DNA of 63,590 nucleotides, filler included, from Reclinomonas americana ATCC 50394 (lineage: Eukaryota), in the NCBI GenBank assembly GCA_048213135.1. It is 5 parts of 4 records of this genome, joined end to end, with 100 filler letters (N's around TTAATTAATTAA, not from the genome) between each part and the next. Parts side by side here need not be neighbours in the genome. Positions count along the whole stretch, not along the records: positions 1 to 15,719 come from PS015887.1; positions 15,820 to 38,336 come from PS015888.1; positions 38,437 to 57,985 come from PS015888.1; positions 58,086 to 62,023 come from PS015890.1; 1 more part is not named here. One strand, written 5' to 3'. Position 1 is the stretch's first letter. The number at the start of each line of letters is the position of its first letter. The notes under the pieces were generated by a model. It saw only the letters and a list, made by a program, of their open reading frames with translations. It searched no databases and was not told the DNA's origin. Positions 1 through 63,590 of the stretch are shown here, one piece after another. The position numbers and the translations under genes were made by a program.

Positions 1-26
1 TGTGTGTGTGCGCGCGCGTGTAGTAC

Positions 27-80
<54 letters not shown>

Positions 81-102
81 CATGCGGTTTGTCCGAGATC
101 AG

Positions 103-268
103 GATTCCAACAAGGACGACAAGATCTCGCTGCAGGAGTGGATGGACGGCATTCACAGCGTCGACGATGTGTTCCGCGAGTTGCGTGCTCCAGTGCAGTC
201 GTGCTTTGTTTGTTGGTGATTCACAACTCTCCACCACCAGGATCTTCTCCACGCTCGAGCTGATGTAA
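103..268 (+). CDS. EF-hand calcium-binding protein (recoverin/calcineurin-B-like), last two exons (103-179, 241-268)
   Basis: EF-hand loop DSNKDDKISLQEW. Intron 180-240 (gttgcgt...ccag) restores the frame to ...VFREIFSTLELM*. Confidence 0.7.
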
Positions 269-367
269 GTCGGCCGCCCTGCTTGCTGTTCACTGCAGGT
301 GTCTTCCATTTCTTTTTCGTCGCCAGTGAAAAGAGCACTGTTCTACATTCAAATTGTTTTTTTAATA

Positions 368-872
368 CTATGCAACAAACACGCTGTCTGACACGGCGCC
401 GAGGAACACGTCCGACATGACGTGCGTGGCAAAAAAGGCCATAAACGTGACGTTGGAGAAGGTGGCCAGGAACTGTGCGCCCTCCGACTCGCAGTCGAGG
501 AAGTTGCCGCCGGTGATGCGCATTATTAGCCAGCGGAACAGCACGCCTTCGACGATCTCGCTGGCACACGCGCCGAGTGCGAGGTACACGACGCGTTGGA
601 ATCGCTCGTCCGACAAGCTCGACGCGTACCTCGGATAGAAGCAGTTGTTGAAGGAGAAGCGGAGCCAGGTGGCGAAGAAGAGCCAGTTGAACAGTGTGAT
701 TACGCTGGTGGCGTTGCGGAACCAGTAGGCACGGCGTCGACTGCTGACGTACTCGTCGAAACTCGGCACACGGAGTGGCAGGTGCTTGGCGAGGCGCACC
801 CAGAAATTGTAGACGCCACGGAACATGCTGAGCGGGTACACGATAAAGTTGCTGATCCAGTGCACGACAAAG
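368..872 (-). CDS. Multipass membrane protein of unknown family, 3' part; upstream exons lie in or beyond the 873-1821 gap
   Basis: Open frame of about 167 aa with several hydrophobic segments (VITLFNWLFFATWL, VVYLALGACASEIVEGVLF, VTFMAFFATHVM), ending at TAG 368. Confidence 0.6.
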
Positions 873-2475
873 NNNNNNNNNNNNNNNNNNNNNNNNNNNN
901 NNNNNNNNNNNNNNNNNNNNNNNNNNNNNNNNNNNNNNNNNNNNNNNNNNNNNNNNNNNNNNNNNNNNNNNNNNNNNNNNNNNNNNNNNNNNNNNNNNNN
1001 NNNNNNNNNNNNNNNNNNNNNNNNNNNNNNNNNNNNNNNNNNNNNNNNNNNNNNNNNNNNNNNNNNNNNNNNNNNNNNNNNNNNNNNNNNNNNNNNNNNN
1101 NNNNNNNNNNNNNNNNNNNNNNNNNNNNNNNNNNNNNNNNNNNNNNNNNNNNNNNNNNNNNNNNNNNNNNNNNNNNNNNNNNNNNNNNNNNNNNNNNNNN
1201 NNNNNNNNNNNNNNNNNNNNNNNNNNNNNNNNNNNNNNNNNNNNNNNNNNNNNNNNNNNNNNNNNNNNNNNNNNNNNNNNNNNNNNNNNNNNNNNNNNNN
1301 NNNNNNNNNNNNNNNNNNNNNNNNNNNNNNNNNNNNNNNNNNNNNNNNNNNNNNNNNNNNNNNNNNNNNNNNNNNNNNNNNNNNNNNNNNNNNNNNNNNN
1401 NNNNNNNNNNNNNNNNNNNNNNNNNNNNNNNNNNNNNNNNNNNNNNNNNNNNNNNNNNNNNNNNNNNNNNNNNNNNNNNNNNNNNNNNNNNNNNNNNNNN
1501 NNNNNNNNNNNNNNNNNNNNNNNNNNNNNNNNNNNNNNNNNNNNNNNNNNNNNNNNNNNNNNNNNNNNNNNNNNNNNNNNNNNNNNNNNNNNNNNNNNNN
1601 NNNNNNNNNNNNNNNNNNNNNNNNNNNNNNNNNNNNNNNNNNNNNNNNNNNNNNNNNNNNNNNNNNNNNNNNNNNNNNNNNNNNNNNNNNNNNNNNNNNN
1701 NNNNNNNNNNNNNNNNNNNNNNNNNNNNNNNNNNNNNNNNNNNNNNNNNNNNNNNNNNNNNNNNNNNNNNNNNNNNNNNNNNNNNNNNNNNNNNNNNNNN
1801 NNNNNNNNNNNNNNNNNNNNNAGCCAGGTGTGCGAGAAGTGTCATGTGTTGTCGTCACTGCACATTGTGAGGTGCGCTGTGAGTGTGAGAAGCACAGGAA
1901 GATGGCAACGACGCCGCGCACACACTCACACTCGCACGTGCACACACACTGAATCCGTGGGCACCGCTGGGTGGGGCACAACGCGCGCGTTGTGTGCGAG
2001 AATACTGGCGAATTTAGCGATGAATGTGTCCTGTTTCGTTCACTTCCGAATGGAAGGTCCATGCAGCACCAAAGCAAAGACAGATTGAGGATGTCCTGCC
2101 TCTTCTTCCGGGTGTTGCAGTCACAGTGAACGGGGGTTATCACCAGAATTCAAAAAAAAACTGGTGAGTTTTATTGTACTTGTCCGGTTTCATGACGAGA
2201 GTTGTCGGTACGCTGCGTCGAGAGTCACATGCAGTCAGCGTGTGTGTTATACACTCAATAAATACACAAACGTGAGCACAGCAACACCAATCAGCACTCA
2301 CCCTCTGCATGTTGACAAACAAATGTAAGTTCGAACACACGAGACAAGAGGTGAGAAAGCGAACAATGTAAGACAACGCGAGGAAGGTCGACCAACCCAC
2401 TGCGGTGGGTCAAGAAACAGTCAGTCATCTCTCTGCAGAGAGAGGGGCAAACAGAAGACGCAACATAAAACCGAG

Positions 2476-4533
2476 TCACCAACGCTGTAGGTGGACACTG
2501 CCGCGTACTGTTGTCGCAAGCAACTCAGCACACTCACCGCCATCGCGCGCGCATGCACGCACAACCATCTTACTCACCAATTGTCCAGGCAAGTCGCTGT
2601 AACATACTCCCAACGCTTCACCTGCAAAGCGAGTCACGAAAAGAGCAGGAAAAATGTGTCCAGCCAACTTTATCGCCTCACCGTTCTTGGCAAAGAGCAA
2701 CTCGCGACTGTCCATGTTGACCGTCATTTCTGTGGGGTTTGCGTTCAGTCGGTGCGGGAACGAGCGAGCGTGCACAGAGCGCGACAATTATCAAGAACCA
2801 ATCACGTCGCCGGTGGAGACTGGCGAGGCGTATGGATTCCGAGCCCCACCTGTGTGCGTCCGCGAGTCAGAGAATTGAGCAAGGTGACCTGCTGACGACT
2901 GCGCATGCAGCACACGCAACTGCGTGCTCGATGGCCCTCCTTGAACTGCACGAGGCGTGAGATTGAGCGACACAGCGAACACTTGGCACACACGTCTTGC
3001 ACACACCTCGTAGCACCATCCCTCCGATGACTCCTTCATGTAGGAGCTCCACGCTGAAAACGTCGCCGTGACAACGCCAATCCCCGGGTACCTTTCATGG
3101 TCGATGAGATCAGCACACACACTGCCAGAGTCGAAACACAGACACGCATAATTGTGGCGCACCACATGCCCCTGGTGTAGTTGACGACGCGGAAGGTGTA
3201 GAGGTGCACACCGCGCTCCATCAGAAAATTGGTCCGGCATGTGCCGCCGTTGCCTTGCACAGTCATTATTTTCTTGCCTGCAACCGGAATGGAGGTGAGG
3301 TGGTGCGCGGTGTCACGCGCACGAAGCACACAAACCGTCTTCCTGGACTTCAATCCGCTGTGCAATTCACGTAGTCGGTGAGAAAGAACAAGAGTCACAT
3401 CGATCACTGGCACGAGGCAGACGCACTCGGTCAGCCTGGAAAAACTCAATGTTGCGCTGCGTCATCAGCAATTTCGGCAGCATTTGTCGCAGCTCCTCCG
3501 GCAGGGTATTCGCCTTGGGCGACTCCAGTATCGACTGGAGCTGCTCGCCAACGTGCAACCTCGACACAATCGGGAACCACGAGTCCGGATCCGCGGCGAG
3601 AGCATTCACGATGACGCATGCCAACTGCAGTGCCACTGACGCGTCCTCGGTGGACAGAGACGAGGAGAGCAGACTCCACAACGAGTTCCACAGCAAGTCT
3701 GGCAGATCGGCTGATGAGCACTCCAGCGCACCGACTCTACAGGCTGTTCGGAGAGAGTGTGAGATTGCAAAGCAAGCACTGAAGCAACGAAGACACAGAC
3801 CGCACAAGGTGTTTCGGAGGACAGCGGCCAGCGAGAGTCGTAATGACTGCGGTACTTGCGCACTCACACACTGCTGCACAATGCACGCCAGCTGGCCACT
3901 CTCCACCAACCAATCCTGTGCCGCACTGCATCCTACATGGGAGATGTTGTTGGGCCGGCAGATTGCACACTTAGTGGCAAGCACGCCCGAGCACTCACCA
4001 GCCACAGCATTCCGCAACACGCCAGCAGCCAACAGAGAGACTTCGAGGCACTCATCGCCCGCACTGCTGCTGGTGTCAAGCGCCAAATGCACCACTTGCC
4101 GCAATGCGCCCGGAGCGAGCATCAGCATGTGCTTGGCTGCTCCGTTCTCTGCACAACGATGCATGAGCTGCATGACACACGCGGCGTGGCAAATGCGGGA
4201 GGAAGACAACACACTGTAGAGCAGAGTGGCAAGGGCATGCAATGCACGCAGGCGGACTTGATGCGCATGATGGTGACTTGTGAGTGAGACAAGTCGCTGC
4301 AGCGCAGCACAGTTGCTCTCGTCAAACTCTGCTGTCGCGCAAAAGAAGCAGCGCGTCATCGATGAGAGAGAGAGAGAGGGAGTCGCAGAATGCATCACAG
4401 CACACACATGTGACATGCCTTGTGCATCGCCACGAGTGCCGTCATCGGTGACTTGCAGTTTGCTAAGTATTGATTCAATGCTGCTGGCCGACGAGGCACA
4501 GTCGGCACACGCAGCAGCGAGAGACGACAACAT
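2476..4533 (-). CDS. Armadillo/HEAT-like repeat protein with a C-terminal SPRY/B30.2-like domain (multi-exon)
   Basis: Helical repeats (ALHALATL, AAGVLRNA, AAVLRNTL, ACVIVNAL). C-terminal segments GVHLYTFRVVN..W-YPGIGVV..GWCYE..MTVNMDSRELLFAKNGE..SDLPGQL resemble SPRY beta-strands. GT/GC-AG introns. Confidence 0.55.
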
Positions 4534-4591
4534 CGTGTGCACACTCAGTGCAAGTCACGCCAAAGGTCCACAGGACGACCACTTTCGGTGT

Positions 4592-7500
4592 TTATGTGAT
4601 CTTGTCAAGCATGGACCTGCGGTAGACCTCGTACAACCGCTTCTGGAGCCACATGAAATCCTTCTGCACACTCGGCAGGTTCCAGGTCCTCGTATACGCC
4701 GTGAACGGTGGTGGAGCGAGGCCTACGGCCAACGCTGACGACGACGATGCATCCTTTTGTCGCTCAAGAACCAGTGCACGCCCCTGTTCATCGAACGTCG
4801 CACGTGAGAAACATGCACGCAGCGATGGAAACATAGTCGAGATGCTCACCTGCGGGAACCACGAGTGGTCTCGGGCGGCCAACTGCACCACAGAATTCAG
4901 TTCACGCACCAAGTGAACGCCTGCTCCAACACACAAAACCTTCTCGGCCGCATGCCATTCGGCGCCGGAGAACTTGCGTGGGTCGGCGTACCACAAGTGA
5001 ATGATGAAGAGAATGTACGAGAGCACCACATGATCGTTCTCGCGGTGCCGACGGAACCCGTCGCCCACCCGCTCAAACACCGTGGACTCCAGACCGCAAA
5101 TGTAGCAGTTGGTGCGCTTGTCGTTGACCCGCACTTCACGCTCTGAACGCAACGCCGAAAACGTGTCGAGGATTTGCGCCAGGAAAATATTGAGCATCAG
5201 CACAGTGATGATGGCCCAGAACACCAAGTCGAAGAACACCCGGCCCTGCATGCACCCACCACCGCTCAGCATCGCAGAGAGCATCACAGATAAACAGCGA
5301 CTGGCGCACCCCAGCCGTATCCGGTGAAAACACTTGTTCCCACAGACCCGTGCCTCGGAATCCGTAATTGAGGGTGGCAACAAAGCAACCAAAGAGGCTG
5401 CTGCAGAGCCGAGTGTCGCCGACGACGAAATCGTTGTTGAAGAAGCTGCCACCGAGAACCACAAACATGTAAGTCACCCAACCAACACGCACAACAGAAA
5501 CCCCCCTGCGGACACGCAACAGAAACGGGAAAAGCGCACTGAGGTAGATGAGGCTCACGGCCAGCGCGCCCTGTGCGATCGTGTGAGACACTGTTTTTAT
5601 GGTCGGCGCAGCCACACTTGCGAACACAAACCGTGAGCAACAGCGATGCACGATTGATGGCCACGGCACGGACGATTTGGAATAGCACCGGGAACGCCAG
5701 CACAATCTCCAGCAAGAGGAACGGGAAAAACAAGTACGAGATGACGCAGCCGAGAATGGCGAACACAAAGTAGGTCATCTGCCACACCAAGAAAATAGGG
5801 TCGTGTCAGTTCCGCCACCAACCCCGTCACATAGTGTATCAGCACGACCTCAGCTCACCCTGTACCACAAGTATAACTGCGAGGCGCAGCGATAGATAAA
5901 CTGCCACACGTTGCGCATGTTCCACCTGATGGTGTGCATCGACTGGAGGCTTTCGAGTCGTGGCTGCCAGCGATCCAGTGCACGCAGCAGCATTGTGTGC
6001 TTCATGTCGACCCACAGCACCAAGCCGCATAACACAGCCACGATAATCGCCAGCACATACAACAGCACAGTCCACGCAGCATGTCGCGTGCCCACCGTAC
6101 TGCGACGGCACACAAAATCGTGGGGGGATGAGAACGAAATGAAGACACGCAAGCAAGTAGACTCAGTGGCGCGCGCAACTCGACGCCACCGTCGTCGTCC
6201 AGCGAGACAACGACAAAGCTCGCCAGCAGCGCAATGTTGAGCAGCACCACAAAGGCGAACATGAGTCGCGAAAGGAACGTGTAGTGCCACTGAGCAGTTC
6301 GGAAGATCGGTCGTGACTTGGAGATCCACAGGCGCTGCGCCTCTCGCCACACCAGTGGTGCTGCTGCGATCAGATTCTCGACCTTGTCGCCAGAGGTGGA
6401 GATGGGTGCGACCTTCTTCCACTGCTTGAAGCTCTCGCACTTGACGGAGCGACACTCGATTGGAATCTCGAATATAATCTTCGGCACGAGAGGGAGGAGG
6501 TGAGCACACTTCTGTCTTCCCGTGCACACGACAGCAGAACACACACACACACACGCACATACCTCCTCAATTCGATCGTCGCGAACGACTTCTACACGAG
6601 CCACTGCGCTGGCAAAGATCTCCAGACGCTGGGTGCGAGGATCGGCATTGACAAACTCCGGTAATCTGTACATTTCCTCCTGGCGAGCAGTGCACGAGTC
6701 AGCACGCAGTTCAACGAACGATACCACCACCGGCACTGCAGCGCAACTCTGGCAGCGGGCGGGAGCAGTCCAATCAAACGAATGTGCAGTTTGTACAGGA
6801 GCAGACCGAGTTCCCACAGCAAGTCCCGAGCCTCCGCCAACAATCGCTCCTCTTCCTTGGAAGGCATCGCGCACTTGAGACAATCCCCATCACTCAGTAG
6901 CGAGTGAACGCGCAGCAGCTTGATGATCTGCAACAAGGGGAGGCACCGTAAGCAACACAGAACGGTCGCGCCATGACTCGCATCGACGCACCAAGGGAGC
7001 GTCGTCGATAAACTCAGCCAGACGGCGCTCACGGTTGGCGAGCGTCGTCGTGTTTCCCTCCAGCAATGTGAGTAGCATGGTGGCCGCATCGACCTGACAC
7101 TGCATGTGCAGCCGCGGGCTCGTGAGCGACGCAAGCGGCAGGTGCAAATGCCGCACAGCCAACAGCAGCAAGTCCGACGTCATCAGCGCATTTTGGTTCG
7201 ATTCGCAAGGACTGCGCAAAAAAAAAAAAAACAAACTGAGCTTCAGCACAATCGGTGGCTTGCTCGACAAGCAGCCGCACAGAAGTACCCTTGCATGACG
7301 GCAGTGGCGAAACCAAAGGCCTCCATGAGAATCCGCGTATCCGCTGTCTCCAAGTGATCTTTTTGCATGCGCGAGTGTCAGTGCGAAAATCACTCTCTCG
7401 GAAGAACTCCATGGCACACACCTTCCACCACAATGGCATAGCGCGTCACCTCGTCGATCAAATCGGCGTTCATCCGCCATCCGGCTTGGAATCGCATGAA

Positions 7501-10500
7501 TTCTTGCAGAGCTGCATGAGGTGACCGAGGTGAGCTCTCGCGATGACTAACACACACACACAGCACACGACGCAACGGTGAAAGCGCCCAGCACACAGCA
7601 CGCGCAAGAATCGAATAATCTGCAGCGCAAAGCCGCGCTCCTGGAACACGCGCTCGCCGCGATTGACAAACGACGCTGCTGCGGCGTCGCTGACGCCCGT
7701 AGTCGAAAGACTCACTGACGTGGATGACGCGTTGCTGCTGTTGGCCTCACGTCGGCGATTTGTATTCTCGTAGTACTCCTCCGCGGCGATGCGAAGTCGG
7801 TGTCGCAGTGTGGCGAACATATATTCGTGCTCCCACGATGACAACTCGCCGCGAAACACCTCCTGCACGCTGCGAATGAGGATGGCATAATGCACAGTCA
7901 CACTCTACACATTGCGATCTGCAAACCTGAGCTCCACGGTTCGCTCCCTCCAGCAGCGCGTAGGCCAGCACAAGCACATCGTGAACTACCTGGTCGGACA
8001 CGGCGCATGTGATCAATCGAAAAACCTGCACGTGCAACCGCAGGTCAGGCACCGCGAACAAAAAATTGTCTGCATCGACAACGCTTGCTTGTCCTCTCAC
8101 CATGTGCGCACATCCCTGCTCACACAGCATTGTCTGTGCGTCCGGCCCCGACTGCGCCACACTGCGAAGCACCGAGATGAAAGTGCAACCTAGCGTATCG
8201 AACGCACTTTCCGCCGGCTCGTCGTCGTGGAATGGCGACACCTTGGAGACCAGATTGAGTACGCCACAGATCAAATCGCAGCATGTGGCCGGTCGCTCGC
8301 GCAGTAAGTGTACAAGCGATGCGCGCTCCTGCTTGCTATGCTGCTCGTGACGCATGCGACTGCGGAAGTACAGGAATTGCTCGCGCCTAGGTGTGCAGCG
8401 GTAGTGAGGGTGAGAAGTGTGTGCGAATGTGCGCGTGCGAACGACAGAGAGTAACGCAACAGGAGTTCGTCAGCATCAATGTTGATCTCGGTGACCGAGA
8501 CCGGCTGTTGCTGTTGTTGTTGTTGTTGTTGCTGTAATTGACTGCCGGATTCTTGCGCCGGCATGCGAAAAGCAGCCCGACGGAGAAGCGATCCAACACC
8601 TAACAGACCGCCGGCGCTATGCATGTCGAATTCGTGACGATAGACACGCGCCTTGGAACGTGCTTGCAGTCGCGCGCCCGTGATCGAGACAATAGTCGGT
8701 CGACGGCGCCTTGGTTGAGGCGCAGACCCTGAGCCGGACGAGCGCGGCTGCGCTAATGGCAATCCACCGCCATTGCCACTACCAAAGGTGGGCGTCGTAC
8801 CGCCACCGCTACCGCCCAATCCCGACGGCAAAGTTGGACGTCGATGGGGGCGTCGAGCCTTGTCAAACATCGAAATCAGCGAGTCAACAGAGCCGGAGGT
8901 GCCGGCTTCCGACATGGCCGACAACTCGGATAGGTGGTCCACCAGAGAACGAACAATCACCGATTGCTCGCTGCGAGACGTATGCAGTCAACAAGACTGT
9001 GTTGGCAAGAGACGACGTGACACCTGTGCCAATTCTGCGCAACTCATCCCAGTCGGACTGACGGGTGCCGAGTGCCAAGACGTGCTCGAGGAACGGGATG
9101 ATGATATTGTAGACGTAGAGTTGCATTTCTGCAACGGTTCCCGAGTCCACTGCCGCCTGCTGTGCACCAGGTAGCACAGGCGACTCGCCTTCACCACCAT
9201 CCATCGACCCCTCACTACACACAGCACGGCACGACGAGTGAGTTATCAGACTGGCGATGCTCAGCCGGTGTCATGATGTACGATATTTCTCACCTTGGTG
9301 CCGAAAGCGACAGCACGGGTGCATCACGCTGCAGTAATGGGGTGTGCCCGCTTGACGACGGTGACATTGCGTCCTCCATCTCCACCTGTGTCACATCCAC
9401 AACATCCAGCTGATCGAATGAGCCGTCGTCTCGCATCAGCGGATGCTCCAGGTAGGCCTCGATGTGGCGGTCGACAATCGCAAGGAGGCGCAGCGTGATT
9501 TCGGAAGACTGGATCCCCAAGGCCGTTGGCGGTGGCGTCGTGTGAATGTAAACCTACATGCCATCGTCACCTGTCAGGCCAAGCAGCTCCAGCCAAGATG
9601 CACACAGACTCTCTCACAACTACATCACCTCATCGATCAAGCGCAACAGGCCCGAACGCACAGCCGTAATGGTCGCCTGCTCCAACAACTCAACAGCATC
9701 CTCATATGAGATGACATTCTGAATCACCGTGTCCGCCTGCGCACACACGCACAGCGTCGTCAGCACACAGATAATGCTGTGTCAGTCGCCGCGTGGAATG
9801 CACAAACCGAGTGTCCACGACCGGTGGCACACGACGCGAGAAGGTGCACCATGCGAATGTGATACGCCAGTGGGCTGGTTTCGGGATTGGTCAGGTGATC
9901 GTTGCATGCCATCAGTCGCAGCCTGTTGCAGGAGGTTGACGGTGAGTGAGAAATAGCAGCAACGCCCTGCATGTCCCGCAGATGTTGAAATGGCGTACCA
10001 CTCTTGCCGCTCCGATGGTTGCGTGAAGAGATGCAGAGCGTCGGTGTGGCGGAAAGCGAGCGCCTCAGCAATGAGCCTCTGATTCCGCGGCAGCGGCGCA
10101 CCACGACTCATCACCAAACTCTACGGATACGATTCCAGTCAGGGTAAACACAGAGGCGACTGGTGCAGGCGCACGACCTGACCTCGAGCAGCGCGAGTCG
10201 GGAGCATCGTCGTTCGCGCACACACATGACAAGAATCTCGTCGAGGAGGCTTTTGTCGACTCGAAGTGCCAGTCTACTATTCTCCCTGAACATGGTGGCC
10301 ACCACATCCTCGGCTCCGAGGTTCATTCTAGGCAGAGGGAGAGCATCGGTGAGCACTGGTACGAAAAAAACAACGAATACAAACGCATACCCAATGTACG
10401 GCATAAAGATGGAGAGCCGACGGAAGAGAGCCTCCTGACGCTTCGACGAACCAGTAATGTACTGTAAAAGCACACAGCGCAAACCACGTGAGATCTCCGC

Positions 10501-13500
10501 TCAAATCGTCGCCAGCTCCACCCAAAACATCGCCACATGCCTGCGAGAAAATCTCGAACACTGTGCGAAACAGCGCTTGAATGGGGCTGTCGGAGCCGAG
10601 GACAGCCGCCACGTTCTGTGGCCTGCGGCAGCACACGACTTGCAGTGAGCACGCAGCAACACAATTCTTTCGGGCGTGTGCACGCTTGTGAAACGCAACG
10701 CCACACTGCGCAGAATGGTGAGCAGCGCATCGTCGAGTGCCATGGCTCGAAAAGTCTCGCCGAGCACAGGTGTCGATCCAGTGGAACCGGCCAGCAGAAT
10801 GTCGCGCAGCGATCGAGTCAACGTAAGCAGCTGGTTGACGGCACGCTGATCTGCATGCCATCGATCGCTCTTGCCCGACACAGCCTGCAGCAGTGCCGAG
10901 TGCGTATTCCACAGCGTGTCAAGTGCTGCGACTGCGTTCGGTGAGACCACCAAAATGACGTCGCCAGCGGCGGCGTAGAACGAGTCGAATTTGCGGTGCA
11001 GTGCCACCAGCGAGGCAAAGGCCTCGGTTTGCAGCTGCCGGTTCGAATACTTGGCAAGGTCGAGCAGCACTGCCACCGCACGAGGAGTCGGCGGCACAAT
11101 GTTGGTCTCCTGCGCAGCCACGTGTCACGCACGACAAAGGGGGCGATACTGTCACAAAGCGCTGCTACTGTTCACCTCAATCCACTGCGGCACGTGCAGC
11201 AGCGGGGTGCTGGACTTGAAGAGTCGAAGCGCACTGGAAATACGCGCGCTCGTCTCCACTTCACAGATCAGTTGGAGGATTCGCAGAGCGACAATCTTGC
11301 AATCCTGTACGGGGTGGTGATTAAAACTGAGAGAACCGCGTTTGTTGGAAAGATCACTCTGATTAACCATGATCAACTTGTTGTGTTCGTTTTCTGCAAA
11401 GCGGAACTCTGCCGAGACGATTTCATCTGCAGCATGCATGCATGATTAGAGACACTGGGAATGTGAACATCGCTTCCACCATCACTCACCGGCATACATG
11501 CTCACTGCAAGTCAACATTCATACAATTAATGACATGTCATTCAACTTGGGCGCCTTTGGTGAAAGAGGTGGGTGTGTGCACGCAACATGTGTACACATC
11601 GGTGGCACCATCGAGCAAATCCCACAGTGCCGGCAGGATGGCGGTCAGCGGGCGAGCACCAAGAAATCCCTCCATAATGAGAACTCGCAGAAGCTTGAGC
11701 AACTGTACCGCACGGCACAACACTTGAGTACATGGCAACAGTCTCATGCACGAACATTGACGAGAGAGAAAGGGCGTACCGAGTGCACATAGCGTGACCG
11801 ATCCGGTTCGTGCCAATGCAGCACCGTGTACTCACGCTGTGGCGTGGTGGTCAGTTGTTCAATGCAACGCGCGGAGACGTTCACAGAAAAAGACACACAC
11901 CAGCGTCGACAACACTTTGTTGGCCACAGCAACCACAGCGCTCACTAGCTCTCCTTGATCGCCGTCGGCCACTAGTCGAGAGCAGTGCATGTCGAGGTCG
12001 TTGGAGCCAGGCTGGTCATTGTCCACATAGGACCACACTCTGACAGGGTCGACAATCTGTATCGGCTCAAAGGGTTCCCGATCGACGTGGCACACACGCA
12101 GAAGAGTCATGAAATGCGACCGTATCGAGAAGGGCAGCCGCTCGTCAAATGCTCTGCACCCAACCACCTGTGAGTGAGAGAGAGAGATCACGCTGCAGGC
12201 GATTGAGTTCGACGACAACAAACCCGCGCGTGACTTCTTCCATGCCAAGTCCAAACACTGGAGCTAGTACAGGCAAGGCCAACGGATTGCGATCCTGTGC
12301 GTGCCGAGTGCACACGGTCAGTTGTCCACACAAAGCACCAGCGAGAACACCAGCGATGCAGTACTCAACAGCAGCACCGACAGCAAAGAAGTTTAGCGAC
12401 TCGGTGAAAAAAGCCACCTCCTCGGCGTTCTTTTCATCCCGCGCCCACGCCACCAGGTTCACACGCTTTTCCAGGCGCATGTCTGGGGTGTAGAAGAGTG
12501 CATAAAGCTCGTTGGCTGCCATCTGCATTCATGCATGCACAAGCAGTCAGTGCCTCAAGGCAGTGCATATGATACAAGTGCGCGGGGCGCACCTCAATTC
12601 GCAAGTGCTGCCAGTTGTAGGCCGGTTGGTCAAGAAAGCGGAACATCTCAATCTGGTTGGACACCACCGGCACTCCGTTACACGTCAACGGCAACAGCTG
12701 ACCCCGGAATAGTCTGCTCTCGTGTGAATAATGGAGACAACCAACGAGCGAGCAAGCAAGCAAGCAGCACGTTTCACCTGGCCTGTCGCGTCTCGCCCGC
12801 AACTGCCGGTATGATGATGTCCAGGCGCGCGTCTGCGAAAAAACATGCGAGCGTAAACAACACACCAGTCGTGTGTAGCAGAGAGTGCCTCTCACAGGCA
12901 GCAAACATTTGGTGGTCAACGAGAGGTCGTCCCGGCAGCTGTTTTTTGGTATCCGCATCGTCATGAGTGCAAGTACCGCACTGAATGAGTCGCAGTGAGA
13001 CGCAACGTTTCTATCCACACATCCAGCGCGCCAATCATCAGCGAGAATTGTGAGCGCAAGCGGTCCACTCCAGCTTCACCGACAATACGCTTGTTTCGTT
13101 TGTTGTCCTTGACCACCTGTCGCAATAGTCTGTCGACAAGAACGGAGTGCAAATGTGGCGAATGAGCCACGTCGAGGACCGGCAACAGAGAATGGCGGAA
13201 GAATGGAAGAAAGTCACCTGTAAACCAAGCGCAATACATACTGCGCCTTGGCGTTCTCGGAATCGCGGATGGTCAACCCCGGATATACTTGCTGGGGAAG
13301 GCGAATGATTTGGAGCAGCACTCGAAGGACCTGCATGGATGAGCAGCAGCGTGCACAGTAAGAATGCAACAATAGGGAACGACAAGACGAAGGCGCGGGC
13401 CACCTTCAGATCGCGAAGGAGATTCTGGAAGATCTCAACCGGCGGCCCTGCGCAGAAAGACAGAGGAAAACAAATGGTCAGAGAGAGAATCAACGAGTGG

Positions 13501-15558
13501 TGAGCGAAGCGGCGACACTCTCAACTTACCATCACGCAGGAGCGGATCTGTCTCCGGGCTGACGGTACAACTGCAGATGAGCCACGTCAACGCCTTGCAC
13601 ACGAGATCGTAATTCGACGAAGACAGTGAGAGCGGTCCCGCCTCGAGATTGTCGCGTAGCATGAGCAGGTACTGCCGCAAGTGTGTGAATAGCAAGTGAG
13701 TCTCCGGCGAGACAAACGGACGTGATGAAGGTGACGACGCAACGCTGTATCGACGCGAGATCAGAAACGAATTGTAGTCGATGTTGCGGGCAGGCATCGG
13801 GGTCCACACGCTTGCAAAAGTGGCCATGCGCGCGGCACCGATCTGTGCATCCACGCACACGTGAGAACCGTCAACAAACACGCCACTGTTGTTGTACTAT
13901 GACGAAACTCGGACGCGGGCCTCGGGGGGATCCTCGTCTGTGGTGGCCAGGGTGAACGCCGACGGATGCAGTGGTGCCAGCGGCTCGTCGGATTGACCAG
14001 TGACCAACACTACATCGACAAAACCCCATTCAGTTACACACTGCGTAGTTGAGGAGCAACATGAAAAACAGACGCAACCGCGCGATTCCACGTGTTGCAA
14101 GAGAACTTGATCTCTTGCGTTGAAAATGGACGCTTGTTGAAACATAGTCTGGTGCGCAGTGAGTTCGTGCAACGGGGCCAATCAGAGAGCAGACACAACG
14201 CACCGCGAGCTCTCCTCGGCGGAGCGTGAACAGGGCATTGCGGTCGGAACGATCCGGCGTCATGTACGTGCGCACCTGGTATCCGGAACACGACGACCCG
14301 ATCACTGGCTGGTCGGACTCTTCTGCAGAGAGATACACCGAGGTGGATCGGTAGCCGAGTGCGTCCATGGGAGCTGCACAAAGGCACACATGGGAAGAGG
14401 GAAACGGCACGGACATGAGCGGTCATTCTGACGCACTGGAGCGTGGTTGACAATTGCTCGACTCGTCCGTTTGCTCTCGAGATGGGGCTGGAAAGAGAAC
14501 GAAATTAAAAAACCAGTTGCGGGGGCGCTGTCATGTGTTCTTTCGGAAGAAGCAGCAGCAACGTACCGCCTCGCACGTCAAGGGCCAGATACTCGGCACC
14601 TACCAGCCGTCGCAGCCGGAACCGTTCACCGTACCTTACAGGTCCACCTGCACACGCCACCACGCACACCCGCGCAACGATCAGAGTTGTAACACGAGAA
14701 CACACATTAGACGTATGCGCTCACCGTGAATGGGATTCTCTGCGGTCAGCAAGCAAAAAGACGCCGAGTGTGAGTGGCTTGGAAATTTCACAAGTGGAGG
14801 GAGTTGGCGGTGAGTCAAACCATGCTCGAGTGCCCACAGGCCACAGCCGTTGGTGGTGGCAAGGTTAGGCGGCGCACCGACGGCGGCTAGGCGCGTCGAA
14901 GTGGGCGCCCGAACAATGTACACTGCGTGCAAGAAAAAGAGAGAGATTCAGAGCGACAAAAAATCGTGGACGACTAACACAATACTGGTGAACCTGTGGA
15001 CTCGCCCTCGAAAACACTACAACACAGGTGACCAGGAAACGCGTGGCAGTACAGCGTTGTTGGCGGTCCGTAGTGCAGCAGAATAGAGTCCTCTGGCGGT
15101 GAGTGCTTGAAATGCATGAAAAACTTCCAGCCGTCGGAGACTGCCGCCGCGCACACTTCGTGCCGAAGGTCGTTGGGAAGGCGAGACGGAGACACGTGCA
15201 GGCCGACATTGTGCTTGGTGCTTAGCAAGTGCACCGTATCCTCCGCACGGACACGATCACCCTCGCATCGACCCGGCGCACCGGGAAGGAGCGTAAACAC
15301 AGCGCCGGTGCCAGTTACAGCGCGCATGGCCACTCGGGAGGCATCGCGCCGGGTGACTGCCGCAGTCGAATTTATCACTGTCAGGAACATGTTGCTGCGC
15401 ATGTGCCGCAGCTGGCAATTGTTCGCCGGTCAGCGGGAAGTGGAGGGAGGTGCAAGAGCATATACACGCACCATCAGCACACCCCCGTACACGCAATACC
15501 GGCCTCGCATGCGCGCCTCTTCTTCCTGATTCATTTTGACTTCTTGCAGGGCGCGGGA
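4592..15558 (-). CDS. ITPR: Inositol 1,4,5-trisphosphate receptor (IP3R/RyR-superfamily Ca2+ release channel), 40+ exons; the extreme 5' end is lost in the gap at 15720
   Basis: N-terminal YGGVLM|LRHMRSNMFLTV suppressor/MIR motif; MIR-like VRYGERFRLRRL; MQGPCESNQNAL and ATMLLTLLEG (RIH-associated); TM region; RVFFDLVFWAIITVLMLNIFLAQILDTFSALRSE..DKRTNCYICGLESTVFE..F..H..NDH..YILFIIHL C-terminal signature. Confidence 0.93.
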
Positions 15559-15819
15559 CTGTGGGGGTGAGGGAGGGAGAGGGAGAGTGAGGGAGAGGGG
15601 AGAGGGAGAGAGGGAGAGGGAGAGGGAGAGGGAGAGGAGGAGAGAGGGAAGAGGGAGAGGGAAGAGGGAAGAGGAAAGAGGGAGCGGGAGAGGGAGAGGG
15701 AGAGGGATGAGGGAGAGAGNNNNNNNNNNNNNNNNNNNNNNNNNNNNNNNNNNNNNNNNNNNNTTAATTAATTAANNNNNNNNNNNNNNNNNNNNNNNNN
15801 NNNNNNNNNNNNNNNNNNN

Positions 15820-17538
15820 GTTGTTGCTGCTGCTGCTGCTGCTCCAAGTGGTGCAACTGCAACAGCCTCGGCTGCCGTGAGGGCGACGTAGTCTCCGACG
15901 TCTGCAGAGCCGCGGCCTGCTGTGCATGTTGCGCCGCCGCCGCCGCCGCCTGCTGCAGTTGTTGTTGTTGTTGTTGTTGTTGCAGCTTGTACTGCTGGTT
16001 CTTCAGCGACTGCGTGACCGACGGCGGGATCGGCAAAGGGAACGCCAGCGGCGGGAGAGGCGGCAATGCTGTCGGCGTGCTGGTGAGCGGCGCCGAGGGC
16101 ATGCGGTTGCCGCGCGACTCAGGAGACATGATATGATCGTCCTGCTGCATGCGCTCGGTGAGCACCGCCGATGCCAGCGGGCGCTCCGTGTTCGCGGCCA
16201 CCGCACGCCGACGATTCGGCGGCTGGCGTTGTTGCTGTCGGCGCTGGTTCTGCTGCTGTTGTTGTCGGTGTCGCGATGCAGAACGACCTTGGCTTTGCGC
16301 GACCAGCTCATGGTCGTCATCGTCAATCTCCAAACTCGCCACCTCGTCCTCATCCTCGTCTTCCGCCTCCTCTTCTTCGTCCTCGTCGACAACGAGAGCA
16401 TCTTCATCGTCGTCGTCGTCGTCATCCTCTTCCGGTTCCGGATAGTCATGGTCGGCCACCAACTGCCGTGCAACTGCCGCCAGGGCGACTGCCGCCCGGT
16501 GGCTGCTGGCCCGTCGGCTGCGGCGCGGTGCCAAATCCACTTCGTCAGTGAGTGGCGTGCCGTCGTACGACATTCGTGGCNNNNNNNNNNNNNNNNNNNN
16601 NNNNNNNNNNNNNNNNNNNNNNNNNNNNNNNNNNNNNNNNNNNNNNNNNNNNNNNNNNNNNNNNNNNNNNNNNNNNNNNNNNNNNNNNNNNNNNNNNNNN
16701 NNNNNNNNNNNNNNNNNNNNNNNNNNNNNNNNNNNNNNNNNNNNNNNNNNNNNNNNNNNNNNNNNNNNNNNNNNNNNNNNNNNNNNNNNNNNNNNNNNNN
16801 NNNNNNNNNNNNNNNNNNNNNNNNNNNNNNNNNNNNNNNNNNNNNNNNNNNNNNNNNNNNNNNNNNNNNNNNNNNNNNNNNACCTTGTTGCTGGCGTGGC
16901 ATCGCAACAAGATAATGAGCTCATCCTCGGCCGTCGTCCACTCGTCGCTTCTCACGTTGGGATCCAGGTGATTCCAGTAGCGCTCTCGGCACTGTTTGCC
17001 GACGCGACCGGAGCCGAGCATACGCGCCACCAGCGACCAGCGACTCGTGCCTTGCACAATCACCAGCTGGATGTCAACGAGGAGAGACAAGTCAGCGACC
17101 AAAGAAAACGAAATGAGAGAGCGTAAAAAGCATGCGCAACTCGACGCAGGCGCTCGTCTTCCTCGGCAGTCCACACGCGCTTCGAGGAGCCGGAGCGCTG
17201 GAAACGACCTGTGTGTGCCCGCGGTGAGTGGTCAAGGGAGAGGGAGGTGGAAAGAGAGAGGAGAAGGAAAGGGAGAGGAGAAGGAGAGGGAGAGGGAGAG
17301 GAAGACGGAGGGGGAGGTGGAAAGGGAGAGAGAGAAGGAAAGGAAGAGGGAGGTGGAAAGGGAGGCAGGGGAAAGCAAGAGGAAACGCACGTTCTTGCGT
17401 GTTCTCAATCACTTGCAGCAGCTCTGATGCGGTGGCCGATGTTCCCATGGGGCTCGACTCCGACGATGCGTTGTCACCGCCGCAGTCGGTCACATGGGCG
17501 ACGCCACCGGCCGGCGACATGAGCATGGGCGACGACAT
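15820..17538 (-). CDS. Myb-family (R2R3-like) transcription factor with acidic and polyQ C-terminal region; interrupted by gaps
   Basis: VWTAEEDERLRR|LVIVQGTSRWSLVARMLGSGRVGKQCRERYWNHLDPNVRSDEWTTAEDELII; downstream acidic and polyQ frame at 15820-16580. Confidence 0.85.
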
Positions 17539-18149
17539 GGTGGTTGGTGGTGGTGGTGGTGGTGCTGGGGGTGGTAAAGGCTGGAGGGTGTCAGTGGGTA
17601 AAGGTCTGCGCACAACCAGCGAGAGAAAAAATTCAATGCCGCGAATTAAGCAACCACAACACCCACAAAGCAGGCTTCACCAAATGGACAGCGCACAACA
17701 AGGAAAGCAGCAGTGATGCGAGGGGTGCGCATGTGCAGCGCGCGATGACCGTTCAATTGGAGGTGGACGTGGGAGAGGGACGGAGAAGGGGGAGGAAAGG
17801 GAGGAAGGTCAGAGGGGGAAAGAAAAGGAAGGGGAGAGGAAACCAAGGTGAGTTGGAGCGATTCCTTGGTCGAGACAAGTAGAGCACCGATAAAGGATGC
17901 AAAGTGAGGGAAAATGTGCGGAGAAAAACATGATTGATGCGGGGAGGACGGTGAAGAGAGAGGAGGAAAGGGTAGGGAGAAGGGAAGGGGGGAGGGAGAA
18001 GGGAAGGGAGAAGGGAAGGAGAGAAGGGAAGGGAGAAGGGAAGGGGGAGGAAGAAAGGAAGGGAGAAGGGAACGGAGAAGGCAGAAGGGAAAACGAGGGA
18101 AAGAGGAAGGCAGAGGAGAGTGCGAGGGCGGAGAAAGGAAGAGGGACGA

Positions 18150-18750
18150 GAGGAAGAAGAACAAGTGCATGATGTGAGAAACGAGGTTTTGCACAAGAGC
18201 ACAAACTGGATGAAGGGAAAGGAGGCGAAGCGCAAGCAGAAGAGGAGCAAAGAGAGAAGAGAGACAATGAGAGTAAGAGAACAAGCTCGAGTGCATGATG
18301 TGAGTAACAGGAGGTTTTGCACGGGAAAACAAGAAGAATGCAGAGGAGAGCAAGGGGAAGGGTGGGAGAGCGGGGAGAAAGAGAGAAGAATGGAAAACGC
18401 TGAGGACGAAAAAGGGAAGAGCTCAGGGGCGAAGAAAGCCGGGCGCTCATGGTGAAAGAAAGAGTCTTTGCACAGGAGGAGCACAAGGAGGGCGAGAACA
18501 TGAGAGGCCAGAGAGGAGAAAAGAGAAAGGGTCAAACAAGGCGGTTCTCGTGATGTGGGAAAGACAAGAGCACAGGAACACAAGGAGAATGAAGAGGCCA
18601 GAGAGGCAGGGAAGAAAAGAGATAGAACAGTACAAGGCGGCGGTTCCCCTGATGTGAGAAAGACAAGAGCACAGGAATACAAAGCACGAAGAACATGAGA
18701 GGCCAGAGAGGAGAAAAGAGAAAGCACAAACAAGGCGGTTCTCCTCAGAC
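18150..18750. repeat. Degenerate purine-rich tandem repeat
   Basis: Recurrent gtgcatgatgtgag, gagaggccagagaggagaaaagagaaag, agacaagagcacaggaa and caaggcggttc. Confidence 0.7.
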
Positions 18751-19599
18751 AAGATGATGCGCACAGGTACGCAGAAAGATGAGAAACAGAGAGAGAAGAC
18801 TCGCAAAAGATAACAACGGAGAATCAAGGAAAGCGGGAAAGAGCACACCAGAGTGGAAGGTGAGAGAACAGGCAGTGGAAGCGAAAAGCCGCATCTGCGA
18901 TGACGAGCAACACAGAGAGAGAGAAAGAGAGGAGAAAGAACCAAAACACAGCAAGTATTTGGCGGAAAAGCCATCAAGTGCAAACACGCAAAAAGGAAGA
19001 GGATTGACGAGGTGCGCGCGGGTAATGATTGTGTGTGAGTGTGAGTGTGTGTGTGTGCAATGATGTTGGGAAAAAAAGGAGATGAACACACGAGATCTCG
19101 GACGCTGATCATTGTGCGAGAGAAAGCATTCTCATGAACACAGTGACAGGGGCGCGCTTATGTGAAGCGATCATAGACACCCACTACATGTGTGAGCGTG
19201 GGAAAAAAAGGAAGAGCGCAGGGGACTCAAAGAGAAGAGAGGAGCGTTTTCTCGCCCTTCGAACACGAGAAATCGAACACATGGACCCGCCGCTCCTCTC
19301 ACACACACTCACACACTCTCACCGCAACACACTGGAGACCTCTGCGCGTGCGCGCTCTATCAGGCACTTCAATTGCTCACACAGCGCAAGAGAGAAGAAC
19401 ACGCAATAGGAGAACACTCACACTTGATCAGCGCGAGAGCATTGAATGTGCAGTTCACTCTCGGAAGAAGCAGGAGAAGAACAGAGGCGATGCTCGCTCA
19501 CAGTGTGCGCGTGTGCGTTTGTGTGTGAGAGAGAAGGGGAGGGAACTCGTGACAAGAGTGGTGTATATGTACGTTGCAACGGACTTGGCGCGCGCGCTC

Positions 19600-20454
19600 A
19601 CCTCTTGTGTGTCAACAGATCGCCTCTTGCACCACCAGACCAGCAAGAGCGCCACTCGCTTCTACTGTTGCTCACTTGGCGCACGCGCCTCACCACGTGT
19701 ACACGTGTGCGTGAGTGTGTGGCGTGGGTGTGTGAGGTTACTATGACTTCTCTCGCCTCGCAAATGAGATTGTTGGAGTGGGTGCAATTGAGGAGATGAT
19801 TGCGCGCGCTCGTCGGCCAACTGCATCTTCGTTGTGCACGCGCGGCAGGTACCCTTTCCGGTGGCGGGAGGCGTGCCGTACTTCAAAATGGCCACGGTGG
19901 ATCGTGCCGGTCATGATTGAAGGGGATCCGGAGAGTGTGGCTGTGCAAGTTGAGCTGCAAAATGAATTCGCATGTGTGAGCTCGTGAATCTGACACTGCG
20001 TGTTGTGTCTCTGCGGTCTGTGTACCCACCAGTGCCACGTACTTGATCCACGCTGTAGGTGGGGCGTCTGAGAGCACCAACAATGATTTTCGAACTCGTG
20101 GACAACTGTTTGTTGTGGTTTTGCGCCATGCAGGATTCGGTGCGTCGTGTTGCAACCGCAACCAGGCGCAAGGCAGGTGCACCGGCTTTGGGCCGTTGCC
20201 GCATGCACGATTCGGTGGGGGACCGGGTCAAGGGCAAGCTGAAGGGACGAGACAGCAGCTGCTGGGTCCGGGTCCGGATCAGTCCATCACTGCATGAAGG
20301 CAAAAGCCTCTTGCTGTCCGTCGAAGCTGTTCTCGTATGCAGGATTCGATGGAAGAGGCGCGTGGGTCTGTTGAATGTCAGAGGGGAGAATAAGGGCATG
20401 AGAGAGGAAGGAGACCGCAGCTGCGTCCGGTTCCTTGCTTTCGTTGGTATCTGA
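19600..20454 (+). CDS. Hypothetical multi-exon protein (boundaries uncertain)
   Basis: Short frames linked by plausible splice sites (EMIARARR..VELQNEF|gcatgt..tag|VGRLRAPTMIFELV); no recognisable motif. Confidence 0.3.
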
Positions 20455-21119
20455 AGGCAGCGGCCGAGGGAAAGGCGAAGCCGCGGCGCGAATGCTTGAC
20501 TCTCTGTGGAGCTGGACGAAGAGTTGGGAGGCGCACAAGCACGAGTGGGGATACATCGCTGCTATTGCAGAAGGCCAAGGCCGAGGGAATGCTCTCGCTC
20601 TCCTTCGAAGCCACTGGAGGCAACAGCAGCGGGCACATGGCCGAAGAGCCGGGAGAAGCGCGAGAACACGAGGGAGGAAAACAACGGTGATGGTTCTCGT
20701 GTATCGCTGCGGTCGCTGAGGGCCGCTCTTGATGTCGGATGCTTGATTCTGCGCGCGTTTAGTGGAGCGTGCCAGGAATTCAGTCGATGTACAAGAGAAA
20801 GGAGAAGCAACCCACCTCCAGAGGAGCACCCAAACCGTGATCACCGCTGCAAACGATGCAAAGCGAGGGCCAAGTGCTCGTGCACACGCAACACAAAGTA
20901 CCATCTCGGGCGCTGCTGATCCCGGCCAGCGACAGAGAGGATCATGCAGCGTTGCCTCGCTGAGCGTGATGCCAATCACAACAAGAGGGAGAACGCACTG
21001 CAACACACCACAACAAGCACTTCACTACCACCCCTCCTCTTCACGATACACATACAATAAACGCCACTGTGCGGGGGTGATCCGCACACCGCGCGGTGGC
21101 CGGAAAAAATCGACGAGTA

Positions 21120-21566
21120 TCACCACCCTCGCAAAGTAATAGCAAATTGATCCCACTCCTTCACAGCTGCGTGGCTGTGAGACATGATGCATAAGAGCTG
21201 CGCTTCCAGTGTGACCAAAAGCCGCTCAACATCCTCTGCGACTTCCATCTTCGGCAGGCAAGCAGCAAGCACTCGCCGCATCGCCATCTCTGTCTCTTGT
21301 GCCTCCTGCGTGCGCTGCGCCATCATGCAGTCGTTGTAGTACAACACCACATACATGTGGTTCCCGGTCGCTTGCACCCCAGCAATCGTCTCCGGCTTGA
21401 GAAAGGGATTGCTCGCCGGGTCCACGTACCGCCTATTGTCGGAGAAGTACTCGAACTCCGCCGCGAAATGCCTGTCGCGCATCGCTTGCTGCGAAGGAGT
21501 GCGAGTGTGCGGGTTGCTGTAGGAGGCGACGAGTTCTTCGAAAGTCAGGTCATCGCAGGTCGACAT
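21120..21566 (-). CDS. Unknown ~148-aa protein, tandem paralog A (intronless)
   Basis: Shares MRDR...EY.SDN.RYVDPASNP.L.PE.IA..QA.GNH..VVLYY..CM and L.T..AQL..KEW.QFA with the ORF at 22373-22831. Confidence 0.7.
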   Translation of the reverse strand: MSTCDDLTFEELVASYSNPHTRTPSQQAMRDRHFAAEFEYFSDNRRYVDPASNPFLKPETIAGVQATGNHMYVVLYYNDCMMAQRTQEAQETEMAMRRVLAACLPKMEVAEDVERLLVTLEAQLLCIMSHSHAAVKEWDQFAITLRGW

Positions 21567-22372
21567 GGATTTGATTCGTGGCGAGAGGTCCCGCAGGGCG
21601 ATGCTCGCTGTCGAGTGGACGTCGAGTGCACCGCAACCAGACGCAAGCCAGAGGAGGAACGACGACGTACTGGACCGCATGCAGACTCATGATCATGTCG
21701 GAAAATGGCCAACGGAAAGGCGAAGCCACTGCCGGATGCTTGATTTTATATGGACGAAACAGCAGCGGGCCGGGGGGTGGGGGTGGGGCGGGAAGAGTTC
21801 AAGAGCACGAGGGAGAAAAGCAACGCTTACGACGGTCCACCTGCCTTCGCCGACGCGGCTGAAGGCAAAGGCCGAGGGGAAAGCTCTCGATCTTCTTCGA
21901 AGTCGCCGGATGCTTGATTTTCTGTGAAGGCAACAGCAGCGTGCAACAGGGCGGAGAGCCGGGAGGGTCACAAGAGCACGAGTCATGAAAACAAAGACGT
22001 CCTCGTATTTTGCTGCCGTTGCCGATGGGCAAGACCGCAGCGCTCTTGATCTCTTTCGTAGCCACTGCCGAAAGCTTGAGATTCTGCGTGCGTGTAGCGC
22101 CGTGTGCCAGCAAGTCAGTCGATGATCAACGATGAGGCGCCAGAGAATGGAGAAGCAACCCACCTCCAGAGGTGCGCATCCGTGTTCTCACTGCAGGCAC
22201 CGCTGAACACGAAGTGATACAAGCACCGCCAAGTACCGCCATCTCGCACACGGATCGCCGCCAGCCGCAGTGCTGACCTGCCCAGAGCGAGAATGCACCG
22301 CAATACAATACAACAAGCACTTCACTGCCATCTCTCCTCTTCACCACACGCCACTGCACGCTGCGGGGGCAA

Positions 22373-22831
22373 TCATCGGCCGCCACTGTCGCCACCTCCC
22401 AATGCCGTCGCAAACTGACGCCACTCCTTCAGTCCTTCTTCGGAGTGACAGCGGAGACATTCGAGCTGCGCGTCCATGGTAAGCAAACACTCCTCGATGC
22501 GCTGCATATGGCCGATCGCCACCACGTCCATTTCACGACGCAAACGCAGCCAGTTGCGCAGGCAATCCATCGAGCTCATCACCTGCTGCATCTCGTACGC
22601 GCGCATCGCCGTCATGCATTCGCTGTAGTACAACACCACCATCACGTGATTGCCGCTCGCCTGCAGCGCGGCAATCACCTCCGGCTGGAGCGCGGGATTG
22701 CTCGCCGGGTCCACGTAGCGCGTGTTGTCGGAGTAGTACTCAAGCTGCGTCTCGTAATACCTGTCGCGCATCTCTCGCTGCGGCGGCGTACACTTGTACG
22801 GGTCGTGGTAGAAGGAGACGTGCGTGAACAT
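22373..22831 (-). CDS. Unknown ~152-aa protein, tandem paralog B (intronless)
   Basis: Paralog of 21120-21566; the flanking DNA is also duplicated. Confidence 0.7.
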   Translation of the reverse strand: MFTHVSFYHDPYKCTPPQREMRDRYYETQLEYYSDNTRYVDPASNPALQPEVIAALQASGNHVMVVLYYSECMTAMRAYEMQQVMSSMDCLRNWLRLRREMDVVAIGHMQRIEECLLTMDAQLECLRCHSEEGLKEWRQFATALGGGDSGGR

Positions 22832-22867
22832 TGATAGACGACTGAGAGGTGTCCTGTGTCTTCGTTA

Positions 22868-25009
22868 ATGGCGTTGCACGTGACAGGTGCGTCGCCTCCT
22901 CCACCACGACGTCCACTCGCTCCCTCTCACTGCTCACTCACAGGACTCGCTGGCTCCGGCAAGCACACGCTGCTGGTGCAAACGCGCGCCTCCTCCTTCT
23001 CCTTGTCCTCGTCACTGGAGTCCGCGTTCTGGGTGCATCACTTTACGCCGGCACTGCTGCAGCTGTTGGAGAGTGCGACGCAGGAGGTTGATGGGGCGTT
23101 GCAGGTGGAGGCGTTGGAGGCGGCGGGTGTGCTGTTGAAGCGGCTGGAGGAGTGTTTGGTGGAGGTGGGAGAGGGGCAGGCGGAGGAGGAGCTGCGGCGG
23201 TGTGCGGAGGCGGTGGTGCGGGTGTGTCGGGAGCATGGGTTGGTGGGGGTGGTGTGGAGGGATGCAGGTGGGTGGGTGGGGAAAGGAGGAGGGAGGGAGG
23301 AGGGAGGGTGAAGGGAGATGAATGCAGAGGCTCTGTGAGGGTGGCAGATAAGGAGGAGTGGATGAGGACAGCTCTCTCTCTCCTCGCAAAGCTTACTGTG
23401 AGTTCTTTCTTGGAAGACAAGGAGAATCAGATCAATGTCTTGGGAGAGAAATGCTTTCTGTATCCTTTCCATGTTGCTAATGTCTTGTGCCTTGGTGATC
23501 AAACAAGCAAGTTGTGAGACTTCTTTCTCGAGTTGTCTGCGTTGTTGGCAGCAGGGCTAACGAGGAGTGGATGGAGAAAGCCTTGCTCTCTTGTCTCTTG
23601 TCTCTCTCTCTCTCTCTCTCTCTCCCTCTCTCTCTCCCTCTTGCCGCATCTGGTCTGCGAGTATCAAGTATTTGGGAATCGCACTTGGCTGCCTCCTCTC
23701 TTCCCTCGCTTGCTGTTGCCATTGAGGTTGTTTTTCTGCAGCAAGCGCAAGGAATCTCTCTCCTCCTGTCTCGTGCTTTGCGATCAACGAAGCAGACGGA
23801 GAGAGAGTCTTGCATTTCTTTCCCCGTTTTTTTCTGAGACAACTCGCTCCGTCGTCCCCCCCCCCCCTCCGCAGTCGTGCAGAACGCCTTTGCCTTGAGA
23901 CATCACACGGCGCCTGGGTGTCCATCGTGGCTGGCGTAGTTTCGTTTTTTTGCCTCCCCCTTCGCACATTCGCGATTCCGACTTCTCATCGTTCGTGTGG
24001 CGCAGCGTTCTCGACCAATTCGACCGCCTCGCCACACCCGGCGCACGACTGACCGCCGAGGATGTGGCGCGCCTCGGATCCGTTCTGCACCCACAGCTAC
24101 TGGCGGAACCAGTGTCGCTGCCCGACGGCACCACGTGCGTCCACTTTCCCCCATCCTTCGCCTCCTCGCAGCTCATCACACACTCTCCACACAGCCTCGT
24201 CACCGACTCGAGTCTTGCCGCTGCCTCCGCCTCCGTTGACACAATTCTCTTCCTGTGCGCCGCCTCTGACCTCGCGCAGCTGCCGGCCGCCCTCGATGCC
24301 TTCCAGCAACTGTGCACACGCCACAAGAGAGTACCGCACATTGCCGTGGCGCTGACGCACACCGACGCACTGTTTCTGTCGCTGCCACCCGATTCGGCGC
24401 TGCCAATGAGTGCCGCCTTTGATGCGCACGGGCAGGTGTCGTGGGAGGGCGTGGTGTTTCCGTCACACCGGTTGTCGTTCTTGCCGCGTGAGTTGATGGC
24501 GTCGTCGCCGGCGGGCACGTTGCGGGAGGACGAGTGGTATCGCACAGGGCAGGCGATGCAGGCCGCGATGGTGGAGCCAGGTGTGTGCGTGAGTGGCAAA
24601 GGAGCGGGAGACACTTCCTCCTCACTCTTGTGTACTTGGCAGACGCCGTGGCGCTGGCCATGGAACGCCGCCCTGGCTGGATTCCGCTCCCACGACGCGA
24701 GCGACAACGGTATGCCGAGGCACTCCGCCAGCTGTGCCCCGAGTTCGAATGCGGCGATGAGGACGACCTGGCGGGTGTGTGTGTGTGTGTGTGCATCGGT
24801 GCAAGCACAAGGAGTGGTGCGTCTCACACTGACGTGTGCGCACAGACTTCACGATCCTGAACGCGCTGGCATGCGAGGCCAATGCCTTTCGCGAACGCGC
24901 GGCTGGCCGCGACTTGCGGATATTCGCCGTCAACATGCTGGATCAGGACGACGCGGTGGCGCTGGTGCAGTCGTTGGTGGAGGAGGAAGGGGGTGGCGTG
25001 ACGAAGTAA
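22868..25009 (+). CDS. Highly divergent heterotrimeric G-protein alpha-like protein (probable pseudo-GTPase), 6 exons
   Basis: G-alpha motifs in collinear order after splicing: LHVTG|LAGSGKHTLL (P-loop); WRDA|VVQNAF (cf. LWxDxGIQxxF); VLDQFDRLATPGARLTAEDVARL (cf. YFLDNLDRIxxPxYxPTEQDVLR); VDTILFLCAASD (cf. VTAIIFCVALSEY); LDAFQQLC; IAVALTHTDALF (cf. IILFLNKxDLF); LRQLCPEF; IFAVNMLD (cf. HFTCATD). Confidence 0.7.
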
Positions 25010-25166
25010 ACAATTAAGCGCAAGGTGATTGTGAAATCAACGAACACTATATTGCGATAAGGAAAGAAGCAAAGCATACATCAGAGAAACTCCACAGAGG
25101 AGCATAAAAACGCATGAAAAGTCCGCTGTCGAACGAAAGCACATAGCGCAATTCCTGAAACTGCAA

Positions 25167-27860
25167 CTAGTGCACCTCCTGCGTCAGACTGCCAAGCTTC
25201 TCCCGCAAGGCACAGAGCACCGTCCGCGCGCTCTCTGACGTCGGGCGCTCCTCTTCGAAGAGCGACATGCACCTGAACATTCAATCATAAGATCTAAGAG
25301 AAATCAGACGATCTGTGGGGGAGACCAGCACACGAAACTGCACCCCTGTCTTCAGCATCCCTTGCGCGACGTCCACGGGCCAGTTCCCAGCCGATGAATC
25401 TGCTTCTGCGACTGCATCCACAGCGTCTAGCGATCGCTCCCAACGCATCGCCTGGGCAACTACAAGGCGCGCCTCACGACCAGTCAAAAGCTGCAGCAGT
25501 ACCAGACCGACGGCGTGCATGTCCATCGACTTGCGGATTTCACCACAGCGGAGAACTATCGGGTCGATGTAGAACCACGAACCAGCATGAGTCTTTGTGT
25601 GCTGATGAGTCTGTTCGACGTGAGAGGGAGCGAGAAAAAAGCCAACACGGCGCATCTGGTAGCAAACCTGCCCCTCCTCAAAGATTCGGGAGATGCCAAA
25701 GTCGCCAACTCGCGGTTCTCCGGCTTGGTCAAGAAGGATATTAGAGGGCTTCAAATCTCGGTGCACCACATCGTTCTGCATTTTTTGCCAGCCAAGACCT
25801 ATGAATGAAGAGGCAGAGGAGAACACACTGCGATGTGCATGTCACCTGATGCAGGAAGCACACGCCCTCGAGAATTCCGAGGGCAATTTGCACGCGATCG
25901 ATCAGCTGCTCGCTTTAGCAAGCGCACTTCCAGATCATATCCGCTGTGTAGAACGAGGACAAGAGAGAATACGGATGGTCAACACTTGAATATATACCGA
26001 TTAGTAAGCACATGCGCGCGTGTATCTCACCGCATAGCCTGGTAAACGAGACATTGCTCCCGAGCTCCGTCCTCTTCGTACGTGGAGTATCCCAACAACG
26101 ACACAAGTCGACGATGTCGCAGTCGACCGATTGTGTTGAGCTGTGGAACGCAGAAGTCGTCAGACAAGAGCAGCAAAAAATACTCGCAGTTTTCATCACC
26201 TCCGCCTCGTAGGATTCGTTTGCCCACGGCGCGCTGCTGTCCAACCGCTTGACGGCCACGTCTTGGCCATCGAGCTGCACAAGGTACACTTCACCTTGGC
26301 CACCTTCTCCGGCCTTGTACTTGCGGTCAAAGGACTCGGTAGCATGCACGATCTCGGTCCATTCGTACTTGCGCAACTGGGGGGTATTCGCGCGTGCCGC
26401 TGTGTGGGGAGGAATCGCGACCTCAGAAACGCAAACGCACGATGAATGATATACGAAATACTCACCGCTGACGGTCGCCAGGTCCTGCCGCAGACGCATG
26501 ACCTCGCGAGCGAGTTCGGCGGATTGTTGTCGCTCAGTGGCGAGCGACTGCTCGAGGAAGCGTCGAGCTTCGGATTCTCCGAGTCGTCTCTTCTCCGAGG
26601 CCCTGGCCGAGAGCTCCAAGTCGCGTTGCAGTTGCGACACGAGCTGCTTCTCCTCGGCAATGGCCTGTTCCAGCTGTCGCACTTGCTCTTCAGCCTTGGA
26701 AGCGCGATCCTCGGTTGCAAGCAACTGGCGATTTTCTTCGTCAAGCGCATTATGCAGCGTTGCGATTGCCGCCTCGTGCTCCTCGCGTTGCTGAAGTAGC
26801 TGCCGCTCGAATTCGCGTTGCTGATCCAGGCGCTCTGTCTGCACAACCTCAACCTCGCGTTGTAACTGCACGACGGTGGACTGCATGTCGAGTGGCTGGT
26901 TACCGACGATTCCGTTGCGAAGAACCTGTGGATATCATTGCAAAATGACGGGGCGGAGGTGAGAGAGCACGACGCATAGCACAAATGGAGGTGCATGTCA
27001 GCAGCGGACGAACCTGACGCACTGTCGCGGTGATGGACGTCGCTAGAAACAAATTGAAGTCAGAGTCAGCAACGGAAAAGTGAGTATGACGACGTGTACA
27101 ATGGCACGAAGTGCATACCTGCGGCTGAGCTGTATTCGCCATGACCTTCAGATAGCTGGTCGGCGCTATCGAGGATCATTTCAAGATGCAGCTTGTCGAG
27201 AAAGGCAGCAATCCTCCTGAACGGCTTCTGGAGTGGATACTCATTTCCTCGGAGTCGAGCAACCGAAGCAGCTGTCTGGCCTTGACTGTTGGCGAGGGGA
27301 ACGAGATTGGGGTAGGCTGCGGCAAGGAGCTGAACGATGACCTCGTTGCCACCATATGCCGCGAAATGCAGTGCAGTTGATTTGCCGACCATCCTGGAGT
27401 CATCGCTCGCGATTGTTTGCTTGACCACTGTCTCTGGGGGGCAAATGCGTGTGTTCACAAGTAGCCAGCCAACAACGTGTAAATGAGCGGACTTCGCGGC
27501 AATCATGAGAGGCGTGCGGCCATGCTTGTCGACCGCGCAGGCAAGCTCAGGTCCAACACTGCTCTCTGTCCACAGGTATTGCAGCTTGTCAAGGTCACCA
27601 CTCCGCGCAGCCACGTGGAAAGGCGATTCTTGGGAGTCGTAGTACATCTCCGTCTGCAAGAGTGCCGCCGCGCCGTGCTGAGCAACAGCTGCACGCAAGA
27701 CGTCAGGCGCACCGTAAAAGTTTTGTTGCCAAGTCTGTTTCTTCTCAGCCAGCAAGCGTTCTTTCTCTCTTTCCGCTTCGTATTGTCGTTGTCGCTCCCT
27801 CTCCGACAATGTATCCCACCGTTGCATGAGTGACAAAGATGAAACACATGGGTGGGACAT
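25167..27860 (-). CDS. Ankyrin-repeat + coiled-coil + IRAK/RLK-Pelle-like protein kinase; one apparent frameshift near 25915
   Basis: Ankyrin repeats ESPFHVAARSG, GRTPLMIAAKS, STALHFAAYGG; long coiled coil; YEWTEIVHATESFDRKYKAGEGGQGEVY, VAVKRL, LRHRRLVSLLGY, HRDLKPSNILLD, GDFGISR, GSWFYIDP, LLQLLTG, ERPT. Confidence 0.88.
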
Positions 27861-27907
27861 ACTTGCGACTAGGACTTTCACAACATCGCTGCGATCTACG
27901 AAGTCGA

Positions 27908-30000
27908 TGCACGCAGTGGCCGTGGTGCACCTCCTTCTCCGTTTCTCTCTCTGCCCCTCGCCTGCTGCTGACGCCCTCCTGTCACACAGTCACTTGTCTT
28001 TCTGCTGATCATCCTCGCTGCTCGTTACGTATCTCTCTCTCTCTCTCCACTCCCTCTCCTTCTCTCGCTGACCCCTCCACACACACACACACAGCATCTG
28101 CCTCCTCGACCACATGCACCTTCCCCTGGTCACTCTTCCGCGACTCGGCCACCACCTCCACACACCTCCTCACCGCACCCTTTCGCATTCATCGCGAATG
28201 TGCGCGCCAACATCGCGCATGGTTGCAGCTCAATGCACAGCTGCTGAGCCTCACTGCACCGCGATATGGTGCCGAGCAGGTGTTGTGGGATGAGCAGGAG
28301 GAGGAGGAGGCGGCGAGTGAGGCGATTGTGCGGGCGGGATATCGTCTGCGTCGGCATGCACAGTTTGATAGGGTGAGCTGAGAGATGGAGGGCGAGGGAG
28401 GGAGGGAGGATGGCAGTGTGACTGCTGTTCTTGGTCTTGAGCTGGGGGGAGACAAGTGAGGCAGGGCGACTGCATGCAATCTCGGGAAACGGTTGTAGCG
28501 TGCAGTGAGAGTTGCTTGCTGTTCTTGGGCTCGAGCTGGAGGAGTCAAGTGAGGAAAAGGCTTCAGGGTGTGTGCGTCTCGGGAACGGGTGGCAGTGTTT
28601 CAGTGAGAGCTGTGTCATCGCCTGCTGAGAGACAAGTGAGGGGATTGTCGGGCGTGTGGCTGTGTTCGTGAGAAGGCCTCAAGAAAGCTGTGACTGTCTG
28701 TGAATCTCGAGTGGTGGCAAGGCTGGCTGTGCGACAACGAGTGTTTGCAGCTCTCAGTCTCTGGGGAGTCAAGTGGTTGTGTATGTGAGGAAAAGGCTTC
28801 AAGGTGTGAGGAAGAGCGACTGTCTGTAAATCTCGAGCGATGGCAAGGGTGGCAGTGTTGCAGCGAGGTTTTGCAGTTCACAGTCTCGAGTTGGAGAAGG
28901 CGAGGAAATGTCTTCCAGGCAGTGAAACACAGAACACGTTGTGCGCCGAGGTCAGAGGTCACCAAATCGATGGCTGTTGAGAGGCAGCACCGTTTCCTTC
29001 TCTCTTTCTCTCTCCCATCTATTCCCCTTTCGCACCTCTTCACCCCCACCCCCTCCCCCCACCCCCTCCTCCCCACAGAACACCGGCTACTTCGACATGA
29101 ACTCCGTGGTGCAGCTGCCTCGCCCTCGCCCTCCCTCCCCTCCCTCGCCCCTTTTCCACCCCTCATTTTCCGTCGTCCTCGACAATGCCGTTGCGTTTTC
29201 CCCTTTGTTCACCACTATCCCCATCCCCCTCACTTAATGCACTTCAGCTGGTCTCCCCCGACGACGAAGTATTCACGGCGCAACACGTCTTTCTCGCCCG
29301 CTCCTGCATGCCGCGCAGTCGCGACTTTTCATACATGTGGACAGCAGAGTCGTCGGTGCTGCTGGTCGACACGGTGTTGCCGCTGCTGCAGCACCACTCG
29401 GACGCATTCTTCCACATTATTGTCGAGTCGCTCACGCGCCTGATCCAGGTGTGGCGCACCTCCCCGTGTTGCGACACGCTCTCCTTCTCAACTCAGCTGC
29501 GTGCAGGTCTGGAGCGAAGTGTATCCGAATCGCAGCATCCTCATCCTCGCCAAGACGAGCCACTACGGACCGGCTGTGACGTACGAGCTCTTTGAGAGTG
29601 TGGGCATTCCGCGTGAGCGAGTTTCGTAGCGTCGACGCATGTGGTGGGTCAAAAGGTGCTCTCTTTCTTACTTTCTTCGCACAGATCATTCTCGATCCAC
29701 CACCCGTGATGGCCCGCAAGGTCTACTTTGTCAGCGGCGTGTCGTGCTGCCAGCCGCACCCGCAGTTGGTCACCGAGTTGGCGCGGGTGGTGAACGTGGT
29801 GCACGGTGAGATGGTTCGCGTTGCCATGCGAGAGGTGTTTGAAGGTGCGTCGGGGGGAGGGAAGTCAATAGGGAAAGAGGGGAGAGGTTGTTCGTATTGG
29901 TCACGATCAATCACCGTTTGATCTCGCGGTGAGAGAGAGAAAGAAATGATTGCGTAGACTTCATATGAAAAAGGGTGCAGGTGGGGGGCGGAGGGGGGTG

Positions 30001-30036
<36 letters not shown>

Positions 30037-30782
30037 TGCATGCGTAGGGTGCAGGGAGAGCTCGCTCGCTCGCCGCACTCAGGCAGTTGATGCACTTGCT
30101 CACCGAGAGGCACAACATCCACGTTCTGCATGCTCACAAGCTCTTCTCTTTTCTTTATCCTCAGGCCAGCAACTCTGGTGGTCCTCGCCCGCCCACCTCG
30201 CCCACCACCACCGCCGCCGTCGCGTTCTCATCCTACGTCGTCTGGGCACCCGACAACTCACCAATCACGACGAGGTGTGTTTCCCCGTCTCCCTCTTCCC
30301 TCCATCCCTCCATCCCTCCCTCACATCTCCCACTGCAGGTGATTGCCATGATGATCGACAAGTTCCCGCACTTTGACCTGGCGGTAATGGGCCCCTCCGC
30401 CTCGGTGGCGGAGGGCATGGCGCAGGCGGCTCGTGCCGACATTGTGTTCGGGCCTCACGGCGCCGGCTTTGCGTTCCGCGCGCTGGTCGCTCGTCGGCCG
30501 TGTGCACACGTGGAGATTACGCCGGCGTCGGGCTTCCCCGCCGGCCAGCCGTGGGATCCGTGTCAAGTGGTTGTGGCGGTGGCACAGGTGCTTGAGAGAT
30601 GAGGGAGGGGAGCGACTGATACAAAGAGCGTGCTGTTCACTGATCTGTTTGTGCAGGGCTGTCAAGCATTTGTGTACACGGACATGAACGCCACTCGCAA
30701 CACCGACCTCTATGCGCCCGTCGGCGACGTGCAATGGTTGCTGGAGCAGGCGGATCAGTACCTCGAATCGCAGGGTGGCTGA
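27908..30782 (+). CDS. Glycosyltransferase family 61-like (DUF563) protein, multi-exon; start uncertain
   Basis: FFHIIVESLTRL, VLILRRLGTRQLTNHDEV and ARADIVFGPHGAGF..HVEI (GT61 HGAG motif); hydrophobic N-terminus MHAVAVVHLLL. Confidence 0.75.
28420..28920. repeat. Degenerate intronic tandem repeat
   Basis: Recurrent gtgaggaaaaggcttca, gactgtctgt.aatctcgag, gggtggcagtgtt and gagacaagtgagg. Confidence 0.65.
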
Positions 30783-31339
30783 TCCTATCTGGCAAGCGCC
30801 ATCATTCTTATGGGTGAGTGTATCACGCTGCAGTACTGTAGTGCTGAGCACTCATCAGCTGTTGTATTGCAGCCAGTGCTCGTGTGTTGATCGCTTTGTG
30901 TTCAGCGCTGCTCAACGCAGAGGCGAGTGGTCGGTGAGCAGCACATCAACTTTGGAGTTGTGGTGAGCTTCGGCAACCGCGCTGTCTCTTCGAGCACTGT
31001 TGTTGATGTGTGCACACCAGTTGTGTCAAGTAGTGCTGCAGCACCCAGTCACTGTGCTGCTGGAGCTATCCGTGTTTTTGTCGACTGCTCGAATGACAAC
31101 TCGGTGCACTTGGCTTGCGTGGCATTTGCGTTAAATCTTTAGGTGGCCGGTCTCTCATCTCTCATTACAGCAGCTCCAATAGTTGCTCCTGTGTTGACAC
31201 CAAGCAGGACGAGTATCCAGCTCATGGCTGCTCATCGAGAGTGCGTCTTTCGCTCTTTCGTTTGACTCCAGCACTGCTCAGCACTCATCTAGAGTTGCAG
31301 TTTGCAGCAGTCGCTCTGACATTAACTCAAGCTCTTCCG

Positions 31340-32000
31340 AACGCTTATCTGCTGCACGACAAGCGATGGAGCTGTGTCGTTTCTCGTTGAGTGGCGACTC
31401 GGTGAGTTTATCACGCTTTTCTTGGCTCAACCACTGCTTGATCCTCACCTGCGTCTGCAGGATTAAAGGGTCAGAAGATCAGCTCATAGGTGTGCGGAGA
31501 GTGTCAACTGTGAGTCTGTCGCGCGTTCGTTTTGCTCACTTACTCAGCATCTGCAGGTTCCCGAGGCAGTCTTGAATCGGGAGCGAGAGGTATGATATTC
31601 AGTGCATAGAGTGACGACTCGGTGAGTCTGTCTCTACTTATTTGCATCAGCCACTGCTTGTTCCTCATCTGCAGCAGCTTGTGTCCAAGGCTGTCGTGAA
31701 TCGGAGCGAGAGGTCAGATATTCAGTGCATAGAGTGGCAATTAGGTGAGTCTGTCGCGCGTTGTTTGGCTTACTCATTGCTTGACACTCACCTACGTCTG
31801 CAGAATTCAAAGGGTCAGACAATCAGCTCAAGTGTGCAGAGAGTGTCAACTGTGGGTCTTCTTCAATTTCGTTTGTCTTTGGTCACTGCTTGACACTCAT
31901 CTGTATCTGCAGGTTTCAAAGGCTCCGTTGTGATTTTGGGTGCGAGTGGTCATCTCATAGCTGTGCATAGATTGGCGACTCGGTGAGTCTGTCTCACCTC
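31340..32000 (+). repeat. Degenerate ~110-125 bp tandem repeat, about 6 units
   Basis: gactcggtgagtctgtc-like motif at ~31396, 31509, 31616, 31744, 31849 and 31977; most are followed by ..ctcac/ctcat..ctgcag. Confidence 0.7.
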
Positions 32001-33263
32001 ATTTGCCTCAGCTACTGCTCGCCACTCATCCGCACCTGGTCTTCCCAGTGTCTCCCGACTCCTCCCACTTGCCTCCACTGTCATGTCGATGCCCTCCGCC
32101 CCTTTCCCTTCACCCTTTCCCCCACCTCTTCCCACCCCTTTCCCTTTCTTGTTTCACATCTCCATAGTACACTCAAACCACCATCATGTGCGCATCGCCT
32201 TCGCACACACTCTTTAAAAATTGCCTCCCCTCTTTTTCTTCCGACTACTTTTGTTACACCCACGGCCACCCGGTCACCGCCGCCGACGGCGACACCCCAC
32301 CAAGCACCCACATGTCGACCGANNNNNNNNNNNNNNNNNNNNNNNNNNNNNNNNNNNNNNNNNNNNNNNNNNNNNNNNNNNNNNNNNNNNNNNNNNNNNN
32401 NNNNNNNNNNNNNNNNNNNNNNNNNNNNNNNNNNNNNNNNNNNNNNNNNNNNNNNNNNNNNNNNNNNNNNNNNNNNNNNNNNNNNNNNNNNNNNNNNNNN
32501 NNNNNNNNNNNNNNNNNNNNNNNNNNNNNNNNNNNNNNNNNNNNNNNNNNNNNNNNNNNNNNNNNNNNNNNNNNNNNNNNNNNNNNNNNNNNNNNNNNNN
32601 NNNNNNNNNNNNNNNNNNNNNNNNNNNNNNNNNNNNNNNNNNNNNNNNNNNNNNNNNNNNNNNNNNNNNNNNNNNNNNNNNNNNNNNNNNNNNNNNNNNN
32701 NNNNNNNNNNNNNNNNNNNNNNNNNNNNNNNNNNNNNNNNNNNNNNNNNNNNNNNNNNNNNNNNNNNNNNNNNNNNNNNNNNNNNNNNNNNNNNNNNNNN
32801 NNNNNNNNNNNNNNNNNNNNNNNNNNNNNNNNNNNNNNNNNNNNNNNNNNNNNNNNNNNNNNNNNNNNNNNNNNNNNNNNNNNNNNNNNNNNNNNNNNNN
32901 NNNNNNNNNNNNNNNNNNNNNNNNNNNNNNNNNNNNNNNNNNNNNNNNNNNNNNNNNNNNNNNNNNNNNNNNNNNNNNNNNNNNNNNNNNNNNNNNNNNN
33001 NNNNNNNNNNNNNNNNNNNNNNNNNNNNNNNNNNNNNNNNNNNNNNNNNNNNNNNNNNNNNNNNNNNNNNNNNNNNNNNNNNNNNNNNNNNNNNNNNNNN
33101 NNNNNNNNNNNNNNNNNNNNNNNNNNNNNNNNNNNNNNNNNNNNNNNNNNNNNNNNNNNNNNNNNNNNNNNNNNNNNNNNNNNNNNNNNNNNNNNNNNNN
33201 NNNNNNNNNNNNNNNNNNNNNNNNNNNNNNNNNNNNNNNNNNNNNNNNNNNNNNNNNNNNNNN

Positions 33264-34676
33264 GCCCTGCACGTGGAAAGGCGGCATCGTGCGAGGCGAC
33301 ACCTCGTCCATTTCCTGGTCGTCACCAGCAAAGCCGTACCCGTCGCCCCCTCCTTCGTACTCGAGTTCCCCTTCCTCTTCTCCTTCCTCTTCTTCGTCGG
33401 CGTATTCTCCTTCCCCATCTTCGACCTGATGACCGTAGGGCGCGAGTGGAGCGGCCACCACGGCGGCTGCGCTCATTTCGTGATCGTCGTCGGTCTCCAT
33501 GCGCATTGACTGCGGAGGCGCCGCGGAATAGAAGCGAACGCTCACATCGCTCGACGCCAGATCGTTCTCGTGCACCATCACACTGATCTCGGAGCTGGAG
33601 GCCGTCGACGACGTCAAGCTGTTTCTCCGCGGTCGATCGCGTGGCGTCGACATGCCACTCGTGCCGCCGCTACCAATGCCACCACCACCACCACCATTAC
33701 CGTGAACCCCACCGCGACCGGCGATCGTGCTACGTGTGCCATACGAGTGGTGCTGGCGGGCGCTGGCGGGCGCCGGTGGCAAGTCGTCCTCGTCGAAATC
33801 GAAACCCTCATCGCCATCGTCGGACTCGTTGCTGTCCGTATCGTCGCGCATGCGCTTGCGTGGACTCTCCGACTCCTGGCAACGGAAAGGGGGGAGACGT
33901 GAGCGTCGATACGCAATATAAGAAGACTGAGATCGATCATAAAACTTGCCATGAGCACCGGCAGCTCGGGGATGCGTCGACACGCGGCCGCAAACGACAA
34001 GTCCAACGAGTCGAACTCGCCACGCGACACACGCCGCCGCAGATTGGAGAACCAGCTGCGCGAGGAATCGTTGGCGTGAGCGAAACGCATCGCGCGGAGA
34101 GCGCGACTCGCCACAAACGTACCGATTCTTGATGCTCGAAGGGCTCCTGCCTGGCAGCGCCATTTGCAGCACGGCCCATTTGTTGCCGCAGTGCTCCCGC
34201 AGAAGCAGCACGCGCACGTCCTGCGTGGGGAATGACGAGAGTCGGAAAATCGAAAACAACCAGCGTCTCTCTTCTCCACACAAACCTCCTCGGCCTCCCA
34301 CGGATCGGTGCGCAGATCGGGATCGAGATGATTGCAGAAGCGCTCGCGACACTGCTTCCCCGTGCGTCCCGTACCCAGTCTCCGCGCGACCGCCGCCCAG
34401 TGGCCACGTGGAATCGCTTGCACGGCCCTGTTGGTCACAGCACACATCATGATCAATGATCTTTTCTCGCACAATACTCGAGCAAGGCAAAAGAGAGAGA
34501 GACGCAACTCTCTCAACCGCGCATCCTCCCTCTCCGTCCACACANNNNNNNNNNNNNNNNNNNNGACAGCGCGTGCCACACACTCACCCATCGCTGCGGA
34601 AGGAGACGGCCAACACACCGCCGCGCTCTCCAATGGAGGTGGAGTAGCGCTGGGCGATGCCACTGGACCCAAACAT
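33264..34676 (-). CDS. R2R3-Myb transcription factor; 3' end runs into the gap at 32323-33263
   Basis: VWTEREDARLRE|AVQAIPRGHWAAVARRLGTGRTGKQCRERFCNHLDP..WEAEE|DVRVLLLREHCGNKWAVLQMALPGRSPSSIKNR|WFSNLRRR. Confidence 0.9.
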
Positions 34677-36150
34677 GGTCACCGCACCAGAGTTGTACAG
34701 GTCACGCTGTGTGCGCGACGGGTGCGAGTATGTGTGAGCGTCGATTTTTTTCGACTGACGGAGAGAACAGAAACGGGGAGATTCACACACAACAACACAC
34801 ACTTGTCTCGCTCTCTCTTCTCTCTCTTCTCTCTATGTGATGAAGGACAGTACGAATGAGATGCAGGAGACAACACCGAAAGACGAGGAGCAGGCGAATG
34901 AGGCAAGTGCAACAACCGATCCGTTTTTTTGTTCAAGCACCGCCCTTATTGCAATAACGCACCGGATCCGATGAACGATACATCGTAGCTACTCTTGCAC
35001 GCGTGTGTGCGTGAGTCGAGCGAGAGCGTGCGGAGGGAGCGTGTGTGAATGTGATTAAGTCCTCGCTCCGACACTGCCCCGAAAAAAACTGTTGTTGATT
35101 GCCGATTTCGAACAACGCAGCGGTTGAGATTTGTTGAGTTGTCCCACAGGTGGCACACATCCGCCGGAGGCAAATCACGGAGTGGACGCATCCATTTCGC
35201 ATGCGGCCCGTGCTGCACTCGTTACAGTGCCGCGATGAATGCGCGCGCTGATACGTGATGTTGTTGTTTCCTGGTGAGGAAACTGGTCCGCGTTCGTGAT
35301 TCCGTATCCAGCAAGACTGAGAGTTGCGTCCGAAATCTTGTACAAGGTGGGAGGAAGAAAGGTGGGAGGAGAGGGCGGGTCGTCGTCGATGGAGAGGGGT
35401 CTGGAATCAGTTGCAATCAAGGCAAAGTTCGTTGATAATTTCCTCCGAACAATTCCACTGCAAAATTAGGTCATGTTTATTGCGCACAAGTACTGTCTTC
35501 GCTTTCAAGTTTACCGATAAGGCTGCGACGATGTTTGTGATTGCGTGATGGCGCGAGGGACAGTCGGCTGGGATGTCAGTTTTGATCGATATCTTGGGCG
35601 ATCAAGAGAGCATTTGCTCGTTTGTTGGTGAATTCGATTAATACAAATGTCTTCGAATAACAACCGCGCCTACCACCTGCTCACGCCACCACTGATATGA
35701 GCCTCACCAATAACATGTCAAGCTCTCTTTGCACAACAATGAGCATCTACCAGTGGCTGTTGCTGGTTTTGGTGCAAGAATTTGTTGCTGTTGCGTTGTT
35801 CATCGCGCGCGAGTGCAATTTGCAATGGAAACAGCTCTACTTTCTGGTGCACTATTGGCGCCCTGTAACGATCTAGTTCCACCGACGATGGCCAGCCAAA
35901 TGCAAGCATTCTCCCGTTCCAGGATTACAGTACGTCGCATGTGTTCGAATCAAATACCGCGAAGCTCGAAGTCCTCGTCAACCTCGACAGACCCACGCAC
36001 ACGACCCACGACCACACCCGCAACCTATCTCCATCTTTATCAACAGCGCTTGTGGCCACTCACAGCGCCGAGTCCGCGACTCCCTTCTCGACTTCATCAC
36101 TTCGCAGGACAATTTCCCACCCACCCCCTTTCCCTCTCGACCCCTCTCGC

Positions 36151-37390
36151 ATGGACGCCCTCGCCAACTCGCCCCTCGTGTGGAGCGTCGGCGCCGCCAC
36201 CCTCGTCTCCCTCCTCTCCGTCGTCGGCATCTCCATCATCCCGCTGACTACCAAACGCTTTTCGCGCGCCAATTCCGCCGACGCCAAGAAGAAAAAGGAC
36301 GACGATGCAGTCGACACGGCCTCCTCCGCCGCTGCCACGTCACCACTGCCCAGCTGGGCCATGTGCTTCCTCTTGGCACTGGCTGCGGGCTCACTGATGG
36401 GCGAGTGTGCCACACACTCATTGCCCGAGGTGTGTGTGTGTGTGCGGCGATTCTTTTTCCGCGAGTTGTCTCTCTCACACTGACTGGCAGGTGTTCTCCG
36501 CGCACGATCACGACGAGTCCTCCAGTCGTGGTCTCTACTTCCTCCTCGGCTTTTTTGTGTGCGCTGTGGTCGATTCCATTGTGCATGTGTTCAACTCGCA
36601 CCACCACCACCATCATGGCCACAAGCACCACCAGCATGACAAGAACAGCAAGCACACGCGTGTGTTTGGCTGGGTGAATCTGTTTGCCGACCTCGTGCAC
36701 AACTTCTTTGACGGCCTGGCTCTCGCGGTGGCGTTTCGTGGCTCGTGGACCGCCGGTGTCAGCACGACTGTGGCGGTGATTCTGCATGAAATCCCGCAAG
36801 AGCTGGGCGATTTCGGGGTGCTGCTGGCAGCAGGCTTCTCGGTGCGTGGTGCACTGGTCGCCAATGCTATCAGTGCCCTGTCGTGTGTCGTGGGCTCGGT
36901 GGTGCCGTTTGTGCCGGCGCTGGTGATGTTGGCCGACAAGGGCGGTGCGTTTCACAAAGCGTTATTGTCAGTTGTCAGTCTCCTCTCCCTCACTGTGGAT
37001 CCCTGAGCAGTGTCGACGCCACCGTGGATGGCCGCCGTGTCGGCCGGTGCACTGATCTACACGGCATGCGCCTGCATCGTGCCGCAGCTGGTGGAGGAGA
37101 TTAGCCGCAGTTCGCGTCGCGGCACCCTGCTTAATGCGGTGCTGGCGCTGCTGGCGCTGTCGATTGGCATCTACGTGACGGTCATTGCGCACTCCCATGA
37201 TCACGGCCACGGCGGTCATGCGCATGGTCACAGTCACGGACACCACGACAGCCACGCACACGCCCACGCTCACCACGAGAGTCACGGACACAGTCATCAC
37301 CACGAGAGTCACGGACACAGCCACCACCATCATGGCAGTCACCACCATCATGCGATTCTCCACCAACACGACCACGACCACCACCATTAA
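36151..37390 (+). CDS. ZIP (SLC39) zinc transporter, LIV-1 subfamily, with His-rich C-terminal tail; 3 exons
   Basis: LLALAAGSLMGECATHSLPE, His-rich loop, NLFADLVHNFFDG, VILHEIPQELGDFGVLL and AVSAGALIY. Confidence 0.92.
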
Positions 37391-37448
37391 GTAGAAGCGC
37401 GCATAGGAGAACCTGGGTTGTGAACAATATACAACTATTCCTACTGCA

Positions 37449-40400
37449 TTATGAGGGTCGAGCCGACGCCGCACCACCACTTCCACTACCACCTGTCGCC
37501 GCCGCGGCCGCCACCGACGGCACGGGGATCTTGAGCTCCTCGAATTTGTTGCGATACACGCGATTCTACGACACAGCAATGAGCATCAGCAGTCGATGCA
37601 TGCAGTGAGGGCGCGCGAACGTGCCTGTTCCACGGCCACCTGATGCTTGAGTTTCAAATCCTGCAACTGGCGGAAGAACTCGGGCGTAAAGGGTGCCAGC
37701 TCGGCACGCAACGCCTCGTTGTCCTCTTTGAGCTCCTCGACTTGCAGCTTGTGCTGCTCGAAAGCGTCGCGGATGGTGTGGTAGCGTTGTAGCAGCGATT
37801 CGTGTTCTGCGAGGAGGCAGGGAGACGGAAAGAAAACGTGAGCAAAGAAATTGATTGGGTTGTCTTTGCTTGTGCTGTCGCTGTCGGTCACTGTGCGCTT
37901 CCTCCCTTCTCGGTCACTGTGCGTTCCCTCCCTCTCGGTCATTGTGCATTCCCTCTCGGTCACTGTGCGTTCCCTCTCGGTCACTGTGCGTTCCCTCTCG
38001 GTCACTGTGCGTTCCCTCTCGGTCACTGTGTGTTCCCTGTCGGTCACTGTGCGTTCCCTCTCGGTCAGTGTGCGTTCCCTCTCGGTCAGTGTGCGTTCCC
38101 TCTCGGTCAGTGTGCGTTCCCTCTCGGTCACTGTGCGTTCCCTCTCGGTCAGTGTGCGTTCCCTCTCGGTCAGTGTGCGTTCCCTCTCGGTCACTGTGCG
38201 TTCCCTCTCGGTCACTGTGCGTTCCCTCTCGGTCACGTGTCGCGTTCGTACTACTTCGTAGTACGCGCTACCTTACTCGACGTTATACGCTTTCTTCTCC
38301 TCAGGCCAGCAACTCTCGGTCGGTCTCGCCGCCACCNNNNNNNNNNNNNNNNNNNNNNNNNNNNNNNNNNNNNNNNNNNNTTAATTAATTAANNNNNNNN
38401 NNNNNNNNNNNNNNNNNNNNNNNNNNNNNNNNNNNNTCTCGGTCACTGTGCGTTCCCTCTCGGTCACTCGTGCGTTCCCTCTCGGTCACTGTGCGTTCCC
38501 TCTCGGTCACTGTGCGTTCCCTCTCGGTCACTGTGGTTCCCTCTCGGTCACTGTGCGTTCCCTCTCGGTCACTGTGCGTTCCCTCTCGGTCACTGTGCAT
38601 TCCCTCTCGGTCACTGTGCATTCCCTCTCGGTCACTGTGCATTCCCTCCCTCTCGGTCACTGTGCATTCCCTCCCTCTCGGTCACTGTGCGTTGCCTCCC
38701 TCTCGGTCACTGTGCGTTGCCTCCCTCTCGGTCACTGTGCGTTGCCTCCCTCTCGGTCACTGTGCGTTGCCTCCCTCTCGGTCACTGTGCGTTGCCTCCC
38801 TCTCGGTCACTGTGCGTTCCCTCTCATCTCCATTCCCCTCCTTTCCCCTCTTTCCCCCTTCCCCATCTCCCTTCCCAACCTTTCGCCTGCGTGCCGTCAC
38901 CACCACTCAGCGCACGCGCCAATCGCTGACTCAGTTCCTCTCGCTCTCCCTTTAGCCGCTCCACTTGTCGAGAGAGCGCATCAAACTGTGCTCGGAGAAG
39001 AATTTCAGAATGACCAGCACGCGTAGAGAAAGCGCACACGAAAAACAAACCTCCATCGAGCGGTCGACAGACGAGCCAACACCAGCACTGTCCCCGGTTG
39101 ACGACTTGGCCTGCTCCAGCTGATCCACCGCACGTTGCAACTCTTGCTTCAGCTGCAATATCAACGCATTCTTGCGCTCAATGTCGCCGAGCTGTGCACA
39201 TTCAGGATTACAAGATGCATCTCGACGACCACGCAGAGCACCTTCCACACGAACCAGTCGCTGGCACTTTTCTTCGGAAGCCGCCAGTGCACGTGCATCG
39301 GCGGCACCTCCAGCAGGAGGCGCAGCACCTGCAGCACCGGCGCGAGCACGAAGTTCCCGTTCCTTGTCGCGCCACTCGTTCTCCTTGTCGTGCAAGCGCT
39401 GTCGGTAGGTCTCCGCCTCCAATTCCACACTGGTGACTTTCTGTGCCAGCGCCGCACGCTCGCGATCCCATTGTGCCCGCTCCGCGTTCAACTCGGCGAT
39501 GGCGTCCTTGTTCCTCCGCATCGCTTGCTTCTCGCCGCTCAGTTTTTGCTCCAGCTGCTGTTGCGCCTCGGTGGCTCTGCCGCGCGACGCAACAAAAGTA
39601 AGTCACCATTCTCCTCGTCTTCCCCTTCCCTCACAACAACATACCTGGCCAGCTTCTGCTGCAGTTCCTCGACCTGCGCACGCTTCTCCTCCAGCTGCTT
39701 CAGCTGTCCCTCCAGTGCCGCATTGGCGTCCTTGACAGCGCGCAGTTCACGCACCACCTGTTCGAGCGCCGAGTGAGAGCAATGCATGAATGAATGGAGA
39801 AAGAGGAAGCACAGCTGCGCACCGCCATGTGCTTGGAGGGCGGGACAGCATTCTTCTGCAGCGTGTCGTTCTTCGCCTGCAACTTCTCGACCAGCTTGCG
39901 CAGCGCCAGCACCACCTTTTCCATCTCCGACGCGCTTTGCTGGCCTGGAGGTGCTGCCGACCCGGCGGCCGACCCACTGGCACCTCCAGCACCCACTGCT
40001 CCTCCCGCTCCTCCACCAGTTGCAGTCTTTCGTTTGCCCGGGGCTGCATGCACGCATGATAAGCTTCACGGTCTCTGTCATCCTTGCAAGTGGCTGGTTA
40101 CCTTGATTAGCGATATCCTCGGCGTGGTCCTGCAGCGCAAGGTTGATGATCTCCAACTCACGCACTCGTCTCTCCAGGCGTGAAATCTGCCACAAGCCAG
40201 CCGTCAGCAAACCAAATCAAAACCCACATCACAACATCACTCTCTTTCCCTTCTCTCCTCCCCTGTCCCTTCTCCCTTCCCCTCCCTTTCCTTCCCTCAC
40301 TCCCTTTCCTTCCCCTTCCCTTCTCCCTCTCCCTCCCTTCACTTCTCCCTCCCTCCTCCCTACCTTGGCATCTCCCGTCTCATGCTCGAATCTCAACTCC

Positions 40401-43400
40401 GTGTTCTTCGCCTCCAGCTCGAGATTGCGTGCCTCGGCTGCGCGCAGACGCTGCTGCAGCACCTCCTCCTGCCGCAGCAACTGTGTGACACCGGCCTCGC
40501 CGTCGGTCGCAGCCTCAGCCGCGGCGGCCAGAGTGCGCGCCGTGGCACGTACTTCGGCGAGCTCCGTCTGTTCCACCAAAACAAGCGCATGTGAGACGCA
40601 CTTGACNNNNNNNNNNNNNNNNNNNNNNNNNNNNNNNNNNNNNNNNNNNNNNNNNNNNNNNNNNNNNNNNNNNNNNNNNNNNNNNNNNNNNNNNNNNNNN
40701 NNNNNNNNNNNNNNNNNNNNNNNNNNNNNNNNNNNNNNNNNNNNNNNNNNNNNNNNNNNNNNNNNNNNNNNNNNNNNNNNNNNNNNNNNNNNNNNNNNNN
40801 NNNNNNNNNNNNNNNNNNNNNNNNNNNNNNNNNNNNNNNNNNNNNNNNNNNNNNNNNNNNNNNNNNNNNNNNNNNNNNNNNNNNNNNNNNNNNNNNNNNN
40901 NNNNNNNNNNNNNNNNNNNNNNNNNNNNNNNNNNNNNNNNNNNNNNNNNNNNNNNNNNNNNNNNNNNNNNNNNNNNNNNNNNNNNNNNNNNNNNNNNNNN
41001 NNNNNNNNNNNNNNNNNNNNNNNNNNNNNNNNNNNNNNNNNNNNNNNNNNNNNNNNNNNNNNNNNNNNNNNNNNNNNNNNNNNNNNNNNNNNNNNNNNNN
41101 NNNNNNNNNNNNNNNNNNNNNNNNNNNNNNNNNNNNNNNNNNNNNNNNNNNNNNNNNNNNNNNNNNNNNNNNNNNNNNNNNNNNNNNNNNNNNNNNNNNN
41201 NNNNNNNNNNNNNNNNNNNNNNNNNNNNNNNNNNNNNNNNNNNNNNNNNNNNNNNNNNNNNNNNNNNNNNNNNNNNNNNNNNNNNNNNNNNNNNNNNNNN
41301 NNNNNNNNNNNNNNNNNNNNNNNNNNNNNNNNNNNNNNNNNNNNACAAACACACACACCCCACAATGCACGAAACTGTCGCTGCCTCGAGGCGGCGAGTC
41401 AACGACTGAATCTCGGCCGGCTTGTCGACCTCGGCAATCTGCACGCAAAGACGTCAGAGCCGCGCATTCCCACCATTCACATGCCACCACACGCGCTGAG
41501 CGGCCTTCACCTTTTGGAGCCTGCTGATTTCTCGCTCAAGGTCTGAAACACGCTGCCGCGCCCCGGAAATGTTCGACAGCTCGGCCAAGTCCACACGCGG
41601 CGCCAGCGAAGGCACACCGCGGCCTTGCTGCTGTTGCTGCAGTTGCCGTCCGAGATCCGAGACGCGAGTCTGCATATCGTCGCGCTCGCGCGTCAGTCGC
41701 TCAATGGTGCGTCGATCCTCCTCGCGGTCTTTGTTGGCCTGCTCCAGCATGTGTTTCTGCACGCGCGTGCGCCACGAATTCAGACAATAACAGTGCTGAT
41801 AATGATTCGCACCAGCTGGATACACACCTTTTCGTCGACCTTGGTCTTCAAAATCGCCAGCTGCCGCTGCATCTTCTTCTCCAGCTCCCATCGCTCAAAG
41901 GCACCTTCGGGGGTTGGACGACTATCGTCAGCTCGTAACACACAAGAAGAGCGTGAGAGAGACACACAATCCACTCACTCTCTTGATCGCCAGCCTTCGC
42001 CTCCTCTGCAGGTCGACTACTCGGTCGATCCTTGCTAACGGCCATCTCCAGCCGTCTTTCCGAGTCGTGCAACTTGGCGGCGAGGCGCTGGTTCTCATTC
42101 TCGGCCTCGGTGAGTTGACGTTGCACCTGTGCACATACAGAGATAGAGAGGGTGAGGTTGGCAGAGTGACGCTTCTCATTTGAACACGCACACACAGTCA
42201 CCTGCGACAATGTGGCATCCAACGCGCGCTTCTCCATGCGCAGTCTCTGCACCTCTCCATCGCCCTTTTCCGTCGACTGCCGCAGTCGCTCCAGCATCTC
42301 ACTCGACATTTCCTCTCGCTCCTTCAGCAGTCGTGTCTATCAACACACACATTGTGAGCAGTGCAAAGACAACAACGGAGGGGGGAAGCCACATCACCAT
42401 CTCGCGCTTCGACTCGGCCACTGCCGTCTTCAGTTCGCGTTTCAGCTGTTCGACCTCGGCGCGCGCATCGCGCTCCGCCGCATGCTCCTTCTCGTTCACA
42501 TGCTGCAGCTCACGCTGCAGCTCGGCCACACGTCCGGCCAGCTCCTGCTTCTCTCCCTGCAGCCGCGTCACCTCCACCGTACTGGTGCTCTTCAACTTGG
42601 CCTCAAGGGTCTGTGTCGCACATAAATCGCTGTCAGCTACCGACCCGCACAACTAGCCAGCGAGCCGAATAAACAGCACACACACCTTGACGCGAGCCTC
42701 CAATTCACGAATGCGCTTCTCCTTGAAGGTGACCAAGCGGCGCTCTGTGACACGAGTGCGATTTGTCAGATCAGATCACTCTCTGAAGTCATCTCCCCTT
42801 GTTCCTCACCCTTCTCCAGCTCGGCCTCCATGGCACCACCCCACCGATCACCTCCGTTCGGCGCACCACCAGCGCCGGCACCGGCACCATCACGCTGCTT
42901 GGGTGCACTGAGCGGCCGTCGCGGCTCTGCTCCCGTCTTCTTGGCTGGCGACACCGCCTTGCCGACCAGCCGATGGAACAATCGCTTCTCGTCACCAGGA
43001 GCATCCGCCGCCGCAGCAGCAGAGGCGTCACCACGCTGGCTCGACAGCTGACGATCACTGTTCGGGGCCGAGCGTGCTCCCGACATGTCTTCGCTGTCGT
43101 CGTCGTCGTCGAAGGCACCACCGTGGATCCCACCGGTCACGCCCGGTCTGCGAGGGAGACCGGAAGGAGCCAGACTCAGCAACTGGGGTGGCTGCTGCTG
43201 CTGTTGCTGCTGTTGTTGGGGCGGTTGTTGCTGCTGCTGCGCCGGTGCTGCAGTGGTAACTTCACCACCGCTGGAGGCTCCAGTGGCGCCACCGGACGGT
43301 GCCAGGTTCAGCGGTGGCACAGCGGGCGGCTTGCCTCTACGCAGCACATATCCATGTGACTCGAGTGAGTGGGAAGAGAAACAAGAAGAGACGAGGACGC

Positions 43401-46400
43401 GGTGCCGACAGACCGTGCTGACGGCTGTCGAGGTGATCGCCGCTCCCGCTCGAGTTCAGTGCGCAGTCGCGCCAGCTCGTCATTGAGCGCACGATTCTTG
43501 CCTTCGGCCACCGCGAGCTCCGCCTCCAAGCTGTAACACGTGGCAACCCTGGTCAGCAATGCGCAGGGATAAGAGGGAGCTGTGCGTGACATCACCTCTC
43601 AATTCGCTTCTTGGCGGTGCGCATCTTCCTCGCCGACACCATGCCACTTGGTGGTGCCGCTGCGGACGCGCTGCATAGACACCACAACAACATTCAAACA
43701 CTGTTGTCAAGGCGCTCTCTCTTTCTCCATCTATCGCACACCTGTCAGTCGCCGCCTTTGTCACTGCCGTGTCGGCCGCATGCTGAATCAAGTGTTGCTT
43801 CAACTCGGCGAGCACCACCAGCAACTGCTTGTTCTTTTGCTCACTGCACAGACGAGGTGGTGAGTGCATTAAATCACCACGCATGCATGAAAAGAGAGTG
43901 CACACCTGAGGTTCAACTCGCGCCGCAGCTTGGTCATCTTCTCCCGCATACGCGCAACATCGTCACCGCCGCCAGTTTCCGAGTCACCAGCGACAGACGA
44001 GGGCGCCGCTCGCTGCGGAGTGTTGCCGCGCACAATCGTGTTTTGCATCGGTGACAGTGCCACACTTCGCTGACTGCGCGCCGGCGATGCAATGCCCTGT
44101 TCCTGGTACATGTCGCTCATGGTGCCGCGCAGCGATGCGATCTCAACCTTGGCCGCCATCAGTTCTTGTTCAAGTTGCTGTGCGTGCGGGAGGGAGTGAG
44201 CACCGACAAGCACGCACAGGCACTCACATGATATCGCACCTGATTCATCGTCCGGTTCACAATCACCTCCTGTTGCAGGTGCGAGATCTGCTCATCCTTG
44301 TTGGAGAGCGAGGCGTGGTGCTTTTCCACAGGAACGCCAATCTGTACAACGCCAGCATCAACACCACGGTGGTTTCGTTTAGTCTATACAGAAACGATGG
44401 ATAGCACGCACACACACAGTACCTGCTGCACAAGACGGGTCGGTTCACCAGCACGCACATCGGCACCAGCACCGGGATCCACGGCACGTAGAATGGAGTT
44501 GAGACGCTGGAAGTTGTCTTGCTGCTCCCGCCGCAGTTGCGCCTGTGGTCCCGTCACAGTGAAAACCGGAACGCGACACTGATAACAAACACAATTACAC
44601 ACCGCCAACGCGTCAACTTCCTCGTCGTGTGCGGCCTTTTGGCGCATCTGCTCCTCTCGCGCAGCCTCCAGCAACGCCTTGTACCTACAGCAGTAACCGC
44701 GTGAGTGGCGAGTGCACGGAGGGTGACAGCAGGCTGCTTCACGAAACGTATTGATGCCCTCCTCCTTTTTGCGCAACAGCGCGTGAAGCGTGTCGAATGC
44801 CGCCTGTGCTGCACCACTGAGCTGCAGCTTGCTGGCGGTGCTTTGCGTCAGCTGCAAGGTGAATGGCGGTGAGCAGCAAGCAATGTCCAAGCAGGGGAAA
44901 ACCACGCACAGAAAACGCTGGATTGGTGGCGCTGGCCTCGCTCTGCGCCTGCTGCAAACGCGAGCGCAGCTCCATGACCTCAAAGTCGCGTTGTTGCACG
45001 CGAGAATTCAGTTCCTGTTTTTGAAACAGTCAGTCTAGGTGACGCTCAGCTACTAGAAGTGAGCAGTGGAGACGCACCCGAATCTGGTCACGCAAGTCCT
45101 TGATCTCGCGCATTCGCTGTCGATCCTGAGTATGACACGAGGGATGAGCTGTCTGAAGAAACAATCTTTTCACGAAGTGGGGGGAAAACAAACCAATGGA
45201 GATGGTGATCCGGGGCTCATGGGCCCGGCATGGCCGCCGTGAGCGCCGGCTCCTGCATGCATGCTTCCCGCGGCCGACTCCTCACGCAGACGTAAAATCT
45301 CGCGCTCCAGCTCCATCATGGCGCACGAATGATCGTCACGCTCCCGCTCCACCTCACTCTCCATGCTCGCCTGCACGAGCCGCGAGTGAGCAACATGCAC
45401 ACACACGAGGCAAGCCCAGCCAACAATCACTCACCAACTGGTGCTCACAGCGCTCCAGAGCAGTCTCCTTGGCGGTGAGTCGCTGGTGCAGGATCTCGAC
45501 TTCGTGCTCCAGCTCGGCAACGCGGCGTTCGGCACGACGACCAACTAGGCGCACCTGATCGAGCTTCTCCTGATTCTGTCGCAGCTGCCGCAGTGCTCCA
45601 GAGCTGTCACCCTGCTCCGCTGCTTGCACCAGAGCGGCCAGGCGTGACAGTTCTGCTTGCGTCTGCGCGCGCACACATGCATGCATTGGTACCTCACATG
45701 GCACCACAAGGAAACATGAAAACACACAAACCTCCTCCTTCTTCCGCTCCACATCCTCGCGCGCCTGCTGCAACGACGTGCGCTCCATGTCGAAGCGCTC
45801 CGCACTGAGGAAAGCGTCGCGCAGGGCCTCCGTGAGATCGTCACCATTCGCCATGCCCTCCGGGAGAGCCACTTGCAGATCTGTGCACTTTGTCAGTCAC
45901 CTTGCCCCTCTCCTCCCCCCTTTCCCCATCACTGTCCCATGCACGCAACTCTTGAGCTTATCCTGCGCCGCCTGCAACTGCTCTCGCATTTTCGAGTTTC
46001 TGCTCGCCACTCTGCAGTCAGGCACACGAGCGCGCACCACATCTCAGCCCGCCACGGTGAAAAACGCACCTGTGATACGCGCGCACTCGCAGCTCGTGCA
46101 AATGTCGCATGTTGACGCTCTCGTGCGCACGTAGGCGGAGGATCTCGGCGGTGAGATGCCGAATGTCGCGCGTCTGCTGCTCCTCGCGACCGAGGGCGTC
46201 GACCAAGTTCAATCGGGTGTGATTCAGCATTTCGCGCACCTCCACCACCAGCCGATCACTCTCCGTTTCGCTGCGCAGCTGCTCCAGGGCCTCCTCGTAC
46301 TCGCGCCGCTGCGCTTGCATCACGCGAGTCAGCGATTCGACTGCCTTTTGCACGTCGGCCGTGTGCTGCGCCGCAAACTGCATCTGCCGACTCTCGCTCT

Positions 46401-49400
46401 GCAGGCGGATGTTGGTCTGTCGCAAGTTGTCCACCTCGTCGCGAAGCAGAGTGCTCTCCTCCACCGTCAGGCGGTGCTGGTTGAGAGACATGATGATGAG
46501 ACACGTGGAGAGGCTGTCAGGTGATGCATGAACTCTGTACAGCGCACCTCGAGATCCTTCTGCAACTCGGCCACCCGCTGCGCCTCCTCCTCCAAGCGGT
46601 CTTGGAGTCGCAACACCGACGACTCCCAGTACTTGGTCAACTGCACACAAGCGACTCAGTCCCGCAACCACATTACCATCAGCCGCACACACACATACAC
46701 ACACGCAACATCTATGTGCGACGCGCCAGTGGGGTCGCTGGCCGAGATCAGTCGCTGCAGCTTCAACACATAGTCACGCTCACGCATTCGCAGCTCGGCG
46801 AGTGCAGTCGTGGTCGCCTCGTGGTCCGCCAGTAGCCGCTCGTGCTGCAAGCGCGGAACGCCCTTGTCGACGAGGGTCTGCAAGTAGCGGGCACGCGTCT
46901 CCGCCTCCACCAACGATCGCTCCGCGTCACCCACGCGACGGCGCAAGTCCAACTGTGCGCAATGCGGCAGTCAGCACAAAGATCCAGTGACAGACAGCTA
47001 CCACTGTCGCAACTTCACGTTGGGCGGCACGTGTCCTCAGGCCCGTGTTCTCGTTGTTGGCTACCTTGTGCAACTCGGCCAATCGAGCATACCGCCGCTT
47101 CAGCTGGCTGTCCTCGATGCGCATGGTCGTCATCTTTCGCGTGAGCTGTGCAGGCAAACACGGATGAAACGTGAGCGCACGCAACACCCACTTCCCCATG
47201 TGCATCGCTCCTCACCTCGCCCAGGCGCTTCTTGATGGTGCCTTCGTCGCTCGCGTCCAGCACACCCAGCAGCCGCTCGAACTCCGCCACTTTGATGCCT
47301 GCAGTCGCCGTCAGCAACACCGAACACGGAGAGAGAGAGAGAGAGAGAGAGTGAGTGACAACGCACGGCTCTCGGCGACCTCGTCCACACAAGTGTCGCG
47401 CTCTGACTTGGCCTGTTCCAGCTCGGCCATCAGCTGTCGCACGTCGGCAGTAACCTCGGAGTCTCCTCCCCCGCCGACACCACCCGATTCACTGATGGTG
47501 AAATCATCCTCGCCCTGCATGATGACCTGGGTGGCGCGCTTGTCGTCCTCGACTTCGCTGTAACTCGCTCCCGTCGCCGCATTCGATGAAACCTGTCGCA
47601 GGACCGGCTCGCCACGACGAGCCCTCGTGTCCATGCGCACCGTCTCCTCCAGCTCGGCAATGCGCTGCTGCAGGCGCAGTACAAGCGCTTCCTTGCGATC
47701 ATTGTCGGCGATCAGTGCCTGCAGATTCTTCTTCGGCGACAGAACTTGCATCGCATCTGCGCGGCACTGAGAGTCAGGAGACCGTGGGGGCGAGGTAGGA
47801 GGAAGAATGCTGATCACCAACCGTGCGCGTCGGGATGTTGCTGCAAGTGTGCCTGTAGGCGCTGTTCCAGCTGGTCGCGCTCCATCTGTGCCGAGGCCAG
47901 AGCGCCGGCATCGCGCTCCAGCTGCCGCATGCGATCCAACATGTTCTGCATGAAGAAGACGCACACATCAGGCGAAGGATACCAACAGCAATTGTGACGA
48001 CAACGAACAAGCTTCTCAAGCTCCCACTGATGCCTCTCCTCCGTGTACTTGCGTTGCTCCTCGACAGTGCGTCGGGCGTCCTCGAGGCCCGAATGGATCT
48101 GCGCCGACTGGATCGCTCGGAGCACAGTGTTGAGAGCTGTCACGTGTTGTACAATGTCAGTGCAAGAGAAATCACCGCAAGTCCGCGTGCACACACACAC
48201 ACACAGAGTAGTGACCTGAATCGTCTCCGGGCGACTTTGGTCCCATCGGCGGCGCAGGCATGGCTGTGAGGACCGATCGCAACGCCGCATTCTCCTCCTT
48301 TAGTGCCTCGAGTTGAACCTGCTCCCAGACGAACAGTGAGTACTGCGCTCGCAATTGTGCGTCATGCGACACAGATGCGCTGCGAACCTTGGTGTCGCGA
48401 ATGAGCTCCTCCAGCACGCTCAAGTTGGGCACACCGCCAGCTCCCTTCATGGTCACCATTTCCGGTGCAGCTATGGCAAGGAGCACGTGTGTCAGGACCA
48501 CCTCTCTCACTCAATACCTCACGCCGGAGAGAGAGCACCAACCATCTGTGTCGTAGGCCACAAACTTGGGAGCGCGTGTCTTCAATTCACCAGCCAGCTG
48601 ATCCACGAGACCTGTGGGGGAAAGGGTGAACTTCCACTCGCCAACTCGTATACTCAAAGAGAAGAGAGACGCAACGCTGACACTGATCGGCGCGACGTTG
48701 TGCGTCCAGTGGTGCATGACCCGCCTGCATGCGATTGACGATGCGCAGCTGGTCGGCAATCTCCTGCAACATAGCGTGCTGTGTGTGACTGACTCCCAGC
48801 TTCAGCGCCTCCTCGCCACGATTCAAGTTCTGTGCCACCGAGGAGACATATGTGAGAGGCACGTCTCAGAAACAACGTGGCACAGCCAGTCGGACTCGGA
48901 CCTTCATGCGACACTCGTCCATCCAGAAGCGCACATCCCGTTCCAACTGCTCAATGCGCTTCTGTCCGTGCTCATCCAACATGCGACGCTCCTCCTGCAC
49001 GCGCAACGCAATGAGTGAATGTCATCGACACAACACAACCCACTGCCTCCAACGCACCAGCTCTCGTCGCTGCTCCAGGTACATGCCCTCAGCATTGTAC
49101 TCCTCCTTCGGATTGAGACCGTGTCGTTGGCACAAGGCACGCATCTGCAGATCGAGCTTGTCGAGGTCTCGATTCCGCATGCTCAACTGATACGTGGCAT
49201 CCTGCAAGCGCGTACGCTGGAAGTCGACTTGCTCGTTCAGTCGGCTGATCTCATCGTGCGCCTCCTTCAGTCCGTACACGCCTGTCGAGGGATGCACGAG
49301 TGAGTGTCGGGAAGGAGCAGGTGTGTTTTTTCCACAAATACCTTGCTCGATCTGGCGCATTCGCGAATTGAGTTCCATGGCCTCCCGTCCGAGTTTGGCG

Positions 49401-51056
49401 TTCTCTGTGCGCAGCTCGCGATTCGTCTCCTCCAACTCATTCACGCGCTTGCTCAGCGAGTCCATTCGGTTCATGTGCTCTTCGCGCTGCCGCCAGCCGG
49501 ACGCGACGGCACCCGAGGGCGCCATGCCCGGCATGTCGCCGGCCAGCGAGGAGCCAACAGCACCGCCTCCCATGGTCATACCCGGGTGCGACTCCAGTGC
49601 GTCCTGCAACGCCATGTTTTCGTTCATCAGCTCGCGGATTTGTGCATCTGCGCAGAGTGGTGAGCGACACCAGCACTGTCGTTGACAAGAACATTGCGAT
49701 CACTCACCCTTCTCCGCCAGTGCCTGCTGCAAACCACTGGCTGCGGCACTCGATGCACCGCCGGGATTGGCGAGTGGTCGCTTGCGGATCTCATCCTCGA
49801 GTTCCGTCACACGTCGACGAGTCTCCTCCAGCTCGCCTGCGGCCTTTTGCTCTCGCCGCAGACCCGCCTCCAGATCGGCATCCTTGCGTGCGAGCACACG
49901 CGAGAATTCTTCGGCACTGCGCTTGATGGTGGTGTCGAGAGTCGTCTGCAGCTTGTCGTACTCCTCGCGTAGCTGCCTGCACCGTGAGCGCTCCTCCTCC
50001 AGCTCCTTCTGCAACTGGTCGGTGGCCGCCTCCAGATCGCCAATCGTCATATTCTTCTCCTCCAGCAGCGTGCCGAGACTGAGCAAATCGCGCTGCACAA
50101 TGGCCACATCATCCATGGCCACCACCCGCTGCGCCTCGGCCTCCTGCAACTTTTGCTGCAGATAGAATGCCTCCGCTTGCAGCTTGTCAATGGTGTGCAA
50201 GTGCTCCTCGGTCTGCTGCGCAGCACTGCTCTCCACCGTCTTCTGCTGCATCGTGCGCTGATGCAGCTGCTCATTCTGCCGCTGCTGCGTCTTCAGCTCG
50301 TCACGCACGAGATCCAACTCGCGCTGCACGTCGCCCAGCCGCGTCGTAGCACGTTCTTCCTTCTCCTGATACTCCATACGCTCGCGCTCCACCTGCGCCA
50401 GCTGCTCCTCCAACTCACTCCGTTCCTGCTCGTGCTGCTCCCGTGCCGCACGCAGCTGCTCGCCCAGCTCCTTCACCATGCCCGATTGATCAGCTACGTA
50501 CACACAAAGACAAGTGAGACACAGTAGCGACAAACATGCTTCACAGCAGCACAGAACTGAATTCGCGCAGGCGGATCTCCAGCGTGGCCACGTTGCTCGT
50601 CAGTGCCTCGTTCTGCCGATTGACAATCTCCAGCTCGTTCTGCAAATTCGTCTGCATCTTGGTGCGCTCATGCACCGCACGACTGTGGCGAAGAAAGACG
50701 ACACGTCATCGACAGAGGGCGCCAAGAGAGACTGTGAGACAACGCGACGAAACTACATGAGCAACTGCGCTGTTTGGAGCGCTCTGAAGATCGATTCGAG
50801 CTGTGTGGGCACCATCACACGCGGATCGATCTGGAACTGCCAGAAGATGCCCTCCAGCGTGTCCAGTGCGTCACGCGTGTTGCCATCGAGCTCCTCGTCG
50901 GCTTCCACTTGCTGTGAGCGCGATCGATCAGTCAGTCACACAGCGAGTGTGTGTGCGTGTGTGAAGGAGAGAGAGAGAGGGAAGGAGAGACGCAGCTGGC
51001 CATAGTTGCTCCGTGTCGATCAGCGCAAAGTCGTCTAACCTCAAGAACGACGACAT
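37449..51056 (-). CDS. CEP290: Centrosomal/transition-zone protein CEP290, about 45 exons
   Basis: Very long coiled coil; IEQ|GVYGLKEAHDEI (cf. YESGVYGLEDAV.EI); LREEQ|EERRMLIQHG; C-terminal LAPFTPEFFRQLQDLKLKH (cf. FDPSFFEEIEDLKYNY). Confidence 0.88.
37884..38824. repeat. 21-bp (variant 25-bp) minisatellite inside a CEP290 intron, spanning a gap
   Basis: More than 30 copies of cggtcactgtgcgttccctct and variants. Confidence 0.95.
38247..38336. other. Assembly artifact: degraded 454 paired-end (loxP) linker followed by mate sequence from ~30150-30196
   Basis: cgtactacttcgtagtacgcgctaccttactcgacgttatacg resembles CGTAATAACTTCGTATAGCATACATTATACGAAGTTATACGA. The following cctcaggccagcaactct..g..ggtc..cgcc matches the GT61 exon start about 8 kb away. 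It sits at a contig end. Confidence 0.75.
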
Positions 51057-51587
51057 CGCGACTCGTCGATCGTCGCTGGCAGTTTTTTGGCGCGCAGAGG
51101 ACAGGCAGGACACGTGATACGCCGTGGATAGCGCATGCAGGCAGAGTGTTCGTGGAGTGTGTTGGTGGCTCTATGCACGCGTGTGGTGACGGCGCCAGTC
51201 AGCGAGTGGTGACGATGGCGCGACGTCGCAGGACATTTCGAGAATGCATGCAAGCGCACGTGTTCTGCCGTCCGTGTCTTTGCCGTTGCTTTTACATATG
51301 AAGCCATAGTCACATACGCACATTCACGGCAGCAGAGTAATGGTGAGTGAACGTCGTCATCATGGACAGAGACAATGCTCGCGCACACTCAATACACGCG
51401 CGCACAGGTGAGAGCGTGCGCCGCCCACAGCACACAGTCTATGCCAGAGTGAGAGAAAGAGAGCGCGCGTGCGTGCGTGCGTGCGCGTGTGTGAGAAGAG
51501 AAACGCGTGTTTGCGTGTTTGCGTGAGCGGCCATGAGAGGTGCAATGTCCTCACACACTTTGCACACTCTCTCGTAGACTTTAAGAA

Positions 51588-52120
51588 ATGGCGTTGCAAC
51601 CCTACTTGGACACGATCCGGAAGACGCTGGATGCGGCACTGTGTTTGACGAATTTCGCATCGCAGGAAGTTGCGTTTTTTTAATGTGCAAGTCAAGAAGA
51701 AAGAAGTTCATCCGAGCTCATTGTGAGAAAAAATGTGTGCAGGTGGAGCGACACAACAAGCCGGAAGTGGAAGCACAGTTGAGTGTGTGTGAGAGAGTGA
51801 GAGTGTGCGTGTTTTTTTCCTCATGTGTTATATTGTGTCTATTAGAACCACTCCGGAGGTGGTGTTGAAGCCGGTGGAGGTGTGCCGCTCGGAGATGGAG
51901 AAGTGCCTCATTGAGCCGAGCATCAACTCCGTCCGCATCTCAATCACTATCAAGCAGGTGCTAATCACTGAATGCTGTTTCTTTTCTCCTCTCTTACATG
52001 CAGACACCTTTTCCTCCTGCTGTCTGCTAATCCCTTCCTCGCTGCACCCTTGGTCATCTCACTCCTTCTCGTGCATTCTCCCTTTCTTCCGCTGTCTTCT
52101 CTCTTCCTCCTCGTCTTCCG

Positions 52121-52157
<37 letters not shown>

Positions 52158-53420
52158 GCACACTCACATAGTTGCCTTCTCCTCCTGCTGTCTGCTAATC
52201 TCTGCCTCACACACTGCACATCGGTCACTCTCTCTCCTACTCGTGCATTCTCCCGCTGTCTTCTCTCTTCATCCCTTTTCTGTGACTGCCTCGCTCACTC
52301 CCTCCCACCCTCACTCGCTGCTCACTCATGCACTTGCACACTCACCACTCACTCGCACACTTGGCTCACACGCTCACTCACTCCTACTCGTGCATTCTCC
52401 AGCTGCCTTCTCTCTTCCTCGCTTTTTACATCTGCCTCGCTCACCTTCTCCCTCCCTCCCTCGTTCCCTCCCTCACACGCACACCCACTCACTCATTCAC
52501 TCACTCTCTCTCCTCCTCCTCTCCTTCTCTCTCTCTTCGCTTTCTCCTCCTCGTCTCCTTTCGCTCCCTGATCTCCCGTCCCTTCTCTCTCCCCTTCTCC
52601 TTCACTCCGCTGATCCTCTCCGCGACAGATTGACGAGTTGGATCGACTGCTGGTGAAGCGGTACACACGATTGTTGCAGCAGCGTGCAGCGTTCTTTGTT
52701 GTGCTGCGGAAAAAGTTGTGTCGGCTTCTTGGTGATTGTGTGTTAGCACTCGCGTGACTTTTTCCGGGTTATCGTGCAGGCCGGTGCCGGACTACGACCT
52801 CAGCTTCCTCATCACCAACAAGCACCTGGAAGGCATGCCGAAGGACAAGCTGATTGACTTTATCATTGCGTTCATGGACGAGGTGGACAAGACGGTGCGT
52901 TTGCTGGGTCGGCTCTCATTCTTGTTGGATGTGGTCTCTGGTGTACTGGAGATCTTAATTCTCTTGAACTGTGTTGGAGGCTGTCACACGGCAGCACGGT
53001 TCTGCGCACTGTTCCTCTGTTCTCGTCTCTCTCTCTCTCTCTCTCACACACACTCTCTCACTCACTTTCTCACTCACACCATGTCATTCCTGATCTTCCG
53101 CGTCCTGCATCTTGCATGCTTCTTTCGCTCTCTCTCTGTCTCTCCCCCCCTCTCTCCTCTCTCTCTGTCACTCTCTCCGGCTCACTTTCTCCTTCACGCC
53201 ATGTCATTCCTGATCTTCCGCGTCCTGTATCTTGCACGCTTCTTTCTCTCCTTCACTGATCTCGCATCTTCGCGTGCTTGCATCTCTCTTGTTGTTGCCT
53301 CACCTCGTGTTTCTCCGCGTCCTCTTTTCCTTCCTCTGCCTGCTGCAGGTGTCGGACATGAAGCTGTCGGTCAACACCCGCGCCAGCGCCGTGGCCAAGG
53401 AGTACCTCTCCGCGTTTTGA
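51588..53420 (+). CDS. ARPC4: Actin-related protein 2/3 complex subunit 4 (p20-Arc), 6 exons
   Basis: [100 protein letters not shown]..|[23 protein letters not shown]. Confidence 0.97.
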
Positions 53421-53794
53421 AAAATACGCACTCGCTTTCCTCCCCTCCCTCCCCACTGTGTTCCATGCTCTTTCTCTTTCTTTTGGTCGCGATGAATGTT
53501 AACGGTGCAAGCCGCGACGACCACCGCCTCACTTAAACAGCAGCAGCAGCAGCTGCTCAGTTTGTTTGAGTGAACGGTCTTGTCGTAGTTTTGCAAGCAA
53601 TCCAGCAAGAGGAATCAATCAATCGTTCGCGAAAAAGGAAATCGCGGTTCACATAAAGTGAGAAAGCAAGGTACTTGCACTCCACGTCACCAACAAAGAG
53701 ACACACACTCACACTCTCTCAAACACAGACAGTCACACTGGGCGCGCACAACTCTTCCTCCTCCTCCTCCAAACACCAGCAACCCGAGGCAACC

Positions 53795-53964
53795 ATGGGC
53801 ATGTGTGCCTCCACTGGTGCCTCCAGTGAGATCCACTCGTTCCGCGCAGTGCCCGACCCCGATGGTCCTCTCTCTGTGGGCGCACATGCGGCATTTGAGA
53901 CGACCTCGGCGAGTGCGCCAGTCACACATGCGCCAGAGGTGAGAGAGAGAGAGAGAGAGAGAGA

Positions 53965-54015
<51 letters not shown>

Positions 54016-57000
54016 AGACAACGAAGGGAGGAGGGCGAGGAGGAGGGGAGGGAANNNNNNNNNNNNNNNNNNNNNNNNNNNNNNNNNNNNNNNNNNNNNN
54101 NNNNNNNNNNNNNNNNNNNNNNNNNNNNNNNNNNNNNNNNNNNNNNNNNNNNNNNNNNNNNNNNNNNNNNNNNNNNNNNNNNNNNNNNNNNNNNNNNNNN
54201 NNNNNNNNNNNNNNNNNNNNNNNNNNNNNNNNNNNNNNNNNNNNNNNNNNNNNNNNNNNNNNNNNNNNNNNNNNNNNNNNNNNNNNNNNNNNNNNNNNNN
54301 NNNNNNNNNNNNNNNNNNNNNNNNNNNNNNNNNNNNNNNNNNNNNNNNNNNNNNNNNNNNNNNNNNNNNNNNNNNNNNNNNNNNNNNNNNNNNNNNNNNN
54401 NNNNNNNNNNNNNNNNNNNNNNNNNNNNNNNNNNNNNNNNNNNNNNNNNNNNNNNNNNNNNNNNNNNNNNNNNNNNNNNNNNNNNNNNNNNNNNNNNNNN
54501 NNNNNNNNNNNNNNNNNNNNNNNNNNNNNNNNNNNNNNNNNNNNNNNNNNNNNNNNNNNNNNNNNNNNNNNNNNNNNNNNNNNNNNNNNNNNNNNNNNNN
54601 NNNNNNNNNNNNNNNNNNNNNNNNNNNNNNNNNNNNNNNNNNNNNNNNNNNNNNNNNNNNNNNNNNNNNNNNNNNNNNNNNNNNNNNNNNNNNNNNNNNN
54701 NNNNNNNNNNNNNNNNNNNNNNNNNNNNNNNNNNNNNNNNNNNNNNNNNNNNNNNNNNNNNNNNNNNNNNNNNNNNNNNNNNNNNNNNNNNNNNNNNNNN
54801 NNNNNNNNNNNNNNNNNNNNNNNNNNNNNNNNNNNNNNNNNNNNNNNNNNNNNNNNNNNNNNNNNNNNNTCCTCCTCCTCCTCCTCCTCCTCCCTGTTCT
54901 TTCGCTTGATGGCAAGTTCTTGTTCTTGTTCTCCTTCTTCTTCTTCTCCTCCTCCTCCTCCTCCTCCTCCTCATCGTTGCTGTTCTTCTGCTTCTTCTCC
55001 TTCTCCTTCTCCCTTCTCCTCTTTCCTTCTTCTTGCGCTTGTGCTGATTTGTGGCGTCACAAGGTGACTTTTCTGCGCACGACGGCCGACACATGGGTGG
55101 GCGTGGCTGGGCTGGACGACAATCCCGACGAGCAGTTCGATTGCGCGCTGCGCGCCGTCACGATGGCCACGTCGATGATGGAGGTGCGTTCAGTACATGT
55201 GCGGCTCCCGTGGCATCCAGTTGATGGTGTTTGGGCAGGCGGCTGGTGAACTGGGTTTGGATGTGCGGATTGGCATGCACACGGGTACGGCGGTGGCCGG
55301 TGTCATTCACGTGGATGCGCCGTTTGAGTTGTGGGGAAGTTGTGTGCACTCGTGATTTCCTACCGACCTGTGGTGTTCACTGTGCTAACACTTCCTTTCT
55401 CCCCGGCAGCCTCAATCAAGGAGGCCACGCTGTTGCTGGCCGAGTGTCCGCCGAACCGCATTCACGTGTCGACCACGACTTTCCAGTTCGTAATGGACCG
55501 TTTCCGCTTTGAGGAGAGAATTGTTGCGTTGACAAAAGGGGCGTCCAGTGACGCAGTTGTCAGCTGACTCGTGAACAGACCTCGGTCAGCAGCGAGGAGA
55601 GAGCCTCGTTTCTGTTGGCCGATCGCATGCCAATGCCGGAGCAGCAGGCAATGGCGTTTGGCGTCGGGGCCGGTGTGCAGGGCGAGGCGAGGAGAAAAGC
55701 CCGTGTGTTGGTGGCCGAGGACAGCAACATTATTCGGCGTGTGCTCATGCGCATGCTGCAAGACATGGGATGTGAGGTGCAGATTGCCTCGAATGGGCAG
55801 GAGGCACTGAAGGCGCTGGTGGATTCGTGGCCGTTCGAGTTGGTGCTGATGGACATTAATGTTGCGCACGCTCACATGCACATGTGTGTATGTGTATGTG
55901 GTGTGTATGTGTGACGAGAAGATTCTTTTTTCTTGTCTGACATGCCTTGGCCGCAGATGCCGCACATGGACGGATGGGAGACGACGAGCCACATTCGCTT
56001 CGACCTGCCGGATCCGATTCGCTCGGTGCCGATTGTCGCCCTCACTGCATACGCAAACTCGGATGCCGTGGAGCGGTGTTACCGTGAGGTGCGTTGCTCG
56101 TGTGCATGCATGTGCTTATTCCACCCACTCAAACTTGCGTGTCGGCAGGGCATGGATGACTTTGTGACCAAGCCGCCGAACAAGGATGTGATTCACCAGG
56201 TGTTAAAAAAGTGGCTGGACAACTTCTCGTCGCAGGCGTCGGTGCACTGGGAGGGTCGGGAGTCGGCGGCCAACGCTGGTGCCGGTGCCGCCTCCACTGG
56301 AGTCACCTCCCCGCAGCAGGTTGGTGGAGGAGAGAGGAGCCATGCAGGCACGCCTGTCAATTTGACTGACGAGACTGGGTTGGGTGCAGATTACGGCATT
56401 GTCTGTGGCAGAGGTGCCGATAGCACGACCAAAGATTCTGATCTGCGACGACAACAAGATGACGCGTTCCTGTTGCGTCGCGGCCTCGTGCCCATCTCCT
56501 CTCCCTCCTCCCCAGCCGCACTCACTTTTTGCCGTACAGTGTTTGTACGGTTACTGCAGCGACTCGGCTGTCGCGTGATCGAGTGCGAGAACGGGCAGGA
56601 GGGTGTGGAGGCGTTGCGCGCCAACTGGCCCGTCGACTTGGTGTTTATGGATATTTATGTTGCGTCGCTTCCCTGCTCTTCCGCGCCTGCGCACTACGCG
56701 CGTATGTGTTGATGATTCGTGGTCGTGCAGATGCCAGTGATGGATGGGTACGAGGCCACGCGGCGCATCCGGGAGCTCGCGTTGCCCATGTCGGCGGTCC
56801 GCATTGTGGCCATTACGGCGTTTGCCACTCGCGACCAGGCGGCCATGATCTACGACCGAGTTGCGTTGTTTCTTTCGCCGCTCTGTTCCACCGCCGGCTC
56901 ACGTTTGCGACTCCCCTCAGGGCATGGACGACTTTGTGACAAAGCCAGTGCAGATCAGCGTGCTGCGGGAGCTGCTGGAGACGCACGTGACGTTACCAAC

Positions 57001-57028
57001 CGAGGCTGCCGGCATCGAAAGCCAATGA
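53795..57028 (+). CDS. N-acylated protein with a degenerate class III nucleotidyl-cyclase domain and two C-terminal response-regulator receiver domains; gap at 54055-54869
   Basis: MGMCAS N-terminus; LRTTADTWVGVAG, VRIGMHTGTAVAGVI, FELWG, NRIHVS; REC1 VLVAEDS..LVLMDIN|MPHMDG..IVALTA..GMDDFVTKP; REC2 ILICDDN..VFMDIY|MPVMDG..IVAITA..GMDDFVTKP. Confidence 0.85.
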
Positions 57029-57129
57029 GACGGAAATTGTGTGTAGAGACGGAGAGAGTGGGGGAAAACCCTAGGATTAGTGTCGTGTAAACAGAAAAAA
57101 CATCTTTCCATTGGCTCCCCCTCCTCCGC

Positions 57130-57754
57130 TCACTTGGACGGTCTCACGCGCACATCGCCACTCGACACGGCGTGCTCACGCCCCGTGTCGTCAACCACGC
57201 GCAGTAGGCCATCCTCGGTGAACCCGACGGCCATGCCCTGCAGCACCAGACTGCCAACCACCTCCTGCATACGCGCGCACAATGAGCGCCTTCACACACA
57301 GTGAGTGAGCGAGCGTGACACCCACCGCTGTGGCCGTCGTCTCAAACACGTCGACTCGCCGCCCGACAATCATACTGAGTCTCTCGTACTCGGCCAGCAG
57401 CTCCGACGCCGGCGCCGCCGCGTACTCCTCCAGCGCGTTGCAGACGTTCGCCAAGAAGCGCTCACGCGACACCACCTGCCGCTTCATACTCGCATCCACA
57501 TGCTCCTGCACCGTGGTCACAATCGCCGCCAACTCGGGATTCCGCTCCGCCGGATTCACGTGCACATTGACACCAATGCCCAGCAGGCCTGCCACGTGTG
57601 TGAGGGCACACTTGCACACACACAAACAGGAAGGACGACGCACCCACGTACTCGAGCTTGTTGTTTTTCCGAGTCACCGACGAATCCATGAGCAGGCCGC
57701 ACACCTTGCGCTCGCCAATCCACACGTCGTTGGGCCACTTAATGCGCGCCTCCA
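57130..57754 (-). CDS. Biotin--protein ligase (BirA/HCS family), 3' part; the 5' part is in the gap
   Basis: ARIKWPNDVWIGERKVCGLL, LLGIGVNV, and C-terminal GMAVGFTEDGLLRV..VSSGDV. Confidence 0.92.
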
Positions 57755-58085
57755 CTGCCGCGAGACAGTCAAGAAGAGAAGGAGATGGAGGAGGAGGAGG
57801 AGGAGAAGGAGGAGAAGGAGGAGGAGGAGGAGGAGGAGGTGAGGGATGAGGGCGAAGGGGTGTGGGGAGGAGGGGAAGGAGGAGGAGGAGGAGGAGGAAA
57901 GAGAAGAAGAAGAAGAAGAACGAAGAGAGAGAGAGAGAGAGAGAACGAGAGAGAGAGAGAGACGACGAGAGAGAGACGAGAGAGANNNNNNNNNNNNNNN
58001 NNNNNNNNNNNNNNNNNNNNNNNNNNNNNTTAATTAATTAANNNNNNNNNNNNNNNNNNNNNNNNNNNNNNNNNNNNNNNNNNNN

Positions 58086-58546
58086 GGCGGCGAAGGTGGG
58101 CAAGAAGGCCGGCAAGGCGGGCAAGCGTGGTGCGGCGGCGGCTGCGGCGGCGGCGGAGGCGGAGGAGGACAGTGAGAGTGAGTATGAGGAGGCGGCGGGT
58201 TCGCAGGCGAAGCGCAAGGATGGTGCGGCGGCGGGGTCGGATGCGGATTCCGATGATGCGCTGGATATGGTGGGTGGAGGGAAAGAGGGAGGGGAGGGAG
58301 GGAGGGAGGGGGGAAGGGCAAGGAGAAAAGAGATGAGAAGGGAGAGCACAAAGAGGGAGATTGCATGCATGCTTGTGTGTCTGCCTTCATGGTGTTGGGA
58401 GAGAGTGACTGAGACCACAAAAGAGCATCTGTATCGCAGGTGGGAGATGGAGGGAGGGAGGGAGTGCTTGTGCAGTCTGCCTTCATTGTGTAGAGAGAGA
58501 ATGTGAGAGAGCACGAAAGTATATCTGTGTTTGCAGAGGGAAAAGG

Positions 58547-58589
<43 letters not shown>

Positions 58590-58857
58590 AGAGAAAGAGA
58601 AAGAGAGAGATCATGCTTTTGTAGTCTGCCTTCATTGTGTTGTGTTGCGGAGGGAAAGGGAAAGCAAAGAGAACGAGAGATTGAGAGAGAGCATCTCCGT
58701 TTCTGTTGCTCTCGGGCATCGCTGTTTCTCGGTGTCTGTCATTCTCGTTCTTTCTCGTGCTACTCTGTATCCGGTACGAGTGTATCCCTCCCTTTGCTCT
58801 TGTTCTCACGGCATCTTGTATGTGCTCCCCTTGTGTCTCTCTGTTTCTCTTTCTCTG

Positions 58858-58901
<44 letters not shown>

Positions 58902-60021
58902 TCATATGCGTCAGTGTGACAAAGAACATTCTGTATTACATGGTCTCATCTGCCAGTCCCTCTGTGCAGTCGGAGAGCGACCTGAGCCGCGATGTGGCGC
59001 GCTATTTGGTGACTGCGTTTGGCAAGTCCGGCGCACGACGACCCATCGACTGGCAGACCATTCGCAAGGACGTGATTCAGCCGGTGACTACCCGTCGCAC
59101 CAGTGCCAAGAAGATCATGCAACTCGTGCGCTACAAGCTGCGCGAGATCTTTGGCTATGATGTGATCGAAGTGGCCGGTTGCGTCTTGCGCCCCCTCTCT
59201 CCCTTCCCTGACAGCACACAGCTCCCTCACTTTTCGCCACCCCGCAGCCAACAAGTACATTCTGGAGCTGTACAGGCCGCCTGGTTCGCAGGCGGACGAG
59301 TGGAAGGCGCGCGTGCAGGAGGTTTACAGGTTTGCTGGCGGTGTTGCTGCGCGTTGCGAGTTGGCGTGATGAGCAGTGCTCACGCGGACCACACAGTGAG
59401 GCGTACACGCGCGAGGAGTTCTCGCAGCTCGGCTTGCTGCACGTGGTGCTCTCGCTCATTTTCGTGTCGCCGAGCAAGAAGCTGGAGGAGAAGACGCTGG
59501 AAGCACGTTTCGTGTAGATTACAAAGAGGTTGTTGTTGTTCGTTTTGGCTGACATGTGATAACTCGGCGCAGCCACGCTGCTGCATCGTCTCTCGCACGC
59601 GTTCCGATTGGAGGTCAACGACTTGCCAAGTGCCGGCTTTGGCAACACATACAAGACGGTGAAGGACCTCATTGAGAAGAAATTCGTGCCGGAGGGGTGC
59701 GTCAACCATGCCACACGCACACTCCCGACACACAGCTTTCTCACACACAGCACGGCGCAGGTACATTAGCATGCGCGAGGAAGAGGGCGACGGCAAGAAG
59801 GAGAGCGTGTACTCGTTTGGTCGGCGCTTCTTTGTCGCCGAGTCGACGCTGCCGGTCGACATCAAGGACTACGTTACCGCGCACTCGGTACGTGCAGCTT
59901 GGGGTGCACCGCACGCCGTGTTTTTCATGCAATCTAACACGCGCATGCGTCTCCGCAGGGCAAGAAAGCAGAGCAGGGCGGTCCCAAGCGTTCGGCTGCG
60001 GCGGCCGCCTCGGCAGAGTAA
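58086..60021 (+). CDS. NSE3: MAGE-domain protein / SMC5-6 subunit NSE3; 5' end in the gap
   Basis: DVARYLV..PIDWQTIRK..KLREIFGYDVIEV..KYIL..GLLHVVLSLIF..KKFVPEGYI..VYSFGRR, typical of the MAGE homology domain. Confidence 0.8.
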
Positions 60022-60071
60022 GTGATGGGTGTGGCTTGTCCGCGTAATGTACACACGGAAAAAATGTGGTT

Positions 60072-62780
60072 TCATTTTTTCGTGGGCGACGCTGCTGCTG
60101 ATGGAGTTGATGGCGGCTGTGGTGGTGGTGGTGACGCCGACCCTGCTGGTGGTGGGCTGGATGCTGACGGGGAAGAGGGATGTGCAGATGACCTGCGAGA
60201 CGCCTTGTGCTGCAAATGCACGCGCCGCTGCTCTTCCATGAAGCGCAGTTGTCGGTGACCGCGGTACGCTGCAGTGGCGCGACGGTGAATAACCATGCAT
60301 AAGCATCAACCACTGCCGGAAGTCACACACGCACTCACCACTGATGATGGAGAGAATCATGCCACGGCGGATGAAACTGCGAAATACCGGAAGCGTGATG
60401 CGTCCGCGCCTTCTCATGTCCACCGCTGCAAGTGCACAATAAGGAGCACGACATTGAAGAGGGACAGTGGACTCTTCAGGCAGCAAACCGTCAGCAAAGC
60501 GCCCGGCCAGCGCTCGCGTCGGCTGCCACGGCAAATGACGCTCCGTGTCGGGCAGCACACGACAGAAGGCATCGCCCGCAAAGACCAGGCAATCCAACAG
60601 ATCCGCCTGGTGCATCCAGAAACGCACGTAGCCTTTGATCTCCGGCGAGTCCTCATTGGACCAGCGAAGCAGCCAGTGCCGTCGCCTGCCACTCGGCACC
60701 GCCGGCAGCAGCACACCGGGGACGACAGGCCGGCGTGGGATCGGGGCGGCAGCAGGATTGCCAGTGTGTGGTGGCTCGTCGATGATTTCGGTCTGCAAAA
60801 AAGGGTGAGGGAGAGAATAGGCGATGAGGTAGGGAGACAGCAACATCAAACCATGGGCGCGATTTCAAACGCGCGATCAATGGATCGCAGAAACTGCTCG
60901 TCGTCCAAGTACGTCATCACCGACGACAGTGGCAGCAGCGCCAGGCGAGCGACGCGTGACGCTGCGTGTAATGCATCATCAATTAGCGGAGGGGTGGAGG
61001 TCACGAAATGGCAAGGCGGAGACACACACCAATATACGTGTCAGCACCGCGTGTGGCGTGGTATGAGCGAAATACGTCGCGCAGGTAGTCCGCCAGCTCG
61101 TCCAGTGGACTGGCGCTGGTCAGCACAATGTGGTACATGCGCGCTGGCTGCACGACCAGCCACAGGTGATTGGAGAGTCTCTGCTCTAGTTCGTTTTGTG
61201 CTCGTGAGACCCAGCCTGTGCAGGGGCAAAGAACAGGGTCAGTGAGGCCGGGAAAGGAGAGGGGGAGAAGACAAGAGAGAGGGGGTATACTAGAAGAGGG
61301 AAGAATGATCGAAAGGTACACGAGCAAGCAGAGATACGGGTGAAGAGAAAGCGCCATCGATTGTGGAATGATGACAACAGAGTGACAGACGCAGGAGACA
61401 AGACGGTGTCCGACGGATACGGGAATAGGGAGAGGAAGATCAACATCAGTGAGGAAAGCACACAAGCAAGCACATCTACGGGTGAAGAACAAAGTGCCAA
61501 CGACTGCGGAATGATGAGAAGAGAGCAACAGTCACAAGAGTGGGTTACGCGAACAAAAGGCAGTGAGAGAACGGTCGCGAGCTCAGCCAAAGGTGAAGAG
61601 CAAAGTGCCATCGATTGTGGAACGAAGGGGACCACAGCCACCAGAGACAGTAGATGATTGAGTGGGAGAGATAAGAACGCAGAAAAAGAAAGGAGGCAAT
61701 GAGAGAATGAACGCGAGAGCGCACGTCATAGGCGAAGAGCAAAACTCCATCGACTACGGAACGACAGGAAGAGAGTTACAGTCTCGAGAGAGAAGACGGC
61801 GTCAGGGGGATACGAGGAGAGAGAGGAAAGATCAACATCAGTGACGGAGCAAGCACAGACAAGGATGAAGTGAAAGAAACAAAAGTCAAGCGAGAGAGAG
61901 AGAGAGAGAGAGAGAGCTGCAGTCACAGTCACAAGAGAGAGATGGGGAGTGAGTTGGAGGGCCACAAGAACAGGTAATATTTTCGAAGCAACCACAATCT
62001 GCTCCACCTCCCCCCCCCCCTCCNNNNNNNNNNNNNNNNNNNNNNNNNNNNNNNNNNNNNNNNNNNNTTAATTAATTAANNNNNNNNNNNNNNNNNNNNN
62101 NNNNNNNNNNNNNNNNNNNNNNNGTTGCTGCTGTTGTGAGCTTTGCACCGACGAGTTGCCGTCGGTGACAAAGCTGCTGGCCGAGGTCATCGAGGTGTCG
62201 TTGCCGGCGCTCTGGATGCGATTCGATGCCGACAGGCTGGCTTGGCGGGCGGCCTCAAAGAATCGCTCACGCTCGCGGCGCTGCTGATCAAAGAGAGCGG
62301 GTGACGGTGCACGGCGCGACAGCTGAGTCGTAGACCACGAATCGCCACCGCCGACTGTGTTTTGCTGCTGCACAATTGTCGGCCGACTGCCGGACTGCGG
62401 CACAGGCGAGTTGCGAGAACGGCTGCTGCTGCCAGTCGACGAGCGCGGCGCATTGCGCGCGCCCACTTGCACCACCTCGCCGTCGCGCAACTGAATGGCA
62501 TTGCTGCGGTCCTGGCGCGTGGGCGAAACATTGGCCGGCGGTTGAACCGGCGGCGCGGTGACCGGATTCTGCACGTGCGACGGCGAGAAGGCAATCAACG
62601 GGGCCGGATCCGACGAGGGCATCAGCGGATTGGCCGGACCCAGCGAGCGGCGACGCTTATCCACCACCTCCACAATCTGCTCAAACTCGAACAGCGGATC
62701 CCGCGCACTGCGCTGCTTGCGCTCCAGAATGGCCACCAGCGGCTTGTGGCACACCTCAAAGTCGGGCCACGAGAGCGGTC
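60072..62780 (-). CDS. Hypothetical multi-exon protein; continues upstream through a repeat-rich intron
   Basis: Linked open frames 62143-62780, 61035-61217, 60850-60975, 60340-60795 and 60072-60270 with GT-AG boundaries; no family recognised. Confidence 0.55.
61270..61860. repeat. Degenerate intronic tandem repeat
   Basis: Recurrent gaagagcaaagtgccatcgattgtggaa and gagaggaagatcaacatcagtga. Confidence 0.7.
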
Positions 62781-63009
62781 TGCGAGGGAGGTACGAGGTC
62801 AGCAAAAAAAAAGGGAAAGAAGGGGAATATGGGTTGCTTAGGACTCCAACGTGTTCCCCCACACATGCAACGCATTCTCCCGAACTACACGCATACATTT
62901 CCTCCCTTCAACTGCCACGCACCGTACTCATCAAAACTCAGTTGGCCTTCTCAGAAACAACATACAACTTCTCAACTCCCATCTCACTTGTGGGCCGTCA
63001 TCACACAGA

Positions 63010-63543
63010 TTCTCCTCTCATCAACCTTGCCACACATCTGAAACACAGTTGATCCCGCTTTCCAACACGCACATGCAGCTTCTCTCTTCAGCCTCTTCTC
63101 AGGCATACACATATTGATCTCATCAAAACACACTTGACCTTTTCTGAACACAATCATTAAACATCTCCACTCGTTTCTTGCTTATCACACAAAACTTCTC
63201 TCGTCAACCTTCACACACACACGCGCGCGCGCGCACACACACTCTTGCACACAGGATGCTTATCTGCACACACTTGATCCCGCTCTCCAACACGAACATG
63301 CAGCTTCTCTCTGCAGCCTCTTCTCAGGCATACACATATTGATCTCATTGAATCTTCCTGAACACGATCCTAAACATCTCCACTCGTTTCTTATCACACA
63401 CAAAACTTCTCCTCTCTTCAGCCTTTTCATACACACACGCACACGCACACGCACACGCACACGCACACACACACGCACACGCACACGCACACACAGTCCC
63501 ACTCTCCAACACCGACATCTGCAACCTTTCCTCTCTTCAACCT

Positions 63544-63590
<47 letters not shown>
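63010..63590. repeat. Intronic direct repeats and CA/CACG microsatellites
   Basis: tccaacacg.acatgcagcttctctc..cagcctcttctcaggcatacacatattgatctcat is duplicated (~63061 and ~63286); (CA)n at the window end. Confidence 0.75.

Follow-up and report, generated by a model that had tools for sequence, protein, structure and literature searches.

A frequent class of 5′ splice sites displaced by one nucleotide in a 63.6-kb window of the Reclinomonas americana genome

How the spliceosome chooses its cut site is an open question: U1 finds only the neighbourhood, which is then re-read by U5, U6 and Prp8. In humans, sites at which U1 pairs one base out of step with the cut are so few and so diverse that they cannot be studied as a population. 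Certain atypical human 5′ splice sites are read by shifted U1 base-pairing (Roca & Krainer 2009, as cited in PMC4856993), and the counts given in PMC4856993 put all validated noncanonical registers together at 1.5% of 201,541 sites. According to PMC11732430, 5′ splice sites fall into two major classes, set by U5 loop 1 and by the U6 ACAGA box, respectively. Here, we analyzed a single window, a 63.6-kb stretch of DNA with about 12 genes from the draft assembly of Reclinomonas americana ATCC 50394 (GCA_048213135.1; 14 N runs in the window), in which the register shift that is a rarity in humans appears to be routine. If about a quarter of introns are shifted, this protist would offer a natural experiment, with a tight consensus and paralogous introns in both states. 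Such a system would open the questions of which snRNA or protein changes are tied to the tolerance, how U6 fits the extra base, and whether introns flip between registers in evolution.

Two donor classes in one set of introns

Genes were predicted with a finder supplied only with GT..AG at the start, which then learned its signals without supervision, and a two-component EM, also unsupervised, was applied to the introns of a run limited to GT/AG as signals. The components obtained were g.aG/GTGtGT (weight 0.72) and ...a/GTTGCGT.t (0.28), where the slash marks the cut. Since the GTTGCGT class was recovered from a GT..AG-only finder and an unsupervised model, it emerged without prior specification. 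The major form in the window is aG/GTG[T/C]GT, and the second is a/GTTGCGT, also found as GTTTCGT, GTTGTGT and GTTGAGT. The latter corresponds to the major form slid one base intronward with T replacing the first G, A-G-G-T-G-C-G-T becoming A-G-T-T-G-C-G-T. Single-register gene-finding attempts misplaced donors in the window. For this genome, a finder with a single matrix over six intron bases would misplace at least a fifth of the donors.

The final set, predicted by a finder restricted to GT donors whose donor model already covered both classes, held 139 introns: 32 with shifted-type donors (S), 80 with the usual +5G donor (N) and 27 others. The S class makes up 23% of introns (32/139) and 29% of donors having a G at either +5 or +6 (32/112). 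The share of a quarter to a third proposed in the initial annotation is thus fair in its lower figure, while a third is the upper edge of an estimate nearer a fifth to a quarter. Shifted donors occur in nine of the 12 predicted genes contributing introns to the set, and two Myb genes bring the total to 11; the initial annotation had counted ten unrelated genes.

Several comparisons support a discrete class rather than an extreme of position frequencies that vary independently. Position independence predicts 7.9 shifted donors against the 32 observed. A T at +3 was associated with a missing +5G (odds ratio 0.21, p = 2e-5); when only donors lacking +5G were considered, it went with a G at +6 (p = 8e-6). 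The proposed bimodality between +5G and +6G thus holds within the window. In the signal-free run, the shifted pattern was found at 23 of 148 donors (16%) versus 3.6% of non-donor sense-strand GTs (p = 5e-9). Moreover, GTTGCGT occurs 30 times on both strands, whereas 12.9 +/- 3.3 occurrences were expected from 100 dinucleotide shuffles, none of which reached 30.

Junctions across the window

The data also support the shifted sites as true GT-AG donors, with seven of about 34 fixed by evidence outside the gene models, namely an EST-derived protein, Pfam profiles and a paralogue alignment. The 166-aa EST-derived ORF P0001 is 100% identical to the ARPC4 gene product (exact mapping), and all 15 GT/GC-AG solutions of its mapping agree on the first five introns, all on the plus strand, of which three carry shifted-type donors. 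The exact mapping fixes intron 1 (51669..51742, gaa/GTTGCGT), intron 2 (51778..51845, aca/GTTGAGT) and intron 4 (52715..52779, aaa/GTTGTGT) at the donors initially annotated. Introns 3 (51958..52628, cag/GTGCTAA, no G at +5/+6) and 5 (52895..53348, acg/GTGCGTT, normal), placed by the same mapping, serve as comparators.

In the plus-strand receiver-domain gene, profile continuity places two further junctions where they had been annotated. The intron of domain 1 at 55861..55956 (aat/GTTGCGC, MDIN/MPHMDG) follows Response_reg positions 1-51, which close at the last exon residue, and positions 52-89 open the next exon; at 56659..56730 in domain 2 (tat/GTTGCGT, MDIY/MPVMDG), the profile likewise abuts at 51/52. 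A second domain 2 intron (56860..56920, cga/GTTGCGT, followed by GMDDFVTKP) shares its position with the domain 1 intron at 56089..56148, whose donor is normal (gag/GTGCGT; sequence and gene finder). These paralogous introns belong to opposite classes, and their aligned 9-mers differ by one G/T. Other plus-strand introns were placed by the gene finder: 56472..56539 (cct/GTTGCGT, phase 1) has no frame-compatible +5G alternative, 55339..55409 (gaa/GTTGTGT) lies in a cyclase domain whose Guanylate_cyc profile reaches the exon end, and 55523..55578 carries att/GTTGCGT. On the minus strand, the Myb_DNA-binding profile abuts at 14/15 across the intron of a first Myb gene (17067..17140, cga/GTTGCGC, phase 0), and a gapless paralogue alignment crosses the junction in a second (34428..34508, aga/GTTGCGT, phase 2). 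The one-base offset between these paralogues hints that introns may switch register in evolution.

The remaining shifted donors come from the gene finder. In the MAGE/NSE3-like gene (plus strand), the intron at 59178..59247 (ccg/GTTGCGT) has no +5G alternative and that at 59507..59572 (cac/GTTTCGT) no GT..AG alternative whatsoever. The IP3R-like gene (minus strand) contains eight predictions, at 5446..5520 (tct/GTTGCGT, no +5G alternative), 6100..6179 (cga/GTTGCGC), 7512..7576 (acc/GTTGCGT), 8360..8460 (cct/GTTGCGT, acceptor 8387 or 8360), 8971..9043 (tga/GTTGCGC, absent from the initial list), 10623..10699 (ggc/GTTGCGT), 11505..11587 (cat/GTTGCGT, no alternative) and 13843..13908 (cga/GTTTCGT), as well as an uncertain one at 14010..14199 (tgc/GTTGTGT), for which the donor was initially annotated at 14078. 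Seven lie in the coiled-coil gene on the same strand: 44685..44747 (tac/GTTTCGT), 45881..45949 (aga/GTTGCGT), 50494..50557 (tca/GTTCTGT), 50683..50753 (gta/GTTTCGT), 46641..46709 (gat/GTTGCGT), 46953..47013 (gaa/GTTGCGA) and 48612..48675 (agc/GTTGCGT). Single cases were predicted in a kinase gene (25273..25338, minus, gca/GTTTCGT), in a GT61-like gene (29621..29684, plus, cga/GTTTCGT) and at 23939..24005 (plus, gta/GTTTCGT), the last also new to the list. Two are candidates: cga/GTTGCGT at 180..240 (plus, seen in sequence) in an incomplete EF-hand-like gene at the edge of the window, and aca/GTTTCGT at 40568..41375 (minus, gene finder), whose intron crosses an N gap and whose acceptor is not placed.

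All 37 coordinates of the initial annotation bear the heptamers given for them, on the strand given. The gene finder recovered 28, leaving out 180, 30123, 51778, 6747, 13006, 14078, 34508, 46093 and 50996. At 51778 the finder was wrong, taking 51785, and the EST-derived protein sides with the earlier placement. The donor at 34508 was also correctly annotated and was missed because an N gap at 34545-34564 misled the finder, and 180 was missed because the gene is too short. The two proposed GC variants are candidates that gained no support from the GT-only finder, which chose other donors: a canonical donor (cacag/GTGCGT) is preferred at 46069, 24 nt downstream of 46093, and at 50996, which lies in a putative 7-nt first exon, the finder used a GT 5 nt downstream.

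Displacement on both sides of the cut and its possible readings

The two classes differ on the exon side as well. The exon ends in G at 68 of 80 N donors and at 2 of 32 S donors (p = 2e-14); the dual-class donor model could inflate the shifted class and this −1 bias in the final set, and the bias is the same in the signal-free run and in the initial list of sites. Base composition at S(−1) (A15 C6 G2 T9) is indistinguishable from N(−2) (A33 C16 G15 T16; p = 0.36). On the intron side, S(+4) is close in composition to N(+3) (p = 0.10), as is S(+7) to N(+6) (p = 0.34), while the same-numbered positions +4 and +7 differ between classes (p = 1e-10 and 3e-5, respectively). The shifted class is not a pure slide, since C is much more frequent at S(+5) than at N(+4) (25/32 vs 27/80, p = 3e-4), an excess that may be compensation for the mismatch or the mark of a different reader. 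When the 35 GT-type sites of the initial annotation were scored against a matrix built on the signal-free run, the shift improved the alignment by 37.8 nats, which agrees with their description as a locally normal donor moved by one base. The −1 base is A or T in the seven independently verified donors and G in none. Three GTGATGT donors and one GTACTGT donor, which have their extra base deeper in the intron, provide an internal control: they retain the −1 G, and the GTGATGT donors thus indicate that the exon-side preference of this organism survives a real bulge.

Apart from the donor, S and N introns are alike. Median lengths are 68 and 67.5 nt, a CTCAC/CTGAC motif lies about 20 nt upstream in both, and acceptor position −3 is C in 28/32 S and 72/80 N introns. 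The intron type is an ordinary one, with a length of about 65 nt, a branch motif resembling CTSAC and CAG at the acceptor. U12-type introns are marked by the 5′ motif RTATCCTT and a distinct branch motif near the 3′ end. They were rejected here: the donors are GTTGCGT-like, RTATCCTT is absent, and the major class has the same branch-like motif and acceptor.

We consider it likely, with a probability of about 0.7, that these are ordinary U2-type GT-AG introns with two donor forms, the second recognized by U1 pairing one position out of register. U1 snRNA would then place the intron G+1 in the slot of the last exon G, with U+2 as the single mismatch, and U+3 to U+7 would form the pairs normally made by +2 to +6. 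The cut would stay at the sole available GU, presumably through the later U5/U6/Prp8 check, a step that would have to fit one extra base ahead of the pair equivalent to +5G/+6U. By hand count, the shifted consensus forms five Watson-Crick pairs in this register, four plus a bulge in a bulged register and two in the canonical one, with the human U1 5′ end given in PMC4856993, which may not be that of this organism. The local normal consensus (+3 G/T, +4 T/C) itself matches the human end poorly. No snRNA gene (including U1, U5, U6, U11 and U12) was found in the 63.6-kb window, and Pfam scans of its ORFs gave no U1-C, LUC7, PRP8 or SNRNP27 gene. As a tentative extension, which we would not favor at present, the major spliceosome might be routinely two-register, with a second U1 (a one-base variant facing G+1) or an adapted U1-C/U6/Prp8 context reading a/GUUGCGU genome-wide. 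If true, roughly one intron in four would have its U1 binding site and its cleavage site uncoupled, with an offset of one base.

Other readings account for part of these observations. U1, and later U6, could pair G+1 and U+2 normally and loop out the U at +2 or +3, so that GCGU serves as the normal +3 to +6. This bulged register predicts the likeness of S(+4..+7) to N(+3..+6) equally well, PMC4856993 describes bulging at +3 (or +2) among the validated registers in humans, and some such bulge is required at the U6 stage under any model. It would nevertheless leave the exon side in register, with a −1 G, whereas the S class has nearly lost that G, matches the normal −2 composition at −1 and aligns better when shifted, and the GTGATGT donors, with their extra base at +5, keep it. 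We therefore regard the bulge as unlikely: the exon-side displacement, which a shifted register predicts and a bulged +3 U does not, favors the former. A dedicated second U1 snRNA with A instead of C facing the +1 U of the register, to which GTTGCGT would be a perfect match, is doubtful. The class is both common and narrowly defined (GTTGCG in 19/32, T at +7 in 27/32) and varies less than the major class, as though it were an optimum in its own right, and alternative U1 5′ ends occur in the diplonemid S. specki, as reported in PMC12621601; yet one U1 tolerating one mismatch accounts for the same data with fewer parts.

The class could also be an artefact, the true donor being a nearby +5G site or an extra T in the assembly turning GTGCGT into GTTGCGT. 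A frame-compatible, stop-free +5G alternative does lie inside the search span of 20 of the 32 shifted donors, and the assembly is a draft. Against this, the cDNA-derived protein fixes three donors and profile or paralogue continuity four, some of them despite +5G alternatives, and a T inserted in the intron would have preserved the −1 G. The heptamer also follows gene orientation, GTT[GT]CG having 59 sense-strand occurrences within predicted gene spans, 26 of which coincide with predicted donors, against 19 antisense ones. This reading is largely refuted already and we hold it to be highly improbable. Recently spread mobile introns (introner-like elements) bringing their own 5′ end would fit the uniform heptamer and the narrow length range, but normal introns are equally long and two shifted introns occupy positions common to paralogous domains or genes. 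Local alignment scores are moreover no higher between S introns (mean 7.75, max 15) than between N introns (mean 7.78, max 24), N-S pairs being indistinguishable as well, and such a spread is hardly credible.

Comparison with known splice-site classes

Like the window, the two classes of PMC11732430 show separable donors and a trade-off between exon-side and intron-side strength, and the 27 other donors of the window (e.g., cag/GTGCTAA) combine a strong AG/ with weakness on the intron side. As described there, those classes share one register, whereas the class reported here is displaced by one base. The variant U1 5′ ends that PMC12621601 describes in S. specki suggest how a second donor class might be served and are a candidate mechanism for the window. 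U12-type introns are, like the shifted class, a minority with their own 5′ motif, but the branch and acceptor signals here are those of the major class. The human bulge +2/+3 and asymmetric-loop registers, as presented in PMC4856993, also have an extra base between the GU and the +5G equivalent, with G at +6. They predict no displacement on the exon side, where the window class is displaced too; the few GTGATGT donors of the window may be true bulge cases. Human shifted sites share with the window the GU at the cut, the G+1 in the slot of the last exon G and the move of the +5 G to +6. In the accounts cited they are rare, whereas the window class, for which we infer the role of U1, makes up about 23% of introns and has a tight consensus of its own.

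Gene content and intron census

The window is an intron-rich eukaryotic draft sequence with 14 runs of N and a G+C content of 56-60% in genes, whereas the genome of Andalucia godoyi is intron-poor according to the part of its published description consulted. A Pfam scan of the stop-free ORFs of the window identified an IP3/ryanodine-receptor-like gene (~4.6-16.5 kb, minus strand), protein kinase, ankyrin protein, GT61-like and ZIP transporter genes, a very long coiled-coil gene (~38.8-51 kb, minus strand), ARPC4 (51588-53420, plus strand), a cyclase gene with two receiver domains (53.8-57 kb, plus strand), a MAGE/NSE3-like gene and two Myb genes. A ZIP exon used as a homologue query gave 11 matches. 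Two intronless paralogous ORFs of 121 and 153 aa (21120-21482 and 22373-22831, both on the minus strand), separated by about 1 kb, had no Pfam match. Scanning of the whole window against Rfam families returned zero matches at the gathering score.

The initial annotation had listed 37 donors in which the usual signal appeared displaced by one base, and the heptamers it reported were present at all 37 sites on the strand given. Over the whole window, GTTGCGT occurs 30 times versus 12.9 +/- 3.3 times in shuffled sequences, and GTT[GT]CG tracks gene orientation, with 59 sense and 19 antisense matches in the predicted gene spans. Many matches to GTGCGT come from two tandem arrays, at 37884-38247 (21-nt unit, 16.8 copies) and 38437-38825 (25-nt unit, 17.2 copies), which share the core TCGGTCACTGTGCGTTCCC and flank paired 44-N gaps.

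Introns were then predicted independently of this list. A gene finder based only on codon usage recovered two of the listed donors and was too inaccurate; it was replaced by a Viterbi gene finder in which coding sequence followed a three-periodic second-order Markov model and introns and intergenic sequence followed homogeneous models, and later by a version with learned signals. In a signal-free run, where splice sites were limited solely to GT and AG, the most frequent donor heptamers were GTGTGTG (n = 10) and GTTGCGT (n = 9), and 19 of the 37 listed sites were recovered. Shifted donors, defined as GTT-N-(not G)-G with G at +6 (S-class), made up 16% (23/148) of the donors in this run versus 3.6% of the 2993 remaining GTs on the sense strand (p = 5e-9). 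A two-component EM mixture fitted to the signal-free donors from random starts separated g.aG/GTGtGT (weight 0.62-0.73; the slash marks the splice junction) from ...a/GTTGCGT.t (0.27-0.38).

When the learned signals were fed back, 28 of the 37 listed donors were recovered and nine were missed. The final set, restricted to genes scoring at least 30, with N-containing introns dropped and ARPC4 intron 2 corrected from the EST, held 139 introns: 80 with the usual donor carrying G at +5 (N-class), 32 of the S-class and 27 others. The S-class thus represents 23% of all introns and 29% of the N- and S-classes combined, counts that are estimates because the final finder misplaced 51778 and missed 34508, two listed sites that outside evidence shows to be correct. 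The census covers one window and about 12 genes, with outside support for seven junctions and gene models for the rest. Six of the 32 S-class donors were new relative to the initial list, with GTTTTGTG and GTTTTGGG marginal among them. Listed site 180, at the window edge and missed by the finder, is a plausible candidate shifted donor; sites 30123, 6747, 13006 and 14078, which were absent from the gene-finder models, may or may not be donors. The two GC variants proposed on the minus strand, 46093 and 50996, are not required by the models, in which donors were limited to GT, and nearby GT donors probably account for them better: a textbook cacag/GTGCGT donor lies 24 nt downstream of 46093, and 50996 rests on an unverifiable 7-nt first exon.

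A discrete class with externally fixed junctions

Shifted donors form a discrete class rather than the fringe of one variable consensus. They exceed what independent position frequencies predict, with 32 observed versus 7.9 expected. Moreover, +3T was associated with the lack of +5G (20/36 versus 60/23, p = 2e-5), and among donors without +5G, +3T was associated with +6G (32/4 versus 7/16, p = 8e-6).

Seven shifted donors could be fixed without splice-signal assumptions. An ARPC4 exon used as a search query retrieved one protein only, P0001, an EST-derived ORF of 166 aa in EukProt (record EC797420.1.p1), which is 100% identical to the spliced window over all 166 residues. Exhaustive exact mapping of P0001, allowing GT/GC..AG introns, gave 15 solutions that differed solely by spurious extra introns at the last residues, leaving a single chain for introns 1-5. 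Their donors are, in order, gaa/GTTGCGT, aca/GTTGAGT, cag/GTGCTAA, aaa/GTTGTGT and acg/GTGCGT, of which three of the five are shifted. A comparison of P0001 with metagenomes found 80 loci and no close relative, the best full-length matches reaching ~62-63% identity and the top partial matches 69-76% over residues 3-39 to 3-69 (loci L076, L079 and L080). The two long ARPC4 introns (51958-52628 and 52895-53348, plus strand; 671 and 454 nt, most window introns being ~65 nt) are composed mainly of microsatellites and low-complexity CT-rich stretches, and the blocks at ~53060-53120 and 53180-53240 look nearly duplicated on visual inspection.

Pfam analysis of 36 exons beside shifted introns gave three informative junctions. 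At both receiver-domain donors, 55861 and 56659, the profile runs to position 51 before the intron and resumes at 52 after it, bearing out the junctions that conserved residues had indicated, and at donor 17140 of the first Myb gene (intron 17067-17140, minus strand) the Myb_DNA-binding profile continues directly from position 14 to 15 across the intron. Donor 34508 of the second Myb gene (intron 34428-34508, minus strand) was likewise upheld, as its spliced product aligns with that of the first gene without gaps over the junction. In the IP3-receptor-like gene, exon 4940-5245 aligned along its entire length with ITPR2 residues 2517-2616 in the PDB; the PDB search gave no usable match for the adjoining exons, and no junction of this gene was fixed by that route. 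In all seven externally fixed shifted donors the final exon base is A or T, never G.

We also searched for a frame-compatible, stop-free +5G alternative to each shifted donor, from -30 to +60 nt around the donor and from -60 to +30 nt around the acceptor. Such an alternative was absent for 12 of the 32 donors and present for 20, five of which are proven to be shifted by outside evidence.

Displacement of the whole donor signal

A shifted donor could arise from a single bulged U, which would leave the exon side in register and keep the strong G at -1, or from displacement of the whole U1 helix, in which case -1 should resemble the normal -2. N-class donors carry G at -1 in 68 of 80 cases, while the S-class composition at this position (A15 C6 G2 T9) differs from it strongly (p = 2e-14) and shows no difference from N-class -2 (A33 C16 G15 T16; p = 0.36). 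The same bias appeared in the signal-free run, with G at -1 in 1/23 S-class versus 50/68 N-class donors, and at the 35 GT-type sites of the initial annotation (A18 T8 C7 G2), for which a matrix of signal-free N-class donors favoured the shifted over the unshifted alignment by 37.8 nats. On the intron side, S-class +4 fits N-class +3 and +7 fits +6, the same-numbered columns being strongly different. As a control, three GTGATGT donors and one GTACTGT donor, with an extra base at +5, retain the G at -1. These four (introns 9554-9628, 42337-42397, 43531-43595 and 44342-44422, minus strand), with G at +6 and T at +7, may be genuine bulged-nucleotide donors forming a third, smaller category.

The S-class thus reads A-G-T-T-G-C-G-T where the N-class reads A-G-G-T-G-C-G-T: within a common octamer, the base that normally opens the intron is T instead of G, and the cut falls one base earlier. 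The cyclase gene offers a paralogous example, since introns 56089-56148 and 56860-56920 (plus strand) interrupt the two receiver domains at a common site just before GMDDFVTKP; the donors are gag/GTGCGT in domain 1 and cga/GTTGCGT in domain 2 and, when right-aligned over nine bases, differ solely by G/T at normal +1. One feature departs from a pure slide: S-class +5 is C in 25/32 donors versus 27/80 for N-class +4 (p = 3e-4). The S-class is nearer to a single optimum, a pattern that fits either a dedicated reader or compensation for a mismatched base. A predicted donor, caat/GTCTCGT (25799-26052, minus strand), with +3 C, +6 G, +7 T and -1 T, would be a single case of a shifted-type site without +3T.

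Both the -1 statistics and the strand bias rule out an assembly error that added a T. Redrawing the introns as TT..GG at the U1-register position was rejected because the next exon would have to start with G, seen in only 7 of 32 cases. An introner family was also rejected, similarity between shifted introns being no higher than between any other pair. Both classes share the CAG acceptor, a CTCAC/CTGAC motif ~20 nt from the 3′ end and nearly the same median length (68 nt for the S-class, 67.5 nt for the N-class). N-class introns are skewed to phase 0 (43/80), with A at -2 and G at -1, and S-class phases are even (11, 10 and 11). The shifted introns of the Myb paralogues interrupt the same codon within Myb repeat 1 with a one-nucleotide offset, at phase 0 after ...RLRR in the first gene and at phase 2 in the E codon of ...RLRE in the second. 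As the next exon of the second gene starts with G, boundaries slid by one give an identical mRNA, and the offset could be a trace of evolutionary register switching.

Possible recognition and known counterparts

Beyond the demonstrated junctions, bimodality, two-sided displacement and identical 3′ signals, we propose that U1 would pair one position out of register, so that G+1 would face the U1 base normally opposite the last G of the exon and U+2 would be mismatched. A later step, presumably involving U5, U6 and Prp8, would place the cut at the sole GU, and to reach the G/U pair U6 would need to pass over one base. By hand count against the human U1 5′ end (from the part of PMC4856993 consulted), which is not that of this organism, the shifted consensus forms five Watson-Crick pairs, the bulged register four plus the bulge, and the canonical register two. 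The normal consensus of the window, with a pyrimidine at +4, already deviates from the textbook one. The S-class may be read by one U1 that tolerates the mismatch, by a second variant of U1 or through an adaptation at the protein level.

In a search of the openly accessible literature, the shifted register was not described as a major class for any organism, and matches to the bare heptamer were primer noise only. For human donors, both the shifted and the bulged U1 register are established according to the part of PMC4856993 consulted, and all validated noncanonical registers combined account for 1.5% of 201,541 sites. In contrast, the shifted class alone makes up 23% of the introns of the window, and we regard it as a known oddity that has become routine here.

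Follow-up and report, generated by a model that had tools for sequence, protein, structure and literature searches.

Donor class follows the last exon base in a stretch of Reclinomonas americana DNA: a possible case of splice-site recognition one base away from the cut

Ordinary eukaryotic 5′ splice sites carry a G at position −1, with the consensus ..G/GURAGU (the slash marks the cut). In human, a shifted (+1) register between the 5′ splice site and U1 has been described, in which every pair is displaced by one position (Roca and Krainer, 2009, via Tan et al., 2016, PMC4856993). According to PMC4856993, such sites form a rare, atypical class, each member of which was established individually by means of suppressor U1s, and all validated noncanonical U1 registers together make up 1.5% of 201,541 human sites; one-nucleotide bulges at +2/+3 and at +3 are among the registers validated or predicted there (Table 3, with 68 and 51 predictions). 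For the tandem donor of STAT3 exon 21, Kramarek et al. (2024, PMC11162779) report that site choice is independent of exactly where U1 binds.

We analysed a 63.6-kb stretch of Reclinomonas americana DNA (the window), which is eukaryotic and contains many short GT-AG introns with a median length of 66–69 nt. Donors were termed ordinary when G stood at +5, and shifted when they read GTT..G with G at +6. Model 1 of our gene finder called 145 introns in 17 gene models (93 ordinary, 37 shifted and 15 other donors), and model 2, with an improved coding model, called 156 introns in 22 models (98 ordinary and 38 shifted donors), which gives a shifted share of 24–26% (37/145 and 38/156). The shifted class was broader than GTTGCGT and also included GTTTCGT, GTTGTGT, GTTGAGT and GTTGCG[CA].

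Compared with the human shifted register, the donors found here are alike in that the intron +1 G would replace the exon −1 G while the cut remains at GU. Unlike the rare and atypical human class (PMC4856993), they would, judged by sequence alone, form a main class with a tight consensus of their own (GUUGCGU, GUUUCGU) and a near-clean split according to the last exon base. The register shift is already known from rare human sites; here it would serve about 25% of called introns. The bulged +2/+3 and +3 registers (Tan et al., 2016, PMC4856993) are similar in that GU is followed by an additional U and then by a block pairing with U1 positions 3–6, but there −1 still faces C9, whereas here −1 G was not enriched and the extra base was T only. 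In the STAT3 tandem donor (PMC11162779) the U1 site likewise does not fix the cut and a later step (U6) picks the GU; that case is confined to one exon of a human gene, in which two GUs at a distance of three bases compete, whereas each site here has a single GU, the offset is one base and the introns concerned number dozens. The introns of the window share the GT-AG ends of ordinary eukaryotic introns, and −1 G was present in about 70–80% of their ordinary donors, but the core was GUGCGU or GUKYGU instead of GURAGU.

In both models donors were scored on intron bases +1 to +9 only, so that the last exon base served as a free read-out. The gene finder over-calls introns: the same pipeline run on the reversed sequence as a decoy returned 61 "introns" in 18 "genes", while the 22 real models contained 156. 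Nevertheless, only 3 shifted donors were found in the decoy compared to 38 in the real sequence (model 2), and −1 G was present in 4/26 decoy ordinary donors with +5G and +6T; the pipeline itself therefore creates neither the shifted class nor the G enrichment. At least two calls were contradicted, at 51785 (both models, ARPC4 intron 2) and at 55888 (model 1), where Pfam profile coordinates put the donor at 55861 instead. A consensus donor set comprised the sites called by both models or checked by hand. The gene finder admits GT-AG introns only, and these ends are assumed for all introns other than the seven that were independently checked (five in ARPC4 and two in receiver domains) in this one window with its approximately 20 genes.

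An earlier note on this DNA had proposed that donor class tracks the last exon base, and this link was confirmed in both models. In model 1, −1 G occurred at 61/93 ordinary versus 2/37 shifted donors (Fisher p = 7e-11), and in model 2 at 66/98 versus 2/38 (p = 1.6e-11). The difference persisted when model 1 introns were limited to those with a support of at least 4 bits (44/55 versus 2/28, p = 9e-11), as well as in the consensus set, in which −1 G preceded 45/59 ordinary donors not starting with GTGTG but 3/35 shifted donors (p = 7e-11). The last exon bases of these 35 shifted donors were A (16), T (8), C (8) and G (3). The earlier note had placed 35 of about 37 shifted donors after A, C or T, and this count was reproduced, as were the two named G-ending exceptions, 14078 and 59178; the former looks real by eye although both gene models skip its 70-nt exon. 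That most ordinary donors follow a G also held, but we counted 32 non-G cases in model 1 instead of about 8, a number that doubtful calls within GT repeats have made too high. The two exceptions named among ordinary donors were found with 11.4 bits (C/GTGCGT at 47366) and 4.2 bits (A/GTGAGT at 41978). Some ordinary donors without −1 G were well supported (3426, 24135, 44909, 47366 and 48008; 10 to 12.7 bits).

It has to be considered whether this association could arise from local composition and intron-calling practice, without any functional link. G preceded GTT in only 47/330 cases (14%) in spliced coding sequence, and measured against this background the depletion of −1 G at shifted donors was not significant (2/38, p = 0.08; 3/35, p = 0.25). 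As GGTT is rare throughout this DNA, shifted donors are better described as lacking G enrichment than as significantly G-depleted, and the apparent avoidance of G before them largely reflects this general rarity. Together with the over-calling on the decoy, this speaks for a compositional origin. However, composition does not account for the enrichment of −1 G at ordinary donors (66/98 against a 35% background, p = 1e-10), for the 38 versus 3 shifted donors in real and decoy sequence, for the strand asymmetry described below or for EST-verified introns in ARPC4, and we give the explanation hardly any credence.

The strand asymmetry was determined within gene spans and is independent of intron calls. 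GGTGCGT occurred 18 times in sense and once in antisense orientation, while [ACT]GTGCGT was evenly distributed (25:27); this lack of a sense-strand excess of the main hexamer without −1 G is a difference from ordinary eukaryotic sites. Conversely, [ACT]GTTGCGT was found exclusively in sense orientation (21:0), and GGTTGCGT at 2:1. GTGCGT therefore acts as a donor essentially only after G, and GTTGCGT after non-G. When the extra base was not T, little sense excess remained (GT[ACG]GCGT 22:12, compared to 23:1 for GTTGCGT), indicating that the extra base must be T, as expected if the U at +3 pairs with A7 of U1. Over the whole window and both strands, 30 copies of GTTGCGT were counted where 12.9 were expected (reached in 0/100 shuffles), and 22 copies of GGTGCGT where 12.2 were expected (reached in 1/100).

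The position of the cut could be fixed independently in two genes (Table 1). The spliced model of the ARPC4 gene was identical to the EST-derived protein P0001 in 166/166 residues, with exactly one GT-AG solution giving this protein for each of the five introns; the donors were three of the form A/GTTG.GT and two of the form G/GTGC... Even our two-component donor model mis-called one of these EST-verified shifted donors, that of intron 2. In the cyclase gene, an intron with the donor T/GTTGCG(C/T) interrupts each receiver domain at ..MDI(N/Y)/MP.MDG, and the Pfam profile runs on without a gap: in the first domain profile 1–52 ends at the junction at 55861 and the next exon begins at 52, in the second the profile stops at 50 and is picked up at 52.

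These junctions bear on the possibility that the boundaries are misplaced and that the real cut lies after the G (NG/TTGCGT...AGN/), giving non-canonical UU introns in ordinary register. For the three shifted ARPC4 introns, sliding both ends by one base is the sole alternative placement with the same protein, and in two of the three it leaves the same mRNA. The slid cut would, however, require introns UU...GG/GA/GC/GT, although an AG always lies exactly one base before that end, and the single GT-AG solution for each ARPC4 intron also argues against it. Moreover, the GT-AG cut in both receiver domains yields Met in ..MDI(N/Y)-M-P.MDG, which we take to be the conserved receiver residue at that position, while the cut slid by one base yields Val. 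Slid boundaries are thus highly improbable. The U12-type donor has the form /RTATCCTT; it was absent from the listed donor heptamers. As far as the five ARPC4 and two receiver-domain introns go, the introns are U2-type GT-AG introns. The acceptor profile of the called introns was (G/A)CAG, and CTCAC or CTGAC-like strings were seen by eye 15–30 nt upstream of the 3′ AG in many of them.

Table 1. Genes, introns and shifted donors of the window (lower case, exon base; slash, cut; bits, intron support).
Feature	Position	Strand	Basis
Shifted donor a/GTTGCGT, 61-nt intron, tail of EF-hand-like reading frame	180..186	+	By eye, translation
Shifted donor t/GTTGCGT	2458..2464	-	Both models; low support, 0.4 bits
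Shifted donor a/GTTGCGT	2914..2920	-	Both models; 11.2 bits
IP3-receptor/ryanodine-receptor-like large gene	4592..15534	-	Pfam Ins145_P3_rec, RIH_assoc, Ion_trans on exons; gene models
g/GTTTTGT, loose shifted pattern, class doubtful	4933..4939	-	Both models
Shifted donor t/GTTGCGT	5514..5520	-	Both models; 7.7 bits
Shifted donor a/GTTGCGC	6173..6179	-	Both models; 11.5 bits
Shifted donor a/GTTGCGC	6741..6747	-	Both models
Shifted donor c/GTTGCGT	7570..7576	-	Both models
Shifted donor t/GTTGCGT	8454..8460	-	Both models
Shifted donor a/GTTGCGC	9037..9043	-	Both models; 8.4 bits
Shifted donor c/GTTGCGT	10693..10699	-	Both models; 9.3 bits
Shifted donor t/GTTGCGT	11581..11587	-	Both models; 16.6 bits
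Shifted donor c/GTTGCGT	13000..13006	-	Both models
Shifted donor c/GTTGCGT	13737..13743	-	Both models; 7.6 bits
Shifted donor a/GTTTCGT	13902..13908	-	Both models; 8.1 bits
Exception g/GTTGCGT, 69-nt intron after 70-nt exon (14079-14148)	14072..14078	-	Three-frame reading
Shifted donor a/GTTTCGT	23939..23945	+	Both models
Shifted donor c/GTTGCGT	29190..29196	+	Both models; 9.1 bits
Shifted donor a/GTTTCGT	29621..29627	+	Both models
Gene for a long coiled-coil protein, with 38-39 introns called	41379..51363	-	Top-scoring model of window (1501 bits)
Shifted donor c/GTTTCGT	44741..44747	-	Both models
Shifted donor a/GTTGCGT	45943..45949	-	Both models; 15.1 bits
Shifted donor t/GTTGCGT	46703..46709	-	Both models
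Shifted donor a/GTTGCGA	47007..47013	-	Both models; 9.4 bits
Shifted donor c/GTTGCGT	48669..48675	-	Both models; 10.7 bits
Shifted donor a/GTTTCGT	50747..50753	-	Both models
ARPC4 gene, six exons	51588..53420	+	Spliced translation = EST-derived protein P0001
ARPC4 intron 1, a/GTTGCGT...CAG/g	51669..51742	+	Sole GT-AG solution yielding P0001
ARPC4 intron 2, a/GTTGAGT...TAG/a	51778..51845	+	P0001; both gene models mis-called t/GTGTGTG at 51785
ARPC4 intron 3, ordinary g/GTGCTAA, 671 nt, TC/CA-rich low complexity	51958..52628	+	P0001 match
ARPC4 intron 4, a/GTTGTGT...CAG/g	52715..52779	+	P0001 match
ARPC4 intron 5, ordinary g/GTGCGT	52895..53348	+	P0001 match
Gene with cyclase and two receiver domains; 6 of 9 called introns shifted	55046..57028	+	Pfam Guanylate_cyc, Response_reg on exons; model 2
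Shifted donor a/GTTGTGT	55339..55345	+	Both models
Shifted donor t/GTTGCGT	55523..55529	+	Both models; 9.6 bits
Shifted donor t/GTTGCGC, receiver domain 1 (LVLMDIN/MPHMDG)	55861..55867	+	Model 2; Pfam profile coordinates
Shifted donor t/GTTGCGT	56472..56478	+	Both models
Intron with t/GTTGCGT, receiver domain 2 (LVFMDIY/MPVMDG)	56659..56730	+	Pfam profile coordinates; junction residue
Shifted donor a/GTTGCGT	56860..56866	+	Both models; 14.1 bits
Exception g/GTTGCGT, MAGE-domain gene	59178..59184	+	Both models; 27 bits, more than any other intron
Shifted donor c/GTTTCGT	59507..59513	+	Both models; 16.9 bits

The IP3-receptor/ryanodine-receptor-like gene contributed at least 14 shifted donors among its 43–46 called introns.

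The reading that we favour, with a probability of roughly 0.6, is that one register recognises the U2-type GT-AG donors as G-(G/U)-U-G-C-G-U, probably via U1, and that the cut is set later at GU. The recogniser would most probably be the 5′ end of U1 snRNA, which would bind this seven-base string with the first G against C9, the invariant U against A7 and the near-terminal G-U against C4 and A3. The catalytic spliceosome, which needs introns to begin with GU, would then fix the first cut. With G as second base, the GU would start there and the first G would be the last exon base (G/GUGCGU); with U as second base, the sole GU would lie one base further upstream, which makes the first G the start of the intron (N/GUUGCGU). 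Exons unable to end in G would in this way keep the C9 contact through one added U after GU. The EST-supported introns at 51669, 51778 and 52715 and the Pfam-supported ones at 55861 and 56659 all start with the G of GTTG, so that the GU used for cleavage lies one base before the place that the U1 register would set. From these data we infer U1 with its usual 5′ end as the recogniser, a cut site chosen after U1 binding, and recognition uncoupled from cleavage.

For the duplex model we used the U1 5′ end printed in PMC4856993, which is human-type and may not be that of this organism. With this U1, 29 of 37 shifted donors formed a better duplex in the shifted register and 6 in the canonical one, and 2 were tied; the mean number of possible pairs was 6.3 in the shifted and 4.3 in the canonical register. 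Among ordinary donors with +5G and +6T the canonical register was better in 75/75. Read one base later, shifted donors showed the same profile as ordinary ones from role +3 to role +6, with a match at role +3 (G 28 and T 8 of 37 shifted, compared to G 50 and T 16 of 75 ordinary donors) and at +5/+6. Role −2 G was present in 15/75 ordinary donors and in 2/37 shifted donors at the matching position (p = 0.05), an imperfect match.

The claims of the earlier note on recognition are supported in part. That both classes offer the same string G-N-T-G-C-G-T agreed with every sequence-level test run. The sequence tests also agreed with recognition through a G two bases before the conserved T, but "require" was too strong a word in view of the well-supported non-G donors. 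A role of the intron +1 G in place of −1 G fits the strand bias, the role profile and the duplex model, whereas the avoidance of −1 G turned out to be largely compositional.

Alternatively, the shifted donors might be bound with a bulge: +1G and +2U would pair canonically, one U of +2/+3 would bulge out and GCGU would pair, so that recognition and cleavage stay coupled. The number of pairs would equal that of the shifted register, and the human bulges cited above offer a precedent. Yet the bulged register keeps −1 facing C9, so G would be expected there, and it was found at 2/37–38 shifted compared to 61–66/93–98 ordinary donors. A bulge should in addition tolerate bases other than T, for which the sense excess was small, and it gives no cause for the tie to non-G exon ends, as the unbulged N/GUGCGU would always pair better. 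We therefore regard bulging as unlikely.

The model also exposes a weakness in recognition by the usual U1. Mean energies of shifted donors were +1.8 kcal/mol in the shifted and +4.2 kcal/mol in the canonical register, compared to −4.7 kcal/mol for ordinary donors, so that with a human-type U1 5′ end they would be weak in both registers. In simple pairing, N/GUGCGU should be at least as stable as N/GUUGCGU; because the latter has no edge, a preference for shifted donors at non-G exon ends needs extra weight on C9 or an altered U1, one of which we assume. C at role +4 was more frequent in shifted donors (30/37) than in ordinary donors (28/75, p = 2e-5), and such tightening would be expected if a mismatch at role +1 needs compensation. 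The usual U1 5′ end is ACUUACCU, which likewise offers no partner for the strong C at role +4.

An altered or second U1 could explain these features differently: the partner of role +1 might take both G and U, for example a U or pseudouridine replacing C8, or a variant U1 might be complementary to GUUGCGU, giving each class a fully matching partner. The GUGCGU consensus with its C at role +4 fits the usual U1 poorly, the model energies are weak, and a preprint on Entamoeba reports a coevolved snRNA. If two independent U1s were at work, G-ending exons should carry either class, but 61–66 ordinary and 2 shifted donors were observed after G; the rarity of GGTT partly explains this shortage and weakens the argument. 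We judge an altered or second U1 to be improbable as a separate explanation, while a single U1 that tolerates either base at position 8 refines the one-register reading more than it competes with it. An Rfam search of the 63.6-kb window returned no match.

More tentatively, and with somewhat less confidence than we would place in an even chance, the pattern may hold genome-wide, with at least a quarter of introns recognised one base off the cut, a near-obligatory G facing C9 and a position facing C8 that takes U. An altered U1 5′ end, tolerant of U at position 8 and matching G-C at positions 5–6, may accompany such a shift. If true, the recognition of 5′ splice sites would be naturally separated from their cleavage across a whole genome, in which splice models built on a single position-weight matrix would assign wrong scores to one donor in four. 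With about one intron in four shifted, and ordinary donors after G-ending exons and shifted donors otherwise, the genome would provide hundreds to thousands of natural test cases, bearing on how the cut site gets fixed after U1 marking and on the weight of each U1 contact. It would also point to an evolutionary route by which one T gained or lost within the intron lets the coding sequence at the exon end escape the −1 G constraint.

The 63,590 bases of the window, with about 55% G+C and 14 masked runs of N, are eukaryotic DNA in which short introns lie densely. Scanning open frames and exons with Pfam identified the genes of the table below, and also Myb proteins, a protein kinase, ankyrin repeats and a ZIP transporter; for the ZIP exon a protein atlas confirmed the family, and no RNA gene was matched in the window with Rfam. 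The IP3/ryanodine-receptor-like gene comprises about 2,400 codons and 43–46 called introns, approximately one per 55 codons. Its N-terminal exon yielded 10 distant matches among the representatives of a 1.84-billion-protein library, mostly over short fragments, with at most 42% identity and therefore too distant to be of use for junction checks, and protein searches for homologues or for the organism's own proteins gave no match to its C-terminal exon or to the MAGE exon. All evidence on donors comes from this one window of about 20 genes and one EST-derived protein; seven introns were checked without the gene finder, five by the EST-derived protein and two by profile coordinates.

Genes of the window and introns of the ARPC4 gene (the bar in a donor marks the cut)
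Feature	Coordinates	Strand	Donor	Source
IP3/ryanodine-receptor-like gene	4592-15534	-		Pfam scans of open frames and exons
Very long coiled-coil protein gene	41.4-51.4 kb	-
ARPC4 gene	51,588-53,420	+		Pfam scans
ARPC4 intron 1	51669-51742	+	A|GTTGCGT
ARPC4 intron 2	51778-51845	+	A|GTTGAGT
ARPC4 intron 3	51958-52628	+	G|GTGCTAA
ARPC4 intron 4	52715-52779	+	A|GTTGTGT
ARPC4 intron 5	52895-53348	+	G|GTGCGT
Cyclase with two receiver domains	55.0-57.0 kb	+		Pfam scans
MAGE-domain protein gene				Pfam scans of open frames and exons

Introns were called with a gene finder that admits GT-AG introns only; it combines coding log-odds and an acceptor profile with a prior on length and was trained in successive rounds, starting from frames with Pfam support. 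Its two-component donor profile covered only intron positions +1 to +9; as the donor score takes no exon base, the last exon base (–1) is an unbiased read-out. The trained donor mixture was about 70% GT(G/T)(C/T)GT and about 30% GTTGCGT. Donors with G at +5 are called ordinary here, and those starting with GTT and carrying G at +6 but not at +5 are called shifted. Model 1, the first run, gave 145 introns in 17 gene models, with 75 donors having both +5G and +6T, 18 having +5G only, 37 shifted donors and 15 others. The exon ended in G at 61 of 93 ordinary donors and at 2 of the 37 shifted ones (Fisher p = 7e-11), and among introns whose removal cost at least 4 bits of support the counts were 44/55 and 2/28 (p = 9e-11). 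Exons not ending in G were followed by 32 ordinary and 35 shifted donors (11 and 26 with the 4-bit support threshold applied). Model 2, which used a three-periodic Markov coding model, called 156 introns in 22 models, with –1 G at 66/98 ordinary versus 2/38 shifted donors (p = 1.6e-11). In the consensus set, i.e., introns called by both models or hand-checked, the last exon base before the 35 strict shifted donors was A in 16, T in 8, C in 8 and G in 3, while 45 of the 59 ordinary donors not starting in a GT repeat followed a G (p = 7e-11 versus shifted). The association of the –1 base with donor class, proposed in the earlier note, was thus present in both models and in the consensus set of this window, with an odds ratio of about 30. 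Median intron length was equal between the classes (66 and 69 nt).

As a decoy, the same trained pipeline was run on the window sequence reversed but uncomplemented. It called 18 "genes" and 61 "introns", which means that an appreciable fraction of the 156 calls may be spurious, above all donors of the form T|GTGTGT that lie in GT repeats. The decoy produced only 3 shifted donors, and among its 26 ordinary donors that carry both +5G and +6T only 4 followed a G, so that neither the shifted class nor the G enrichment is made by the method. Two mis-calls are known. ARPC4 intron 2 was placed by both models at T|GTGTGTG (51785), while the EST-derived protein needs A|GTTGAGT (51778), and the model 1 donor T|GTATGT at 55888 was contradicted by Pfam profile coordinates, by which T|GTTGCGC (55861) is the donor. 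In either case a true shifted donor is replaced by a false ordinary one after a base other than G, and the true association is therefore probably stronger than the counts indicate.

The tetranucleotide GGTT is under-represented window-wide, with G before GTT in 14–15% of cases versus 26–35% before GTG, and this rarity bears on any background for donor statistics. A background from codon-position composition (12.3 G expected in 37, p = 6e-5) was too naive and was replaced by a neighbour-aware one. As G precedes GTT in only 47 of 330 cases (14%) in spliced coding sequence and in 15% window-wide, the apparent depletion of G at –1 of shifted donors lost significance (2/38, p = 0.08; 3/35, p = 0.25). 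The enrichment at ordinary donors persisted (66/98 against a background of 35%, p = 1e-10). The solid claim is that –1 G is strongly enriched at ordinary donors and not at all at shifted ones.

The link between –1 base and donor class was cleanest in strand counts, which are independent of any intron call. GTTGCGT occurred 30 times in the window versus 12.9 expected (30 reached in 0 of 100 shuffles) and GGTGCGT 22 times versus 12.2 (22 reached in 1 of 100). Sense and antisense counts were taken inside gene-model spans, the strand of each gene being the sole input. They were 23:1 for GTTGCGT and 18:1 for GGTGCGT, compared to 25:27 for AGTGCGT, CGTGCGT and TGTGCGT together; [ACT]GTTGCGT gave 21:0 and GGTTGCGT 2:1. 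GTGCGT hence acts as a signal only after G, and GTTGCGT after A, C or T. GTAGCGT, GTCGCGT and GTGGCGT together gave 22:12 against the 23:1 of GTTGCGT, which indicates that the extra base must be T. Raw counts of the base preceding GT[GA][CAT]GT were uninformative, as they are swamped by GT repeats.

The cut sites of several shifted donors could be fixed by protein. A word search that used the ARPC4 frame as query led to P0001, an EST-derived protein (EST accession label from the source, EukProt) with a complete open reading frame of 166 residues, identical to the translation of the six joined ARPC4 exons at 166/166 residues. Of all placements reached by moving the boundaries by as much as 9 bases with the protein unchanged, only one per intron is GT-AG, for each of the five. 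The three shifted introns allow a single further placement, with both ends one base later; it would mean introns starting with TT and ending with GG or GA. In the cyclase gene, receiver domain 1 (LVLMDIN|MPHMDG) is split by T|GTTGCGC and receiver domain 2 (LVFMDIY|MPVMDG) by T|GTTGCGT. In the Pfam receiver profile the upstream exons end at 52 and 50 and the downstream exons both restart at 52; the junction residue is Met with the GT-AG cut and Val with the slid cut, and Met is presumably the conserved residue of receiver domains.

Both receiver domains (55579-56859, +) are split by shifted donors, and the codon boundary is the same in each, ..MDI(N/Y)|MP.MDG, which fits tandem duplication of a domain already bearing the intron. 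ARPC4 introns 3 and 5 (671 and 454 nt) consist mostly of low-complexity repeats of TC, CA and CTCAC type, unlike the neighbouring introns of 60–75 nt; similar TC and GT microsatellites occupy numerous non-coding tracts of the window. Two exceptions with G|GTTGCGT had been named in the earlier note. The one at 14078 appears real, its preceding 70-nt exon, which was missed by models 1 and 2, reading TMFQQASIFNARDQVLLQHVESR, and the one at 59178 had the top support of all introns (27 bits). At 47185-47191 (minus strand), A|GTGGGT and T|GTTGCGT lie six bases apart with the same acceptor and frame, possibly a tandem donor.

For comparison, shifted donors were read from one base further in, which puts their +1 G in the role of –1. 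At role +3, G and T were found in 28 and 8 of 37 shifted donors, and G, T and A in 50, 16 and 8 of 75 ordinary ones. Role +5 was G in 37/37 and role +6 T in 30/37 shifted donors, both being given by definition in the ordinary ones. Role –2 was A16, C9, T10, G2 in the shifted and A25, C23, T12, G15 in the ordinary class. C is favoured at role +4 window-wide, above all in shifted donors (30/37 versus 28/75, p = 2e-5); this tighter role +4 is as expected if a mismatch must be compensated. GTTTGT and GTTGGT donors, which start with GTT but have GT at +5/+6, followed G in 12 of 13 cases, compared to 1 of 25 for GTTGCGT and GTTTCGT donors; the class is thus decided by the place of the G-T block and not by T at +3.

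The 5' end of U1 is usually ACUUACCU, in which C9 pairs with –1 G, C8 with +1 G, A7 with +2 U, C4 with +5 G and A3 with +6 U. A single U1 could read the string G-N-U-G-C-G-U in one register, while the catalytic core demands GU as the intron start; the cut would then fall after the first G where N is G and before it where N is U. With the U1 5' end as printed in PMC4856993, which may not be the organism's own, shifted donors form 6.3 pairs in the shifted register versus 4.3 in the canonical one. With that sequence, 29 of 37 shifted donors formed their better duplex in the shifted register, and all 75 ordinary donors that carry both +5G and +6T did so in the canonical one. A bulged U that leaves –1 opposite C9 is an alternative, but it predicts enrichment of –1 G at shifted donors, which is absent, and tolerance of other bulged bases, which was not seen, and offers no reason for the tie to exons not ending in G. 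Two independent U1 species, in turn, would not yield so nearly clean a split among exons ending in G, where 61 ordinary and 2 shifted donors were called. Reading by one U1 in one register leaves three points unexplained. With a human-type U1 the model energies of shifted donors are weak, N|GUGCGU would be preferred to N|GUUGCGU by plain thermodynamics in simple pairing, and C at role +4 forms no pair with the usual U1; accordingly, either the C9 contact would be specially weighted or the U1 5' end changed. The unpaired C at role +4 hints at a changed U1 or at another reader of this position.

No close relative for ARPC4 was found among 80 metagenome-contig loci, the best segments having at most 76% identity. 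At the intron matching ARPC4 intron 2 of the window, the distant loci that were inspected carry ..AG|GTAYG, which is an illustration and not a test. Six loci of distant eukaryotes (L079, L026, L031, L071, L067 and L080) have an intron position after ..PEVEA(R) in common, with exons ending in AG and introns starting with GTAYG or GTAAC; the window's ARPC4 has at the position after PEVEA a Gln codon (CA|A) and the shifted donor A|GTTGAGT.

No description of a genome using such donors at high frequency was found in the literature covered, which took in few subscription journals and no bioRxiv supplements, and one may nevertheless exist. In Kramarek et al. (2024; PMC11162779), splice-site choice at one exon was independent of the exact U1 binding position. 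Tan et al. (2016; PMC4856993) describe a shifted U1 register for human sites, credited to Roca and Krainer (2009), as well as one-base bulge registers, all validated noncanonical registers making up 1.5% of 201,541 human sites. The shifted donors of the window would work like this human shifted register. In contrast to it, they amount to 24–26% of the called donors in the window and have a tight consensus of their own, and a rule ties them to the last exon base.
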